DNA of 63,777 nucleotides, filler included, from Rhizaria sp. SCN 62-66 (taxonomy: Eukaryota), in assembly GCA_001724265.1 (NCBI GenBank). It is 3 parts of 3 records of this genome, joined end to end, with 100 filler letters (N's around TTAATTAATTAA, not from the genome) between each part and the next. Parts side by side here need not be neighbours in the genome. Positions count along the whole stretch, not along the records: positions 1 to 23,596 come from MEDY01000426.1; positions 23,697 to 47,283 come from MEDY01000427.1; positions 47,384 to 63,777 come from MEDY01000488.1. One strand, given 5' to 3'. The position numbers and the translations under genes were made by a program. The notes under the pieces are model-generated. The model did not search any database. It was not told the origin of the DNA and worked only from the letters and a program-made list of their open reading frames with translations. Below, one piece after another: positions 1 to 63,777 of this stretch (within the stretch, counting starts at the first letter, position 1; each line of letters begins with the position of its first letter).

Positions 1-3000
1 GGCCGCGGCTGCCGCGGCCGCCGCCGCCGCCTCGCTGGGCGCGTCCGCCGCCGCCGCCGCGGGACTGAGCGCGGGGTCACAGGAGGACGCGGCGACGATG
101 AGCATCCCGAACCCCTCGCGCACTGAGGATCTCCTGCCACTGCCGCCGGGCGAGGTCGTCATCCGCTTCTCTGTCCAGGACACCGGGCTGGGAATCCCGA
201 GCAACAAGATGGAGAAGCTGTTCGAACCGTTCAAGCAGGTCGACGCGAGCACCACGCGCGAGTTCGGTGGAACCGGGCTCGGGCTCGCCATCTGCGTGCG
301 CCTGGTGCATCTCATGCGGGGCGCCTTCTGGCTCGAGTCGGTCCAGGTACGGACCCTTAACAATGACACATTCTCAATGATATCGTGCTTCCATGTAATA
401 GTTCAAGTTAATTTTCATTTTCAGTTTTAATTGTTATCTAACTATAGTACGTTTACATTTTCTCACTTCTATATTGTCTCGATTATGATATTTTTCTTTT
501 TCGTGTTGCTTCTCCAGGGCAAGGGGTCAAACTTCTACTTCTGCACGCGCCACACCCTCGTGACGCCGCAGCCCGTGCGCCCCTCTGCGGCGGCCGCCGC
601 CGCCGCCAAAGCCGCCGCTGCGATCGACGTGGCCGCCAACTCCCTCTCGTCTCTGCTGAGCCAGCTCGAGACGCACATCGCGACCAACACCCCACGCCCC
701 CCTACTATGAGCACCACGCCCGCCGGCGCCGCCGTTCCCGCCGCCTCCACCGCTGCCCCCTCGGCTGCAGCTGCAACGGGTGTGTCTAGCAGCAAGCCTC
801 CACTGCCGCCCGCAGCCTCCGCGCGCCTGCGTCCTGGCCCCATCAACACCTCATCCTCCGGGCTCGCTCCCGTGTCCGCCAGCGCCGCCACGGGCGCAGC
901 AGGCGCGGGCGCGGGCGCGGGCTCTGCGAGTGGGGGTGCGACGCCGGGCCGCCGCGGCGGGGCCAAGGCGGGCGGCGCGGCGAGTCTGAGCGAGACGGCG
1001 CTGACCGGCGCCGCGAGCGAGATCCTCACTCTCCTCTACACCACCAGCAACAACAACAACACGAGCGCTGAGAGCAGCAGCACTGCGTTGACCGTGTCGG
1101 GCTCCGCTGCAGCGTGCGAGGTCGACAAGCCCCCGGCGGCGGCACATCTTTGGTCTGAGCCCGCTCTGGACCGCGCGATCTGGGGCGGCATCGTCCGCAG
1201 CCAGTACGCCGCGGCGCCGCTCTCGGTCCACCCCGTCACCGCGCCGACCTACGTCGACCAGATCATTGGCAATAGCGACAGAGTCAGCGGCTACGCCACC
1301 GGCGGCGGCGTCCTCGGCGCCGGCATTGGCAGCGGCGCCGCTTCCCTGGCCGGCGGTGACAGCGCGCTGGCCGTGGTCACGAACACCATGATTGCGAACA
1401 CCAGCCATGCGATCGCGGGTGCGATGGCTGACGTGAGCTCCCGCAGCAGCAGCAGCAACAACAGCAGCAGCAACGAGGACGAGGACGAAGACGAGGACGA
1501 GGACGAAGACAGCAGCGGCGACGGCAACGACTGCAGCCGCCGCAGCAGCTGCCGCAACCGCGGCGTCGGCGGCCGCAGCGTGGCCGACAACGACCACGAC
1601 GACAACGACCTTGTCGGCGACAACTTCGACGATGACCGCGGCCGCGGCGACGACGACGACGACGACGAGAGAGAGTACCTCCAGTCGCGTGACCGCGTCG
1701 CCTCGGGCGTGCGGGTCAGCAGCAACGGCACCGGAGCCGTCTCCACTGGCGCCGCGAGCGCGCGACTCGCCACTCGCCAGCGCCCCGCGCCGCTGGTCTT
1801 CGTCACGCAGACGCCCACCTCGCTCACCAGCGGCGGGCCGGGCGGCGCTGGCACGGCTAGAGGCGCTGCCAGTGGCGCCGCTGCCGGTCGCGGGCGCCTG
1901 CGCAAAGCCGAGCGCGGCAGTGGCGGCGGTGCGGAGCTGGCGACGGCCGCGGCGGACGCAGGCGGCGCCGGTGAGGGCAAGGACGCGGGCGAGGAGGACG
2001 ACGACGACACTGCGGATGACCGCGGCAACGACGACGATGATGACGCCGACAACGACGTCGACGACAGCAGCAGCTTCACGCACTACGACATGCGCAGCGA
2101 TCTCCGCTCCGCACGCCGCTCCCCGCCCGACAGTCTGCACGCCGAGACGCTGGGCGCCGCGGACGACGACGACCGTGCGTTCAACATCTCGGCTTCGCCG
2201 TCGCCCGCGCAGCGTGTGAGGCCCGGGCTCGCCAAGCAGCGCAGCTCCGCGGTGGGGCCGCTGCTGTTAGGCTCGGCCGCGCAGCGGAGAGCGGCCCGCG
2301 TCGCCGCGGTCGCTGCGGCCACCGCGGTGGCCACCTCGCCCCTGGCCATTGCGACCACGCCGCTCGCGACCGCGGCGACGACGACGACGGAGTCGACTCC
2401 GACTGCCGGCACTGCGAGCCACCCAGTGACCGTGCTGATCGAGCCCTACCTAGACGGCGCGGAAGTTAGGCCGCCGACGGGTGCCTCGTCGTCACAGCGC
2501 GCGTCGCCGCGCCATCAGCACAGCCGCAGCCACGGCCACGTCTCTGCCGCGGTGACCGCGCACGCGCTGCTCGAGGCCGACTCCGCCGACGGTGACGGTG
2601 ACGGTGAAGGTGATGCTGGCGACGACGCCGCAACGGTGGTCGCGGCGATGCCTGGGCTGCCCGCGGCGACGGGGGCCGCGGCAACGACGGGCGCGCTCGA
2701 TGGCGTCGCTGGCGTCACCACCAGCGGCGGTCTGCTTGAGGACGAACTGCCGCTCTCGCCTACGCTGTCGTCGCACGCCATGACGTCGGTGCGTGACGTG
2801 ACGTCGATGCGCGACGCCGCGGCGCACGCTCGCGGGAAGTCTATTTACGGCCATTTCGCCAGCAGCCAGACCGAGCGTGACTGCGAGCCCATCGTCGCGG
2901 CCAACAGCGCTAACGCCTCTTCCTCCGCTGCGGCCGCCACCGGCGGTGCGACCGCAGCGACGGGCTCGGCGTCCGGAGGCGCGAACTGCGGTGCGGCCGG

Positions 3001-6000
3001 CGCCGCGGGCGAGGGCCGCGTATCCGGTGTGCGCACGCTCGACATCCCGAACCGGCGTCTGAGCGGTGTGGCTACGCTCGCGGGCGTGGTCGCAGCTGGC
3101 GGCAACGGCGGCAGCGTCGCTGTGCGCACCTACCTGGGTCTCGCTGATGACTCGATCAGCCACACCAGCAGCAGCAACGGCGGCGGCGTCGGCGCCGGCG
3201 CCGGCGGCAGCAGCAGCAGCGGAGCGAGCATCATCAAGGGCGCGGACATCACCACTGTCACGGATGAGTCTTCCCTGCTTTCGCTGCCGCTGCCGTTCAA
3301 CGGCGGTGTCGTTTGCGGCGTCGGCGCGGGCGACTCCCCTGCGCTGGCCGCCGGCTCCGGCACGGCTACGGCCACTGGCACCGCAGCGGGGACTCCGATG
3401 ACCCACCCGGTCACCGGCTCCATTCCTAGCTCCGGCGTCGGTTCCGCCATCTGCCTCTGCAACAACAACAGCAAAAACAGCGGCAACGGCCACAGCGCGC
3501 TCGGCTACGCCAAGGACGACTCGGCGGCGACTCTGGGCGGCCCATCCCAGGGTCCGACCGCGCGGTGCCCGCTGCATCCGCCGCTTTCGGCGACGGGTGT
3601 GCGCGCGTCGCTGATGCGCGCCGACCAGGCGCTGCAGTCGCTGACGGCCATCGCCACCGACACGGGCGCGCACCCGTTCGCGCAGCTGCCGGGGACGAGC
3701 CGCCTCAACCCCACGCCGCCCATCACGTCCGCTCGCAACTCGATCATCAACGGCGGCGTCGGCGGCGGCAGTGGCGGCGGCAGCAACTACCTGCTGCCGC
3801 CCGCGCGCGCCCCGGGTGTGGCCGTGTCTGCGGGCGCTGCAGGCCGCCGCGCGCGCCGCCACCGCCGCGCCAGCAACGCCCCCGGCGGCGAAAGCCAATT
3901 CCCCGGCAGCCGCGGCAGCGGGCTCGGCCTCGGGCTCGGCGGCGGCAGCGCCGGCGGTGACCGCCCGCGCAAGCTGTCGCTGTCGCACTGCCCCGACTGG
4001 CTGCCGGACCCGGCCGTGGCGTGCACGTCTGCGGCCAGCGGACGTGCCGCGCTCGAAGCACAGGTCATTGCCGCCGCCGCCGTGACCGCGGCGACGACGA
4101 TCGAGCTGCTCGACGTGTACGGCGCGCTCTTCCCGCAGCTCCCCGTCACGGCCATCATCGCGCCCGGTGCCGCGCTGCCCGGCGCGCTCCCCGCGTCGAG
4201 CCCCGCGCAAAGCGAGGCCGCGACCACCGCGCTGACTGCAGCGGCGACGGCGGGCGGCTCTGTGCCCGCGCCCGCGCCGGCGTCGACGGCGCTGACTGCG
4301 GCGCGGCGGCCGACGCCCATCTGCGCGCGCACGTGGTGGCAGCGCGACACGGTCGAGCGCGCGGCGGCGCCCTGGCGCAAGATGCTTGCCGCCGCCGCCG
4401 CCGCCAACTCCGGGCCCGACGCGCCGTCGGTGCTGCGCGCTACAGCCGCGCTGCGCGCGCTGGAGCAGTCGCTGGGCTCCCCGCTGCACAACTACCCGCG
4501 CAACTTGCCGCCGACCGCGGCGGCCGCACTGGCGGCGGCCGCGCTCGCGGGCGGCAACGTCGGCGGCGGGTCCTCGCTGCACACAATCTCGACCGCGACG
4601 GCGGGCGAGGTGGGCTGGCCCGCGGTGCTGATCTTCACGCCGCACTCGGTCTCCGGCGTCGCGCTGTGCAACCGCGTGCGCGCGTGGGGCATGACGCCCA
4701 TCCTGTGCACCACACTGAGCGACGTCATGCTCGCGCTGTGCGCCGCGCCGCGCATCGGCTCCCTCGTCGCCGCGCTCGTCGAAGTCGGCGTCCCGCCCGC
4801 GCTGCTCGCGCCCGCGGCCCAGGACGAGCAGGCGCCGACGCTGGGCGAGACCGACGTCTCTCTGGCCAAGGCCGGCATCGGCGCCGTCGACGACGTATGC
4901 CCGCCGCCGCCGCACACGTACGAGGCCGTGGCGCTGGTCCAGTCGCTCGCCGAGGCGCCTGTGCGTGCGCAGCCGCTGGCGACATCGCTCGGGTACGTCA
5001 TGTCCTCGCTCGCGCCACCCACCGCGGCTGCAATGGCGGCTCCCGCGGGCAGTGTTGCAGCGCTCTGTGTCGCCGCCGCCGCCGCCGCTGTGCCCGCGAG
5101 CGAGGCCGACGACGCGCACTCCGCCGCCACCGTTCCCGCGGCTGCGACCTCTGCCGCCGCTGCGGCCACCGCTGTGGTGCCGATGCTTACCTCCGCCGCT
5201 GCCGCCGCCGCGGCGCACGCCGCCGCCGCGGCGCACGTGGCGTCGTGCAGCGGCAACGCGCCGATTGTGAGCGCGCCCCTGCTCGGCACGCCGACGCCCG
5301 AGGTGACGGCGGCGTACATGCGCCGGCTGCGCGCTGCGTGCATCACGATCAACTGCGCGGCGCCGTCGTCGACTGCGCTGCCCACGTCTGCCGCGTCGCC
5401 CATCGTGGCGTCCTCGCGCGCGCTCCCGCAGCAGGGCCAACAGCAGCAGGCCGGCAGCGGCGCGCAGGCTTCGGCGGCGGGCGGCGGCGCCGTGTCTGCC
5501 GACGGGCTCGTCACTGTCGGCGGGTCGCCGTCCAGCTCGAGCACGCCGGGCAGCCAGGTACCGTCCAGCAGCGGGGTCAACATCAGTAACTATAGCGGCT
5601 CCGGCGGCAGCAGCAACAACAACAACAACGCGATCGCCAGCACGCCCGCGATGAACATGAACAGCGCCAGCAGCAGTAGCAGCAGCAGCAGCATGGGCGG
5701 CAGCGGCACCGCGCCCACGGACCGCCGCACGCGCGTGCATGTACTCTCTGCGCCCGGCATGAGCGTCTACGCCATGGTGCGCGCGCGCCTCCCCGCGCTG
5801 CCAGTATTGCTGATGCTGCCAGTGCGCCTGCAGAGCTCCGGCATCCTGCGCCAGGCGCACCTCGTCGCGCCTAAGTTCCTCACTCTCAACAAGATGGTCG
5901 TCGCGCCCGCCTCCTCCGCTTCGGCCTCCGCGACCGGCTTCGTTTCCACCCCGACCGCCCCCGCCGCTGCTGGAGCCGCTGCAGCCGCGCCGCCGCGCCT

Positions 6001-7411
6001 GGTACCCGCGCTGACGCTGCCGCGGCAGCTGCCGCCTGTGCTGTCGCACCGCGAGTCTGCCGACGCGATGCTGGGCTGCGTGCTCAAGCCCGTGCGCTTC
6101 CAGCAGCTCCACGAGACGCTGTCGCGCGCGCTGGCCAAGCCGGCGGCCGTGCAGGCTGTGCTGACCGCGGCGGGCAAGGGCGCGGGCCCTCTCGAGAGCA
6201 ACCCGGCGATGCTGTACCAGGTCGGCACCGACGTTGATGACTCCGAGAGCGCGCCCGTGTTCGGCACCGCGGCCGTCTACGTCGGCGGCGCGCGCGGGTC
6301 GTCCCCCAGCAACGCCGCCAGCAGCGCTGCGGGCGCGACCCCTGCGATGGGGCCCGGCGCGTCGCTGTCGCCGTCCTCCTCCTCGCTGTCATCCGGCGGT
6401 GGCGGCAGCGGCTACGGCATGATCTCGCCGCCCGGGCTCTCCAGCGTGTCCACGCCCTCGGTCACGTTTGCGTCGCCGCTCGTCGCCGCCGCGCCCTCGC
6501 ATCTCGGCGCCAACACCGCGAGCTCCGCGACCATCCAGGAAGAGGCCAACGCCGCCGCCGCATCTGCTGCGGGTGAAGCGCCCGCCGCTACGGCGCCGCG
6601 CCAGCCTCTGCGCATCCTGATTGCGGAAGACAACCCGATCAACATGAAGGTGATGTTGCGTCTGCTGTCGCGCATGGGCCACAGCGACGTGACGGCCGTG
6701 ACCAACGGCCAGGACGCCGCCAACGCCGTGCTGGGCGCGCCGCTCAACGGCGCCGCGACGACGACGCTGGGCGAGGACACGCCTCGCGCGCGCCCCACCC
6801 GTGTGTTCGATGTCGTGCTGATGGACGTGCAGATGCCGATTAAGGACGGATTGGGCGCCACGCGCGAGATCATCGCCGGCTTCCACCTCTCGGCGACGTA
6901 CGCTGAGCACCGCGCGCGCGCCGAGGCGGAGTTCGCGCAGCTGCTGCAGGACGAGCAGGCCGACACGGGCGTGCAGGCGCTCTCCGCCGCGGCCATCGCA
7001 CGCGGCCGCCCCGCGCTGGGGCTCGCCTCCACGGCTGGCTCCTCCGCGCCAGCGGTCGTGTCGGCCGCGCTCGCACGCGCGTCGTTCGTGTTCAACGTCG
7101 GCGGCGACGCCGTCGGTGAGGAGGATGACGACTACGACGACGAGTGCGCCGAGGAGGCCCGCGAGCGCTCGCTGCAGCGCTGCGCGCGCGTGCTGGCCGC
7201 GGCCGGGATGCCCGTGATCCTCGCGCTCACGGCCTCTGCACTGCGCGGCGACGCCGAGGCGTGCTGCCAGGCCGGAATGCACTCGTTCCTCAGCAAGCCC
7301 GTCGACGTCAAGCGCCTTGAGTCCACGCTCGGCCAGTGGGAGGCGCGCAGGCACGGCGACGCGCTTGTCGCGCCCGCGCACCTGGCGCACACTGACTCGC
7401 AGACGGACTAA
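1..7411 (+). CDS. Hybrid sensor histidine kinase (5'-truncated): HATPase_c C-terminal half, long low-complexity linker, degenerate receiver-like region, C-terminal receiver domain
   Basis: Exons <1-346 and 518-7411 (donor CAG|GTACGG, acceptor TCTCCAG). Spliced product reads [10 protein letters not shown]...[51 protein letters not shown] (G1/F/G2 boxes). C-terminus has [12 protein letters not shown]...[15 protein letters not shown]...ILALTASA...[11 protein letters not shown]. Stop TAA. Confidence 0.92.
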
Positions 7412-8142
7412 AGAACGAATGAAGAATATACCTCACAAGAACAGCGACCGCTGGTGTGTCGCTACTTCACGTGATGTGGTGTGTATTAACCCTTGATTTA
7501 CCCAAATACTAATTATTGATCTCTTCAGTTTTATTTTAAGATTCTTGTAATGCGCCATCTTTGTTTTTTTCTCTGTTCAAATTCTTATTTTGCTTGATTC
7601 ATCGTGTTAACACTTTTTTCGCTGTGCAGTTCAAATCATTGCTGCGTGGTGCAGAAGCTCAGCTGACGACCGTGTGCTCTCCGATTGTATATCAAATACA
7701 GTTTATGCTACTTGTGATTCAAAGTTACGAACCGAATGATAAACGCGAGTATGTTAAATTATTGGTTTTATGAAGGTTTTTGTTAAGAATCTGTAATGCC
7801 AAAATGGTGGCTTTTACACATGATGAAACTGAAACTCTCGATAATGCTACGTGAGACACTCAAAAGCGTCATTTGTTGCGGCTGCTACGGTTCAATGTGA
7901 TGAATAGAAAAAGGAAATAGCAATATTCTGAGTCCACAGTTGTGGCGCTCAACTTGTACTCATGTAACAAAGGAGTGTTATCTAAGTAAACAGATATAAA
8001 ACCCGGATCATATTCGGTATTATGGTAGAAAATAAGAAACATAAAACAAATTGAAGTCATAAAGCTCACTAAATAAGAAATAAGACTGAATGAAAACAGC
8101 TATTCACCAATTGACAAGACTATGATTTGAAAAGAACCTATC

Positions 8143-11100
8143 TCAGAAAGGGTTGACGGCGCGCGCAAGTTGTGCAACCCACTCAGGAACGGTCTTGGGG
8201 GCAACTTTGCACGCTTTGAGCGCCTCATCCGACAGCCAGACGTGACGCACGTACGGCTCGCGCAGCGCGGGCGAGTCGACCGGCACGGTCACGGCGACGG
8301 GGACCGTGGTGGACACGGGCGCCGCCGGGATGAGCGTAGTGCCGGCGCCCGAGGCGCTGGAGAAGCTGTGGCTGCGCGAATGGCGGCGCGACTTGTGGCG
8401 CGGCGCGCGCGGGGGCGCGGGCAGCACGAGGTTGCCGGCCGCCAGCGCCTCGATGAGCGGGTCGGGCACCATGAAACACGGCGCGACCTGCGCGAGCACG
8501 GGGGTTGTGACGGCCGGCGTCAGGGGCGACGCTACAGTCTCGCTGTTGACATTGACAGCGCCGGCCTCTGTCGAATAGCGCGGGCTCGCCGCCGAGTTAG
8601 GCATCGCGGGATGTGACTGAGCGCGAAGGTAGGCCGCGTGCGCGATGATGTGCTTGAGGTGCGCAGCCAGAGGGTCGCTGCCCAGAGCAGGGAGCTCCAG
8701 AATGAGGTCGGTGTGAGAGGCGCCGTGGAAGATGTCCAGCCACACACGGTGTCCGCGCTAAAAACATAAGGAGAGCAAACATAAAAGCGTGTGAAAAAGT
8801 CAATACAACTTAAAAAGGATCGTCAGGTATCATAAATCAGATATGAAATGCTGACTGAGTCTTAAAGCGCTCAGTGAAACGTACCATGCTGAACTCGCGC
8901 GCGAGTTGCCACGCTCCGACCGCGGATGTGGTCTTGTCGCGCGTGCCGTGCATCAGGAACACTGGCGGGAACACCATCGGCCTCTGTTCTTTGCCGCCTC
9001 CTGCAGCGGCGCCAGTGGCGCTGCCGCAGCTGTCGGTCCTGCTCATCCGAGCCTTCGCGAAATCGTCGCTGGCGCCGCTTTGGCCGAAGTCGCTGTTGGT
9101 GTTGGGGAGACTGTCGGCGGAGTTGTTCGCGGGGGGCGTAAGCAGCGGGCCCGGCCCAAGGACCTTGGCGGCCATGTGAACGGGGCTCATGTGCAGCGCC
9201 GCTGTGCGCTCCTTGCTGCCGCCGACGCGCATGACGGAGCGCAGCATCGATGACGGCAGCCCGCGCTCGGAGAAGGTGGCCTCGGCGTGGAGCAGGTTGT
9301 AGGGTCCCGAGAGTCCGACGACAGCGGCGACCTTGAGCAGCCACGCCGCGGGCAACACAGGCAGCTGCGCAAGGCGGTCGCAGAGGTAGAAGTCCGCGTC
9401 TAGGCCGCCGCCCTCTTCCTCATCATCATCATCATCATCGTCGTCGTCATCGTCGTCGTCGTCGTCGTCATAGTCATCAGCGGGCTTGACTTCGACCTCG
9501 CTGTCGTCGCCGTCGCAATCACGCACGGCGCAGTCGCGGGCGCCAACCGGCTGCTGCTGCTGCTGCGGCAACACACGTGCACTGCTGCTACTGCTGCTGC
9601 TGCTGCTGCTGCTGCTCATGCTGCGAGTGCGGTAGCGGCCGGCACTTCGCGCGCGACTGCGGCGACGGCGGCGCTTGGCGTCCTCCTTGCGCTGCTGCCG
9701 CAGCTGGCGCCACGAGAGCAGCGCAGCCAGCAGCAGGATGTGCGCGCCCGCGCTCTGGCCGACCACGGTGACCTGATCGGGATCGCCGCCGTAGGAGCGC
9801 GCGTGGCGGCACACCCAGGTGAGCGCGTTGCACACGTCCAGCAGCATGTCCGCGATGTCGCCTACAGATACAAATGCGGATGAAGAAACAAGACAAGGTG
9901 GGCTTATAAGATTAGTTAGTGTGCATTAACCGGGTGAAGTGATAGAAAGTGAATGTTGGTTCAAATAGTCAAATTGCGCACCTTGGGGGAAGTTGCGGTA
10001 GTCGATGCAAAACACTACCACACCCTTGCCCGCGACCGCAGACACCATCTCGGGCGCGGCCTGACTAAAAGGAGCCGGGAAAGGGTTCAACGTGACACCA
10101 GGAGGAAGCTCGGGCGCATCAACCTGCTGTTGTTGTGAGGACTTTACCTCGTCATTGGCACTCGCACTGGAGTTAGCCCTGTTGCTCCTGTTCGTGCCAG
10201 CGCTAGCGCTGCTGCTCGAGGAGCTGCCACTTGGGTGATAGAAGGGCCTGAGCTCGATCGGAACACCCTGACTGCCCGCGTCACCGACGCCGCACACCGC
10301 AGCATCAAGAGCAGACTTGCCGTTGGTGCCAACGCCAGCGCTGTTAGGAGTAAACCCGGGCCCCGGGGCAGCGAGATTGAGGCCCAGGAGTGCCGCCCAC
10401 ATGCGGAAACCAATGGTCCACGCGCCGCCGCAAACAAACACGAGCACGGGCAGACCGGCCGAGGGCGGCGCCGCGGCGCCAGAGGAGGAGCTGCTGTTCG
10501 CGCTTGAGCTGGCGGCGTGTGCGTGGGATGATGAGCAGGGAATTGACTTGCTCAGATCATTGTAGTCGGCAACGTTGTCGCTCACGCTCTTGCGCAAAGA
10601 CGCCGGCGCGAGCGGCTTAACTTCGGTGTTAGCGGCGTCACTAGCGCTGATGTTGTAATCACGATCGCTGTGAGAGACAGCGTCGTCGCCGTCATCCTCG
10701 GTCGCGGAGACGCTGTGGATGCTGTCACGGTCACTCTGATCTTGCTCGAGCTGGCGGTGCTCGAACCCGATCTCCATAACAGGCAACGCCTGCGACGACT
10801 CCTCGAGCGCGCCCACCACACTCGCGTTATCGGGCTCGCCGTCGCTGCTAAGCTCGCAGTCGCTGGTGGCCTCGCAGTCGCTGTCAACGACCGGTGTAGT
10901 CCCGTCGCAGTCCTCGGCGCCCTCGCCCGCGGGCGTCGTGTCCGGCGGCGCCAGGAGAGCCCACGCAAAGAGCGCGCCAGTGGCCGTTACCGTGAGCGCA
11001 GGCAGGTGCCACAGAGAGCGCAGTAGCGGCCGGAAGGAGGGGAACGCAGTGGACGCCGCCGCGCGGCGGATGTCGCTGAGGCCCGACAGCTGCGGTGCGG

Positions 11101-13108
11101 CGGCGGCGGCAGCAGCAGCAGCAGCAGCGGCAGCAGGAGTCGGTTCGTGGTCGGTGGTATAGTCACCGTCCGCTGTGCCGATAGGAGCGGAGCCGTCCGC
11201 AGTCCGGCTGGCAGTGCCTGTCTTGGCCTTAGTCGCCGGGGAAGCGAGCCTGCTTAGGGCCGCAGCCTTCGAGTGAGCTGACTTAGCGGTGCTAACAGAG
11301 CGCGCACGCAGCTTGCCCCGGCTCGCGATCGCGGGCGACACGGACGCAACGCCCGCTCCAGCACCCGCATCAGCGCTGTCGCCCGCCCCGTTCGCCTGCT
11401 GCTGCTGCTGATGTTGCTGCTGCTGGACGTAGCCGAGCACCGACGGGACGCCGGCATCCGAGTACTGCAGATGTGCGAGCGAAGGCGGCAGGTACACGTC
11501 GACGAAGTTACGCGGGTTCGATCCGTAGCGCAGCCCGCGCTTGACGGGCGCGAAGTACAGATACTGCGGCAGTAGATAGAGCCAGGTGGGGACGAGGCAG
11601 ACGATGAACAAGTTAAGCCGCGCGAGCATCACGGCCCAGATGGGCGTGGTGGCGAGCGCGGCGATGAGCTTGAGCGCCAGCCCCAGCAGCAGGAGCACCT
11701 CGTCCAGCAGGCGGCGCAGGTAGAAGAGCGCCGACGCCGCGGCTGTGAGCAGGAGTGCAAGGGCGAGGTGGAACGGCAGCAGCGGCAGGCGCAGCAGGAC
11801 GGTATAGAGCGTGGACTGCGCCAGGGTCGGAGTCGTGGGGGCGAGCGTGAAGGCGGCAAGCGGGTCGAAAGAGCGGCTGAGGAACTGCAGCATGTCGCTC
11901 CACAGAGACATCGGGCCCTCAGGGGCACTCTCAGACTCAGCCTCCGCTTCAGTCTCAGTCCCAGTTTCAGCCTCGGCCTCAGCATCAAACCCGGTCTCTG
12001 TCTCTGCGTCGGTCTCGGTCTAGGGCGCTGCGCTGCCGTCCAGCAACACGCCACCATCGGTCTCGGCGACATCCGCGTCACCGGAATTCGCGACCGCGCC
12101 AACCGCTGTGTACGTGTACTTGCGATTCACGTCGGTGCTGTCAAACGTGACAGACCGAGAGTTGGCCGCGGAAATACTCGCTGCAGAAACAGTGGCGGCA
12201 GTGTCGACGTCGCTCACACTGTGGCTGTGGTTAGTCTGTTGCTGTTGTTGTTGCTGGTGTTGTTTGTGGTCATCTGAATGCTGTTGCGACAGCGACGGCC
12301 CCCGTGGCATCTGCTGGAGCTGCTGCAGCTGCGGCATTGAAAGGTCCATCGGTAGCGCAGACAGCGAGTTAGAGTCAGCGCGGGCGCTTCTAGCGTCATT
12401 TGTGGGGGCAGCGCTGTCTGTTCTGGCTCTTGCAGAGGCAGTATTCGAAGCAGTGTGCGCAGAGTAGAAGACGCTTGTATCGCGCAACAGCGCGATTTGC
12501 GAGTCACCAGCATTGGCGCCTGCATTTGAAGACGAAGACGACGACGATGACGACGACGACGACGATGCCATGGACGACGAAGAGAGGGTCAAGAGCGCGC
12601 TGCTGTTCATCGCATCATCAGACCCCGCGCGGCCGCTTCTGGTGCTCTGCCCCGGCGTCTGCTGTGTCGTTGTCGTCGTTGTGGGCATCAGCACGCGCGC
12701 GCGCGCAGCGGGTGTGACCTGCGCGGCCGCGATATGCAGCGGCGTGAGCGCCTGTAAGTGGCTGTGGCTGCGGCCATGTGAGTGTGCGGAGCCCGACAGC
12801 TGCACGGTCTTGTGTAGCGAGCGCGTCGGCGTGCGCAGCGCCGTGGCGTCGACCAACGGCGCGGGGCGCGCGGTCAGGCGCGGGGACGGCGCCGCAACGG
12901 TCGAGTGCCGGCGCGCGGCGGCCGCACCGGGCTGGGGAGCTTGACACGCAGGCGTTGTCATCGTCGTTGTCGCATTAGGGCCGGAGGCGTGGGCAGCGTG
13001 TGTGTCGGATAATGAGTGTGTTGGCGGGCGGCGCGTCGGTGTGGACACTGCTGCAGTGTGCGATAGTAGGCCGGCGTCAATTGAGCCCGAACGGGACCCG
13101 TGCGACAT
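8143..13108 (-). CDS. Isoprenylcysteine alpha-carbonyl methylesterase (ICME/PCME)-like alpha/beta hydrolase with N-terminal low-complexity and hydrophobic regions; one in-frame TAG (12020-12022)
   Basis: Exons 13108-9982, 9861-8885, 8757-8143 total 4719 nt (in frame). Motifs YGSNPRNFVDVYLP, PVLVFVCGGAWTIG, CIDYRNFPQG, YGGDPDQVTVVGQSAGAH (nucleophile), GLSGPYNL, HGTRD and SHTDL match plant ICME family motifs as I know them. The start at 13108 requires TAG read-through; otherwise the start is 11911. Stop TGA. Confidence 0.85.
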
Positions 13109-13299
13109 CGCGATGGAGCTGCGGAGGCCCGAGAAAAAGCTTTCGAGGGAGATTCAAGCGGCAATTCAAAAATGTAGACAAAAGAACAGGAGCACCAAAC
13201 CTACAAAAAACGAAATAGTAAATCAAGTATTAAATGTGATTAGCACTAATTGTGTCTATAAAAATTGGTCTCGACGACTCAGTGCATGGATAAATACGT

Positions 13300-14235
13300 C
13301 AAAAGTTAAGCCATGTTGCTTGACCAGAGTGGTGACTGAAGCAAGTGGACTTGATGACTTTGTGGATATGTACGGTAAACCAGAAGCCAGGGCGTTTTAG
13401 TCTGTATTAGGGTATATATCGCATACGTGTGTGTATGACCCCGTAATATTTCCCTGTGGAATTGCGGGTATAACTCATCCGCGCTGGCACCACACCAAGC
13501 ATGACACGCATCGACAACTCGCCGATTCGCAGTTTGCATGGATGGCCCCCAGAAGGCCAAGAATGTGTTTGGTGACATTAACAGCTACGTAATTGGTGTC
13601 TATTGTGTGGGTGCCGCTGCTGCGCGATCATTGGTCTTGATAGAAGACAATGAGGTCGCCCACAGTGATTATCGCCACAAGCGCATCGTTCTCAATCGCG
13701 AGAAAAGGGATATAGAACTGAGACTAGCAGCACTTATAATGCCCATGCGACATGTTCAGGTTCTGCAGCGCGACTGCGGAATCGAATGTAACTGTGGGAA
13801 GCGATGAATTTTGCATTAGATCATGTTTCGTGTCTGACTCGCGAGCAGATTCGCAAGTGTGATCTTCAAGTTACGCATCACAGCGCGAACGATGAAAAAG
13901 CAAGTCCACCCCGGACTAACGTCATGTTTAAGTCCAGAGAACCGTGTATCTTAGTTTATTACTACATCACGAGCAAGATTAAAAACCCTTTTAGTCTCAG
14001 ACTGTGGGTTCCCCGTGCGTTCTTCCTAGACCACCAGCATGATCGTTATGTGCAGCTTGTAAAATGCTTATCAGTCACGTCAGGTTCATCTGAATTTCTT
14101 ATTTTTGCTGTTAACAAAGATACCGGTCTTTATTACAAAGCTATAGCTTTGACCTCACCATCTCAAATCTGTTCTCACATTTTCGACACATGTGAAGCGT
14201 GTAAAAGCCACATAGCCCTAAGCCTGCTCACTTGA
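13300..14235 (+). pseudogene. Decayed, frameshifted relative of the ARM-like gene at 60638-63238
   Basis: Collinear short matches by eye: SGLDDFV~SGLADFV; F*SVLGYI~FARILNYI; GDINSYVI~NPFVAEFI; VLQRDCG~VLQRSVSG; FALDHVSCLTREQ~YARNKASLTAEH; AVNKDTGLYYKA~AIDTDATAGVVYPA. Spread over three frames with stops. Confidence 0.45.
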
Positions 14236-14532
14236 AGTCGTATTTTAAGATTGAAATTGTTAGTCTCGTTATTGTTTAGGCTCAACTCGAAACAAATCGC
14301 GATCAGGTGTGGAGCCGCCGTTAAGGCTTACGGGTAAGCTAGACTCAGTATATTCTTTATTCAGCAGCAAACCAACTTAGCATGCGTTGGTGTGTGATCA
14401 AATAAATAAACGATGCAAATGAATTATCCTTCAAGACAACAGACCAACCTCAATAAGTATAAAAACTGATGTGTGTGCAGTCAGATGGCAGTCAGATAGG
14501 GGCAAATAGACGGTCGAAGCGTGTGCATCAAG

Positions 14533-15930
14533 TTAGCACACGTCATACCCGGGGCAAATCTCAATGAGATTGCGCACGAAGTCAATCATCGCGCTGCGGA
14601 CAATACGCGCGTCCTCAGGGTCATTATCGCGCGCGACACGCAGCGTGTGCCCACGGTAGCCGCTGTAGTCCTTCACGACGCTGCGCTCGGGCACGGGAGA
14701 GCGCTCCTGCGAGGGCGCAAAGCCAGCGAGGTAGTCCTTGATCGCGCGCACGAAAAACACGTTTGTGCCACGGAAGTCCTGCTTGCCGTGATACTGCTGC
14801 GTGTTGGCCGCGGCGAGCTCAAAGGCGTGCGCGGCGGTGAAGTGGGAGCCGACGTAAAGCTGGCAGGGCGCGTTGAAGTACTCGACGCGCAGTGCGGGGG
14901 ACTTGGGCACGTAGATCGAGTCGTCGCCGGAGGAAGTGCCGAAGCTGGCCGTGTCGACGCAGGCGCGGAGCAGCTCCAGCCGCTCCGTCTTGGCGCCAGC
15001 GTCGGTGCTCCACGCGCCCAGCTTGACGTTGAGACAGCGCGCGGGGTCCTCGCGCAGACGCATGTGGGCCGCCATAAACTCGTCGAGTGCGCTGGCGTCG
15101 GGGGAAAAGGCCGCGCAAAGCGCGGGCTCGCCCGCGAAGGGCTGCAGCTCTGTCGTGCCGGGCGCGGACATGGCGCGGACGTACGGGTGCATGACCGAGT
15201 GCCAGAAGAAGCCCACGGCCTCGGCGCTGGAGACGTCGGGCTCGGCGCACAGGTTCAGCCCCTTGGTCACGCGCGTGATCCCGGCGGCGTCGGCGGAGGA
15301 GAGGATCGTGGCGAGGTGCTTCGACGCCGTGCTGATGCGATCGGCGCAGGCCGGGTGCGCCTCAGGCTCCTCACGGTCGTAGAAGGCGGAGGACTTGACG
15401 CGCTCGAGACGCGGCGTGTCAGCGACGGCGCCGATGACGGCGAAGTGGGAGCGCTGGAACTGCTGGCGGTACAGGGCCGCGATCGTGGCACCGTGGCCGG
15501 AGCCGACGAGGATGATGCGGCGCGTGTCCTTGAGGTAGGCCGAGTAGCTGAGCACGTGGTACAGGTCTGCGATCATGTTCGCCGTTGTGAAGGTCTCGCG
15601 CGCGGGGCCCGCAACGGGGGTAGAAAGAGAGTACATCCGCAGAGGAACCCAGTAGAAGGTAAACTTGTCCGTGTCGGCGCCATAGGTCTTGAAGAGCTCA
15701 GATTGCGACTCGGGTGAGCTGTTGTCCAGAGCGAAGTGCTCGTCGTTGATAAAGACAAAGGCGTAGTCAGTCCTCTTGGCCTGGGATGCAGTAAACGGAA
15801 GCTTGAAAGTGCCGAGCTGTGACGACTTGTTGAAGTGGTCGTAAGGCAAGTCCATCTCGAATTGCACGAGGGCCTGAGTGCACAAAGCGAGAGCGGCCAA
15901 GCCCACCAAGACACAAAGCTTCTGCAGCAT
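14533..15930 (-). CDS. Secreted/lysosomal peptidase family S28 (PRCP/DPP7/TSSP-like) homologue, divergent, with altered nucleophile motif
   Basis: Signal peptide MLQKLCVLVGLAALALCTQA. Motifs PYDHFN...GTF, PLRMYSLSTP (~HRYYGKS), NMIADL (~QALADLA), IILVGSGHGATIAALYRQQF (~GGSYGG.LAAW.R..YP), TNVFFVRAIKD and GHT. Single exon as read; stop TAA. Confidence 0.7.
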   Translation of the reverse strand: MLQKLCVLVGLAALALCTQALVQFEMDLPYDHFNKSSQLGTFKLPFTASQAKRTDYAFVFINDEHFALDNSSPESQSELFKTYGADTDKFTFYWVPLRMYSLSTPVAGPARETFTTANMIADLYHVLSYSAYLKDTRRIILVGSGHGATIAALYRQQFQRSHFAVIGAVADTPRLERVKSSAFYDREEPEAHPACADRISTASKHLATILSSADAAGITRVTKGLNLCAEPDVSSAEAVGFFWHSVMHPYVRAMSAPGTTELQPFAGEPALCAAFSPDASALDEFMAAHMRLREDPARCLNVKLGAWSTDAGAKTERLELLRACVDTASFGTSSGDDSIYVPKSPALRVEYFNAPCQLYVGSHFTAAHAFELAAANTQQYHGKQDFRGTNVFFVRAIKDYLAGFAPSQERSPVPERSVVKDYSGYRGHTLRVARDNDPEDARIVRSAMIDFVRNLIEICPGYDVC

Positions 15931-17261
15931 CGGACTTTGATGTCTAGTACCACACATGGATGTGTAGATGACGTTGATAAGGTGAAGGTGAAGTAAATGA
16001 AATATAGTCCGGATGGACGTCGTGTTAACTTGATGAGACTTGAAGAGGACTGCGCAATTATAAGAGTGTCGAGTGTGCGCCACAGACAGCATTTAAAGGA
16101 CGAGTCTCACACCCGTATTGCCACAGTACATACAAACGTCTCGATGACTATAGCATCAAAGTGGTCTCAAGGCGATTGTGAACTAGTGTGCAAACTTTGT
16201 GAACACGTTTCCGCCTGACAAAAACGTCGAAAAGCCAGGCGTTCGCACAACGTCAACGATGCTGGGACTGAGCGCAACTAACTATCTGTGCCCGAGGACA
16301 AATTGAGAATAATTCCATATAAAATAATTGAATAGATATTAACAACCACAAGGTTGCAATACATAATGTTGCCATATCTTTATATAATTAATTTCCGTGT
16401 AAATATCGAGAATTAGAATCCATCCTTCGATCCCACCAACGCGTCGCTGGAGGACGTCGTTCATACTGGTCGAATAACCATGGTAAGTAAGAAAAACAAG
16501 TAGGTCAGGATACGACATGCGTATAGCATATCCAGAACGGGCGACATGTGCTGCAAATGAGGGACCCACGCAAGTTCGTCGGAGAATCGTTCGAGCACAT
16601 AGCGCTGCTGCATTAATAGCGCTGACAACAACAGCAATGTCAAGAGCACAATTGCACGCTTGCGTTAATACACACGCAATGACGTCAGTTACGACAATGT
16701 GACAAGCCGCAGGGACTGCGCCGGTAGCACAGCAGCACTGATAGAAGCGGTGTTCAACACTATGGTAGCAGTGCGTGGTTCCGAAAGCATGACGCTCAAG
16801 GTTCGCGTATCAAGTCGTGCTGAGCGTAATGATAAAAATTGCCGTCTGTCCGCGAAGCTGACTTGACAAGTCTCTCACATGCGAAATTACCACTCTTGAG
16901 TTCGAGTTCTTCTGTATGAGCACAAAAAACAAAAAAAAAAGCGAACAAACAAACGATTTAAATAATAAAATAATACTCGTGTTTACCGGATAAAAAAATA
17001 AAAGGAGAGCTTGAAAGCAGAACATTTCAAGATATAGAGAGAATCTATGTTGAAGATCGCATTTGACTGTTCTGACCTTCGGGCACCGTTTAGGATATAC
17101 GCAGCCACTCATTGTTCTACTCTACGATTGCCGTAAGTCACATTATGTATTTCCACCATCGATGCAGTTCTGATGGCCACCATTACCCAGTTCACGGGTG
17201 CCAATTTACCTCAACCCAAAATGAAGCTTATGATTCTGTACCATTGCTGTGCCGAGTCGAG

Positions 17262-20116
17262 TCACTTGACTGCCCGCCACACGGCTCTGGCGACGGCAAC
17301 GGCGCAGAGCAGCGGCAGCGCCTGCTGCACAGTGACGCCCGCGGTCAGCGCCGCCGCGCCGGGCACTCGGTCCCACAGCAGGTTGAACGGGATCGGCGAG
17401 CAGCAGAGGCTGAACCACAGCAGCGCGCCGCCCCACCGCATCAGCCTGGCCAGCACAGCGCGCACCGAGCGGGCCGCGCGCGCAAGCGACGGCTGGGACT
17501 GCGGGCGGGGCGACTGGGAGTCGGCGTGCTGTTGGGCCTGCTGTGCGTGCCCCTGCCGCCGCGGGCGCTGCTGCATGTCCACGTGCCCGCGGTGCGGCGA
17601 CTGACCCCGTGACTGCGGTGAAGAGCGAGTCCGTGACGGCAGTTGTGGGCCTCGACCCAGAGATGACGACGAGCTATTCGTCAGCGACTCCGGGATTACA
17701 TACACAGAGTGAGATCCAACGTCACCGCGTGAACGTGCGTTTGAAGACTGGTTTAACGACGAACCCTTTGCTTTCTTCGGAGGCTTGTTGTTGTTGCGGT
17801 CATTATACTCAAAGTCGCAGTCATCGCAACCGGGACCGCCACAAGTCGCACAGCTGGCGTGATCAAGATCGCTTGCCTGCTCACAGTCGCTCGCTCTGTC
17901 ATTCAGATCAAGCGCGTGGCCAGCGCCGCCCTCTTGTTTGTGGTGGGACCTTTTGATGTAGCGCTCATCATGGCTTGCACTGTCATGCTCGTCACCAGGA
18001 TCATCGTCAGAGTCGGAGAAGTCTTCCTCGTCGCAGTCCTTATCGTTCATGTCGCCGTGAGCAGACGCGCTGCCAATGTCACACCCGTGAGATGCGTCTA
18101 TTGGAGAGACTACAGGCACAGGCGCGTCACGAGTATTTCCGCCAAGAATAGCAGCTAGAGAGCAATGGCATTAAAACGCAATGTAAAAAAAGGACATGAC
18201 GTGAGTTTTGCAATGTGGGTATACAGGAAATACGACAAATCACAATGCAGCTCTGGAAAGTAGCAGACTTGACGTACTGACAATTGCTGCAGTCGCTGCA
18301 GCGCCGACCAGTGCGACTTGGCTTTGGTTCACAACCATGAGCGCCTCAAGCCCGTACAGCACAAGCCACACCGCAGGCACAGCCACTGCAATCGTGAGCG
18401 GCGCGGATTGCTTCGCCGTTTGTGCACCCACCAGTGACTGAGGGCCGCTTTGTTGCAACCGCGCCTGCGTCTGCGCCTGCATCTGCGCACGTTGCGACTG
18501 GTTCGTTGTGCTCGCCTTACCGCCACCGTAGCTCGCGTTCGCATCGCTATGCGCGCCGCGCCCACTACCGCTGCTGCGCCCACTACCGCTGCCGTTGCCG
18601 CTGCCGATGCCGCTGCCGCTGCCGCTGCCGCTGCCGCTGCTGACCGCCGCTGCTACCGCTGGCGGCAGCAGCGGCGCGGCACCGCGCAGCCCCTGCTTAA
18701 GCCCCAGCACCAGCGCCGCGAGCGTGAACGCGGTGTGCGTGGCCGCGGAGACGGATGAGAGGCCGGCGAGGAACGACGGCAACAGCGCCGGCGGCAGCGG
18801 CAGGCGCGGCAGCAGGGCGAGCAACAGCACCAGCGGCAGCCTATAAGTGCAAAAGCAAGATCACAAACATAAAACAAACGTAATATGATTAGCGAAAGCG
18901 AGTGAAACATTAACGGACACTAAATAAACTTAATCATCGTGTTTGTTCGCGTTTTTAAAGCGTATTAAAAGAGATGCAAGATTCGAGATGACATTGCTGT
19001 TCCGTGTCAAAGTACCGCAGGAAAAGCCACCGATCAGCCCGTCGCGTGTCGTGTGCGTACGCGACGCCGCCCACCGCGCCCAGCTCCAGCTCCAGCTCTT
19101 CCGCCTCTAGCCCTGCCTCTGGATCGTAGCCAGCGTCGCAGTGGCGCCGCATGTCACTGCGGTCCCAGTCCTTCTCGTGCTCACAGTCATACGTGGCGGC
19201 GGCAGTGTAGGCGCGCGCCGCCTCGGCGGTCGCGGTGACCACGGTCATCGCGGCGGAAGTCAGGCCGCCGCAGCCGAGCGCGCGCGTGACCGTGAGCGCC
19301 GCGATCGGGGTGGCGAACGCGCGCACGGCGCTGGCGCGGAGCAACGCGCGGCGCAAGCGGGTAACAGTAACTGTAAGCGCAGCCATCGCCGCGCTCGCTG
19401 CGTCAACGCTCGCAGCCGCATTGCTCTTGTTGCTTTTCTTCGAGTACGTGTCGTCGCCACGCACGTTTTTGTTGTCGTCAAATGTGGCGCGCTTTGTTGG
19501 TGTTTGAGGATGCACGTTGTCTGCGCTCTTGTTTTGAGATTTCTTCGTATAAAGGAATCCGCTCTTGCTAATGCCAGCAACGTCAGCTGTGGCTGCGTGC
19601 ACTCGCTGCTGCTGCGCGGAGTACTTGGACAAATCTGCCGGGGCACTTACATTCTCGCAAGACATACTCACATTCGCGATGCCGGGGAGCCGCGCGAGGG
19701 CGCGCGCAACTGCGAGAGACAGCGAGGCGCGGATAAAGAGCAGCGACGCGGTGACGAGCGCGAGCGAGAGGACGCATAGGCAGCACTGCGTCCAGAGCGG
19801 CGCCGACTGCGAACAAATGTTGCACAGAGCAAATCACAAAAAAACACACGATTAGGTGGACCTTTCAAACAAAAATAGAGGGTATTGAGCATTATATCTC
19901 AAAATTGCGTACGTTGATGTCGTTAATAAAGTAGAACGCGGCGATATTGGCGACGACCGACGCGAGTGCGAGTGAAGCTGGCGCGGGGCTCAGTCGCGAC
20001 AGCAAGCGGGGACACGCCAGCTGCCAGCGGCCCCAGCGGTCGGCGCCGCGCTCCGCTTCGTAAAGCAGCCGCACAGCGACGCTCAGGGGCGCGCGTGCGG
20101 CCGGAATAGAGGCCAT
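17262..20116 (-). CDS. Hypothetical multi-pass membrane protein (~816 aa)
   Basis: Exons 20116-19913, 19806-19016, 18840-18278, 18154-17262 splice in frame with GTAC donors and YAG acceptors. Many hydrophobic Leu/Ala/Val segments are separated by low-complexity loops. Stop TGA. No family recognised. Confidence 0.7.
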
Positions 20117-20536
20117 GACCGAGTGCAGGGGTCGGACGGAGGGCGGAGGGGGATGATGGGGGTCTGTGTTCACGCCTGGGAAAAAAAAGTGAAGATATAC
20201 AAATAATAACAAGTTAAAGTCAGGGTTTAACAAATGATCATGTCACCTCTAAGTCATTTATACTCGAATTCATGATGAATTTCACACTGGCATTTAATTC
20301 ATTGTGATAATACTCCATTTGGCAAAGCGGAACGTCGTGCGATGGGGCGCGAAGAGTCGACCGATAGCTTGACTCAAAATAGTATGAACAAGTGTAGCCA
20401 GCCTTGGACGACATTTGGAGGGTTTTAATTAAAGAGAAATTGAGATATCATAACAAAGTATTCGTGCATAATATCGAATCTTTCTCTGACGGTCTCCACA
20501 CATTTGTTTTCTTTGTCCCATTTTCGGTCCACACAG

Positions 20537-23106
20537 ATGCAGGCAGCCCGCCTCGCTTGGCGAACCGCGGCTACCTTGGCGGCCCAGCTGCGGTCCCCCC
20601 TCCTCTCCGCCGCGACCGCCGCCGGACCACGTCTAGTCACTTACCGCGTCTTTGCGCCCCTGTCCACGGCGGCCACGCCCGCGCGCGTTGTGCTCTCCGT
20701 GTCTGCCGTCGCAACCTCCGCCGCCGCCGCCGCGCTGGCGGCCCCGCTGCCCACCGCGCACACCATCGCGGCGCTGCCCGACGCTTCAATCGCCTCCCAG
20801 CACGCCGCGCGCGTGCGAAACCCGGCCCTGTCGACCTCAGACGCGCAGACGACCGTGTCCGGGTGGGTGCGCACGTGCCGCGGGCAGAAGAACGACGTGT
20901 TCGTAAATGTCAACGACGGCACTAACGTCGCGGGCATGCAGCTCCTCATCTCTGAGGCGCTTGCGCCCGCCGACACGGTCGCCGCGGCGCGCGCGCTGAC
21001 GGCTGGCGCCGCAGTTACGGCCTCGGGTGCGCTGGTGCGGAACCCGCGCCAGACAGACGAGGCGGCGGCCGACGCGTTCGAGCTCCATGTTAGCACGTTG
21101 ACAGTGTGGGGCAAGTGCCCCGCAGACGCCGCCGCGGCCGCCGCGCAGGTCGGCGTTCCCGTCGAGGCTGTTTCCAGCATTGCCAGCGACGCCGCCGACG
21201 CTGCCGCGGCCGCTAGCAACAAGAGCAACAAGAAAAGTAAGAGCAAGAGCAAGCAGGCTGACGCTGAGGCCGACGCCGCTGCTGCTGCTGCCGCGCTTGC
21301 GGTGCCCGCTGTGACGGTGTGCGAGGTACCCATTACGCCGTACCCGCTGCAGAAGAAGGTACAGACGCTGCCTTTTCTGCGCAGTTATCCGCACTTGCGC
21401 CTGCGGACGAACACTTACGGCGCGGTCTTCCGCATCCGCTCAGAGGTACGGCGCGACTTTCGCAGGATATATCGACAATGATGATCATGCGCAAAATAAT
21501 TATGGTATGATTTGTCATGAGTATATCGTGTAATGTTTAATCTATTGCTTACGCTTTCTTTGTCTTCTATTAATGTCGCCATATTAACTGTTGTTGTGTT
21601 TTGTGCATTAATTTCCTACTCTTTGTTATCGGTTGCAGGCGTCGTATTTCCTGCACGAGCACTTCCGCAGCGCTGGATTTAGCCAGGTCCATGCGCCCAC
21701 GATTACCCCGCTGGACTGCGAGGGCGCCGGTGAGCTTTTCTCCCTCGTCACGCCCTCCGCTCACGCGAGCAACTCCACGGCCACGACTGTTACTGAGGCT
21801 TCCTGTGCGTCGTTTGTGCCGTCGTCGAATGCTCGGCTTACGGTCACTGCCGAGGACGACGTGTCAGCTCTTGCTGTGACTACCTCTGCTGCCGCTCCTG
21901 TGTCGCAGACAGAGTTTTTCGGAACCAACGCGTACATGTCCGTTTCGGGCCAGCTCTACGGCGAGATTGCCGCGAGCGCTGTCAAGAAAGTCTTCTCCTT
22001 CGGCCCCACATACCGTGCAGAGGTACGTACTTCCTATTTCCTCTTACTATATTGATCAATATCACTTAAATAAGCTGGTAACTTGATGGAACTCATTGCG
22101 CGTTTCGAGAACAACAGCTCATTTCACATCATCACGTTACCTGCTCGTTTGCTGGTGACGTACAGCCCTCTTTGACATCGCGCCACCTGGCCGAGTTCTG
22201 GATGCTGGAGCCCGAAGTTGCTTTTGCGGACCTCGCAGCCGCATGCACCATGTGCGAGGCCTCGATCCAGAGTGTAATCCGCGCGTTGTTGCACACGTGC
22301 GCCGACGAGCTCGCGTTCCAGGAGGCGCGCCACCGCCCGGGGCTCGTCGCGCAGCTCCAGGCCGTGGTCGACACGGCCTTCGCGCGGGTGACGTACACGG
22401 AGGCCGTCGAGATCCTCACGCAGGCGCAAAAGGACGGCAAGGTACGATCTTTTTACTCTATTTACACTGGAAGTTATGATGTCACATTCAAGTTTGATCA
22501 CTTTTGCGTGATGCCTTTATTTCACACACACAACAAATGTATGATTTCCGTTGTTTTGGTTGTCTCGCGCAACAGGAAACGTTCTCTTTCCCTGTGGCGT
22601 GGGGCCTGTCTCTGCAGGCCGAGCATGAGCGCTACCTCGCCGAGGCCCACTTCCGCGCACCGGTCTTCGTCACCAACTACCCCGCGGCGCTCAAGCCCTT
22701 CTACATGCGTGTCGACGACGCACCCGCGCAGCCCTCCGCCAGCGTTGTCGTCGCTCCCAACGACGCCGAGGGCAAGTCGCCCTCTGCCGCAGACTCGACC
22801 GCCGCCGCCAGTGCGAGGACGGACTTCCGCACAGTCGCCTGTTTCGACCTCCTGGTGCCGGGCATGGGCGAACTCTGCGGCGGTTCCCAACGCGAGGAGC
22901 GCTACAGTATGTTGCTCTCGCGCATGGCCGAGAGCGGGATGAAGACGCGCGACTACGCGTGGTACGCAGACCTGCGCCGCTTCGGTACCGTCCCTCACGC
23001 CGGCTGGGGCATGGGGTTCGAGCGCTTCGTGGCATTCGTAGCCGGCATGGAGAGCGTGAGGGACACCACGCTTGTGCCGCGCGCCGCGGGACTCATGCAG
23101 ATGTGA
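20537..23106 (+). CDS. NARS2: Asparagine--tRNA ligase, probably mitochondrial (bacterial-type AsnRS)
   Basis: Exons 20537-21445, 21639-22022, 22166-22441, 22576-23106 (699 aa). Motifs [97 protein letters not shown]. The Arg/Ala/Leu-rich N-terminus resembles a mitochondrial presequence. Stop TGA. Confidence 0.95.
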
Positions 23107-23596
23107 GTGCGCTGCTACGCGTCGGTCAGAAGGTGAGAGTAACGGATCGAAAGTCAAGTTGCCTTGGTTTGTCGTGCGGCTGAGGTCGATAGATAGCGGT
23201 ATGGATGTGGACAGGAGACGATAATAATTGTGGATATTTATTTAAGCTTTCAATAAAATGTTAAAAACGTTGAAGTGATCATCTGCTGCATCGATATAAG
23301 TGAGATATTCACTTTCCAAGGTTTCACAAAATGCGCTTGTGGTGGCTCGTTCAAATGCATTCTGTCGGCGTGCTTGTAGCTGCCAATAAATCGTGTCAGC
23401 TTAGGACAATTGAATATGACTTAAACTTGCGTAAGATCCCCCGTAAGAGCCACTGCTGTTCAATGCTATATTTACAAACGGCATTGTATCACACTATTTA
23501 GTCAGTAATATAATTCCCGGGTTCTAAGACACTTTTTTACAACTCAAAAAACCCCTCATCAACCCATCGATTTCGATAGCCTCAACCACCTTTTCC

Positions 23597-23696
23597 NNNN
23601 NNNNNNNNNNNNNNNNNNNNNNNNNNNNNNNNNNNNNNNNTTAATTAATTAANNNNNNNNNNNNNNNNNNNNNNNNNNNNNNNNNNNNNNNNNNNN
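23597..23696. other. Artificial contig spacer (N44-TTAATTAATTAA-N44)
   Basis: Exactly 100 nt, with a central palindromic six-frame stop linker. Identical to the spacer at 47284-47383. Confidence 0.97.
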
Positions 23697-23737
23697 TTTA
23701 TTTTTCTTTGTATTTATTCATTTGGTTTTCAGCTAAA

Positions 23738-23962
23738 ATGAGCCACAACAACAACGCCCATGTGCAATCTGCCTTGATCCGTGACGAGTGTGCCTACTAC
23801 CGTGAGCACGATAACACTCGCTCAGCTGACAGGGAGGTTTGCAATAGTGTCGTTCAACAGAACACCTATGCTCGCGACAGCGAGAGCATGGTGCAGAAGG
23901 GTCGCGACCAGTACCCCAACGCGTACGACCAGCACCGCGCTGATCAGTACGGCCGCAAGTAA
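23738..23962 (+). CDS. Small hydrophilic hypothetical protein (74 aa)
   Basis: ATG just after an acceptor-like T-rich TTTTCAG. Strong C/G-ending codon bias compared with the flanks (MSHNNNAHVQSALIRDECAYYREHD...DQYGRK). Stop TAA. May have upstream exons lost at the contig edge. Confidence 0.55.
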   Translation: MSHNNNAHVQSALIRDECAYYREHDNTRSADREVCNSVVQQNTYARDSESMVQKGRDQYPNAYDQHRADQYGRK

Positions 23963-24886
23963 GAAGCGGCCACTTACTTTACTGACAGTGTTCACTGCCG
24001 CAGACTCACAAGTAAGCAAATCGCACCGTCAGATTTATGCATGGTAGCGCACGTGACAGATGCCCGGTATTATAGGTCTGGCTACGGCAGATTACGTTAT
24101 GATCACACCAATACACTTGTTCCAGTTTAGCTCTAAGGGTATCTTTATTAGGTCGCCACGCTCGCACCGAACACCTTCCGCGAGTGACAAGCAATCTACG
24201 TTATCAAGGCCTGGCGTCACAAACTAAATAGTGGTGCAGTATGTACTACAGTATATACTAAGGGAGGCTCATACTAATAGTCCTTATGTGGGCGGGTTTT
24301 ATATATTAATAAGCTTACTAGGATTATATCTTGAAGTTGCCGATTTTCAACATTTATACCCATCATTTTCAGCTCAGTTGCGTTTTTTCGCTCCGGTCCA
24401 TTGTCAATGTTGGTGTCCACCGGGTTACCTTAAAACTTTTCGGGCTTGGTCAAAAACTATAGACATTATGTATCAAGCATGCCCTACCCCCCCGCCACTT
24501 ACAATTGAAGGGTTCCAAAAAAAGGGGTGGGTTGGAAGGCATCTGTTGACAAGCAGGTCAATTGCGAAACTGTTAGTCTCCATGACCGAGAGGCCAGAAT
24601 GACAGACTGCGTGCATTTCGTGCTAGGAGACACCTTTGTGTTAATAAGACGGTGTAGCTATGGCTGCTTTTACTGTATTAGTGATATATTGTTAAAAGAA
24701 AACGGGTTTGTTGTACTTTAGCCGTACTATAGATGAAATGACGTTTCTAGGAGTGTCGTGGCAACTTAAATCAGTGAAGCTAAGCTATCGATCACACGAT
24801 CCACACAATGATGGCCGTGCTCTCGTTCTGAGGTACTTAGATAACGCACGGATACTTAGACTGTCTAAGCGATCGCACTCGCGCAG

Positions 24887-25287
24887 TTACCACGCTTGCT
24901 TGCGTCCCCCCCTGGCACTCTGTGCATTGCCATTCGTGTTCGCAATATTAGCGTTGTTGATGTTGTTGTTGTTGTTCGTGGTGGCCTTGCTAGCAGCAAT
25001 GACAGCCGGTAGGAACGTCGCATCAACGTCAAAATCGACGCCTAAATCAGAACCTGCATTAACAGCAACATTAGCAGCGTCAGCATTAGCGTTAACAGCT
25101 GTTGAAGTGTTAGAGCCGCGTTCAACGATGTCAACGCTGCCGCTGCTGACGCCGCCACTGGCGCTTGCACTGGGACTGATGCTCGGTGTCGTAGCAATGC
25201 TCACCGCAGCACCCGCACTGCTATTGTTGTGCGCACTGCTCTAGTTGTTGTTGTTGTTGTTGTTGCTGTTGTTATTGTTGCTGTTGC

Positions 25288-25320
<33 letters not shown>

Positions 25321-27098
25321 GACTCGAGCTCGTGCTGGGGTGGTTATTGGCTGCAATCACAGTGTTTGAGAAGCTGGCGTTGAGATTGCCGCCGGTATTG
25401 CCATGGTAACTCTCGGGACGCGTGCCAGTGATGTCAAGCAGCGACACTGAGCTCAGCGGCGGTGTAACGGCCAGCATTGGCGCAGCGCCGCTGCCGCTGA
25501 GACAGCTGGAACCGCTGAGTCCCGCGCTCACGCTGGTACTCGTGAGTGCGGGCGAGGACGCGTGCTGCGATGGCCGCTGCTGTTGCGGCTGGGGCTGCGG
25601 TTGCGGTTGTTGCACCGCGGTTGTAGTAGCGTGACCGCTGCCGGCACTGTTGGCGTTGCTGCTCGTGTTCGAGAGCAGAATGACACGGTTTGACTTCGGC
25701 TGCGGCTGCTCCTGCTCAATGCTAGTGTTAGAAATCGCGTTCATGTTGTGCGAGTCAAATCCAGTGGCACTGCCACTACCACTGTTTGCGCTGAGATTGG
25801 CGCCTTTTGCGCCGGCGTTGCTGTTGGCGCGGGTGATAAGACGTACAGGTGCGCTGCCGACTCGGGGAGCTGCGGGGCTAGCAGCCACAGCAGCGCCCGA
25901 TGAAACGCTCCCGCTGCTGTTGTTGCTGCTGCCGTTCGCGATCAGAGTGGAGCCACCAGTAGTAGCAGCAACAGCAGCAGCAGCCTGGGCACCGCCACTA
26001 GCGCTGTTGGCCGACGCGCTAGAGTTAGCGTTGTTGTTATTGTTGTTGTTTGCGGCGGCAGTGCGAACGCGGCGTGTCACGGTCGAGGGCAGCGTGCTTA
26101 CAGTCACTGTATCGCCGCCACCGCTGCTGCTCATGGTCATTTTCGCAGCAGTGGGGGCGACAATGGGAGCGGAGGATCCAGAAGCGACAGGTGTACGCTA
26201 TGTCTGAGTGAGGGCCGTTGCCTCATTCTCCGCAGCTGTCGGCACAGTGTTACTGTTACTAGCGCTGTTGCTAGCGCTGTTACTCGCGCTGCTACTTGTG
26301 CTGTTGCTGCTGCTGTTGCTGCTGCTAGCGCTGTTGCTAGGACTGATGTTGCTGTTGCTGTTGCCGTTGGGACTGCTGTTGTTGTTAGAGGCCACGGGTG
26401 CGGTGAGTAAAACACGTCGACTCTTGTTCGGGCTGCTAGGCTGCGACAGCTGACTGTGGGCGGCAACAGCAGCGGGTGCGGCAATCGTCACAGTACTCGC
26501 AGTCGCGGCGGCGGCATTCGCCTTCGGGCTACTGTTAGCCTTATTGTTGCCGTTGTCGTTTTCGCCGTCGTCGTCGTCGCTGTTGTTCTTGCTGTCACGG
26601 TTGTGGGCGGCGTCATCGTCGTCGTCACTGAGCAGGTTTCCTTCGCTGCCGTCGCCGAGGCCCGTAGACGGGATGTAAGTGCTCTTGGACGCGACAGGAG
26701 TGAGCCCGTCAACCAGGGGGGGCGGCACGTCACCAGTGCACGTGCTGTCGCAGTCAGCCAAGTGAGGTACAGTCAACGTATGCGCGTTGAACGGGTTTAT
26801 ACCACCGGCGCTGGTGCCGTTCGCAGCGTCGTTGTTGCTGATGTGGGCGTTTGTGACGGTGATGAAGGGGGTCGCGAGCGTGGTCTCGAAGAAGACGGTA
26901 CTTACATTCACCGTCTCGTCTAAAGGGGCGACGACGCTGTCGTCTAAGCGGCTGAGGGCCGTCTGCTCGGTGCCACCGCCAACAGCAGCGACACCGGCCG
27001 GGATGCTAAGGGTGGTCGCGTTGATACCTACATTCTCAGCAGCACCCTTAGACACAGAAGAAGCCGTTGCATCACCACCACCAACGGAACTTGTCTCC

Positions 27099-27129
<31 letters not shown>

Positions 27130-27519
27130 TCGCCGCCGCAGGAGCGGCGATCGCGGCCGGTGTGGCGACCGTCGTGTCATGCACAACAACTTGCTTCTCC
27201 GTGCTCATAGTCACCGTCTCCGTTACGGTCACGGCCACCGCCTCAGCCGCTACCACCGCTACCGCCGGCACGCTCAGGTCGGCGTACGCAGGCCACCGGT
27301 GCGGCGCCGAGGGCTCCTGCATCGGGATCCCGCAGAGGCCCTTACACTGCAGCGAGGCGCTTACGTCCGACGCGAAGGGGAAGTTAAGCCGGCCTGAGCA
27401 GAAGTTAAGCCGTTTCTTCTCGGCACCACTCTTCTCAGCGACAACAGTGTTCAGAGAGTCGCCGTTGTTGTCGCCGTCCGCGTTGGCGCCATCGCAACTG
27501 CCATTGCTATTGCTGATAC

Positions 27520-27562
<43 letters not shown>

Positions 27563-30500
27563 GAGTGAAGCGAGAGTGGACAGAGCACTGCTGTTGATCG
27601 CTAGCGCAGCTGCGGCAGTACTGGACATCGTGCTGACGCAAAACACGTGCGGCTGCGTCAAAACACGGCGGTACAGCAGTAAATACGCGGTAGACGTGCG
27701 GACGGACTCGACGGTCACGGGGCGCAACACGCTGTCGTTACAGTCGAACCAGCCAATCTCGGTCTGAGAGGAGAAAAACACACAAAAAAGATAAATAAGC
27801 AGGTATATAATGTGTTATTCGGCTAAAATTAACTTCATATACGGAATGTCGATAGAAATACACTTCAGCGAAATGTAAAGTCTTACTAATGAAATGCAAG
27901 TAGTTTAATAGCCACGCAGGTCTGAAAAAGACGCATGAAAGCGACGCGTACCTTGATCGAGGCCGTGTAATGGCCGCCGCCGACGCCGCCGACGTGGTGA
28001 ACGACAGCCGCCAGCTCATACGCGCCGCCGCCGGGCAAAGTCAAACCACGCTGGCGCTGCTTCGGCTGCTTCTGCGTCGGCTGCTTGTTTTTAGATAAGC
28101 CGCCACAAGTACTGGCGTCGCGCACACTAGCGGCAGGGCTCAAGCTGCTAGACTTCGTCTCAGACTTGGAGTTGGACTGGGAGGTTTGAGAGTCTTCTGC
28201 CGTCCCGCTCTCGGTGGCGTCAACGTCAGAGTCATCAGACTCATCAGAGTCCGAGTCGAGTGAAAGCCAGGGAGCGAGGTCCCAGCTCTCGCTGACGGGG
28301 AAATCGACGAAATCAGGCAGTTTACGGCCAGTTTCGGTGAAGCGCTTCAGTTGCAGGACCAAATAGGGCGGCAAAGCGGTCAGAGAGGTCTTGACAGTCG
28401 CCTTGCGGGGTGCCTTGCATTGCGAGCACCTGTGTCCGGTCCGACACAGCAATAATGTCGCAGCAAAGAGTAAGGGAGAGCGAGAAGTTAAAATATGATA
28501 TATGAGATTTGAAGACATAGATAAACAAAACAATACATTTGTTCCAGAAAGAGAAACAAGCCTGCTTAATTCAAATGATATCAATTTACTATACGTGAGA
28601 TATATGCGTCGATTTGTGTTACATACCGCCATGACTCCTCGCCGTCGAGCACCTCAGTGGCCAGCAGAGCAGACAGACACTGCGAAATAGTCGTGAAATT
28701 GGTCGTCACCTTCCTGTTGACATTCACCGGCGGCTGAACATACGAGCCGTAGCCGCCGCCGTAGCCTCCGCCGTAGCTCGCATTGCCGTAGCCACCGTAG
28801 CTGCCGTTGCCATAGCCGCCGTAGCTGGAGCCGTAGCCATAATACTGCGGCTGCTGCTGCTGCTGGGTGTAAGCGCTTTGCTGCTGGGTGTACGCGCTGT
28901 TGTACGCAGGCGGGTTGGCGGGCAAGCGCGGCGGCGGCTTCGTGGTGTTGGGGGCGGGCGCGGGCGCAGCAGCACTGCCAGTGCCGGCGCTAGAGACTGC
29001 GGTGGCACTAGGAGACTGAGGTTGCTGTGGCTGGGCCTGGGCTTGGTTGCGCTGCTGCTGCTGCCTCTGCCCGGGGCCCAAAGCAACCGCATTCGCACCA
29101 GAGCCAGAGCCAGAGCTGTGACTTGGGTTAGATCCAGAGCCGGAGCCAGCGCCAGAGCCGGAGGCAGGAGAGGGAGCGTTGTCGTCATTGCTCAGAACAG
29201 TGTCCGCATCAAAGCCCTTATCGTTGTTGTTACTGTTGTTGGAGAGGTGGGTAAGGGGCAACGGGGGCGCGGCTAAGGGGGCCTTGTTGGCAGAGTCTAA
29301 GGGGGTACTTACAGCAGGATCAGCAGTCGCATTGGCAGCGGTCTCGACAGCGTTTGCGTTGACAGGGGCTGAGATAGCAACAGCATCGGCGTCAGCGTTT
29401 GTCTTTGCGCTATCGTCCTTATTGTCCTTCTTTTCCTCGGCCTCGTTGACCTCATCACCTTCATTAGCGTTCTCCTCGTCTTTGTTGCCATCGTCAGCGT
29501 CATCCTCGCCTTCGTCTTCGTCGTCGTAGTCGTCGTCAAGAGCAGGCGGCAACGACAGCTCACGCGTCACTTCGCTCTTCGCAAGCGCGCCAGTCGCATC
29601 AGCCCGCGCATTCGCGCTGGCGGCCGCTTGCACCGCAGGCGCGGGCACCACTGTCACGCCAGAACCCACCGCAGCGTGTGCGCTGTTGACGCCACCAGCC
29701 GCGCCAGCAGTGTTTGCGGTCGCAAAAGCGGTCGTGTTAGCGGGATTGGGCAGCGTCGTGGTCGTGTAGAGCGGCAGCGACAGACAGCGCCACGGCTCGA
29801 ACCTCTCTGACTTGTACCGGCAGTCGCAACACTGCAGCACGGTCCTGCTCTGGCCCATGAACAGGTCGGTAACCACTGACCGCGAGTGCGCGAGAGTCTG
29901 CTGCCACGCCTGCGCAGCGCGGTCGCGGAGACGCGGCTTAACTTCCTTCGCGGGCGGTTTAACCTCTGTCGCAGCGGACGCAGCAGCAGAGGACGCCGGC
30001 TTCGGCGACGCAACGCCAGAAGTACCAGAAGTACCAGAAGTACTGGTACTCGTGCTCGCGGTGGCGTTAGTCTTGTTGTTGTTAGCCGAGCTCGCGTCTG
30101 TGGGCGCTTTGTTGTTATTGCTGCTGCTGCCGCCGCCGCCGGAGGAGGACGATGCCTTGGCCGCCTTGGCAGCGGCTTTCTCTTGCGCTTCCTGCTTCTT
30201 CTTAAGTTTAGCCGCAGCCCTCATATCCCTGCGCTGCCGCCGCACGTCGCCGCCGTAGTCTCCGGCGGTACTTACATTCTTCCGGTCGAGGTCCTCGTGG
30301 ATTGCATCCAGGATAAATGTAAGTACTTCGTGTGCGTCGTGCTGGTCCCAGCCGCCCCACCCCGCGTCAGCGCCGCCCGGGGCCAGCGCTAGCGCGTCCT
30401 TGAACGGCAGCAGACTGACCGTGGCGCCGCGAGCGACGGCGGCGACGGTGGCCGGGGAGATCCCGGTCCCGGAGACGGGCTTGATGTGGCTGTTGCTGAC

Positions 30501-33500
30501 GTTCTTGTTGATCGGCACTGGGCCGCTGCCCTGCCCCGCCGCCGCGGCCGGCGTGTTGAGAGTGACGGGCTTGGCGTTCGCGACGTTGGCGTTCAATGCG
30601 GCGGGAGCAGCAGCAGCCGAGGCAGAGGCAGAGGCGGAGGCGGGGCGGGCGCGGGGCGTTGCCAGGGACGGCGGCGGCACCACTGGTGGCAACGGAGCCA
30701 TTGCACCAGTACCCGCACTCGCAGAGCCAGAGCCAGAGCCAGGAGCTGCTACGGTAGCAGTGTTGGGGCTCGAGCTAGCGGCGGCAGAGGCAGGCCTCGC
30801 TGTGGGTGCAGTTGCAGTGACCTTGGCAGCAGACGGGTTGATAGCTGTCGCAGGGGCGGTAGTCGCGGCGATCACGGCGGCGGCCGTGGCGTTGGGATGC
30901 AAGGGGGAGAGGCCGAGCGCCAAGCGGCGCACGGCGACCCTTAGATGCTGCGGCAGGGGATCTAAAGGCTGCGCGGACGCGTAGTCACTTACATTTGCAG
31001 TCACCGCAAACAGAGACCGAGGCTGAGGCTGAGACTGGGGCTGGGACTGGGAGGTACTTAGACTAGCGCTTGGGGTACTTACACTGTTCTTAGGGACAAC
31101 GCAGAGTGACCTAGGGGCGTAGGCCAAGTAGCGCCACAGAGAGCGGCGCTGCGGGAGGCTCAGTTCCGAGAAAATCGCCGTTAAATGCTTTAAAGCAGCC
31201 AGACCAACATCAGAAGCAGCAGCAGCAGCAGCAGCAGCATCACTAGATGTTGTGTTATTGTCGCTCAGCTGTGTCGCCACCGTCACAGCCGCTGCAGTCG
31301 CCGCAAGCTTAACACTGTCGCTCACATGCCCCGCAGCACCCTTAGACGCCGTGTAGGTACCAGTGGCACTGGGACTGCAGCGCCAATGCTTGAGCTGCGC
31401 CTGCGGCAGCGCCCTGGCGGTGGCAGAGGCCAGTGCGAGACCCTTGACACTCACGGCGCCGCCGCCGGCGGTGGTGGCACTGGCACTGGCATTGGGATCG
31501 ACTGCGCTCTCACGGTTATTCGTGTGATTCAGAGCGTTAAGATGCGCCTCTGCTTCTGCGAGCGTGATTTCGGCCTCGAGTTCGGCCGTGCTCGCCGCTG
31601 TCACGGCAGACACAGGCGGGGCGTCTTTCTTGCTAGAACGGCTGAAAAACCCACCAATCTTGCTAAACAGACTAAAACCGCCGCCCCTTCTAGCCTTCCG
31701 CGCAGCCTTCCGCGCAGCCCTAGCCGCCGTAGCCGCCGCGAGCGCAGCCGTCTTGGCGGTGGCGGCAGCTGTGCCGGAGTAGTCGTCGCTGTCTTCGGCC
31801 GCCGCGGCTTCACTTTGCGCAAGGGCGACGGCGTCGGCGAGAAGTAAAGCCGCGTCTCCGTAGGGGTACTTCGACGAAGATGACGTCGAATCTTGAGTCG
31901 TCTCGGTCTCGTTATCATCGTTATCAGCCAAAGCACCCTCATCAACAGCATTATCGCGGTCTATGTTGTTCTTGTTGTTGCTGTTGTTGCCGTTGCGAGA
32001 GTGACTGTGAGCAGTGGCAGTGGCGGAGGCGCCCGCCCATCCACGCCATAGGTACTTAAACTCGCGGGGGGTACTCGCCGTCGCGGAGGAAGTTGAGCCG
32101 CCACGAGTTCCCGCTCCTCGAAAGTGGCCGTGGGCCGGAGGGCGCGGCTCGGCGCCGCTGTCGCTGGTGGCCCACTCACAGTCGCACGCGCACCCGCGTA
32201 AGGGGGTACTTAGACCGACGCCGCCGGGACTAGAGGCAGTCGGGGTTGCTGCAGTACTGCCAGAGTTCGCATCGTTCCCCAAATTCCCCATATTCCCCGT
32301 GTTGTTATTGGGATTGTGACGACGCTGGCGGCAGATGCAGACGCCGGGACCACTCACGGTGTTACCATCGTTGTTGTTGTTGTTCGCGTCGTCGATGTCA
32401 CTGCTGTTCTCAAGAGCGCTCGCGTTCGCGGCAGCGCTGTTGTTGTTGTCCCCGGTGCTGTGGTTGTTATCAGAGGCTTCAGGCGATGACGACGAAGTCG
32501 AGGACTCTGATACAAGCTCCCTGGGCGGCTTAACTTTGACGACCTTCTTGTTGGCGACTAAAAGGTACTTGGACTCGTCGATGACGTCACTCTCCTCGTA
32601 AAACCACGCAAAGCACTCGCCCGTCGCGGGGTATTTACACGCCAGCTGAGACTGGACAAGTGCCCCCTTAGATGGGTCCAAGGGGGCCGCGGGCGCAGGC
32701 AGGCCCGCAGCGCGCGCCTTCTTGACGGCGTCGGCGTGCGCTGCGGCAGCAGCGGCGGCGGCCGCAGCGGCCAGCAAGCGGCGGGCGCGACGGCGGCGGG
32801 CGCGGCGACGGTGGTAAGCCGTGGTTGCAGCGGCGGCAGCGGCAGCGGCGGCGGTGGCGGCGGCGGCGGCGGCGGCAGCAGCGGCAGCGGCAGCCTTATC
32901 AGCTGCCTTTTTCTCAGCCTTGCTCAGCGGAGCAACGGGCGCAGGCGCAGTTGCCGACGCTGCAGACGTGCTGTCAGAGACACTCTTGGCTGTGCTGTTT
33001 GTGTTGTTTGCGTTGCTTGCTAACACGACAACATCAGAGCTCGAGTTACTATTGTTATTGCTGCTGTTATTGTTATTGTTACTGTTATTGTTGCTGTTAT
33101 ACAGAGAAGGTCGGAGACGACGACGGCGTTCAACGCGGCTCATGCCACTTACACCGGCCTCACGGCCATTCCACTCTAAATACCCGCCCTGAGAGGTGTC
33201 TAAGTACCCCTTAGACGCGCAGTCAAGCCGCCACGCAGCGGCGGCGAGCGCGGCGGCGGGGGTGACGGCGCGGGCGCACGCGAGGCCGGCCCACTGAGAC
33301 AAAACAACCGGTTCCGAAAAATTGCCTGCAGTCGCAGTTGCAGCAGCAGCAGCGGCAGCAGAAGGAAGCCAGTCGACAGCATCCTTGTTCGTGAAGTGTA
33401 AGTGCGCCTGCGTAAGGGTGGGCTCGTCTAAGGGCAGCACGGCGACGGGGATGTACGGGGCCGTGGCCGTGACCGTGGCTAAATGCTTATAATAAGCCGC

Positions 33501-36500
33501 CGACACGAGTCCCTGGCTCGAGAACTTGCACCGCGCACGCCGCAAATCGCGGACAAAGCACTTGGACAGGAAGTACTCGCTCAGGGGCTGCACGCATCTA
33601 AGTAGCTGCAGCGCGGAGGCTAAGTAGCACGTGTTGCCGTGGTTGATGATACCAGTCAAAGGTGCGCGGCTTAAGATCGCAACATTGCCAGAGCTACTCG
33701 CGGTGCTCAGACCCGTGTTCGCAGCCTTGGCCCCAGTCTTCGCGCTCGCATTAGCCTTGGCATCGGCGCCGATATTCGCGCTCGTGATCGCGTTTGCGGT
33801 GTTGTTGTTTGCGAGAGGGACTGTTTTGAGCACGGCTTGGCGCAACGCCGCGAGCTGCGACCGCGTTAGGGGCCGGGACGGAGCGGTGACTGTCGCGGGC
33901 ACCAGCATCGAGCCACTTACCGGGTCCCAGAGGTACTTAGACTGTGGCGACAGGGACGACGACGACGAGGACGACGACGAGCCGTCTAAGGGGCACTTAG
34001 ACTCCGCCTCTTGCTCGTGACTATTGGGGGCCACGAGAGGGAGAAACGTGCGAGCAGCGTCGGCGACATAAGTTAAGCCGCCCACCGCAACCATGCGCGT
34101 CTCAGCAGCAGACCCTGACCCCGCCTCAGCCTCAGCAGCCGCAGTCGTGGCATTTGGATCGTAGTTAAGGTTGAGGTTCACCTTGGGGACTGTGTTCGTG
34201 TTGTTGTGCGTGTGTGCCAGAGTGTGCGACGGCAGCTGGTAACGCGTGGTGCTCACAGTCTTCGTCGTCGTTGTGGTCGTGAGCGTGGTCGTCGTCGTGC
34301 GCCGCTTGGTGACGCTGTGAGTACCCGCGACTGCGCCAGTACCTGTGACAGCGTCAGTAGTGTGATTGGAACCGGTGACACTCGTGGCGCCGTTGCTGCT
34401 GGTAGCAGGGACAGCGCCGCTTGCCTCGGCTGCGACAGAACCCTTGTTGTCAGTCCTGGTCTCAGGTTGAACGGTCTTAGCATCAGCGTTACTGCTAGCA
34501 ATCGCCGCCGCAGCTGCGGTCGCGGTAGCATCAGTCGGAGCAGTGGCATCACAATGAGCGTTGGTGTTCATGTTGGCCTTCGCAGCGACGCAGTTGCCGT
34601 CGTCGCCGTCATCATCCAACGCAGGCGCACTTGCATCCTCGTTGTTGGCATTATTATTATTGTTGTTCTTAGCACCTTTAGACTCGTCCTCGAGCTCGAA
34701 GTACTCTGTGTGATAGCCGATGTCAGTGACTTCAACGCGGCTGCTCACTGTCACTTGCTCGTGAGTGCTCACGGTCACTTTGCCCTTCGAACTACTCACA
34801 TTCGCACTCGCACTAGAGCTAGAGCTCGAGCTGTGCGAGTTGGTATCGTTGTAGGGGCAATAAAGCAACGGCACCGTGGGGATAGATCCTGTGAGAGCAA
34901 TTGCACGCGTCTGCGCAGTCGCTGAAGCTGCAGAAACTGGAGAGGCTGCGGCGGACGCGGATACTGAGACGGGAGAGGTTGTTGTTGTTGTTGTTGTTGT
35001 TGCTGTTTTAGCCTTAGTAGCAGAAGCTGAAAGAGGAGAGGGCTTGACTGTAGGCACTGGTAAGGGTCCGGCTAAGGGCAAGCGGGAAGGTAAGTCGCCA
35101 GTGACAGTGCCTTGCTCGTGAGGGGCACTGAGGTTGTGCGCGTAGGTGCTTAGACTCGCGAGATCGGACTCGACTGTCGCATCAACAACGGCAGCACCAG
35201 AGTTGTTGTTAGCTGGAGCGCACGTGCTATTGTTGTTGTTGTTGAGGGATTTGCTCACAGTCACGGTGTAAATCCCGGGCGTGGCCTGTGCTGGCAGCAT
35301 CACGAACAACTCAGCGCCCGGCACCGCTGCCGTACTGCGGGAATCAAAGGCAAGCCGCTTGCTCCTTAACGCGGAGTCGCCAGGCTTAGCCTCACCACCA
35401 GCAGCAGGTTGAACTTCTGCTGCGGCAAGGCACGGCGGCTTAACTTCCTGCTCGTAGGGCGCAGTCGAGACAGCCGTGTAGGCCGTGGCCACGGTGCTGG
35501 CCAAAACACGTGTCTGAGCCTCGATCAACGCAGTCTCAGCTAAACTACGCCTCGAGTTGTCGTCGCCACCCGTCTTCGTTTCAGACTCACTCTTGGTGGA
35601 AGTGGTTGGTGCGCTGGCTTGTGAGTCTGAGGGCTTTTGAGGAGGGGCAAAGGGCACGCGTAAGGGCCTGTAGTAAGGGTGCACGTGCCCCTTAGACGGG
35701 GTAAGTAGCACGGCCCTCACACTTACATCGTCATCAACAGCAGCATCTACCGTAGCCTCTACGGCGCCCTTAGCCTCAGCTGCACCCTTAGACTCGGCCG
35801 AGCCCTTAGAGTCAGCACGAGGCGTAGTCGTAGATGCGTCCTTCTCACGCAGGAGCCCCTTAGACTCGTTCGTGGCTGCGGGTAAGTACCCCTTAGGGCT
35901 CGCCTGCGAGCACAGCAGCGTGTCAGGAATCGCCGCCGCCGCCGCCGCCGCCGCCGCCCGCTGCTGTTGCTGCAGCAGCTGCTGCTGGTATTGGAACTGC
36001 TGCGGTTGTGTGACGTTGTTGTACGCGCCCGCAAGACCGATGTAAGTACCAGGCTTATAAGGGCCGCCGGGGGCGCCGTAGCCGTACTTAGGCGGGGTGT
36101 AAGCACCTCCGCCATTGCCATCATCATCGTCGTCCTCGTCCTCACCCTCACCCTCATCATCCTCGTCATCATCCTTCGCGTTGCCGTGGGCGTTGTTCTT
36201 GAAGAACCCGCCGACGCCAGTGCCGACGCCACTCACGCGTACCCGGGTACCCGGGGCCCCAGCCGTGTTACTATGGCCACTGTTAGAGGCGGGGGACGGC
36301 GCGGCCGTGCTGCCGGCGACGACGACAGGGCTCTGGTTGTGATGGGCGCCCGTACTGCCGCTCACAGCGAGGGCGCGGGCTGCGGAGGTCGTGTTCTGAA
36401 GTTTAGCCGCGCCGCTGCCGCTGCCAGGGCCGCCCTTAGAGGTGTTGTTGTAAGTGCCGGTTGTCGCAGGTGAGAGGAGGTCTAGGTGGTTGCCGTTAGC

Positions 36501-36746
36501 CGCACCCTTACCCTTAGGCTTCGCTACATCGGGGGACTCGAGGGGCGCCTCTAAGTACCTTCCGCCATCACCGTTGGTGCTTCCAGTAGCAGCGCCAGCG
36601 GGTGCGCTCCCGTTCGCAGTGCCAGCGCCAGCAGCGCGTTTTGCGGGAGCAGTCGCGTTGCTTTTGGGGTTAGACTTGGGATTTGGATTGCGGCCGTTGC
36701 CGTTAGGGGGCGAGCCGGGGGCTGGCTTTGACGCACAGGCGCCCAT
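24887..36746 (-). CDS. Very large ubiquitin-specific protease (peptidase C19), ~3824 aa if two in-frame TAGs (26198-26200, 25241-25243) are read as sense
   Basis: Exons 36746-28627, 28429-27952, 27763-24887. Cys box GIINHGNTCYLASALQ, QHDAHEVLTFILDAIHEDL, LFMGQSRTVLQCCDC...FEPWRCLSLPL, WR|CSQCK...LPPYLVLQLKRF, His box YELAAVVHHVGGVGGGHYTA, WFDCNDS, AYLLLYRR. N-terminus MGACAS. Without read-through it would end at 26198. Confidence 0.9.
25244..25320. repeat. (TTG/AAC)n trinucleotide microsatellite encoding poly-Asn
   Basis: Near-perfect GTT run. A similar run lies at ~27519-27562. Many other poly-Ala/Asn/Gln/Asp triplet runs occur in exons. Confidence 0.85.
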
Positions 36747-37576
36747 TCGTCACCAGGAAAGCGGGAAACAGCGCAGACAGAGACGGTGGGCTAGGTTGCG
36801 GGGGAGATACCGTTGCTGGTGTTGCTGTTGTGGGGAGGGCGGTGGCTGTGAAGGACTTTACTGACAATGAAGGGCCTGGCACGGAGCAGACACGCGCGGC
36901 TCTGTTCAGTGCGTAACAGCCGCAAGCGCTCGTTTGAAATAACACACAAAAGCTTTGCGGTAAGTATACCCGGGTGACGATAAGAGAGAAGTGGAGGAGA
37001 AGGTACAAAGAAGATAGAGATGGTTTAGGAAAGTGAGAGAGTGGTTGTGGTTAGAGCGAGTCGTGTCCGCACAAGAACCGGGATATCAGCGCATATATGA
37101 AGCGCAACAAGAGTAGTGCAAGGTGTCTAAGACATTGACTTTCGTTTAAAAAGGATTGTACTGCTTTTAGTCGCATGACATGTTGTCGTTAGGCTGGAGA
37201 GAGGCGGGTCGCCTGGGTTGGATGGAGCAAGCTGCTCTGAACCAAAGGTCGTGGTGGTTTGTTCGGCAACAGAATATGCACGACACATCCGTGCAGCGTG
37301 TAAGAGACAGCAGATACGCATATCTACAAGTGCGCGCCCGTGTGAATATAAAATATAAACCCAACCAAGCATCGCTGCAAATCACATATCTACTCTTTCT
37401 GCCAACTTCCGATTCGTTCTGAATGAACCAACCCGACTGGTGGCTGGTTCGTAAAAATATTATAGCTCACGGTCACTTTGCTGCGGTCGAGCTCGGCGGG
37501 CGAGAGTGAGGACGAGAGGGCAAACTTTGAGATGATTTGTCATTGCCTTGTTTGCGTCGAAGCAGTCTCTAGTAGG

Positions 37577-38795
37577 ATGTTGCGCAACATCAGCAAGCTT
37601 GCTAAGCTTGCACCCAAGGTTGGTGCCCCCGCGAGCGTTCTGGCGCCCCTGGTGAAGCCCGTGACGACGGACGCTGCCCTCATCAAGCGTCGTGACAATG
37701 TCGTGCCCATTGTCACCAAGATTTACAGTACGTTCCCATTTCTGTCTGCATCCCGCACAATTCTGTTTTATTAGTTTCTATCGCACTCTGCCATAGCATC
37801 GTGTTGCTGTCGCTATACAACCGCCTCTTGGTCTTGTTCTATCCCTCTTTTGACATCCTTCCCAACCAACTCTGCCTCTGGCTCAGCAACCCTAACGCCT
37901 TCCGCGCGCCCACTCCCGTGCCTTCCCCTATCATTCTCTCATGCTAATTTCGCACCACCACTTTTCCCTCCTTTCTTATCTCCCTCGTCTTATTTTGGCT
38001 CCTCCCTGCTCCTTCGTCTTGTGCTCTATTTCGCCTTTTCCATCTTAGCCCGCCCCCGCCCCGAGTACTGGGAGACGACCACGCTCACGGAGCAGGTCGA
38101 GCGTCACGCCCGCCAGTTCTTCCTGACCGAGATGTTGCGTGGTTTCATGCTCCTCATGGAGAACATCTTCTCCCCCAAGGTCACCCTGAACTACCCTTAC
38201 GAGAAGGGTCCCCTCTCGTCCCGCTTCCGCGGTGAGCACGCCCTCCGTCGTTACCCCAGTGGTGAGGAGCGGTGCATCTCGTGCAAGCTCTGCGAGTCCA
38301 TCTGCCCCGCGGTCGCCATCGTCATCGAGGCCGAGCCCCGTCTCGACGGCGCGCGTCGCACCACGCGCTACGATATCGATATGACCAAGTGCATCTACTG
38401 CGGCTTCTGCCAGGTATGTTATTCCCCATCCACTTTCTCCCAGTCAGTCCAAACATTAAATGCTTCGCTTGACGGCATAGATCCACGCTGCATAATGTAT
38501 CACTCCACTTTTAGGTGTAATTGTCAGACTTGTGTTAATAAGTTCAAAATTATTTTGCACCCCTTGATTTTATTGGATATACTCACTTGCTTTTCCTCGC
38601 TATCTCGCCACCCTACTTTGTTTTCTAACACAGGAGGCTTGCCCCGTCGATGCCATCGTCCTCGGCCCCAACTTCGAGTACTCCGTCGAGACGCACGAGG
38701 AGCTGCTGTACGACAAGGCCAAGCTGCTTGCCAACGGTGACCGTTGGGAGCCTGAGCTGGCGTACAACATCAAGCTTGAGTCCGCTTTCCGGTAA
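37577..38795 (+). CDS. NDUFS8: NADH:ubiquinone oxidoreductase 23 kDa (TYKY) subunit
   Basis: Exons 37577-37727, 38049-38413, 38634-38795 (225 aa). [42 protein letters not shown]...[21 protein letters not shown]...LLANGDRWE. Stop TAA. Confidence 0.97.
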
Positions 38796-39857
38796 ACACT
38801 CCAGCCACCGCCAAAACAACAATAACAACAACAAACAAGAACATAAACACAACAACAAGCACGCAAACCAACATGCATGCACATGTGAGACGATGCGTTG
38901 CTTGCGAAAACACAGCAACAGCGGTGAAACCACCAACAGTGAAGCAAACGCATTCATTGAAGCGTTGCCATCGTTGTTGCTGATGCTGCTGTTGCTGTGG
39001 TGGTCAATGCTGTGAAGTTATAGTAGCCTGGTGTGATGTGCAATGTGTGCGACTGTGAGTGCCTGTGTGTTATTGTCTAGTGTCACAACAACAACACACA
39101 ACACAGTACAGTAGTTTAGAAGTTGTTCCCAGTCACATGCATTCGTTGCCAATCAGCAACACCGTCCAAGATCAAGACGTGTGTTTACCCCCATAACCGC
39201 TAAGGGCGTAATTATTATTTTGTTTTCCTCCGCACCGACAGCTACTACAACTCTATAGCCACATTGACAACGCTTTTTGCTGTCAATAAGCAATGACGAT
39301 AGCAGCCAAAGACTTTGTTTGAAACACACCAAAACGATAAGAAAAAGTGACATTATTTACACCATAAACGCACAGCTAGCTGGTTTTTTACGCTCGCTGC
39401 TCGTTTTTTACAATACACTAATTAACCTTAAATCTACTAAGTATCACCAGTCCTAGTACTACGTTATAGGCAGTTTAAAGTGACTTGTTTGAATTTGCTC
39501 GAGTTGGCTTGCCTCGCTCGAGCGCGGTGGCAACACCCCCACGATGACTGAAGAGACATTATGTTTAAACCTGGGGAAAGCGTGTCGCGTCTGTTGCGAG
39601 AGAGTCACGCTTGCTGGCGAACACCTCGCTGGCCGAGTCGAGCTCCTTGTTGTGGGCGATAAAGTTGACCAGCGCGTACGCCCGACCGCCCGCCATTCCA
39701 CGACTTTCGCCGTCTGTCGCTGCAATGACGTCAAAACGGGGACTGACTTTCAAGCCGCATACGTCTGCATATCAACTGTCAATATCGATTTATTTAGTCT
39801 AAATTGTATTTATGATATATAATATTGATGTCTGGTTAATAATAGTGTCTGAAAAAC

Positions 39858-41790
39858 ATGCTTTGCATCTCTACTGCCCGCCTTCTCGCAGGTCCCCCCA
39901 GCCCGCCGATGCTCCAGTCGCGCCCGCGGCTCCGCGCCTTTTCTCGCGCCCTGCTCGCTATCGAGCGCTCTCTCGTCACATCCGCGACTCCACTCGACTG
40001 TCCCCCGGGCGCTTGCGGGCTCTACACTCCTTCGCAGCGTCTTTTGTCCCCCAACAAACTCGCGCTGGCGCCGATGACGCGTAACCGCGCAGATCCCTTG
40101 ACCGGCGTACCTGACGAGGCCACTGCACAGTACTACGCACAACGCGCCGGGGCCGGGCTGCTTTTCACGGAGAGCATCCAGCCCTCGGCCGAGGGACAGG
40201 GGTACGCGCGCACGCCGGGGCTGTACACGTCCGAGCATGCGCAAGCTTGGGCAAGGGTGAATGCCGCTGTCGCCACTTCTGCAGCGGCAGCAGCTCATGC
40301 TAACTATCTCCTCAACAGCAACAACAGTCGCAACGAGACTGATATTTTCTTTACGCAGCAACAAGAGCAAGAGCAGCGTGAGGCTGAGGCTCAAGAGGAG
40401 GCTGCTGCTGCCCCGTCTTTATCCAGCCTCCTTAAATCACTCTCTAGCAACAACAAGAACAACAACAGCAACTTGAACGACGCGACCGCTGCGTCGTCGA
40501 ATGCCTCCCATAGTGTTCCCCCGCCTGCGGTGATCGCGCAGCTCATGCACTGTGGCCGCGCGGCCCACAGTCGCAACCGCCCCACGGTCGGCGCGCCCCC
40601 CGTCGCCCCCTCGGCCATCGCGCTGCCGTGCACCGGCCGCGGCGGAGGGATCTGGACCGACGCGGCCGGCCTGCAGCCCTGCGACGCGCCCCGCGCGCTC
40701 GAGACCGGTGAGGTGCCACAAATCGCAGAGGAGTTCTACAACGGTACGGCAGAAGAAGCATGAATACGTAAAGCAAGAAAACGTAGCTTTCTCTAGCATC
40801 TAGTTCAAAAACGTGATTTCTCAACATAACCTTCACTCCAAGGCCCCGATCATTTGTTGGAGGGTTTTAACCCACTTCATGAATCTGTTTTTTTTTATAT
40901 GTCTGTCTTCTTTTGCGCCGATCTATAGCTGCATATCTTGCGGTAACGAAGGCTGGTTTCGCCGGTGTGGAGCTCCATGCGGGCTCTGGCTACCTCATCC
41001 ACCAGTTCTTGTCCATTTCTGCGAACCGTCGCATCGACAAGTACGGCAGTGGGACGCTGCAGGACCGCGTGCGCGTGCCGCTTCAAGTTCTTGAAGCGAT
41101 CAAAGCCGCGCTTGATGACGCCTCGAAACTCGCACTCAAGCAACAACAGCAGCAGTTACAGCAGCAGCATCAACAGCAGCAGCAGCAGTTGCAGCTGCAG
41201 GGCGCTAGTACCAGCTCTACTGCCAATAGCTCTGCGTTTATGCCTCACACCAGCACTCTCACCAGCGTTAATAGCACTAGCAGTTCATCTCACAACAACT
41301 CTCATACTGCGACGGCTTCTGCTGCTGCTGCTGCTGCTGTTGGTGGTAGTTCATTTTCCCGGTCAAAGTTCCTTGTTTCGCTGCGCATTTCCCCCGGCAA
41401 CCCGTTTAACGCGATCGACGAAGGCCCCGGGGACGAGCCTGCCCGTCTCTACTCTCTCCTGCTCTCAGAAGCGGCGCGGCTAGGCGTGGACATTGTCAAC
41501 ACTCACCCCCATGGCAGTTTCCCCATGGCCGCTGTGTGGCGAGAAGCTTTTGCTCTCACGAATCACAACGACCTCAGTAGCCACAGCCACAATCATGGCG
41601 CGATGGGGACAGGCGGGTTTAAAGTTAAGCCGCCCGCGCTTGTCGTTGCTGGCGGTGTCCGGACGGCGGCGGCTGCCACTGCGCTGCTTAAGCCGTGGTT
41701 GCGCCGTCCTCTGCCTCTGATCAAGCCTGCTTTCGCCCTCAATAGCAAGAGCAATAGCAACGCGGTGAACACGGGTAGAAACGCCGCTCA

Positions 41791-41826
<36 letters not shown>

Positions 41827-42265
41827 GTTTGGTTTGCTGTCACAGGAGACGGCTGATATGGCGGCTGCTGCTGAGGCTGAGGCCGAGGCCTTATACCGAT
41901 TCCACGAAGACTTCAACAGCAACGACTTGATGGCTGAGAGTGTGGCGTTCGATAGCAACGCTGCGAGCTCGTTCTACGGCATGAACAACAACAACCGTTA
42001 TAGCAGCGCTAGTGCGAGCGAGCTTGCGCTTGCTGAAGCGTACTGGATGACACAGTCGCTCGCAAGCTGCCCGCAGCCGACACGTGACTTAGCCGGCATG
42101 TGCGATGCTGTGGGCTTTGGACTGCCGTATATCGCCAATCCGGACCTCGGTGAACGGCTGTACCGCGGTTTCCCGCTCGCGGAGGCTGATAGGAAGACGT
42201 TTTGCTCGGCGGGAAGCAAGGGGTATACTGACTACCCAGTGTACGCTGAGAAGCAACAAAACTAA
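39858..42265 (+). CDS. Old Yellow Enzyme family NADH:flavin oxidoreductase (alkene reductase) with low-complexity insertions
   Basis: Exons 39858-40743 and 40929-42265 (start uncertain). LAPMTRNRA, YYAQRAGAGLLFTE, GQGYARTPGLY, QLMHCGR, PRALETGEV, AGFAGVELHAGSGYLIHQFL...NRRIDKYG, LRISPG, IANPDL, KGYTDYP. Stop TAA. Confidence 0.93.
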
Positions 42266-42726
42266 CTGAACGATTACGCGGGAGATACGTCAATGATTTG
42301 AATTGACGACGCGCGTTTCGTGTATTAATTAGCGCTAAATTATTCATATTTATTCGGATTGTACTCTTATTAACTCTGTCTTTGATACATTCTTGTTCGT
42401 CGACAGTTTAAACTACCATTGATTTGCGATACAAGGCATATTGTTAAACTCGGAGCGCGTGCGTTAGAAATAAATAAAATGTATGCTTTCAAACATCCCT
42501 CAGGCCCGTTGTACAAAGAGCAAATATGGCTCAAAAAGTTGGTAATTGTCATAAACTTTAATTATCAAAGCAATGCAAGCCAACAGAAAGCAGCTTTTAA
42601 TTGTTTTTACGGTATAAAATAGTGGCAATAGTGGTAGCGCCGTAGTGGTGTTGTGCCAATAGATCTTATTATGAGCGATAGATGCGCCTATACCTGCGAA
42701 TATCTGCGCAAATGTGCGTTGTTGAA

Positions 42727-43603
42727 TCAACCGCGGCGGATCTTGTTGATGCCGGCGATATACGGCTTGGACAGATTATCACCATATGCGCCCACCACTC
42801 CTGTCGCACTCGCGCTCGCGCCAGCGCCAGTGCCGGGGCCGGTGCCAGTGTCGGCTGAGGTTGGTGGGGTTAGGATGACGCCGGGTGGCACTTGCGCTGT
42901 TTGGATATATCACAACGCAAAGAGAACGAGAATAGAGAGTCAGGAAGTGAAATACATGTAGATTTGTCGATTTAATTGAAGAGTGACATATTTAGCACTC
43001 GAAAAAACAACTATTTTTGTGATGCAATCGGCCCAAAAGGATCAATCTGACGATAAAAACAGCTTCGAAGTTGCTCCAACATGAGAGTAGAGTGAAAGCA
43101 AGACATTGATTGGGGTATACTGCGCTACGTTGATGTTAATTAAGTTTTAGCGTACGCTTGGCGAACCCGAGGTCGTTGAGGTCCTCCTTCATCATGAGGC
43201 CCTTGTCCATGCGGCACTGGAGGTAGTTCTTTGCCAAGTGGTGGCAGTGGGCCGACTCGTTGTTGTGCGACGAGAGACACGCCTTGTAGAGGTCTACGTG
43301 TTCCTGGCACTCAAGGAAGTGGTCCAGGGGGAAGCTGCCCTGTGACGGGGAGAACGGCAGACAAGAGATCGGATAGACAGCGAACGAGAAGGGGTTTGTG
43401 GCCAACCACAAAGAACGAAAGATGCATGGTGCAAGGAGTGAGACGGAGGATTTGAAGATATAGATCAACGCAGAATAAGACAATACCGATATACAATATG
43501 TAATACGAGTATTTGTAGTTATGACATGGTGGATTTCTTTCGAATGTACCTTCTCAGGAGGCGAGATGACGAGACGTTGCGCGTAACCACCAGGGGAGCC
43601 CAT
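42727..43603 (-). CDS. COX19: Cytochrome c oxidase assembly protein COX19 (twin CX9C)
   Basis: Exons 43603-43550, 43339-43156, 42896-42727 (135 aa). PPEK|GSFPLDHFLECQEHVDLYKACL...CHHLAKNYLQCRMDKGLM..EDLNDLGF. The third exon is inferred from a GTACGC donor and an in-phase CAG acceptor. Stop TGA. Confidence 0.92.
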
Positions 43604-44218
43604 CGTGACAGCACGTGCTATTAACAACGCGGGAAAACAAGCAAGACGACAGCATGAGAAATCATGAATTTGAGGAAGTGTAGAAAGTAATAGGTCAGTA
43701 TGACTAGAAAAAGTCCCAGAGCTGTTTGCGGACGGGTGAGTTCACAATCGATGATGCATTTTGATACAATCGGGGCGTGACCGTGGGCTCCTGCTGCTTG
43801 GCCGACGAAGCGACGCGTTCCGACCACAAACTTCACACCTCAAGAAAACCATATTCCTAACGACAAATCAGAATAGCGATACCACTGAGGAGTTATCCCT
43901 GTCGTAAGTTAATCAGGATTTTTCTCATTTTTTTCCTACTCCCCTTCTTCCTGACTATTCAGCCCTTTCCACCACCACCTTGCGCCAGCCACAGCGCCGC
44001 GTCCCTGCTCTTGCTCTCGGCTTGCTACAGGCTGTCTTTGCAACGAGCCACCGGCACAACGCGTTAACTACCGCTAATTCAGCGCTATATCTACCCTCTT
44101 GCCGCAGTTAATCGTTCTTTCACGCACACTTGCGCTCGCTCAGCGCCAGCAAACACCAGCCTAACTCAGCTCCGCCGCAAACGCCCACTCTGCTGTTGCG
44201 TTATCCCACCGCACAACC

Positions 44219-45487
44219 ATGAAGCGTAAGGTTCTTCTCATGGGCAAGGCCGGTTCCGGCAAGACGTCCATGCGTTCTATTATCTTCGCCAACTACCCTC
44301 CGCGCGACACGATGCGTCTGGGCCCCACATACGGTTTCGAGAACACCGACGTCAAGTTCCTCGGCTCCCTCGGTACGGCAACTTTGCACCGCCTATATCA
44401 TTCCTCGCTCCTATATAACTTTAATGTGCCATGTATTGTAACTGTATTGACGTGTGTTATTTGTTCCATCTTAATTCTCACTCATCTCACTCTTCTGTCT
44501 CCTCTTTTGTACTCTTGACCAAACACAACTCCACTTACGCCATTTTTTGCCGTGTTTTGCTAACGCTCTCTAGTGCTGAACCTGTGGGACTGCGGCGCGC
44601 AAGACGCGTTCATGGAAAACTACTTCGAGTCCCAGCGTGATCAAATCTTCCGCAACGTCGAGGTCCTCATCTACGTGTTCGACGTCGAGAGCCAAGACCA
44701 CGCCAAGGACATGGCCACCTTCCTCCGCTGCCTGTCTGCGATCGAGGAAAACAGCAAGGACGCGCGCGTCTTCTGTCTTATCCACAAGATGGACCTCATC
44801 CCCACGGACCAGGGCCGCCAGGAAGCGTTCCAGCAGCGCGCGCACCAGCTCACGAGCCATGCCAACGTCGTCCAGATCACGTGTTTCGGCACGTCGATCT
44901 GGGACGAGACGCTGTACAAGGCGTGGTCCGCCGTCGTGTACTCGCTCGTGCCCAACGTCGAGCGGCTAAGGGGGTACTTACAGAACCTCTGCGTGCTGTG
45001 CCAGGCGGACGAGGTCGTGCTGTTTGAGACGGCGACGTTCCTCGTCATCGCCAGCGCGGACAACCCGGAGCTTGCGCAGCTGCTGCTCGCCAACAAGAGC
45101 AAAAGCGCGAACAGCGGCAGCAACGGCGCCAACGGCGCCAACAGCGGCGCGGGCGCTGACGGCAGCAACGGCGGGGGTGCCAACGGCGACGGGGCTCTGG
45201 TGGGCTCCGAAGTTAGGCCGCCTGCCGATGCCCACCGGTACGAAAAGATGAGTAATATTATCAAGCAGTTCAAGCTGTCGTGCGCCAAGACACAGTCGTC
45301 GTTCCAGTCACTCGAGGTCGCGAGTTCCAAGGTGACGGTGATCATGGAGAAGTTCACGGCCAACACGTGCATCATGGTTGTGGTGAGTCATAATGATGGG
45401 ACGGGGAGGGAGCGCGTGCAGTCGGCAGGCATCCGGCTTAACTTGCTGACGGCGCGCGCACTCTTTGAGAAGTTCGTCAATGCGTAA
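44219..45487 (+). CDS. RRAGA: Ras-related GTP-binding protein A/B (Gtr1/RagA)
   Basis: Exons 44219-44372 and 44574-45487 (355 aa). [88 protein letters not shown]. Stop TAA. Confidence 0.96.
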
Positions 45488-45841
45488 ATAACAGCAACAA
45501 CAACAATAACAACAACAATCACCATAACAACAAGAAATTAGGCCGCATTGGCGTCGTTTTCAAGGACAGTGACCTGAATATGGCTGTGTATGGGCTGTAT
45601 CTATGTGTGTACGCAGTAGTTAGAAAAAGTATGATTGACTCAAAGACTAAGGCTCCACGAGAAGCGATTTATAAAGATACAAAGACTGTTTTATGAAACA
45701 AGCATTCATGTATTCACTCATAACATGTGACAATGAGACTGCTCTTGTGTATACGTCACACGGCCATCGCGCGACATGATTAGACATCGACGCTCTGAAC
45801 ATGCTGCAAGTATCCTTAGCTACGTCCTCTTGTTTCGACGC

Positions 45842-46431
45842 TCAGTTGTTGGGGTACAGGTGAGGGTTCAACCGCTTCGCCTCAGCGTCCGCCTCGGCCT
45901 TGTCCTTATGCATCTTGAGACACAGCTGCAGCAGCGGCTCCGTGAGCTGGCCCTTCTTGTGCGCCGTCGCGAGCTGTGCCGGGGTCGCAAGCACGATCAC
46001 TGAGCCGTCGAAGGTGAAGATGTTGGTGAAGTCTTCGGAAGTGAGCGCGCTTTTGAGGTTGCCATACATGTTGGTGTAGCCGCGCTCGGGGCAAACGCGG
46101 GGCAGCGCCTGCATTTCCTCGGAGACGTCCTTCATCGACATCCGCAGTCTGTGTGGCGTGCCGCAAAGGAGAAACGATGTAGACGAAATGGAAGAAACAC
46201 ACACAGGAAGTGCAAAGAAGAGGGAGAAGGTGAGCGCTCGAAGCACGAGGGAGGAAAGGAGGAAGAAAGCGTCAAAAACGGAGACATTGGCATTAGTGGG
46301 AGTGGTGGCGTGTTGACAACGTACAAGCGCGTGCCGCGAGTGGAGAAGACCTTGATGACGAAGGCGGTGAAGGCAGCCTTGTCGCTGGCAGAGCCGTGCA
46401 CTTCAGGTTTGTCAAAGCGAGTGGAGCTCAT
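45842..46431 (-). CDS. Hypothetical protein (137 aa)
   Basis: Exons 46431-46325 and 46148-45842 splice in frame (GTACGT...ACACAG). Strong GC3 codon bias. Stop TGA. Confidence 0.75.
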
Positions 46432-47283
46432 GTTGGTCCTGGTCTAGGTCTCTGCAGAGTTACACTTGGCAGGAGTTGGATCGATATTGTTATGAACAAC
46501 AAGATCTAGCAAGGCACGCGTAAACAGTATGTACAAGTGGAAAAAAGGTGGATTGAACTCTATGGACAAAATGAAAGTGGAGAGATGTGAGTAAAAATGA
46601 AGTATTGAGTTTGAATTGCCAAGAGTGAAGATGCAGCTGAAGTCGGCAGTCCACCCACAAGTCCATGAGGCTCTAAGACCGATGCAGAATGCAGTTCAAA
46701 TACATGAGCTCGTGACTTGTATCATATTAACGTGGCAGCACGATTGACGATATGATTTGCGTAATCTATCCTGTTTACGACTGCTCTTTAGAGTAGCCGT
46801 TTCAGTTTCAAACTTATTAATACAGTAAGCTTACTATTTTCTTCCTATACCTCAACACATACATAATAAACGTGTGGCGTTGCATATTAATAGAAGAGAT
46901 ACATCTCCATCATCCAAAGCGGCTGTTCCACGTTTGTAATCTAGAAAGCGCGCAATATTTGTTTGGGTTTTTTTTCAGATTTGTCATGTCAGCAAATGCG
47001 TAAATCATAGTGTACTTAGGTACCTGCGCGGCGCCGTGGCGTCGGCCGCGTGATGTCGTGCGTGGAGGGCATTATGCCTGCAACGCACGGCAGCGGGAAC
47101 AAGCCGTTCGATGCGACGGTGCTGCAGGAGCTCGATAAGATGTGCGTATTAGGACGGAAGTGCAAGTTAACCCCCGACGGTGAAGAGGAAAGGATGGTAT
47201 GACGGTGAAGTACGACAAACTCATGCCCCAGGGAATGAGGGAGTGAAACACGAGCGGTATTCTTCTTGCTTGCCAGCCAAGCG

Positions 47284-47383
47284 NNNNNNNNNNNNNNNNN
47301 NNNNNNNNNNNNNNNNNNNNNNNNNNNTTAATTAATTAANNNNNNNNNNNNNNNNNNNNNNNNNNNNNNNNNNNNNNNNNNNN
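47284..47383. other. Artificial contig spacer (N44-TTAATTAATTAA-N44)
   Basis: Same 100-nt structure as 23597-23696. Confidence 0.97.
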
Positions 47384-48144
47384 AAGACTGCCCGCCGTAA
47401 GCCGCTGATCGTGTTCTCGCCCAAGTCTCTCCTGCGCTTCAAGGGCGCCTCCGCGACCTACGACGAGCTCGCCCCCGGCACCGCGTTCCGCCCCGTCATC
47501 GGCGACGCCACCATCACTGACCCCGCCGCCGTCAAGCGCCACATCATGTGCTCCGGCAAGGTGTACTTCGACATCGTCGACGCGCTCGAGAAGGCCGGCG
47601 TCCGCAACAAGGTACGCTTTTCACCAATCATCTCATATCACATCATATCACATCATATCATTCCAATTTCGCAAATCACGAGTTTGGAGGAAATCATTGT
47701 GAACTTTTCGGGTGGTTGTAGCTGACTAAGATATCAACATGTCATCTCGTTTTACACCCTAAACCATTATATTTTATTCACACCACACTTTACTCTTATC
47801 TTGTGCTCTATATCCCGCTTTTTGTCGTGCTTAATGTCTTAATCTTGTAGGTCGCTGTCACTCGCGTGGAGCAGATCGCGCCCTTCCCCAGCCGTGCGGT
47901 GCAGGCCGAGGACGCGCGCTACCCCAACGCCGTCGACACGGTCTGGGCGCAGGAGGAGCACATGAACATGGGCCCCTACACCTACGCCGGCCCCCGTGCC
48001 GAGACGGCCACCAAGGTCAACCGCGGCGACAACCACCGCGTCAAGTACGTCGGCCGCCCCCCCGCCGCCGCCGCCGCCACCGGCTCCGGCAAGGTCCATG
48101 CGCAGGAGCTGGAGAACTTCCTCGCCGAGCTCACCACGCTCTAA
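47384..48144 (+). CDS. 2-oxoglutarate (or 2-oxoadipate) dehydrogenase E1 component, C-terminal fragment (5'-truncated by contig edge)
   Basis: Exons <47384-47611 and 47851-48144. RKPLIVFSPKSLLR, CSGKVYFD, RVEQIAPFP, WAQEEHMNMG, YVGRPPAAAAATG...H..E. OGDH versus DHTKD1 cannot be resolved from this fragment. Stop TAA. Confidence 0.92.
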
Positions 48145-48153
48145 GTAGCTCCG

Positions 48154-48175
48154 CGTCTAAGGGGGTACTTAGACG
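48154..48175. repeat. Hairpin motif CGTCTAAG-GGGGTA-CTTAGACG (best copy of a dispersed motif family)
   Basis: Perfect 8-bp inverted repeat starting 10 nt after the E1 stop codon. Related copies at 29295, 32198, 33198, 33984, 35882, 44966 and 54808. Confidence 0.8.
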
Positions 48176-49775
48176 GTGCCTCAGTGTGATGCTACTCGTC
48201 TTCTTCGAAGCTAAGTGCTGCACGGTCGCCGTGCGTGTGCTAAGTCAAGCAGTACTTAGTGAGTCGCGGGTGGCGTTGCTGCTGTGGTTGCTTTGCTTAA
48301 GAGCGAATGAGTGGCCCCGGCATGTAAGTAGGACATACCACTCTCTCTTTATTTCTTTGTTCTTTGTTTCGCGACAGCAAAGGAAAGACGGTGAGGGGAA
48401 CACTGCTTAGATGCTTTATTCTATTGAAAGTGCGTCGTTCAATCAAGCCATTTCTTATTTTTTAAGTCCTCTTTTGCCTCGATAAGGAAGACTTTGTGAA
48501 AAGGAGCAAATGCTTGGTTGAAACAGCGTGCTTTGTTTGTGTTGGTTGTTTTTCGTGTTAGTCGTTAAGTCGTACGTTGAAGTTGGTTTTAAGTCGCTTT
48601 TTTAGTTGAACTAGAACTAACGTATTATATTATAGTCGACAACGGCAACTATTGCAATTCGACAACCTAATATCGCCGATAGTCGCGGCACTTAGTGCTG
48701 CTACGGTCGCTCTTGGATGTTGCTTTTGTCTTCGTTGCTGGTTGTTCGCCAAGGTCAAAGTTCAATCCATGATAATAATAATGATAATCATTCCTGTAGT
48801 CTCTGTTTTTTCTCTATCTGTGTTTTCTCTTTGTTCGCATGTTTCTTTTTTCTCTCTCGTGATCTCTCGTAAGCTCGAGTGGTGGTGTTTAGTCGATCAT
48901 GGTGTGGTCGCAGTGTTGCTGTGCTGCTGTCTCTCGTTGCTGCTGTTGTTGGCGGGCGCTGACTCTCGCATTCTCACGCGAGTCAGGGTTGTGCTTGTGT
49001 GTTGTGAGGTTGTTATTGTCTTTTACAGAGCTCACCTCGCTCTCTCGCGCTGTTGTTTGTTCCCCAAAACGAATGAATGGTGCGATTGACTGAGTCGTGC
49101 GCTTTGTGTGGTATTCTTACGTTATTTATTGATCGCCTCAACACTCATTCCCAAAAGCAAAAGCAACGATTACATGGGCAGCGAGTTGCGTTCATTCCAC
49201 GCTATGCACCCTCCAGACAACCCGCCGCATACTCCAGCTGCTTTTGCAGTTGCCGCTGTGACAGCACCAGAAAGCTCGTTGGAAGAGAGAGAGAACAAGT
49301 TGAGTGAGGACAAAGGGGAGAGCCGGAAAAGTCAGTGGAGCAAGATTACGTTCGTTTGCAGAGAGATATAGGCTGTGGAGACAGACTATTATCATAAATA
49401 AAATTTTATTTGTACACTGTATTCACATATGCATCCTTCGAAAGCTAGAAAGTTAAGCTATGAGGTAGACGTTGGTTGTGTGCGATTCAAACAGCAGGAC
49501 ATGATTGACCCGAGTCCAAGGGGAGTGACATAAGCATATACAAGCTATTTATATGTATTCGTGCTGATTCTGTCGATGCGTAGTTGTCCTCACAATGGCC
49601 ATCTTGATCTAAATATGTCCGAATTATTCCGTATTTACTTAAACACGGTGATGATAACTGCAGACCCAGGAAGGCACTACTTATCACCATGTTTTAATCA
49701 CATTGACACAGCTAGTTTAATTTACTTATGCACTATCTTAGCGGTTATACTCGCGCTGTCAAGGCGTGTCGGGGC

Positions 49776-50886
49776 TCAGTCGAACTTGTAGCGTGTGCCG
49801 CCGCCGGCGACGAACGACGAGGAGGCTTGCATGTACATGCCCACAAAGCCCATGAACAGACACTGCACACACAAAAAACAAGAGACATAGTAGCAAAGTA
49901 TACGTGAGATTTAGCACGAGTAAACAACAGAGACAACTGTGATACCATTGTGAGAAAACAGGATTGCAAACCAAGTACACCAAACGCCATCACTTCTGCA
50001 ACAGCGCATGTGCTTTTTGTCACAGTAGTGGCTTTACATAAAGCCGCGCAATTTAGGGACACACACCGCTTGTTTCAGAGTATACATGGATCTATATTTC
50101 GTCGTGTCCATTGTGCGTGCGATTTCTACCCGATTTGCAACGTACCGAGGGTGCGCAAAATGCAATCGCGGCGCCATGCCACGAGTCCGGGTACGTGGTC
50201 GCCGCGAACACGGCCAAAATGGGGCAAAACGTCAGCACCAGAGCAGCGCGCTTCGTCTAAATGGAGAGAAAGGCAGTGGCAGCAGACGACATTGTCGGGA
50301 ATTAGTGTTGGGTTCACAGTCGCAGCGCCGATCGTCGAATCAGAGAACTCGTTAAAGAGATTGGAGTGAGCTGCTGATCGACACTTCAAGCTCATATCGG
50401 CACAAAACGAGAATATAATCAAGAAGCACAAATAATTCAGACGATACAGTCGTTCCAGAAGAAGCAGTTGTTCGCGTTTGGCGTGTGTGCGTACCTGGTC
50501 AGTGAAGGTTCCCTTAGGGTTGGAGACAGTCCAGGGCGTCTCCTCAACGACAGGATTGGAGAGCGCAAAGGAAAACAGCGCAATGGACGCCGCAATCGAA
50601 ATGCCCCAGTGGAGGTAAAATGCGATGAGCGAAGTTGAGGAGAGAATAACGCAGGCCAAGAGGCACTGGAGGGCGACATGCATAGTCCGAGTGCGGTTCC
50701 AAATTGGGTCGAAACGGGCATGCAGGGAGATCGGCTTAACTTCAGACGCTAAGCTCGAGCAAAAGCAGAAACACAGGAATAAAAAGTAAAGGAGGTTGCG
50801 TGAATGTAATAAAGTTTGAGTTCGACATCAATATCTTCGTTGTGGCACTGTAGAGGGGAGCGGAGAGACGTACCGGAACTTAGCAT
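49776..50886 (-). CDS. Small hypothetical membrane protein (~154 aa, about 4 hydrophobic segments)
   Basis: Exons 50886-50874, 50748-50495, 50256-50146, 49862-49776 splice in frame with GTACG donors. Ends GGGTRYKFD-TGA. An additional upstream exon is possible. Confidence 0.65.
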
Positions 50887-51584
50887 CTTCTGTCAAGTGG
50901 GGCGATACAAAGGGAGAGATATGCAGGGGTAGAACAAGTTTAGTAAAAAGACTGAAAGGATATAACAGAGAATACATACAGATACATAGCATGCAGCAGC
51001 GGCATGCGTATCGACGGACGTTTGGGGGAGATTCAATGTCCGAAGGTAAGGCCACCAGTCTCAAACAGCGCCACAACACTGCTTGCTGCCATTTGTGGTG
51101 GCTGGCGGGGGTGTGTGTGTAGACTGTATTTCTTGACCTTGTCACATTTCTTCTGTGACACATTTCACATGTAGTGTTTTTGTTTGTTTGTTGTTGTTGT
51201 TAATTGATCTTGCCATGTCTATTTCATATTCTATTGATTGAATATGCAGATATGATATATTTGATTCCTTCAATCGTTCACTTACTTCTGATCCTAGTTC
51301 TAGTTGATTTATCAGATCCATCCCTGCATCAAATATATTAATAAATTCCCCGTTATGTTGCCTGTTTCTCGTATACTCATGATCATCGATTTTTCTTTGG
51401 TACAAATGATCGCGTAGTCTACAATTATTAATCCTAAGTATTTAATATCCGTTTGTTTGTCTGTTGCTGTGCTTCGACAAAAAATGTACATGATGCACCA
51501 ACGATTAAGTTAACTTATGCAATTATCGTATTCAATCGCTATTTAGCCTTTTTTTCCCCTTCATCCAGCTTGCTTGTCTCTGAA

Positions 51585-51801
51585 TCATCCATTATGCTCA
51601 ATCTGTTGTTGTTGTTGCAGAGTGGAGGTGTTTACGCTCTTATTACTCATAATCACCGTCATCATTTGTTGCTGATATTGCTGGAGCTGCCACATAAACC
51701 TTTGCTGTTGCTGCTGAAGCTGCTGCTGAAACCACTCTAAGTGGCCAAACATCTGATGAAGCTGCTCCAATCCTTGATCACGAACTAGCTGAGGCTGCTG
51801 T

Positions 51802-51839
<38 letters not shown>

Positions 51840-53447
51840 ATGCTGCGACTGTTGGTGGTTAAGCAGTTGCTGTTGCAGACGCGTAAGGTCTAGACCCCAC
51901 GTCGGCCCAGTACTTGGAGTTCCTGATGCACTAGGAATTTCGGAGGCACTTCCAGTGCCGGCACCGCGATTATCAAAGGCCGGTCCTTGCTGGGAGATGT
52001 TGCTATTACTGTTGGCGTCCTTGTCTGGCGTAGCGTTGAGCCTGGCAGCCGCATACATCTCCTTCTGCCTCACAACATCGACTAACTCTTTGTGTTTATA
52101 CTCCAGACCAGCGCGAATGTGCAACATCTGTCCTTGCAACATGCGTAGCTCGCGATTCAGCATTTCCTCCTGCTTGAGCAGCGATGCATGATGAGCATCA
52201 AACGCAGGAGCCGCAATGCCCGCACTCGAACCACCATCGCCAGCGGCAGATGTTTTCGGGGACAAGTGGCTTGGCTGGAGCAGTTTGCCCTCATCCCCAG
52301 CAGTTGCAGCCACGTCACCGGTCCCCGTCTCAGTTGCCCGATGCGTCTCCGTGAGCTTCGCTTGCTGTGGTATCCGCACCGATTCATCCTGCTCTTGCCT
52401 TTGATCGTGCTGCTGAGAAGCTGAGGCTTGCTGTTGTTGGAGGAGAAGCTGCTCCTGCGCTTGCTTGCGCGCAAGCTTTTTTGCTGCTTTTTTGCTGAGG
52501 TTTTTATCCTGCCAAATGCCTTGGCCAGGAGTACCCGGGTCACCGTTCTTCCTTTTAGCAGCCCCATCGGCAAAATCTGATGCATTTGCCGCGTTGACCG
52601 CCTCAGACTGCGCATTCGCCGAAGGCGCCTTAGTTTCAGCCTCAGCCTTTGCTTTTGCTGCCTCTGCCTTCACAACCGTCTCTGCTTTGAGCTTAGCTGC
52701 CTCTGCTTTGGAGGCTTCCACCTTTGCTGCCCCAGCCTTTGCAGCTTCAGCCTTCGCAGTTTCAGCTTGCGCAGCTTCTGCCTTCGTTGCCTCCGCCTTG
52801 GCCTTGGCCTTCGTTTCAGCCTTGCTAAGCTTCGCGGAAGGGGGCTGCACTGGCTGTGCCTGGACAGTGGCGCTGGCGTTCCCATTGGCCTGACTGCCGC
52901 TGCCGCTGCCGTTGCTACCGCTGCTCTTGGCTGCGCCGGCCGTGAGAGTAACAGAGCCTGTCGTCGTGACGTAGCTTACACGAGGTTGGAGTTTTGTACC
53001 CTGTGCGGGGTTGACGCTTACCGTAGCATTCACTGAGGGCGGATTCTTCGCAGCCACGGGGGTCTGCGCCACAGAGGCCGCCACAGAGACGGGCGCCGTC
53101 ACTACATGTGTCGTCGTTGCCACGGGGACCGTTACCACGGGGGTTGTTGGTTTCACCTTCGCAGTTGGCGTCGGCGCGCAGGCTGAAGTGGCTGATTCTA
53201 GCGGCACGCTCGGCGTCCGGGTCGTGCGTGAGGTGCTCTTAGTGTCAATAAGCATGCACATAAGTGGCCGTAATGGATTGTTCATTGCCGCTGGCTTCCT
53301 ATGCAGTTTAAACATCAAATACGTTCGGGAAGTGTGATCTAGGATCGTACGAGTGCGGACTTTGCGGGCCAAAGAAGACCACAAGTGCGCAAGACTATTG
53401 ACAGCAGATGGCAATCTTATTGGGACTATAAAAAAGAAATATGTCAT
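51585..53447 (-). CDS. Hypothetical low-complexity protein: Thr/Val/Pro-rich region, (K)AEAAK repeats, short coiled coil, poly-Gln tail
   Basis: 620-codon ORF with AEAAK-type repeats at ~52620-52830. The true start is uncertain (possibly MNNPLR at ~53285 or spliced). Stop TGA. Confidence 0.65.
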
Positions 53448-53715
53448 TAAAAATTGTGCCCATGTTCTTTGAATAAAACCGAACCAAATAATAACGATCT
53501 AGTCATTAGATCTTCTCCGTCAAAGTCAAGTGCGCGGACTGGCGGGGGAGCCGGCACTGACCAACCACAAATCTTGTCCGATATGTATTTTTATCATAGG
53601 CTCATGATTCAATAAAAACAACCCTTTACTATATCCACCACTGTTCGCGCAACGTAGATTCACAAGTTTTTTTGCCTGTGCGACGATACATAACATGTAC
53701 ATTTAACTTTCGCAG

Positions 53716-54000
53716 ATGCGACGATGAAGGAGCGGTTTATCCCGTCGGCACAGTTCTTATGCACCCTCACATGTCTGCGGGTCCTTTCGGTGAGATGAAC
53801 TTGATATGCAACTATTGGTTTCTGGCGTTTGAACCTTGCGTTGCTAATCTTCTCCGAGGTGCGGCGCCAGTTGTCCGCATAATGGTGTGAATGGAGACAC
53901 GCCCTTCAACGCCAATTTGTTGCAGGTATTCGACGACACACGCACCAGGCAGAAGTGCAATCTTTGGACTCTTAATATGATGTTGTTTCATCGTTTCAGG
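53716..54000 (+). pseudogene. Decayed fragment paralogous to the C-terminal domain of the gene at 60638-63238
   Basis: GAVYPVGTVLM...WFLAFEPCVANLLRGAAPVVRIMV versus GVVYPAGTVLM...WFIAFKPCPASLLRGAVPVGRVVL. After a TGA and frameshift, GDTPFNANLLQVFD versus GDEPFDTVTLGRFE. Confidence 0.75.
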
Positions 54001-54452
54001 CCAAGGGAGGAGATGCGTCAACAAGCCTGAGGTTGCTTTATGACATGTTTGGTGATTAAGTTTGCTAGTATTAATGCGTTACGACAAGATTGCAGCAGAA
54101 CATGTGAGATACACACGCATTAACTCGATGACCGTGGCAATACAGTTCATACGCAAAATATAAACGACTGCAAACGAGTAACATATGACCAAACATCCTG
54201 CTGCAAGTGGGTGCGATAGGATAGGTAAGCTTTTGTGTAACCAGGCACACGAGTACCATTGAAATAAGATTTGTGGCACTAAGCAAATTAGATTCCAACG
54301 CTTTATTGTGCTTGTCTTTGAACGTGTGCATCGTCCCGCATACATTGCAAGCGTATTGACAGCGAACAATAGAAGAAATGAGTTGGCTTAACCACTCGCA
54401 GATTCACAGATAGATTCAACACGATTCACTATGATATTTGAGAATATTGGCC

Positions 54453-57400
54453 TCACTTGTTATTGAGCTCAGTGTTGCCATTTTTCTTGCAGAACTCAGT
54501 CAGGGATAACGGCGGCACTCGAACGCCTGCCTTTTCGCTGACGCCAACAACGACATCAACAAGCATGTCCCTCTCTTCAATTGCAAGATCAAGATACTTC
54601 GTCGCCAAGATAAGCCGTCTCTTAACCCTCTGCAGTGCCTCCAGGAGCATTGTTTTTTCCGTCTGATGTGCTGCGCGTTTCTTGATCAGAGCGGTTTCAA
54701 GTGCGAGAAGCCTCTTAGCTGTTGCCTCTGGCGTCGCAGTTGCAAGGAAGTGCTCGATATCACTCATGTTGCCTGTGACACGCAGGTTGTTGCCGTTGCT
54801 GTTGTGCGGGGTACTTAGACTTAAAGGCAAATGCTCTGGCGGTGTAAGTGCCGTTGTTGCTGATGCCGATGTGAGCGCTGCATCCACGCTAGCGTTATTG
54901 TTGCTGAGGCCGTTGTTGCGGCTGGTGTGACCGCCTTTAAGCGTGTTGTAGCTCTTAAGTTGCCTTGGTGTAAAGGGTGCAGCGAGGTGACTGTGGGCAG
55001 AGAGCTGGCTGTGGACGAGTGTGGTTGAAGTGCACACAGTCAGCGGTTGCGCTTGTAGCCGTGGCGGCCTGCTGTGCGTCTCACCAGCAATACTAGTCGA
55101 CGATGCAACGTCCGTTATGTTGAGAGCATCATTTTTGTGAGCACCATTTGCATCAGTGGCAGCAGTGTCGACGCCCTTGTTGTAATAGTAACTCTGGGGG
55201 CTAAAGTGATTATGAGCAGTGATATTGCAGGCTCTAACATCTCTACCACTGGCTGTACTCGTGTGCGTTTGATCATTGACACTTTGCGTTGTTCTCAGTC
55301 CCGGAGACATTGGTGCCGAGTTTGTGTTATATAGCGGTAACGCGTGCACGAACGACCGTGAGCAGGTGATAAAACGGTCACCGTGCTCAAAGTCACTAGC
55401 ACGTGTTACTGCAGCATGCACAGTCTCACTGTCTTCAGCGAATGTACTCAACGTCGGCTTGCGGTTTGCGCCGGAATCGCGACTTGCAATAAGCCCAGCA
55501 TTGCTGATAAAGGCGACGATTTCAGCCTCAGCTTCAGCCTCTGCCTCGGCTTCACTCGCAGTGTTCCACTCATTATCGCTCTCGGTACCACTGTTTGCAT
55601 TGGCTGAAGCAGCCACTGCTTTGTGGTTGCTTTGACCATTGCTGTTGACAGTGCTGCATTTGATTTTCTTCATGTGCGACAAGGTTGGCTCGGTCTCTGA
55701 AGTGCTGAGATCAATCTCACCTTGGCTTGCTAGTCGTTGCACTTGAACTCCTTTGCCGCTCGCACAGGAAGTAATGAACAGCCGACCGCTAACAGCAGGC
55801 GTTGTAGGAGTCACAGGACCGAGACACTTGGCCGAGCCGCTTGCGCGAGCAGGAATGCGACCGCGACTGTTGCCGTGTTTTCCGCCTTTGGCTTTGGCAA
55901 CAAAACCATGTTCACTTACGTCATTGATCGCCGTGCATACAGAGCTTTTGCTACCATTGCCGCCGTCACTGTTGTCGTCAAGCTTACTCACATGTGACAT
56001 CATATTTGGACGCGTATGCGCGACTGCGTTGCTAGTATCCAGCGACGCGGGTACGGAAGACGGCGCCTGCGATTGTGCCAGCATCGCTTTCTTACTGTTG
56101 CTGACAGGAGAAAACAACGATGCTGGAAGTACGCTTATGGTGCAGGTGTTGCCTGCGTTCTTTGGCATTGAGACAGCAGTGCCGGCAACCACGTCTGTTG
56201 GCAACACTTGTGATCCAAGAATCATTGACTGCTGTGCACAGGCTGTAGCTCGCTTGCTTGTTCCTTCAGCATAATCATTTCCAGATAAAGGCGATTTGGC
56301 ACCAGATGCACTTGGTGCCGGCACAACAAATTCTGCACTTGCTTTTGGCACCGACGCTTTTGACGTAAGAATCGTGACGTTATATGGAGTCTTCGGCAGC
56401 CGGGTCTCTGGCAGTGAGTCAAGCGTCAGAGGCAACGGCGGTTGCTGCTGTTGCGACAGTAGCTCACTGACGCTTGTGCTTGTGCTTCGCAACTCAACAT
56501 CTGATGTGACGCGTGCCTGGTATCTGTGAGCGTCAAAATGGCGGCGCATGTGGCGCGTCAGTCCGCCGACCACAGTTGTCCCCATAGCATTACTAGTCGC
56601 GTCATTAATACTGCCGCTCCCACAAGTGTAAGCGCTGTGACCGCCGGGTACCGTGGTGCCTGCGGAAATAGGCGCGTCGCTTACAGTGGGCAACGAATTG
56701 TTGGTGACTGTCGGAGCCGTAGCGCAGGCACCTGTGCGCACGCTTGAGTTGCAACGGACTAAAACATGTCTAGAAGCATTGGGTGGTGTGAAAAGATTGT
56801 CGGGAAGAAAATACCGAACTTCGTCAAGCTGCGGCGACAAAGACGCAAAGTCGCAGCAGCTACTCGTGTCACTTCGACCGTCATTGCCACAGCTCACCGC
56901 ACCCGCCTCGCATGTATCAGCGGAACCGTTGTCACCAAACCGTAACACAGTAGTCGCCGCAGGAGAAGTCTGATTGCTGCTGCTCACAGTGCCTGTTTTG
57001 CTTTCACTTGCATCGATACCTGCGTTAGCGTTCGCCGTAATCCGATCACATCCACCGTGAATCACTTCAAGGTGCCTGTCGTTTGCGCTAGCCGCAGGCA
57101 CACTAGCGCTGCTTAAGACGGCTGCGTTGTTAGGAGCGATGCCCCTTGCGTTTACCGCTGTATACGTGACTCCCTCAACAACCACAGTCTCCGGCTTCCT
57201 CTGAACAGACAACATCCTAGACTCTCCCCCGGCTGCTTGCGGTGACCGCGCGTGCCCGCGCCTTAGCTTCTGCTGGGGTTGATTCTGTAATTGCATTGGC
57301 AGCTGCGGCTTTGGCTGCGCATTGGCTTTCAACTGTGCCTGCGACTGTGATTGCAGTTGAGATAGGGACCCGCCTTGTCGCTGCATCGACCGCTGATCCG

Positions 57401-60032
57401 TAGCAACCGGAATCAGCTGGGAACGTGCCTGTTGCTGCTGGAGCTGCTGCCGCAGTGCCAGTTGATCCTGCCGCAGAAGCAACGCGTGTAGCTGCGCCTG
57501 CGATTGAGTCAACGATAACGACTGCAAGTGCAGCTGCTGCTGATGCGACTGAGACACGGGCTGCAGCTGCGGAGGAACAAAGTACTGCGGCTTTTGTTGC
57601 TGTTGCTGTTGCGGTTGATGATGGTATTGATGCTGTGGACGCTGTTGCAGCTGCTGTTGCTGCTGCAACGTAGGCAGCTGAGCGTTCAAGTTTCTAGTCG
57701 CAGCAGCCGCACGCAGCGAGCAATGGGGTGAACAGCTGCCAGTATCACCGCGTGCCATCCGTGGCGGATAACCGCCATCACCGTCGATGTTATTGTTAAA
57801 CTGACCATGATTGACAAATACGCCAACACTAGGGTTGACAAATTCAGCACATCCATCACAATGAGGGATGCCACAATAACAATCACCCTGGTTTGTCAAA
57901 CTCATGTCGTCTTGTTCGTCACTCCATGCGTTGTTGTCATAGTTGTTGTTACCACCATGGTGCTGCCGTTGGTGTGACTGCTGCTGTTGCTGTTGTTGCC
58001 ACGCATAGGTAACAGCATTCCCTTGCGGAAACTGCAACTGCTGCTCCTGCTGCGAAGACTGAGGTTGCTGCGCAGTGTGTGGCTGCGCAGACAGTGCGAG
58101 CTGCCAAAGCTGCTGCTTTTGCTGCGTTGCGTACACGTGCTGCTGCAAGTACCGCTGCTTACTCAAGATATGCTGCTGCTGACGTTGGAACAGCTGATGT
58201 TGCACAGTGAGCGGGAGCGAAGGCGAGGGCAACGGGGACAGCGAGGATGATGACACTGTTGCAGTCACCGACATCTCAGTGCCTGCCGATGCCGTACCTG
58301 CGCACAGCAGCTGCTGTTGAGTTTGGGAGCAGTTGGTGCTCGCAGAGAGTGTGCTTGCGTCCGCTTGAGATCGGTTATTCCGCGGGCGCTGCAGCAGGGT
58401 GACGCGGGGCTGAGGCTGCTGCTTCTGTGGCTGCCCCTTCTTGCGGTTTCCTGTAACAGCGCCACTGTTGCTGGCCTTTACACAAGGCGCCGTATTTGAC
58501 GCGTCTTTGACGCCTAGATGTGCGCCGACAGCGACTGGCATCCTCACATCTAGGACTTCGCTGCAACACTCGTTCGCGGCGGTGTTAAACCTACTGGGGG
58601 TGCTACCAGCGTAGGCCGCGGATGCCGCCTCGTGGATTTCAGCGATGACACCCGCAGGCAAAGACAGAAAGATACCGAGTTGCTTAAGCTTTGAGGTCAA
58701 ATATTCGCACCTATTGGTCAACATCGCGACACTCATGCGGTCACTCCCGCCGCTGGCGCCATTCCTGCCGCAAACCTCAGCATCGGCTGCAACAGCGTCG
58801 TCACTGGAGGCACCAGTTGCAGTCGTGACACTGGTTTGAGGAACAGTTGCCATGGTCAAATCGAGTGCCGAGGCGGTGTTGGCGCTGGCGCCATCAGCCA
58901 TCTCTTTAGCCACCGCAGCAGCCAAGTGAGCCCTTGTCTCTGTCACCTTACGCACGAGGTAGTAGTAACGGCGGCGGTAGTTTTTGCCGTCAACGCAGAA
59001 TGACACCACATTGTTATTGACCGAGCTTGCGCCGCTCCACTTTAGTGAGGCAGAAGCAGCAGCTATGCCGCTTGAGTTTGCGTTTGCGGGTACGTTAGCG
59101 AGGTCGCTGGCCCTAGAGTCAGCGCTCACAGTAGCGTTGCGTGTGGTCGGCGCACCGCTACAAGTGGGAGTACTGTTGCTACCCCCAATCTTCTTTCGTA
59201 TGTCGATCCATACGTGCTTCACTGCAGCGGCGCGTACTCCAGACGCGTCGCTACAGACTGCACTCAGCCCGGAGATGTCAGTGCTAGAAATAGCAGAGTC
59301 GATATGAAGTCTTGCAGCACACTGCTGTGCGCGGTTGTTGCTTGCTAGGGTCACCACTGAAGCTGCCTCCCCGCCCAACAACGCAGTCTTGCGTTCTTGG
59401 GGTGATTGGGAGAGCTCCATCGCCGACTGCACTTGCGACGTCTGAGACTGCGGCCGTGCTTGTGACAGGGACTGCGACTGCGAGTGCAGCAGCTGTTGTG
59501 ACAGAGGGCAAGTTGATGAGACAGCCCACTCCGCGGTAGTAACACCGTGAGTGTAGACTGCTGTGGCGTCGATGTCATCATCTGCGCTGGTCTTACTTTT
59601 AACGTTGCCAGTGCTGCCGACACTGAGAGCCGGCTTTTGGTTGTTGCCGCATCTGACAATGTTAGCGCTACTGTCGGCGACACAAAGCAGTGACAAAGCA
59701 GGAGCGTGTGCAGATGGCGCAGGAATTCGCGGCACCGGCTAAGGCGATGATGCAACCCCAGCGATTGCACTTGCGCTCGTTGCAACGATACGTGGCGGGG
59801 TTTGCGAGCTCGAGGACGCGTTCGTGGTTGTACTAGCTGGCGGCGTGCGACTTGCGCCCGGCTTTACAGGCCGCGGCTGCGGCAGTAAGCTCTAATGCTG
59901 CAGCGCATGTGGAGATGACGGGGCTGAACGTGATACGACTTCGCGTGGAAGGCGCGGAGCCGGCATCGTGGGCGACAGCAAAGACGCTGATAGGTATGAC
60001 TGTTCAAGTTCACTACGCTCTTTAAACAAACC
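54453..60032 (-). CDS. Large hypothetical low-complexity (Ser/Ala/Gln-rich) protein with C-terminal coiled coil; two in-frame TAGs (59892-59894, 59739-59741)
   Basis: The 1760-codon ORF extends in frame to ATG 59966 and to an acceptor-like TCTTAG| at 60033, interrupted only by two TAGs. Coiled-coil tail LLALETALIKKR...LAIEERDML. Stop TGA. Confidence 0.7.
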
Positions 60033-60637
60033 CTAAGATTCTAAGAACAAAATGACAAACGTAATAACATTTAAGAATAAGTAAAATGCTGCAAAACATA
60101 TGTTAGACGATTAACCATGTGAGATTCACAAAGATTAATATCGATGGTCGTGTGTTTCAATTCGTGGCTGGCCATTGGTTTTTGCCGTGTGGGCTCAGTC
60201 ACAGTCACCAATTTCAAGTTTCTCAGCAGAGTATTCTTCAGTTAGCAGCAGTGATGCAACAGACGAATGAATTTCCGCTCCAACCCACATGAGGCCAGAA
60301 AAATAAAGTCTCATTGTCTTTTCTTCAATCATTTTGCAGGAACTAAACAAATCAGTTTGTTTCACATCAGAACACAGGAGAAATGTGATTTTCAAGTTAA
60401 AGACCACTTGAAGCCCAGCGATAAACCATTTTCCCTTAAGTCAAACAAGTAATATATGTTTACTAACAACTTGAAATATTGTGTCAAACTGTTTTCTAGC
60501 AAGGCGATCCATGATTTGTGATACATATATGATTTTTTTTATTTCTTGGTCGTATGAGCATATGAGCAACTAATTAACGTCTCCAGCATCGATAGCGTGT
60601 GAAGTCAAGAATAGGTTGGCAAAACACACTGGTCATT

Positions 60638-63238
60638 TCATACCTGAGCATTGACAAAGCAGCAAAAGAAGCATCGAAACGTTGTCACATCATTGGCCAC
60701 ACAAGATTCGCCGTCGTATACCATCTCAAAGCGTCCCAACGTCACAGTGTCAAAGGGTTCATCCCCGCCATCGCGGCGCGCCGCCACTTCGTTCCCTGGC
60801 AGACACAACACCACGCGACCGACGGGCACGGCGCCGCGCAGCAGGCTCGCTGGACACGGCTTGAAGGCAATAAACCACACCGTTTCGTATGGGTACACAT
60901 GCTGCTGCCGAGCGAAACGAACACTGTTACGGGCATACATGAGGACAGTGCCGGCAGGGTATACCACTCCGGCAGTTGCATCCGTGTCAATTGCATCGTT
61001 TGGCCTAGCTGGTATCGCGTACTCGCCGTAGACACTGTCGCGGTCTGGAATGTTCAGCGGCGCAGTTGCACACATGCGAGCTTGTTCTGAGTAAAACGTA
61101 ACGAACGGCAAAGCCGCTGCTTCTTGGTCACGAGGCATAGAACACGAATGTGGTTCGCTCCTCAAGCGACAGTCTATTACTGCACTTCGGAATACCGCAG
61201 AATTGCAGGGGAAATTCCTGTGGTTAAGCCTGATCACCATGCAGTAGCGGACGCGTGACGGCCGGACGTCGAAAAAGCTCACCGACATCGCGACGTCTGC
61301 GGTAAAATGCTCAGCGGTGAGTGACGCTTTGTTGCGAGCGTAAATTAAAGTATCCTCGCGAAGAGCAAGCAGTGCCTCAGAAGGCGTGACAACGTGCTGC
61401 GGAGACTGAGTGGTTCGTCCGGTCACATGGAAATCGCAACCGGAAACAGATCGTTGTAAAACACCACTTCCTTGCAGACAGTGGGCAATATATGCATCAA
61501 AAGCTATTTGCAAGTGGCCCCTTGGCGACGCAAATGTACGCATCTCTACAAGAGTCTTCCGATGCAACTCTTCCGTAGCAGCCGTTTCAGGCGCAAGCAC
61601 AGTCATGCTAACAAGCAAATCATGCAGCTGTGTAAGCTGCGGCGGATTTCGGCTTGCAACGCCCGTCAACGTGCAGTCGTGAAAACGCAGCATCGTAAGC
61701 GCTCGCAGACCACGACAAGCAATAAATTCGGCCACAAAGGGATTCCGCGTCGCGGTCGCGTTACCAAGCACTGCAGGGCCGGGCGACGTGTCGCCAGTGA
61801 TGATGAACTTGCGTAGCATGCATAAGAGACGATTTACCTTTTCCTGGTTCTTGCATGCATTACATAACGTACTCCCGGAATCAGCGTTCGACATTGCATA
61901 CGACATCAAGGCCCTGGAGCAAATCTTCACAGCTCCACACACCAAAAGCTGTTGTGCCGCAACAGAGACATCTGACGCAAAGCTAAAAACGACCTCAAAC
62001 ATCTGCAAAACATCGTCAAGCAAGAGATCGCTTTCCGGGTTTGTTTGGAAATTGCCATCAATATAGTTTAGTATCCGCGCAAAATCAGCCGAGCAAGAGA
62101 GGCGGTGTGCAAAAGGAAGAGCACGGCAAGCTAACAGCGCAAGAAAGCGCGTAAACTCGATCGACTCCGATACTGAGTACACATTATACTCCTTAACTGA
62201 TTCCAAAATGAGCTCTATGCGAGGAACAAATGCGATTTTAAATGTGGCGGCGTCAAATTGAGATATGAACTCACGCAATGACTCAAATGGTGCACCCGCT
62301 GACGGAGGAAGGAACACGTCGAAACCGTCGCTAACTACAAAGTCAGCAAGGCCACTATGACGCGGTATATCATACGTTTCGCAATCACTGCCGCTACTGC
62401 TGTCGCTATTGCTAAACAAACAGCGAAGTGAATCGAGCACGTCTGCACGTGATTCTCGGCTCTCCCTATGAGGCGGGAGCTGATACTTAACAATGTTGAC
62501 AAAAAGTGGGACAAATGCAGAGACGGCCGAGTATGGGAGCGAAGAAGCACTGTGCACGAGCTTACGAAACACATAATTGAGATGCTTGTAGTAATCACGA
62601 TCTTTTTCCGTCACTGTCGTCGCCGGTTGTGGAGCTTTGAAGTGCTGCTCGTCAGCCTTGCGCATGTGTGACAGCAGATGCGCCAGCGCAACGACCGCGT
62701 TTGATGACGAAAGTGTGTTTACGGAGGGGACAAGTATTGACCATGGTGACCGAGACGGAGGCGGAGCCTGGAGCTTGCGGAGTGTCCTGAGAACAGCGCA
62801 TGCCAAGTTACTGTTGTCGTAGTGCAGTTGAGACAAGAGAGCGTATAATTTCTTCACAATATCAAAACCAATCAGGTAATCATTTCCACCTGGGCAATGT
62901 GTTATCAGCTCAAAGAATTCAACAGTGATCTTGATTTGTTCCGTGTCTGTATCTTCTGCGACTTTGAGAGTGCAGAAAGACTGCGCAAGCAACGGCACAA
63001 CTTCGCTTTCACAGAGGATTTGAAGGATGAGATGACGGCGAAACGCACCAAGAAGCTCCAACAGGGCGGTAAAGTCTGCCGCCAGTGATGTGATGCGGCT
63101 CACGGCGGCATGGAAACGCGTTAAGGTACGTTTAATTTGCCCTATCTCGGGTGAGCACAAACCACTGTTCCTGGTGTGCAATAGGTCCACAGAATCAAAC
63201 TGGTTTGGGAAGTCTACAATCGTGTCTATGACCAAGAC
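60638..63238 (-). CDS. Hypothetical protein with ARM/HEAT-like helical N-terminal two-thirds and an unrecognised C-terminal domain
   Basis: 865-codon ORF with no ATG start: it begins after acceptor-like GCATAG and ends at donor-like CAG|GTATGA, so it may be an internal exon. Segments such as ILCESEVVPLLAQ, QLLVCGAVKIC and GD...NPFVAEFIACRGLRAL..L.FHD recall importin-alpha-type ARM repeats (inference). Confidence 0.6.
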   Translation of the reverse strand, partial: VLVIDTIVDFPNQFDSVDLLHTRNSGLCSPEIGQIKRTLTRFHAAVSRITSLAADFTALLELLGAFRRHLILQILCESEVVPLLAQSFCTLKVAEDTDTEQIKITVEFFELITHCPGGNDYLIGFDIVKKLYALLSQLHYDNSNLACAVLRTLRKLQAPPPSRSPWSILVPSVNTLSSSNAVVALAHLLSHMRKADEQHFKAPQPATTVTEKDRDYYKHLNYVFRKLVHSASSLPYSAVSAFVPLFVNIVKYQLPPHRESRESRADVLDSLRCLFSNSDSSSGSDCETYDIPRHSGLADFVVSDGFDVFLPPSAGAPFESLREFISQFDAATFKIAFVPRIELILESVKEYNVYSVSESIEFTRFLALLACRALPFAHRLSCSADFARILNYIDGNFQTNPESDLLLDDVLQMFEVVFSFASDVSVAAQQLLVCGAVKICSRALMSYAMSNADSGSTLCNACKNQEKVNRLLCMLRKFIITGDTSPGPAVLGNATATRNPFVAEFIACRGLRALTMLRFHDCTLTGVASRNPPQLTQLHDLLVSMTVLAPETAATEELHRKTLVEMRTFASPRGHLQIAFDAYIAHCLQGSGVLQRSVSGCDFHVTGRTTQSPQHVVTPSEALLALREDTLIYARNKASLTAEHFTADVAMSVSFFDVRPSRVRYCMVIRLNHRNFPCNSAVFRSAVIDCRLRSEPHSCSMPRDQEAAALPFVTFYSEQARMCATAPLNIPDRDSVYGEYAIPARPNDAIDTDATAGVVYPAGTVLMYARNSVRFARQQHVYPYETVWFIAFKPCPASLLRGAVPVGRVVLCLPGNEVAARRDGGDEPFDTVTLGRFEMVYDGESCVANDVTTFRCFFCCFVNAQV

Positions 63239-63743
63239 CTATGCAAGTAAGCGCTTCTTTTCGAAGGAAAGTTTCGAAACAGCCTCTCAGATACCAATGA
63301 CGCAAATTCGTTCCTGCGTATGATGGCTGTAACAACACGTTTGCAAAATCGTGATGAACATATGCAATGCATGAAGATAAACAACGCCATTTAGCAGCAA
63401 AATAGGCATTAACTCGTTATATACGTTAAGTTTTATAGTATATACACGCCATTCTATATGATTACATTATCGTGTGTCTTTCTGACGACGTTTACATATC
63501 TATCATTGAAATCAAATACTACGTAGTACGTTGATCTGCTCTTAGATCGAGCGCTTGGATTGATGGCTGTTTTTGTGACGGTTTTGACTGACAATAGTGG
63601 AATCATTTGCGTGTACATGTACCAATCATTCGGCGGAATATCATAGACTCTATGGTTAGCAATCGCCCATAAACGACAATATAGTAGTATGGGCGGGAGC
63701 GGACTATAACTCACACGAACAAAAATGAACTATCGCATAAGTC

Positions 63744-63777
63744 ATCACAACTCACACGATCACAACTCACACGATCA
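63744..63777. repeat. 15-bp tandem repeat (ATCACAACTCACACG)x2+, truncated at window end
   Basis: Two exact copies plus a partial third. A related partial copy lies at ~63708. Confidence 0.8.

Follow-up and report, generated by a model that had tools for sequence, protein, structure and literature searches.

Why does an 11-bp word, AAGTTAAGCCG, recur within the genes of a eukaryote? The question is raised by the window, the whole stretch of DNA analyzed (63,777 nucleotides), which consists of three contigs of a eukaryote binned from a metagenome, joined by N/stop spacers. The original prediction held that the word is a DNA-level signal, highly iterated in coding exons independently of strand and frame. 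All 11 exact copies were found where they had been placed beforehand, as were both copies of the variant AAGTTAGGCCG (at 2463 and 45210), and reading the frames at the copies returned the predicted translations EVKP/KVKP, RLNL/RLNF and GLT. In window order, the three contigs hold two, eight and one exact copies:

10613..10623, - strand: sense in the esterase-like gene (ORF 9929-12019, -), E-V-K-P
11610..11620, + strand: antisense in the esterase-like gene named above, R-L-N-L, within a hydrophobic stretch near the N terminus
27381..27391, + strand: antisense in the USP/UCH gene (-), C-terminal tail, R-L-N-F, with the next copy 21 nt away
27402..27412, + strand: antisense in the USP/UCH gene tail, R-L-N-F
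29934..29944, - strand: sense in the USP/UCH giant ORF 28584-36749 (-), E-V-K-P, with a 2-mismatch copy 21 nt upstream at 29955
32526..32536, - strand: sense in the USP/UCH giant ORF 28584-36749, K-V-K-P
34070..34080, + strand: antisense in the USP/UCH giant ORF, G-L-T, the sole copy in the other stop-free antisense frame
35436..35446, - strand: sense in the USP/UCH giant ORF, E-V-K-P
41622..41632, + strand: sense in the old-yellow-enzyme (OYE) gene (ORF 40883-42262, +), K-V-K-P, in an expanded, poorly alignable interval
45434..45444, - strand: antisense in the conserved C-terminal block of a RagA/Gtr1 GTPase (ORF 44564-45484, +), R-L-N-L, gap-free against 10 homologues
50732..50742, - strand: sense in ORF 50129-50827 (-, no family found), E-V-K-P

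The spread is uneven, with eight of the 11 copies in one 23.6-kb contig and six in one gene. Every copy lies within a stop-free frame of at least 200 codons, and such frames make up 70% of the window. Their predicted location in exons is plausible, judging from open frames, Pfam matches and one protein alignment. The flanks of the copies are unrelated and the edges of the word are very sharp; of the 13-14 occurrences of its inner 8-mers, 11 belong to the full word.

The source organism is an uncultured wastewater eukaryote. AT-rich GT...AG introns of the spliceosomal type lie between conserved exons, the eukaryote-only genes RagA and USP are present, and poly(A) RNA runs contain the region. 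The closest named matches of its RagA, with 48-50% identity, belong to oomycetes and a chytrid and do not place the organism. A repeat-rich, GC3-rich coding style is common to all three contigs. The DNA of this organism that was examined amounts to about 64 kb, with a further 3.5 kb to which the word itself had led.

The word occurs inside genes, on both strands, at a frequency hundreds-fold above chance, and the predicted excess was confirmed against every null model and comparison used. Among 100 dinucleotide shuffles 0.01 copies were expected and none contained more than one, and third- and fourth-order Markov models gave expectations of 0.025-0.037. Comparison with codon-shuffled coding sequence had been named in the original prediction as a check to be made. 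In 500 synonymous-codon shuffles of 13 ORFs of the window (11,751 codons), which preserve amino-acid sequence and codon usage, 0.20 copies were expected with a maximum of two, against 11 observed. Density is about 173 copies per Mb here; four other genomes together have three copies in about 28.4 Mb, or about 0.1 per Mb. No extra copies were found in 775,723 bp of viral loci, and a RagA search of prokaryote-labelled genomes gave seven other RagA-type loci, 103,256 bp in all, that lack the word.

Orientation is immaterial. Five copies lie on the + strand and six on the - strand; six are sense and five antisense, and both orientations occur within single genes (three and three in USP, one and one in the esterase-like gene). 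Independence of strand, as predicted, thus stands, but independence of frame does not: 10 of the 11 copies share the codon boundaries AA-GTT-AAG-CCG (p about 0.006-0.012). Two of the six possible frames contain TAA and two more require the rare codon TTA, so that AA-GTT-AAG-CCG (xVKP) and its complement CGG-CTT-AAC-TTx (RLNx) remain. GTTAAGCCG is the DNA of six of the 10 VKP tripeptides and CGGCTTAAC that of four of the eight RLN tripeptides. GTT, CTT and CGG are minor codons, yet they are used in the copies of the word. The proteins themselves are bent towards it: VKP was observed 10 times against 1.3 expected (8-fold) and RLN eight times against 2.2 (3.6-fold). The excess that survives synonymous shuffling, the two orientations and the peptide bias together support an effect at the DNA level, and not one of peptide or codon usage. 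This part of the predicted likeness to bacterial motifs held up, while an inserting process as the source of the copies was contradicted at RagA.

RagA is the sole gene that provided relatives for a test of origin, since a protein search with the S28 peptidase returned only itself and one with the esterase N-terminus gave no matches. The block that holds the exact copy at 45434 is gap-free in 11 of 11 sequences, and its Asn is invariant. The codon that supplies the first two bases of the word encodes Leu in this organism alone, and all 10 homologues have Ile or Val there; a relative with 68% identity already has R-L-N, three of the four residues. This copy was therefore built by substitution and not by insertion. 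The RagA variant at 45210 is likewise no insertion relative to the 10 homologues. The test covers one exact copy and one variant of a single conserved gene, and most copies fall where the protein is of low complexity and an insertion looks the same as a substitution. On this basis the word seems to arise by base substitutions, even protein-changing ones. For OYE, phmmer aligned only the blocks flanking 41622, a copy that probably lies at the edge of an insertion.

One-mismatch relatives are common as well. Nine were found, whereas the expectation for exact and one-mismatch matches combined is 0.94:

2463..2473, + strand: variant AAGTTAGGCCG (position 7, A>G), sense in a histidine-kinase/response-regulator giant ORF, E-V-R-P
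13303..13313, + strand: position 11, G>A, in a 151-codon open frame with low GC3 and doubtful coding status
30204..30214, + strand: position 6, antisense in the USP/UCH ORF
31805..31815, - strand: position 5, in the USP/UCH ORF
31842..31852, + strand: position 5, in the USP/UCH ORF
32090..32100, + strand: position 6, in the USP/UCH ORF
36399..36409, + strand: position 6, in the USP/UCH ORF
45210..45220, + strand: variant AAGTTAGGCCG (position 7, A>G), sense in RagA, E-V-R-P (E-S-R-R in the closest relative), directly behind a lineage-specific insert some 46 residues long
54607..54617, + strand: position 4, antisense in giant ORF 54456-59738

In eight of the nine variants the mismatch lies at positions 4-7, and AAG and GCC are intact in all nine (p about 0.002), a distribution that looks like a recognition pattern with firm ends. 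A bipartite site AAG-N4-GCCG was considered and rejected: once the word and the eight centre variants were removed, 16 occurrences were left, and nine control patterns gave 3-16. Other short words, GTCTAAG / CTTAGAC and their relatives, form a second enriched family that likewise clusters in the USP gene, a hint of a more general word-forming tendency in that region.

We favour, with moderate confidence, the reading that AAGTTAAGCCG is a genuine DNA-level word whose copies are born by substitution and then fixed and kept exact by a directional force, most likely through recognition by a binding factor. New copies would come from ordinary point substitutions at sites that already resemble the word. 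The force would work on double-stranded DNA, because orientation is immaterial, and its most likely agent would be a putative sequence-specific DNA-binding factor that recognizes the 11 bp. Sites could be kept by selection for the action of that factor, or by a transmission bias such as conversion favouring the bound allele. Coding constraints act as a mere filter on where the word can sit. The data here demonstrate a strand-neutral excess at the DNA level, this filter on frames and, for one site, an origin by substitution; recognition by a protein and fixation by selection or by drive are inferred. The process would be analogous to the uptake bias that builds uptake sequences in bacteria.

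Those uptake sequences, DUS of Neisseria and USS of Pasteurellaceae, are short non-palindromic words in hundreds-fold excess with orientations about equal. Many of their copies lie in coding regions, with preferred frames and enriched peptides; one-mismatch relatives are common, and the copies arise by point substitution and a fixation bias. The word described here is similarly short, non-palindromic and far above chance, lies in both orientations in coding regions with a preferred frame, enriches the peptides that it encodes, has common one-mismatch relatives and was built by substitution in RagA. It differs in that its host has introns and poly(A) RNA, whereas the hosts of DUS and USS are naturally competent bacteria with a word-binding receptor. 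Its density is also lower (about 1 per 6 kb, against about 1 per kb), and no terminator-like inverted repeats formed by paired copies were seen in the window. Like Chi of enterobacteria, it is over-represented, non-palindromic and tolerated inside genes. Chi is recognized on DNA by a repair complex and has a strong strand skew relative to replication, whereas the word here is split 5:6 by strand and 3:3 within one gene; to our knowledge, a RecBCD-type system is not expected in a eukaryote. HIP1 of cyanobacteria is likewise highly iterated within coding sequence, but is an 8-bp palindrome, in contrast to the 11-bp word with its reverse complement CGGCTTAACTT. Rickettsia palindromic elements and other in-frame mobile insertions are also repeated DNA translated within ORFs. 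These, however, are insertions of 100-150 bp with recognizable flanks, whereas only 11 bp are common to the copies here and the RagA copy is no insertion. Among eukaryotes, the PRDM9 hotspot 13-mer, the 11-bp ARS consensus of yeast and the Ruby piRNA motif of C. elegans are short words recognized by factors and, like the present one, dispersed in both orientations. Unlike it, they are mostly non-coding and degenerate and are not enriched hundreds-fold in exons; moreover, hotspot motifs are eroded by drive, whereas this word has accumulated.

Hyper-abundant exact words that override codon usage and amino acids are the hallmark of bacterial uptake, Chi and HIP1 systems, in which a DNA-recognizing machine biases fixation. 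If the word were genome-wide in a eukaryote, it would point to a sequence-specific factor with a chromosome-wide role, or to a conversion-type drive. As a more tentative extension, a self-propagating word may have evolved in, or invaded, a eukaryote: a sequence-specific DNA-binding factor that recognizes AAGTTAAGCCG would either skew repair or meiotic conversion in favour of the allele to which it binds or mark DNA as 'self', and the word would spread by substitution through genes despite its cost to proteins. A conversion-type drive that builds its own sites would, if true, be the reverse of the recombination-hotspot paradox, and a self-propagating word would be the counterpart, in a eukaryote, of the uptake and Chi sequences of bacteria. 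In practice, the word could then serve as a marker for binning contigs of this organism. An earlier report of such a word in a eukaryote was not found in the literature searched, where only primer coincidences and papers on other subjects turned up; the lack of precedent may mean novelty or an overlooked mundane cause.

Several other explanations were weighed. We consider it rather unlikely that the copies are something else altogether, such as mini-promoters of small RNAs, sites of programmed DNA rearrangement or base modification, or a feature local to few genes. The crowding of eight copies into one contig and the second word family of the USP gene would suit such causes, but the two other contigs have copies as well, and so do four different genes. 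A splice signal was rejected; the real introns here, which are AT-rich, begin with GTACG, and a single ORF carries copies on both of its strands.

It is less likely still that a mutational process writes the word directly, by pasting or templating a short fixed oligonucleotide that then decays. Such an oligonucleotide could come from a transposon excision footprint, aborted reverse transcription or a patch from an abundant RNA or DNA. The very sharp edges, which accord with our preferred reading, and the unrelated flanks would suit a pasted oligonucleotide too, and 11 exact copies accompanied by nine one-mismatch copies are what creation followed by decay predicts. The sense copies at 29934 and 41622 and the sense variant at 45210 appear to mark the 3' edge of low-complexity insertions that are specific to the lineage and adjoin conserved blocks, a position that alignment backs only for 45210. 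The substitutional origin of the RagA copy, three of whose four residues are present in a relative, speaks against pasting, as does the RagA variant. An 11-nt insertion would, moreover, break frames, and all 11 copies are in long open frames. Around the copies, neither a longer stretch in common nor terminal repeats or target duplications were found, and the window yielded no non-simple repeat family of at least 30 nt. A copy or excision footprint of a mobile element (MITE, RPE-like element or transposon scar) was rejected on the missing RagA gap, the unrelated flanks and the lack of repeat families, with the indel test confined to one conserved gene. The word presumably resembles a conserved segment of 5S rRNA, a likeness without an Rfam match. 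A structured-RNA fragment was likewise rejected, given that no Rfam family matched at the gathering score in the whole window, or at E up to 10 in 27340-27450, which also leaves pasting without an RNA family at or around the copies.

A signal at the level of protein or translation, in which a selected xVKP peptide or codon context is encoded by identical DNA through recent duplication of repeat units, is highly improbable. All six sense copies do encode (E/K)VKP, often followed by Pro, and tandem peptide repeats of EVKP type with the same word occur in unrelated viral and metagenome contigs. The existence of antisense copies largely refutes this reading: five of the 11 encode unrelated peptides (RLNL, RLNF and GLT), including those in the conserved RagA block and the USP tail. 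The excess also vanishes in synonymous shuffles, and there are no duplicated units, because the flanks are unrelated. Selection for hidden stop codons was rejected too, because off-frame stops show no enrichment and are a little rarer than in shuffled sequence.

An artefact of sequencing, assembly, polishing or binning, such as adapter or linker remnants or contigs of mixed organisms, is scarcely credible. The window does concatenate binned metagenome contigs, and L151, a JGI contig with 100% identity, may derive from the same sample. The copies, however, leave frames open and agree with conserved residues, the invariant RagA Asn for example, as linker remnants would not; a fraction of 0.91 of the sampled words of 27000-36900 is present in runs from other samples and years (as word sharing, not read alignment), and the three contigs have one coding style.

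L151, which represents the locus of the window itself, came from a metagenome scan for a two-copy pattern that returned 81 loci, nearly all of them unrelated tandem repeats. The same pattern in the viral collection gave five loci, all unrelated tandem repeats, and a 14-mer scan of viral contigs, which served as a control, gave 87 chance hits. A further contig from the metagenome of L151 (L163), found via the word itself, carries two antisense copies, both read as G-L-T. Spread beyond this window, the lack of which was to refute the original prediction, thus has weak support, with copies present in all three separate contigs of the window and in one additional, word-selected contig of the same metagenome.

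All 11 exact copies listed in the original prediction were recovered at their positions, five on the + strand and six on the - strand. This compares with 0.01 copies expected from 100 dinucleotide shuffles, 0.025-0.037 under Markov-3 and Markov-4 models, and 0.20 (maximum 2) from 500 synonymous-codon shuffles of 13 ORFs (11,751 codons). The last of these preserved every amino acid and codon usage, and the excess thus survives the proposed check against amino-acid and codon usage, with codon usage rather than codon pairs as the control. Among 11-mers outside simple repeats, the word is the most frequent in the window (~173 per Mb), with 2, 8 and 1 copies in contigs A (1-23596), B (23697-47283) and C (47384-63777), respectively. 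Four other genomes contain 3 copies in about 28.4 Mb; 87 viral loci (775,723 bp) contain no copy besides the seeding one, and seven other loci with RagA-type GTPase genes (103,256 bp) hold neither an exact nor a one-mismatch copy.

Each of the N stretches at 23597-23696 and 47284-47383 consists of 44 N, TTAATTAATTAA and another 44 N, a six-frame-stop joiner. The window is therefore three binned contigs artificially joined, and synteny and distances across the joints are meaningless. Sampled words of the stretch 27000-36900 were found in metagenome runs of several studies on bioreactors, wastewater and activated sludge, and a poly(A) RNA run contained 0.29 of them. Judged by split domains, introns and gene content, the DNA is eukaryotic. 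Single conserved domains are spread over neighbouring open frames, interrupted by AT-rich intervals with GTACG at the start and AG at the end. The introns are short and AT-rich within GC-rich genes, and the three examples read (21445-21640, 22020-22090 and 40743-40927) begin G/GTACG, not GTAAGT. GC content drops from 0.71 to 0.47 along the window. Very long low-complexity Q, N, A, S and T runs, encoded by CAG, CAA and GCC repeats, swell the proteins. Genes for a RagA/Gtr1 GTPase, a USP/UCH ubiquitin hydrolase, a hybrid histidine kinase/response regulator, an S28 peptidase, an old-yellow-enzyme reductase, a class II tRNA synthetase and the end of 2-oxoglutarate dehydrogenase are present, two features being:

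431-7408, + strand: giant open frame of 2,326 codons, GC3 0.87
26201-36749, - strand: USP/UCH gene of ~10.5 kb, in which ORF 26201-27814 starts with the end of the USP domain

The first of these is immediately preceded by a HATPase_c domain (2-427) and has a response-regulator receiver domain near its end, and so resembles a hybrid histidine kinase of giant size. In the USP/UCH gene, about 1,100 in-frame low-complexity residues separate the Cys box from the next conserved catalytic block; the stretch sits inside a single 2,722-codon open frame, and for a catalytic domain such an expansion is extreme. The nearest RagA relative is a metagenome protein (68% identity). Since the named matches, oomycetes and one chytrid, reach only 48-50%, the lineage is left open. 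RagA-type genes also occur on long contigs of bacterial-labelled genomes (L176-L178, of which L176 is a 705 kb contig of a genome labelled Nitrospirales), with identity reaching 70% across part of the protein; these may be eukaryotic contamination of the bins or bacterial Rag-like GTPases.

The proposed independence of strand holds, with six copies sense and five antisense to their genes; the USP gene carries three of each and an esterase-like gene one of each. Independence of frame does not, as 10 of the 11 copies share common codon boundaries (p about 0.006-0.012). All six sense copies read xAA-GTT-AAG-CCG, encoding (E/K)VKP, and four of the five antisense copies read CGG-CTT-AAC-TTx, encoding RLN(L/F), with codon boundaries identical to those of the sense reading; the remaining antisense copy reads G-L-T. 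TAA is present in one frame per strand, and the two frames that are seldom or never used require TTA, which accounts for 64 of 938 Leu codons. The frame bias thus reflects a filter of stops and a rare codon on the tolerated frames. Open frames of at least 200 codons make up 70% of the window and contain all 11 copies, a preference for coding DNA that is mild at most (0.70^11 = 0.02).

Antisense copies give rise to unrelated peptides. GTTAAGCCG lies behind 6 of 10 VKP tripeptides, with GTT a minor codon, and CGGCTTAAC behind 4 of 8 RLN tripeptides, with CTT and CGG minor codons. VKP and RLN, with expected counts of 1.3 and 2.2, are found 10 and 8 times; GLT and KLS, the tripeptides of the disfavoured frames, show no excess. 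The word therefore shapes the proteins and not the reverse, and selection at the peptide level is very improbable. Selection for hidden stops was ruled out, as off-frame stop codons are not enriched.

The edges of the word are sharp: its inner 8-mers occur 13-14 times, 11 of these being the full 11-mer, and the flanks are unrelated save for a weak preceding G (6/11) and following C (7/11). Nine one-mismatch relatives were found; the expectation for exact and one-mismatch matches together is 0.94. Eight of the nine mismatches fall in the TTAA centre (positions 4-7) and one at position 11, leaving AAG and GCC untouched (p about 0.002). The looser AAG-N4-GCCG pattern shows no enrichment in the window beyond these near relatives.

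The origin of a copy could be followed in RagA, the one well-conserved copy-bearing protein, which was aligned with 10 homologues. The antisense copy at 45434 sits within a gap-free C-terminal block in which Asn is invariant (11/11), the preceding Leu corresponds to L, V, M or I in the homologues, and the Arg position is variable, with Arg already in the 68% relative. The last codon, which supplies the word's first two bases, is Leu in the window only (Ile in nine homologues, Val in one), so this copy was completed by non-synonymous substitution and not by insertion. At 45210, the E-V-R-P encoded by the one-mismatch variant aligns residue for residue with E-S-R-R of the relative and directly follows a window-only insertion of about 46 residues. 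For the old-yellow-enzyme reductase, the phmmer alignment covers the flanking blocks only; its copy may lie at the end of an insertion. Most other copies sit in low-complexity sequence, and the test of insertion against substitution is limited to RagA.

The word resembles bacterial uptake sequences in being exact and non-palindromic, in its use of both orientations and of few tolerated coding frames, and in its peptide excess, substitutional origin and many near-miss relatives. This six-part signature implies that fixation is biased at the level of duplex DNA; the bias would be selection for the function of a putative DNA-binding factor or a transmission bias, such as conversion towards the recognised allele. 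We lean modestly towards this combined reading. A broad residual of other explanations keeps an appreciable minority weight, because little of the genome is visible and 8 of the 11 copies lie in one contig. The main specific rival, a fixed oligonucleotide pasted into DNA, would account for the sharp edges but conflicts with the RagA copy and the intact frames, and we regard it as unlikely; an artefact is highly unlikely. At the level of listings, the literature yielded no description of the word, nor of anything comparable in eukaryotes.

When metagenomes were scanned with a two-copy pattern, 81 loci came back; almost all were unrelated tandem repeats, and many of these encoded peptide repeats of the EVKP type. 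The only others were L151, the window's own locus (100% identity), and L163, a further contig of the same metagenome that carries an intron-containing fumarate-reductase-like gene and an open frame rich in N and A. In L163, two copies lie 18 nt apart (3436-3464), both antisense and both reading G-L-T. This contig, found via the word itself, is probably from the same organism. Extended to 12 bases, the word forms tandem (EVKP)n repeats in unrelated phage, giant-virus and metagenome contigs (L002, L003 and many of L093-L173), which produce false positives in any pattern search that uses it.

A second enriched short-word family, CTTAGAC/GTCTAAG, is present in 22 copies, many of them in the form GTCTAAGGG or GGGGTACTTAGAC, at the following sites:

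24832-24870, 26942, 27047, 29295, 31053-31341, 32205, 33198-33216, 33426
33932-34002, 35149-35865, 36550, 48141-48174, 54810

Three are quasi-palindromes of 19-20 bases (33198-33216, 33984-34002 and 48155-48174). The USP gene contains about 15 of the 22 copies, which encode S-K-G, S-K-Y or Y-L-D there with rare codons, TCT and TTA among them. The flanks are unrelated, like those of the main word.

Follow-up and report, generated by a model that had tools for sequence, protein, structure and literature searches.

Three in-frame TAG codons in otherwise intact coding sequence, at 12020, 26198 and 25241 on the minus strand, suggest that a GC-rich, intron-bearing eukaryote may decode UAG, rarely, as an amino acid and use UAA and UGA as terminators. 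We consider this the best single explanation, at a probability somewhat short of even, because ordinary readings fail at the three sites, because a relative from another metagenome encodes the corresponding region in a single open reading frame (ORF), and because TAG closes none of the 12 genes whose ends could be fixed. The window, that is, the whole stretch of DNA analysed (63,777 nucleotides, or ~64 kb, with ~20 genes, eight of them conserved), consists of three contigs of a metagenome assembly separated by N spacers at 23597-23696 and 47284-47383. Its sequence was matched in bioreactor and wastewater metagenomes, and the matching sequencing runs include one polyA RNA run. The window was selected for this TAG pattern, and a look-elsewhere discount consequently applies to the reading of UAG as sense. 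Of the sequence-only reading that had proposed such a code with glutamine as the likely residue, the TAG codons inside coding sequence (three in number) and the absence of TAG ends stand; two of its five sites are weak, and its basis for the amino acid is unsupported.

All five TAG codons named there are present in the sequence (CTA on the plus strand, TAG on the minus strand, at 12020, 25241, 26198, 59739 and 59892), and they do lie in three unrelated genes on all three contigs: one for an alpha/beta hydrolase of PCME-like type, one for a USP/UCH protease and an orphan gene. The composition on the two sides was said to be the same throughout; codon scores bear this out at 12020, 26198 and 25241, but not at 59739 and 59892, where the upstream side is not clearly coding. 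In a codon-usage frame test the upstream and downstream flanks both register as coding, and in one and the same frame, with 0.20/0.30 bits per codon at 12020, 0.46/0.45 at 26198 and 0.45/0.51 at 25241, as against -0.13 to -0.38 bits per codon for the other two same-strand frames and at most 0.23 for the best frame of the opposite strand. Local GC holds at 55-70% across 12020 and 26198 with no drop, and the dip at 25241 is due solely to an (AAC)n run. When every stop flanked on each side by 60 or more open codons was scanned blindly (n = 101; 18 TAA, 37 TAG, 46 TGA), only 12020 and 26198 had flanks that were both coding-like and GC-rich, and the same two TAGs emerged at 100 codons (2 of 22 stops); the former passes with flanks of 30-100 codons, the latter with flanks of 20-100. 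TAG 25241 fails the GC filter of the scan only through the AAC run (GC 0.47), and in a separate scoring its flanks reached 1.16 and 0.15. Around these three sites no convincing intron signal was found, and the flank scores in the same frame, GC and the blind scan do not agree with (i) an intron, (ii) a gene end followed by untranslated region and (iii) the start of a neighbouring gene. An ordinary reading thus does not fit three of the five TAG sites.

The accompanying statement that no frame is interrupted by TAA or TGA holds after filtering only, since TAA 428 (plus strand), TAA 9926 (minus) and TGA 50828 (minus) also split long frames. Both TAAs lie inside introns, short and AT-rich, whose splice sites are normal and which serve as controls: the one at 428 in an intron of a hybrid histidine kinase gene (347..516, plus strand, ~23% GC, borders approximate and set by eye), and the one at 9926, likewise in frame, in a 120-nt intron (9862..9981, minus strand, GT...AG borders, 40% GC) across which the hydrolase domain runs on. 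For TGA 50828, the codon-usage frame test gives the flanks no coding signal. One possible exception is TAA 23960 (plus strand), which clears the flank test when flanks of 30 and 40 codons are used.

In the PCME-like gene (minus strand), exon 1 (9982..13108, defined by translation from ATG 13108 to the 5' splice site at 9981) opens with the first ATG of a GC-rich block, just inside a step at 13150 from 30-35% to ~60% GC, and encodes a low-complexity N-terminal extension, a membrane region and the start of the hydrolase domain. TAG 12020..12022 is preceded by 377 open codons and followed by 697, at a local GC of 60-70%; it lies 363 codons into the coding sequence, before the catalytic domain is reached. 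Exons 2 and 3 (8143..9861, with an intron at 8758-8884) match the Pfam families BD-FAE, COesterase and Abhydrolase_3, and the gene ends, as placed by its splice sites and a drop to 30% GC beyond, with TGA at 8143-8145. Coding sequence 3' of the TAG is intact, including the splice sites of two introns and the catalytic motifs.

Could the interruptions reflect errors of assembly or consensus in repeat-rich contigs, or else introns of atypically high GC? We think this quite improbable. The contigs do come from a metagenome assembly, and the TAG regions are rich in trinucleotide repeats; yet three independent single-base errors that all yield an in-frame TAG are unlikely. The spliceosomal introns of the window are 120-310 nt long, and the nine whose sequence was inspected have 5' sites of the form GTRYG, 3' sites of the form YAG and mostly 23-45% GC; the one exception, the NDUFS8 intron (37736-38047), has ~50%, so that introns here are not all AT-rich. 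TAG 12020, moreover, follows a pyrimidine (C), as would a YAG acceptor, but with no pyrimidine tract upstream. Against a missed intron, (i) the frame is kept at all three sites (if intron lengths were arbitrary, chance would give this in 1 of 27 cases), (ii) the coding signal reaches the TAGs, with even 20-codon flanks positive at 26198, and (iii) no GTRYG donor is suitably placed upstream of 12020, where the GT sites lack the G at position 5 present in every donor inspected.

The relative (L001) shares 62% identity over 138 residues with the membrane region of the PCME-like protein, and encodes a 336-residue N-terminal extension and this membrane region in a single ORF of 586 codons with no stop. 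Its layout is that of exon 1 of the PCME-like gene, uninterrupted where the window has TAG 12020. The two N-terminal extensions align with a local score of 124, as compared with 80.5 +/- 11.7 for shuffled sequences, none of 500 of which reached it; by this measure they are alike beyond an effect of composition. The 586 codons of the relative hold no in-frame TAG, and this counts against UAG as a sense codon. The alignment also bears on the preference for glutamine expressed earlier, which it fails to uphold: TAG 12020, the one alignable site in these 64 kb, falls in a poorly conserved stretch and stands opposite Tyr in one alignment and Ser in another. That no consistent amino acid faces TAG at conserved positions reflects, at this length of sequence, scarcity of data more than a conflict with UAG as sense.

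The second gene, of the USP/UCH protease (minus strand), begins at ATG 36746-36744. Its upstream part (27764..36746, with Pfam UCH matches) comprises a large exon to 28627, an intron with its 5' splice site at 28626, a UCH exon that stops at 27952, and an intron of 188 nt (27764-27951, by its splice sites) that contains TAG 27886. If TAG is read through, the last exon extends over 24887..27763, from the 3' splice site at 27764 and a UCH motif at the exon start, through the C-terminal end of the UCH domain and a long low-complexity tail, to TAA 24887-24889. TAG 26198..26200 stands 521 codons into this exon and is followed by 318 open codons; TAG 25241..25243 follows the (AAC)n run, with 117 open codons beyond it. 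Shortened at 26198, the protein would retain the entire UCH domain. Here leaky or programmed read-through has to be weighed, by which UAG would still be a terminator and some ribosomes would make extended isoforms. Extensions of this kind are typically disordered tails, as in the protease, and no change of code would be needed. It would, however, leave unexplained two consecutive TAGs in one tail as well as a TAG 363 codons into the PCME-like coding sequence, ahead of its catalytic domain. The triplets following the TAGs (ACC, AGC, CGT, CCG and AGC) share no common context, stimulatory or other, and TAG is not found as a gene end at any of the 12 in the window. We therefore hold read-through to be very unlikely.

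A rather more serious rival, although in our judgement still an unlikely one, is that the code is standard and that recent nonsense mutations in the disordered N-terminal extension of the PCME-like protein and C-terminal tail of the protease are tolerated; the cut-off parts would still look like coding sequence because the mutations are recent, and the TAGs of the orphan gene would be plain stops in its 5' leader. Every robust site is in a disordered protein stretch of low complexity and outside conserved domains, much as premature stops in populations occur in disordered tails, and the earlier observation that conserved domains are free of TAG is confirmed for the Pfam-matched parts of all eight conserved genes. 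Truncation at the robust sites would spare the catalytic domains, which weighs against UAG as sense: the UCH domain is whole if the protease is cut at 26198, and an in-frame ATG lies 37 codons past TAG 12020, just ahead of the conserved membrane region. Codon usage rich in CAG, GAG and AAG biases nonsense changes toward TAG: by a hand count from the codon table, one-step precursors number 1155 for TAG, 524 for TAA and 371 for TGA, such that ~56% of random nonsense changes would yield TAG and three of three would do so by chance with a probability of ~0.2. Because mutation bias favours TAG, that all interruptions are TAG is much less striking under this explanation. The TAG density is also far below that of established reassignments.

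Premature stops, on the other hand, usually affect less than 1% of genes in population surveys, and three of them in two of ~20 genes is far above this. Codon bias past the two stops of the protease is undiminished (0.45 and 0.51 bits per codon), and the second of them would require, by our estimate, ~3% neutral divergence, yet the frame is intact over 435 codons; in the PCME-like gene, too, the coding sequence past the TAG is undecayed across both of its introns and in the catalytic motifs. Neither a TAA or TGA nonsense codon nor a frameshift accompanies the TAGs, and signs of pseudogene decay (frameshifts, mixed stops, loss of codon bias) were absent at these sites, with only TAG, an unbroken frame and downstream scores equal to those upstream; a very recent single nonsense change is possible.

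The gene ends also speak against tolerated stops and for UAG as a sense codon. Where ~16 ends had been counted earlier, 12 can be fixed; none is TAG, and TAA and TGA are equally frequent (six each), so that in this small sample genuine terminators are never UAG. TAG makes up 180 of the 755 frame-closing stops in the window (24%), and its absence from 12 ends has a chance probability of ~0.04. Four ends are anchored at the C-termini of solved homologues: TGA 23104..23106 (plus strand) of asparaginyl-tRNA synthetase, aligned to residue 484 of a 490-residue solved chain; TAA 38793..38795 (plus) of NDUFS8/TYKY, aligned to the last residue of solved chains, e.g., 231/231; TAA 45485..45487 (plus) of a RagA/Gtr1 GTPase, aligned to residue 300/313; and TAA 48142..48144 (plus) of 2-oxoglutarate dehydrogenase E1, aligned to residue 882/895. 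TAA likewise closes the hybrid histidine kinase/response regulator (7409..7411, plus), an S28 serine carboxypeptidase (14533..14535, minus) and an old-yellow-enzyme type flavin oxidoreductase (42263..42265, plus), and TGA closes, all on the minus strand, the ORFs at 17262-19833 (17262..17264), a small two-exon gene with TAG 46444 in its 5' leader (45842..45844) and a Q-rich ORF of 637 codons (51585..51587).

The remaining TAGs belong to the orphan low-complexity gene (54453..59738, minus strand), a 1761-codon ORF that ends with TGA at 54453 and has no match among Pfam families. Both candidates here are weak and lie at most 125 codons from the 5' edge of a GC-rich block: TAG 59739..59741, at the 5' end of the ORF, is preceded by 50 codons that score -0.01 (0.16 in another frame), and TAG 59892..59894, 25 codons past the first ATG of the block, by 50 codons that score -0.11; the latter could be the closing stop of an upstream ORF. 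An additional in-frame TAG that had been passed over earlier (60033..60035, minus strand) lies in sequence of 25-30% GC and is probably non-coding. The TAGs of the orphan gene may or may not be part of the same phenomenon as those of the other two genes.

If UAG is a sense codon, the PCME-like hydrolase would be made as one protein from ATG 13108 by reading through TAG 12020, and the protease would keep its full low-complexity tail to TAA 24887 through TAGs 26198 and 25241. Decoding would presumably involve a CUA-anticodon tRNA, or else a near-cognate one that reads UAG efficiently, and an eRF1 that recognises UAG poorly; within the window ARAGORN detects not a single tRNA gene, Rfam gives no match, and no eRF1 gene is present. 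Use of the codon would be very rare, with 3-5 TAGs per ~14,000-15,000 codons (summed ORF lengths), which counts against the proposal.

The earlier list of nuclear codes in which UAG alone is reassigned is out of date, several phyllopharyngean ciliates having since been reported (PMC11687900). In the rhizarian exLh (Sainouroidea), UAG is described as encoding Leu, with UAA and UGA as stops; 384 in-frame UAGs are spread over 71 genes, frequently where Leu is conserved, genuine terminators are given as never UAG, and a tRNA with a CUA anticodon is the predicted reader (PMC5304391). The present case resembles exLh in being from a non-ciliate, in having only UAG in frame and in lacking UAG at the fixed gene ends; it differs in its 3-5 TAGs in ~14,500 codons, none of them conserved, and kinship to Rhizaria is not established. 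In the fornicate Iotanema spirale, UAG is reported to encode Gln and UAA to be still a stop (PMC5304391), and the meanings of UAG and UAA would be similarly uncoupled in the nuclear genome here if our reading is true; in contrast to that anaerobic metamonad, the window holds genes for complex I (NDUFS8) and 2-oxoglutarate dehydrogenase, and Gln is unsupported. For phyllopharyngean ciliates, UAG is stated to stand for Leu in one lineage and for Gln in two species, UAA being the preferred stop, on the basis of metagenome-derived genomes that in some cases carry suppressor tRNAs (PMC11687900), and an oligohymenophorean is reported in which UAA and UAG encode different residues (PMC10553269). The window shares with the phyllopharyngean reports a UAG-only sense candidate from metagenome-derived sequence. 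In ciliates UAG is in wide use as a sense codon; the window differs from them in its high GC, its introns of 120-310 nt and an even share of TGA and TAA among gene ends (6, 6).

It is then tempting to speculate, although we regard it as possible rather than probable, that an uncultured, GC-rich eukaryote from wastewater bioreactors, branching deeply, is early in a change of UAG from stop to sense and as yet makes little use of the codon: UAG would have gone from gene ends and would be coming back, rarely used, solely where proteins are disordered and unconstrained. With equal caution, such a stage might be viewed as a snapshot of codon capture that established cases no longer show. Should the nonsense mutations be the right explanation instead, the TAGs would be ordinary tolerated truncations of little interest. 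If UAG is indeed sense, this would be one further case of an already known kind, UAG-only reassignment, and one more, independent origin, in an unrelated lineage, of the nuclear separation of UAG from UAA, for which few changes have been reported (one rhizarian, one fornicate and some ciliate lineages). Gene callers that assume the standard code would then split or shorten genes of this organism, such as the PCME-like gene and the tail of the protease, and the restriction of rare UAG codons to disordered parts of proteins would offer a view of the first steps in the reassignment of a stop codon.

Five in-frame TAG codons on the minus strand had been singled out by the sequence-only reading as each splitting a frame that continues on both sides, and all five are present: at 12020 in a PCME-like alpha/beta hydrolase gene, at 26198 and 25241 in a USP/UCH protease gene, and at 59739 and 59892 in an orphan gene. 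When all six frames were scored in bits per codon, using a codon table trained on seven confident coding stretches, continuation of the split frame beyond chance was observed at three of the five. The TAG frame scores 0.20 upstream and 0.30 downstream of 12020, 0.46 and 0.45 around 26198, and 0.45 and 0.51 around 25241, with the remaining two same-strand frames at −0.13 to −0.38 and the best opposite-strand frame at no more than 0.23. A GC dip is absent at 12020 and 26198, and the one at 25241 is due only to an (AAC)n run. The other two sites turned out to be weak: the TAG frame scores −0.01 upstream (0.16 in another frame) and 0.19 downstream of 59739, and −0.11 and −0.01 around 59892. Both are no more than 125 codons away from the 5' boundary of the orphan gene's GC-rich block, and a sixth in-frame TAG at 60033 is surrounded by sequence of 25–30% GC; these three codons may be stops in the 5' leader of the orphan gene and are treated as weak.

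A blind control covered every stop on both strands having an open frame on either side, with flanks of 60, 100 and 40 codons, and a stop passed if its flank frame exceeded each of the five alternative frames by over 0.1 at a local GC content of at least 0.5. With 60-codon flanks, only 12020 and 26198 passed among 101 open stops (18 TAA, 37 TAG, 46 TGA), and with 100-codon flanks the same two passed (2 of 22). At 40 codons, the four stops to pass among 236 were the TAGs at 12020, 26198 and 46444 and the TAA at 23960. TAG 25241 fails on the GC filter alone (0.47; flank scores 1.16 and 0.15). TAG 46444 was dismissed: it directly precedes the ATG of a small gene, in the 5' leader. TAA 23960, the sole TAA passing the flank test at 30–40 codons, closes a 74-codon ORF (23738–23962, plus strand) at the start of contig 2; coding-like sequence continues in frame for about 55 codons, and the stop could coincide with a 5' splice site or reflect chance.

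The window's 63,777 bases, three contigs with N spacers at 23597–23696 and 47284–47383 (44 N, a 12-base spacer and 44 N as read at the first joint; inference across joints is invalid), range from 47 to 75% GC, and with exons at 55–80% GC the coding blocks are sharply visible. The DNA is eukaryotic and contains introns; Pfam domains are broken across adjoining ORFs in differing frames (UCH protease, old-yellow-enzyme type oxidoreductase, class II aminoacyl-tRNA synthetase, Gtr1/RagA and alpha/beta hydrolase). Nine introns inspected by sequence, 120–310 nt long where both borders were mapped, begin with GTRYG, end in YAG and mostly have 23–45% GC (one ∼50%). At the donor site they carry GTACG, GTATG or GTGCG instead of GTAAG or GTGAG, which might help to place the lineage, and several contain a CTAAC-like motif (e.g., 9862–9981, 347–516 and 38414–38633), in one case a few bases 5' of the AG.

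That TAA and TGA never interrupt a frame, as stated earlier, holds only after filtering, since TAA 428, TAA 9926 and TGA 50828 also split long frames; both TAAs lie within AT-rich introns with clear borders, and the flanks of the TGA carry no coding score. TAGs 27886, 37772, 47848 and 50126 were likewise rejected as intronic or as located at an acceptor AG or splice-site position. TAG 50126 lies in intron sequence a few bases 3' of a GTACGT donor, in a multi-exon gene (49900–51200, minus strand) that codes for a small membrane protein and is broken up by several short introns. ORFs closing in TAG between 48500 and 50000 were set aside, this region being AT-rich with no convincing gene. A hybrid histidine kinase whose C-terminal domain is a response regulator (2–7411, plus strand; more than 2,400 codons, up to 75% GC, cut by the contig start) contains an intron of ∼170 nt (∼23% GC; borders read by eye) within its ATPase domain. 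On its antisense strand the codon-aligned frame is open over long stretches and bounded by TAG alone (CTA, a Leu codon, read in reverse), and 'TAG-only' frames can thus arise on the wrong strand.

TAG 12020 is located in exon 1 of the PCME-like gene (8143–13108, minus strand), whose GC-rich block begins at 13150 and whose ATG is at 13108. A low-complexity extension of 360 residues is followed by the TAG, by an ATG 37 codons further on and by a conserved membrane region, downstream of which the hydrolase domain, broken by long insertions and two introns, runs to a TGA at 8143. The disordered N-terminal extension of the protein spans 360–400 residues, and its hydrolase fold contains very long insertions of low complexity. 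When public metagenome contigs were scanned with the sequence flanking 12020, one locus was recovered, L001 (2189 nt), which shares 62% identity with the membrane region over 138 residues. It carries a single 586-codon ORF (L001 431–2188, plus strand; 3' end open) that begins at the GC rise and encodes an N-terminal extension of 336 residues together with the membrane region, uninterrupted by TAG or any other stop codon. The two extensions resemble each other beyond composition: their local alignment score of 124 (80.5 ± 11.7 for shuffled sequences) was reached by 0 of 500 shuffles, and their global score was matched by 1 of 300. Because the L001 ORF is uninterrupted and the extensions are alike beyond composition, extension and enzyme form one coding sequence in this lineage, with TAG 12020 inside. 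Opposite the TAG, L001 has Tyr according to MAFFT and Ser according to the local alignment; sequence variability here is too high for an amino acid to be assigned, and the preference for Gln voiced earlier finds no support at this only alignable site. A word-index protein search with the PCME region across the TAG gave no match among 8000 candidates scored, low-complexity words having probably swamped candidate choice, and two scans of genome contigs and one of viral contigs, the patterns being drawn in two of the three from the low-complexity part, gave no PCME relatives.

In the giant USP/UCH protease gene (24887–36746, minus strand; roughly 3,800 codons), at least two introns interrupt the UCH domain, and TAGs 26198 and 25241 both belong to the last exon. 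From 27763 this exon encodes the C-terminal end of UCH and then a tail of low complexity that is closed by a TAA at 24887. The protein starts with Met-Gly-Ala-Cys-Ala-Ser, a putative myristoylation signal. Under the standard code the gene would end at 26198, leaving 435 codons of undiminished in-phase coding signal to be explained. For this tail too, a word-index protein search across the TAGs returned no match among 8000 candidates scored, again with low-complexity words probably swamping candidate choice. An exhaustive HMMER search with the last exon read through gave two matches and no believable relative, one being the window's own 105-residue ORF past TAG 25241 and the other a 172-residue protein (E = 2.7e-4) that is not believable as a relative.

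At 12020, 26198 and 25241, a gene end followed by an untranslated region is ruled out by the continuing in-phase coding signal, and a neighbouring gene by the lack of a spacer and the identical frame. An intron is unlikely, as a GC dip is lacking, the frame is unchanged at 3 of 3 sites and no suitable donor was found at 12020, where it was looked for; an artefact or an otherwise unrecognised gene structure appears improbable. Site-specific read-through of UAG, which would leave the codon a terminator elsewhere, we likewise consider a remote prospect. Tolerated nonsense mutations would account for the sparing of conserved domains by all three sites, and given this genome's codon usage, nonsense changes would yield TAG most often (1155 one-step precursors, versus 524 for TAA and 371 for TGA), so that finding TAG throughout is not striking. 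Such mutations would, however, have placed three stops in 2 of about 20 genes with codon bias undecayed downstream, the PCME gene intact beyond its stop, and neither frameshifts nor other stop types, and gene ends are devoid of TAG; we regard them as a real but less probable alternative.

As for these ends, the claim of about 16, all TAA or TGA, is borne out in the absence of TAG and reduced in number: 12 could be fixed, each at the first in-frame stop of the standard code, with ends at 60638 and 43136 left out because introns may come after. TAA closes six (histidine kinase, S28 peptidase, NDUFS8, flavin oxidoreductase, RagA and 2-oxoglutarate dehydrogenase) and TGA six (PCME-like gene, AsnRS, orphan gene, and genes ending at 45842, 51585 and 17262). 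Four are anchored on solved homologues, with alignments reaching the very last residue of the solved chains for NDUFS8, residue 484 of 490 for AsnRS, 882 of 895 for the dehydrogenase and 300 of 313 for RagA. Since TAG makes up 24% (180/755) of the window's frame-closing stops, 0 of 12 would arise by chance with a probability of ∼0.04.

We tentatively favour, as the best available, though unproven, explanation, that UAG is read as sense with UAA and UGA kept as terminators. Against it stand (i) the lack of TAG at any conserved position, (ii) a TAG density more than tenfold below that of the rhizarian exLh (384 in 71 genes, according to PMC5304391), (iii) the lack of tRNA genes, none having been found within the window, and (iv) a selection effect, in that the scan itself seeks such patterns.

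Stop-to-sense changes of UAG only are described for exLh (UAG = Leu) and Iotanema spirale (UAG = Gln) in PMC5304391, and for phyllopharyngean ciliates (Leu once and Gln twice, with suppressor tRNAs in some) in PMC11687900; PMC10553269 describes a ciliate with different residues for UAA and UAG. A literature search for UAG changes in wastewater eukaryotes, paper supplements being outside its scope, found nothing specific. Window DNA was matched in 13 rows of a sequencing-run search, from 7 studies (bioreactor, wastewater and activated-sludge metagenomes) and including a polyA RNA run (share 0.21). In a protein search with RagA (ORF 44564–45487, plus strand), relatives from metagenomes share 68% and 57% identity. 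The majority of named matches (oomycetes and one chytrid) reach only 48–50%, suggesting a eukaryotic lineage that has been sampled poorly, and one mite protein reaches 36%. Among the known UAG-only codes, the present case, if real, would be set apart by very sparse use of UAG confined to disordered regions. If true, the reading of UAG as sense would represent a UAG-only stop-to-sense change in a further, unrelated and hitherto unsampled lineage.
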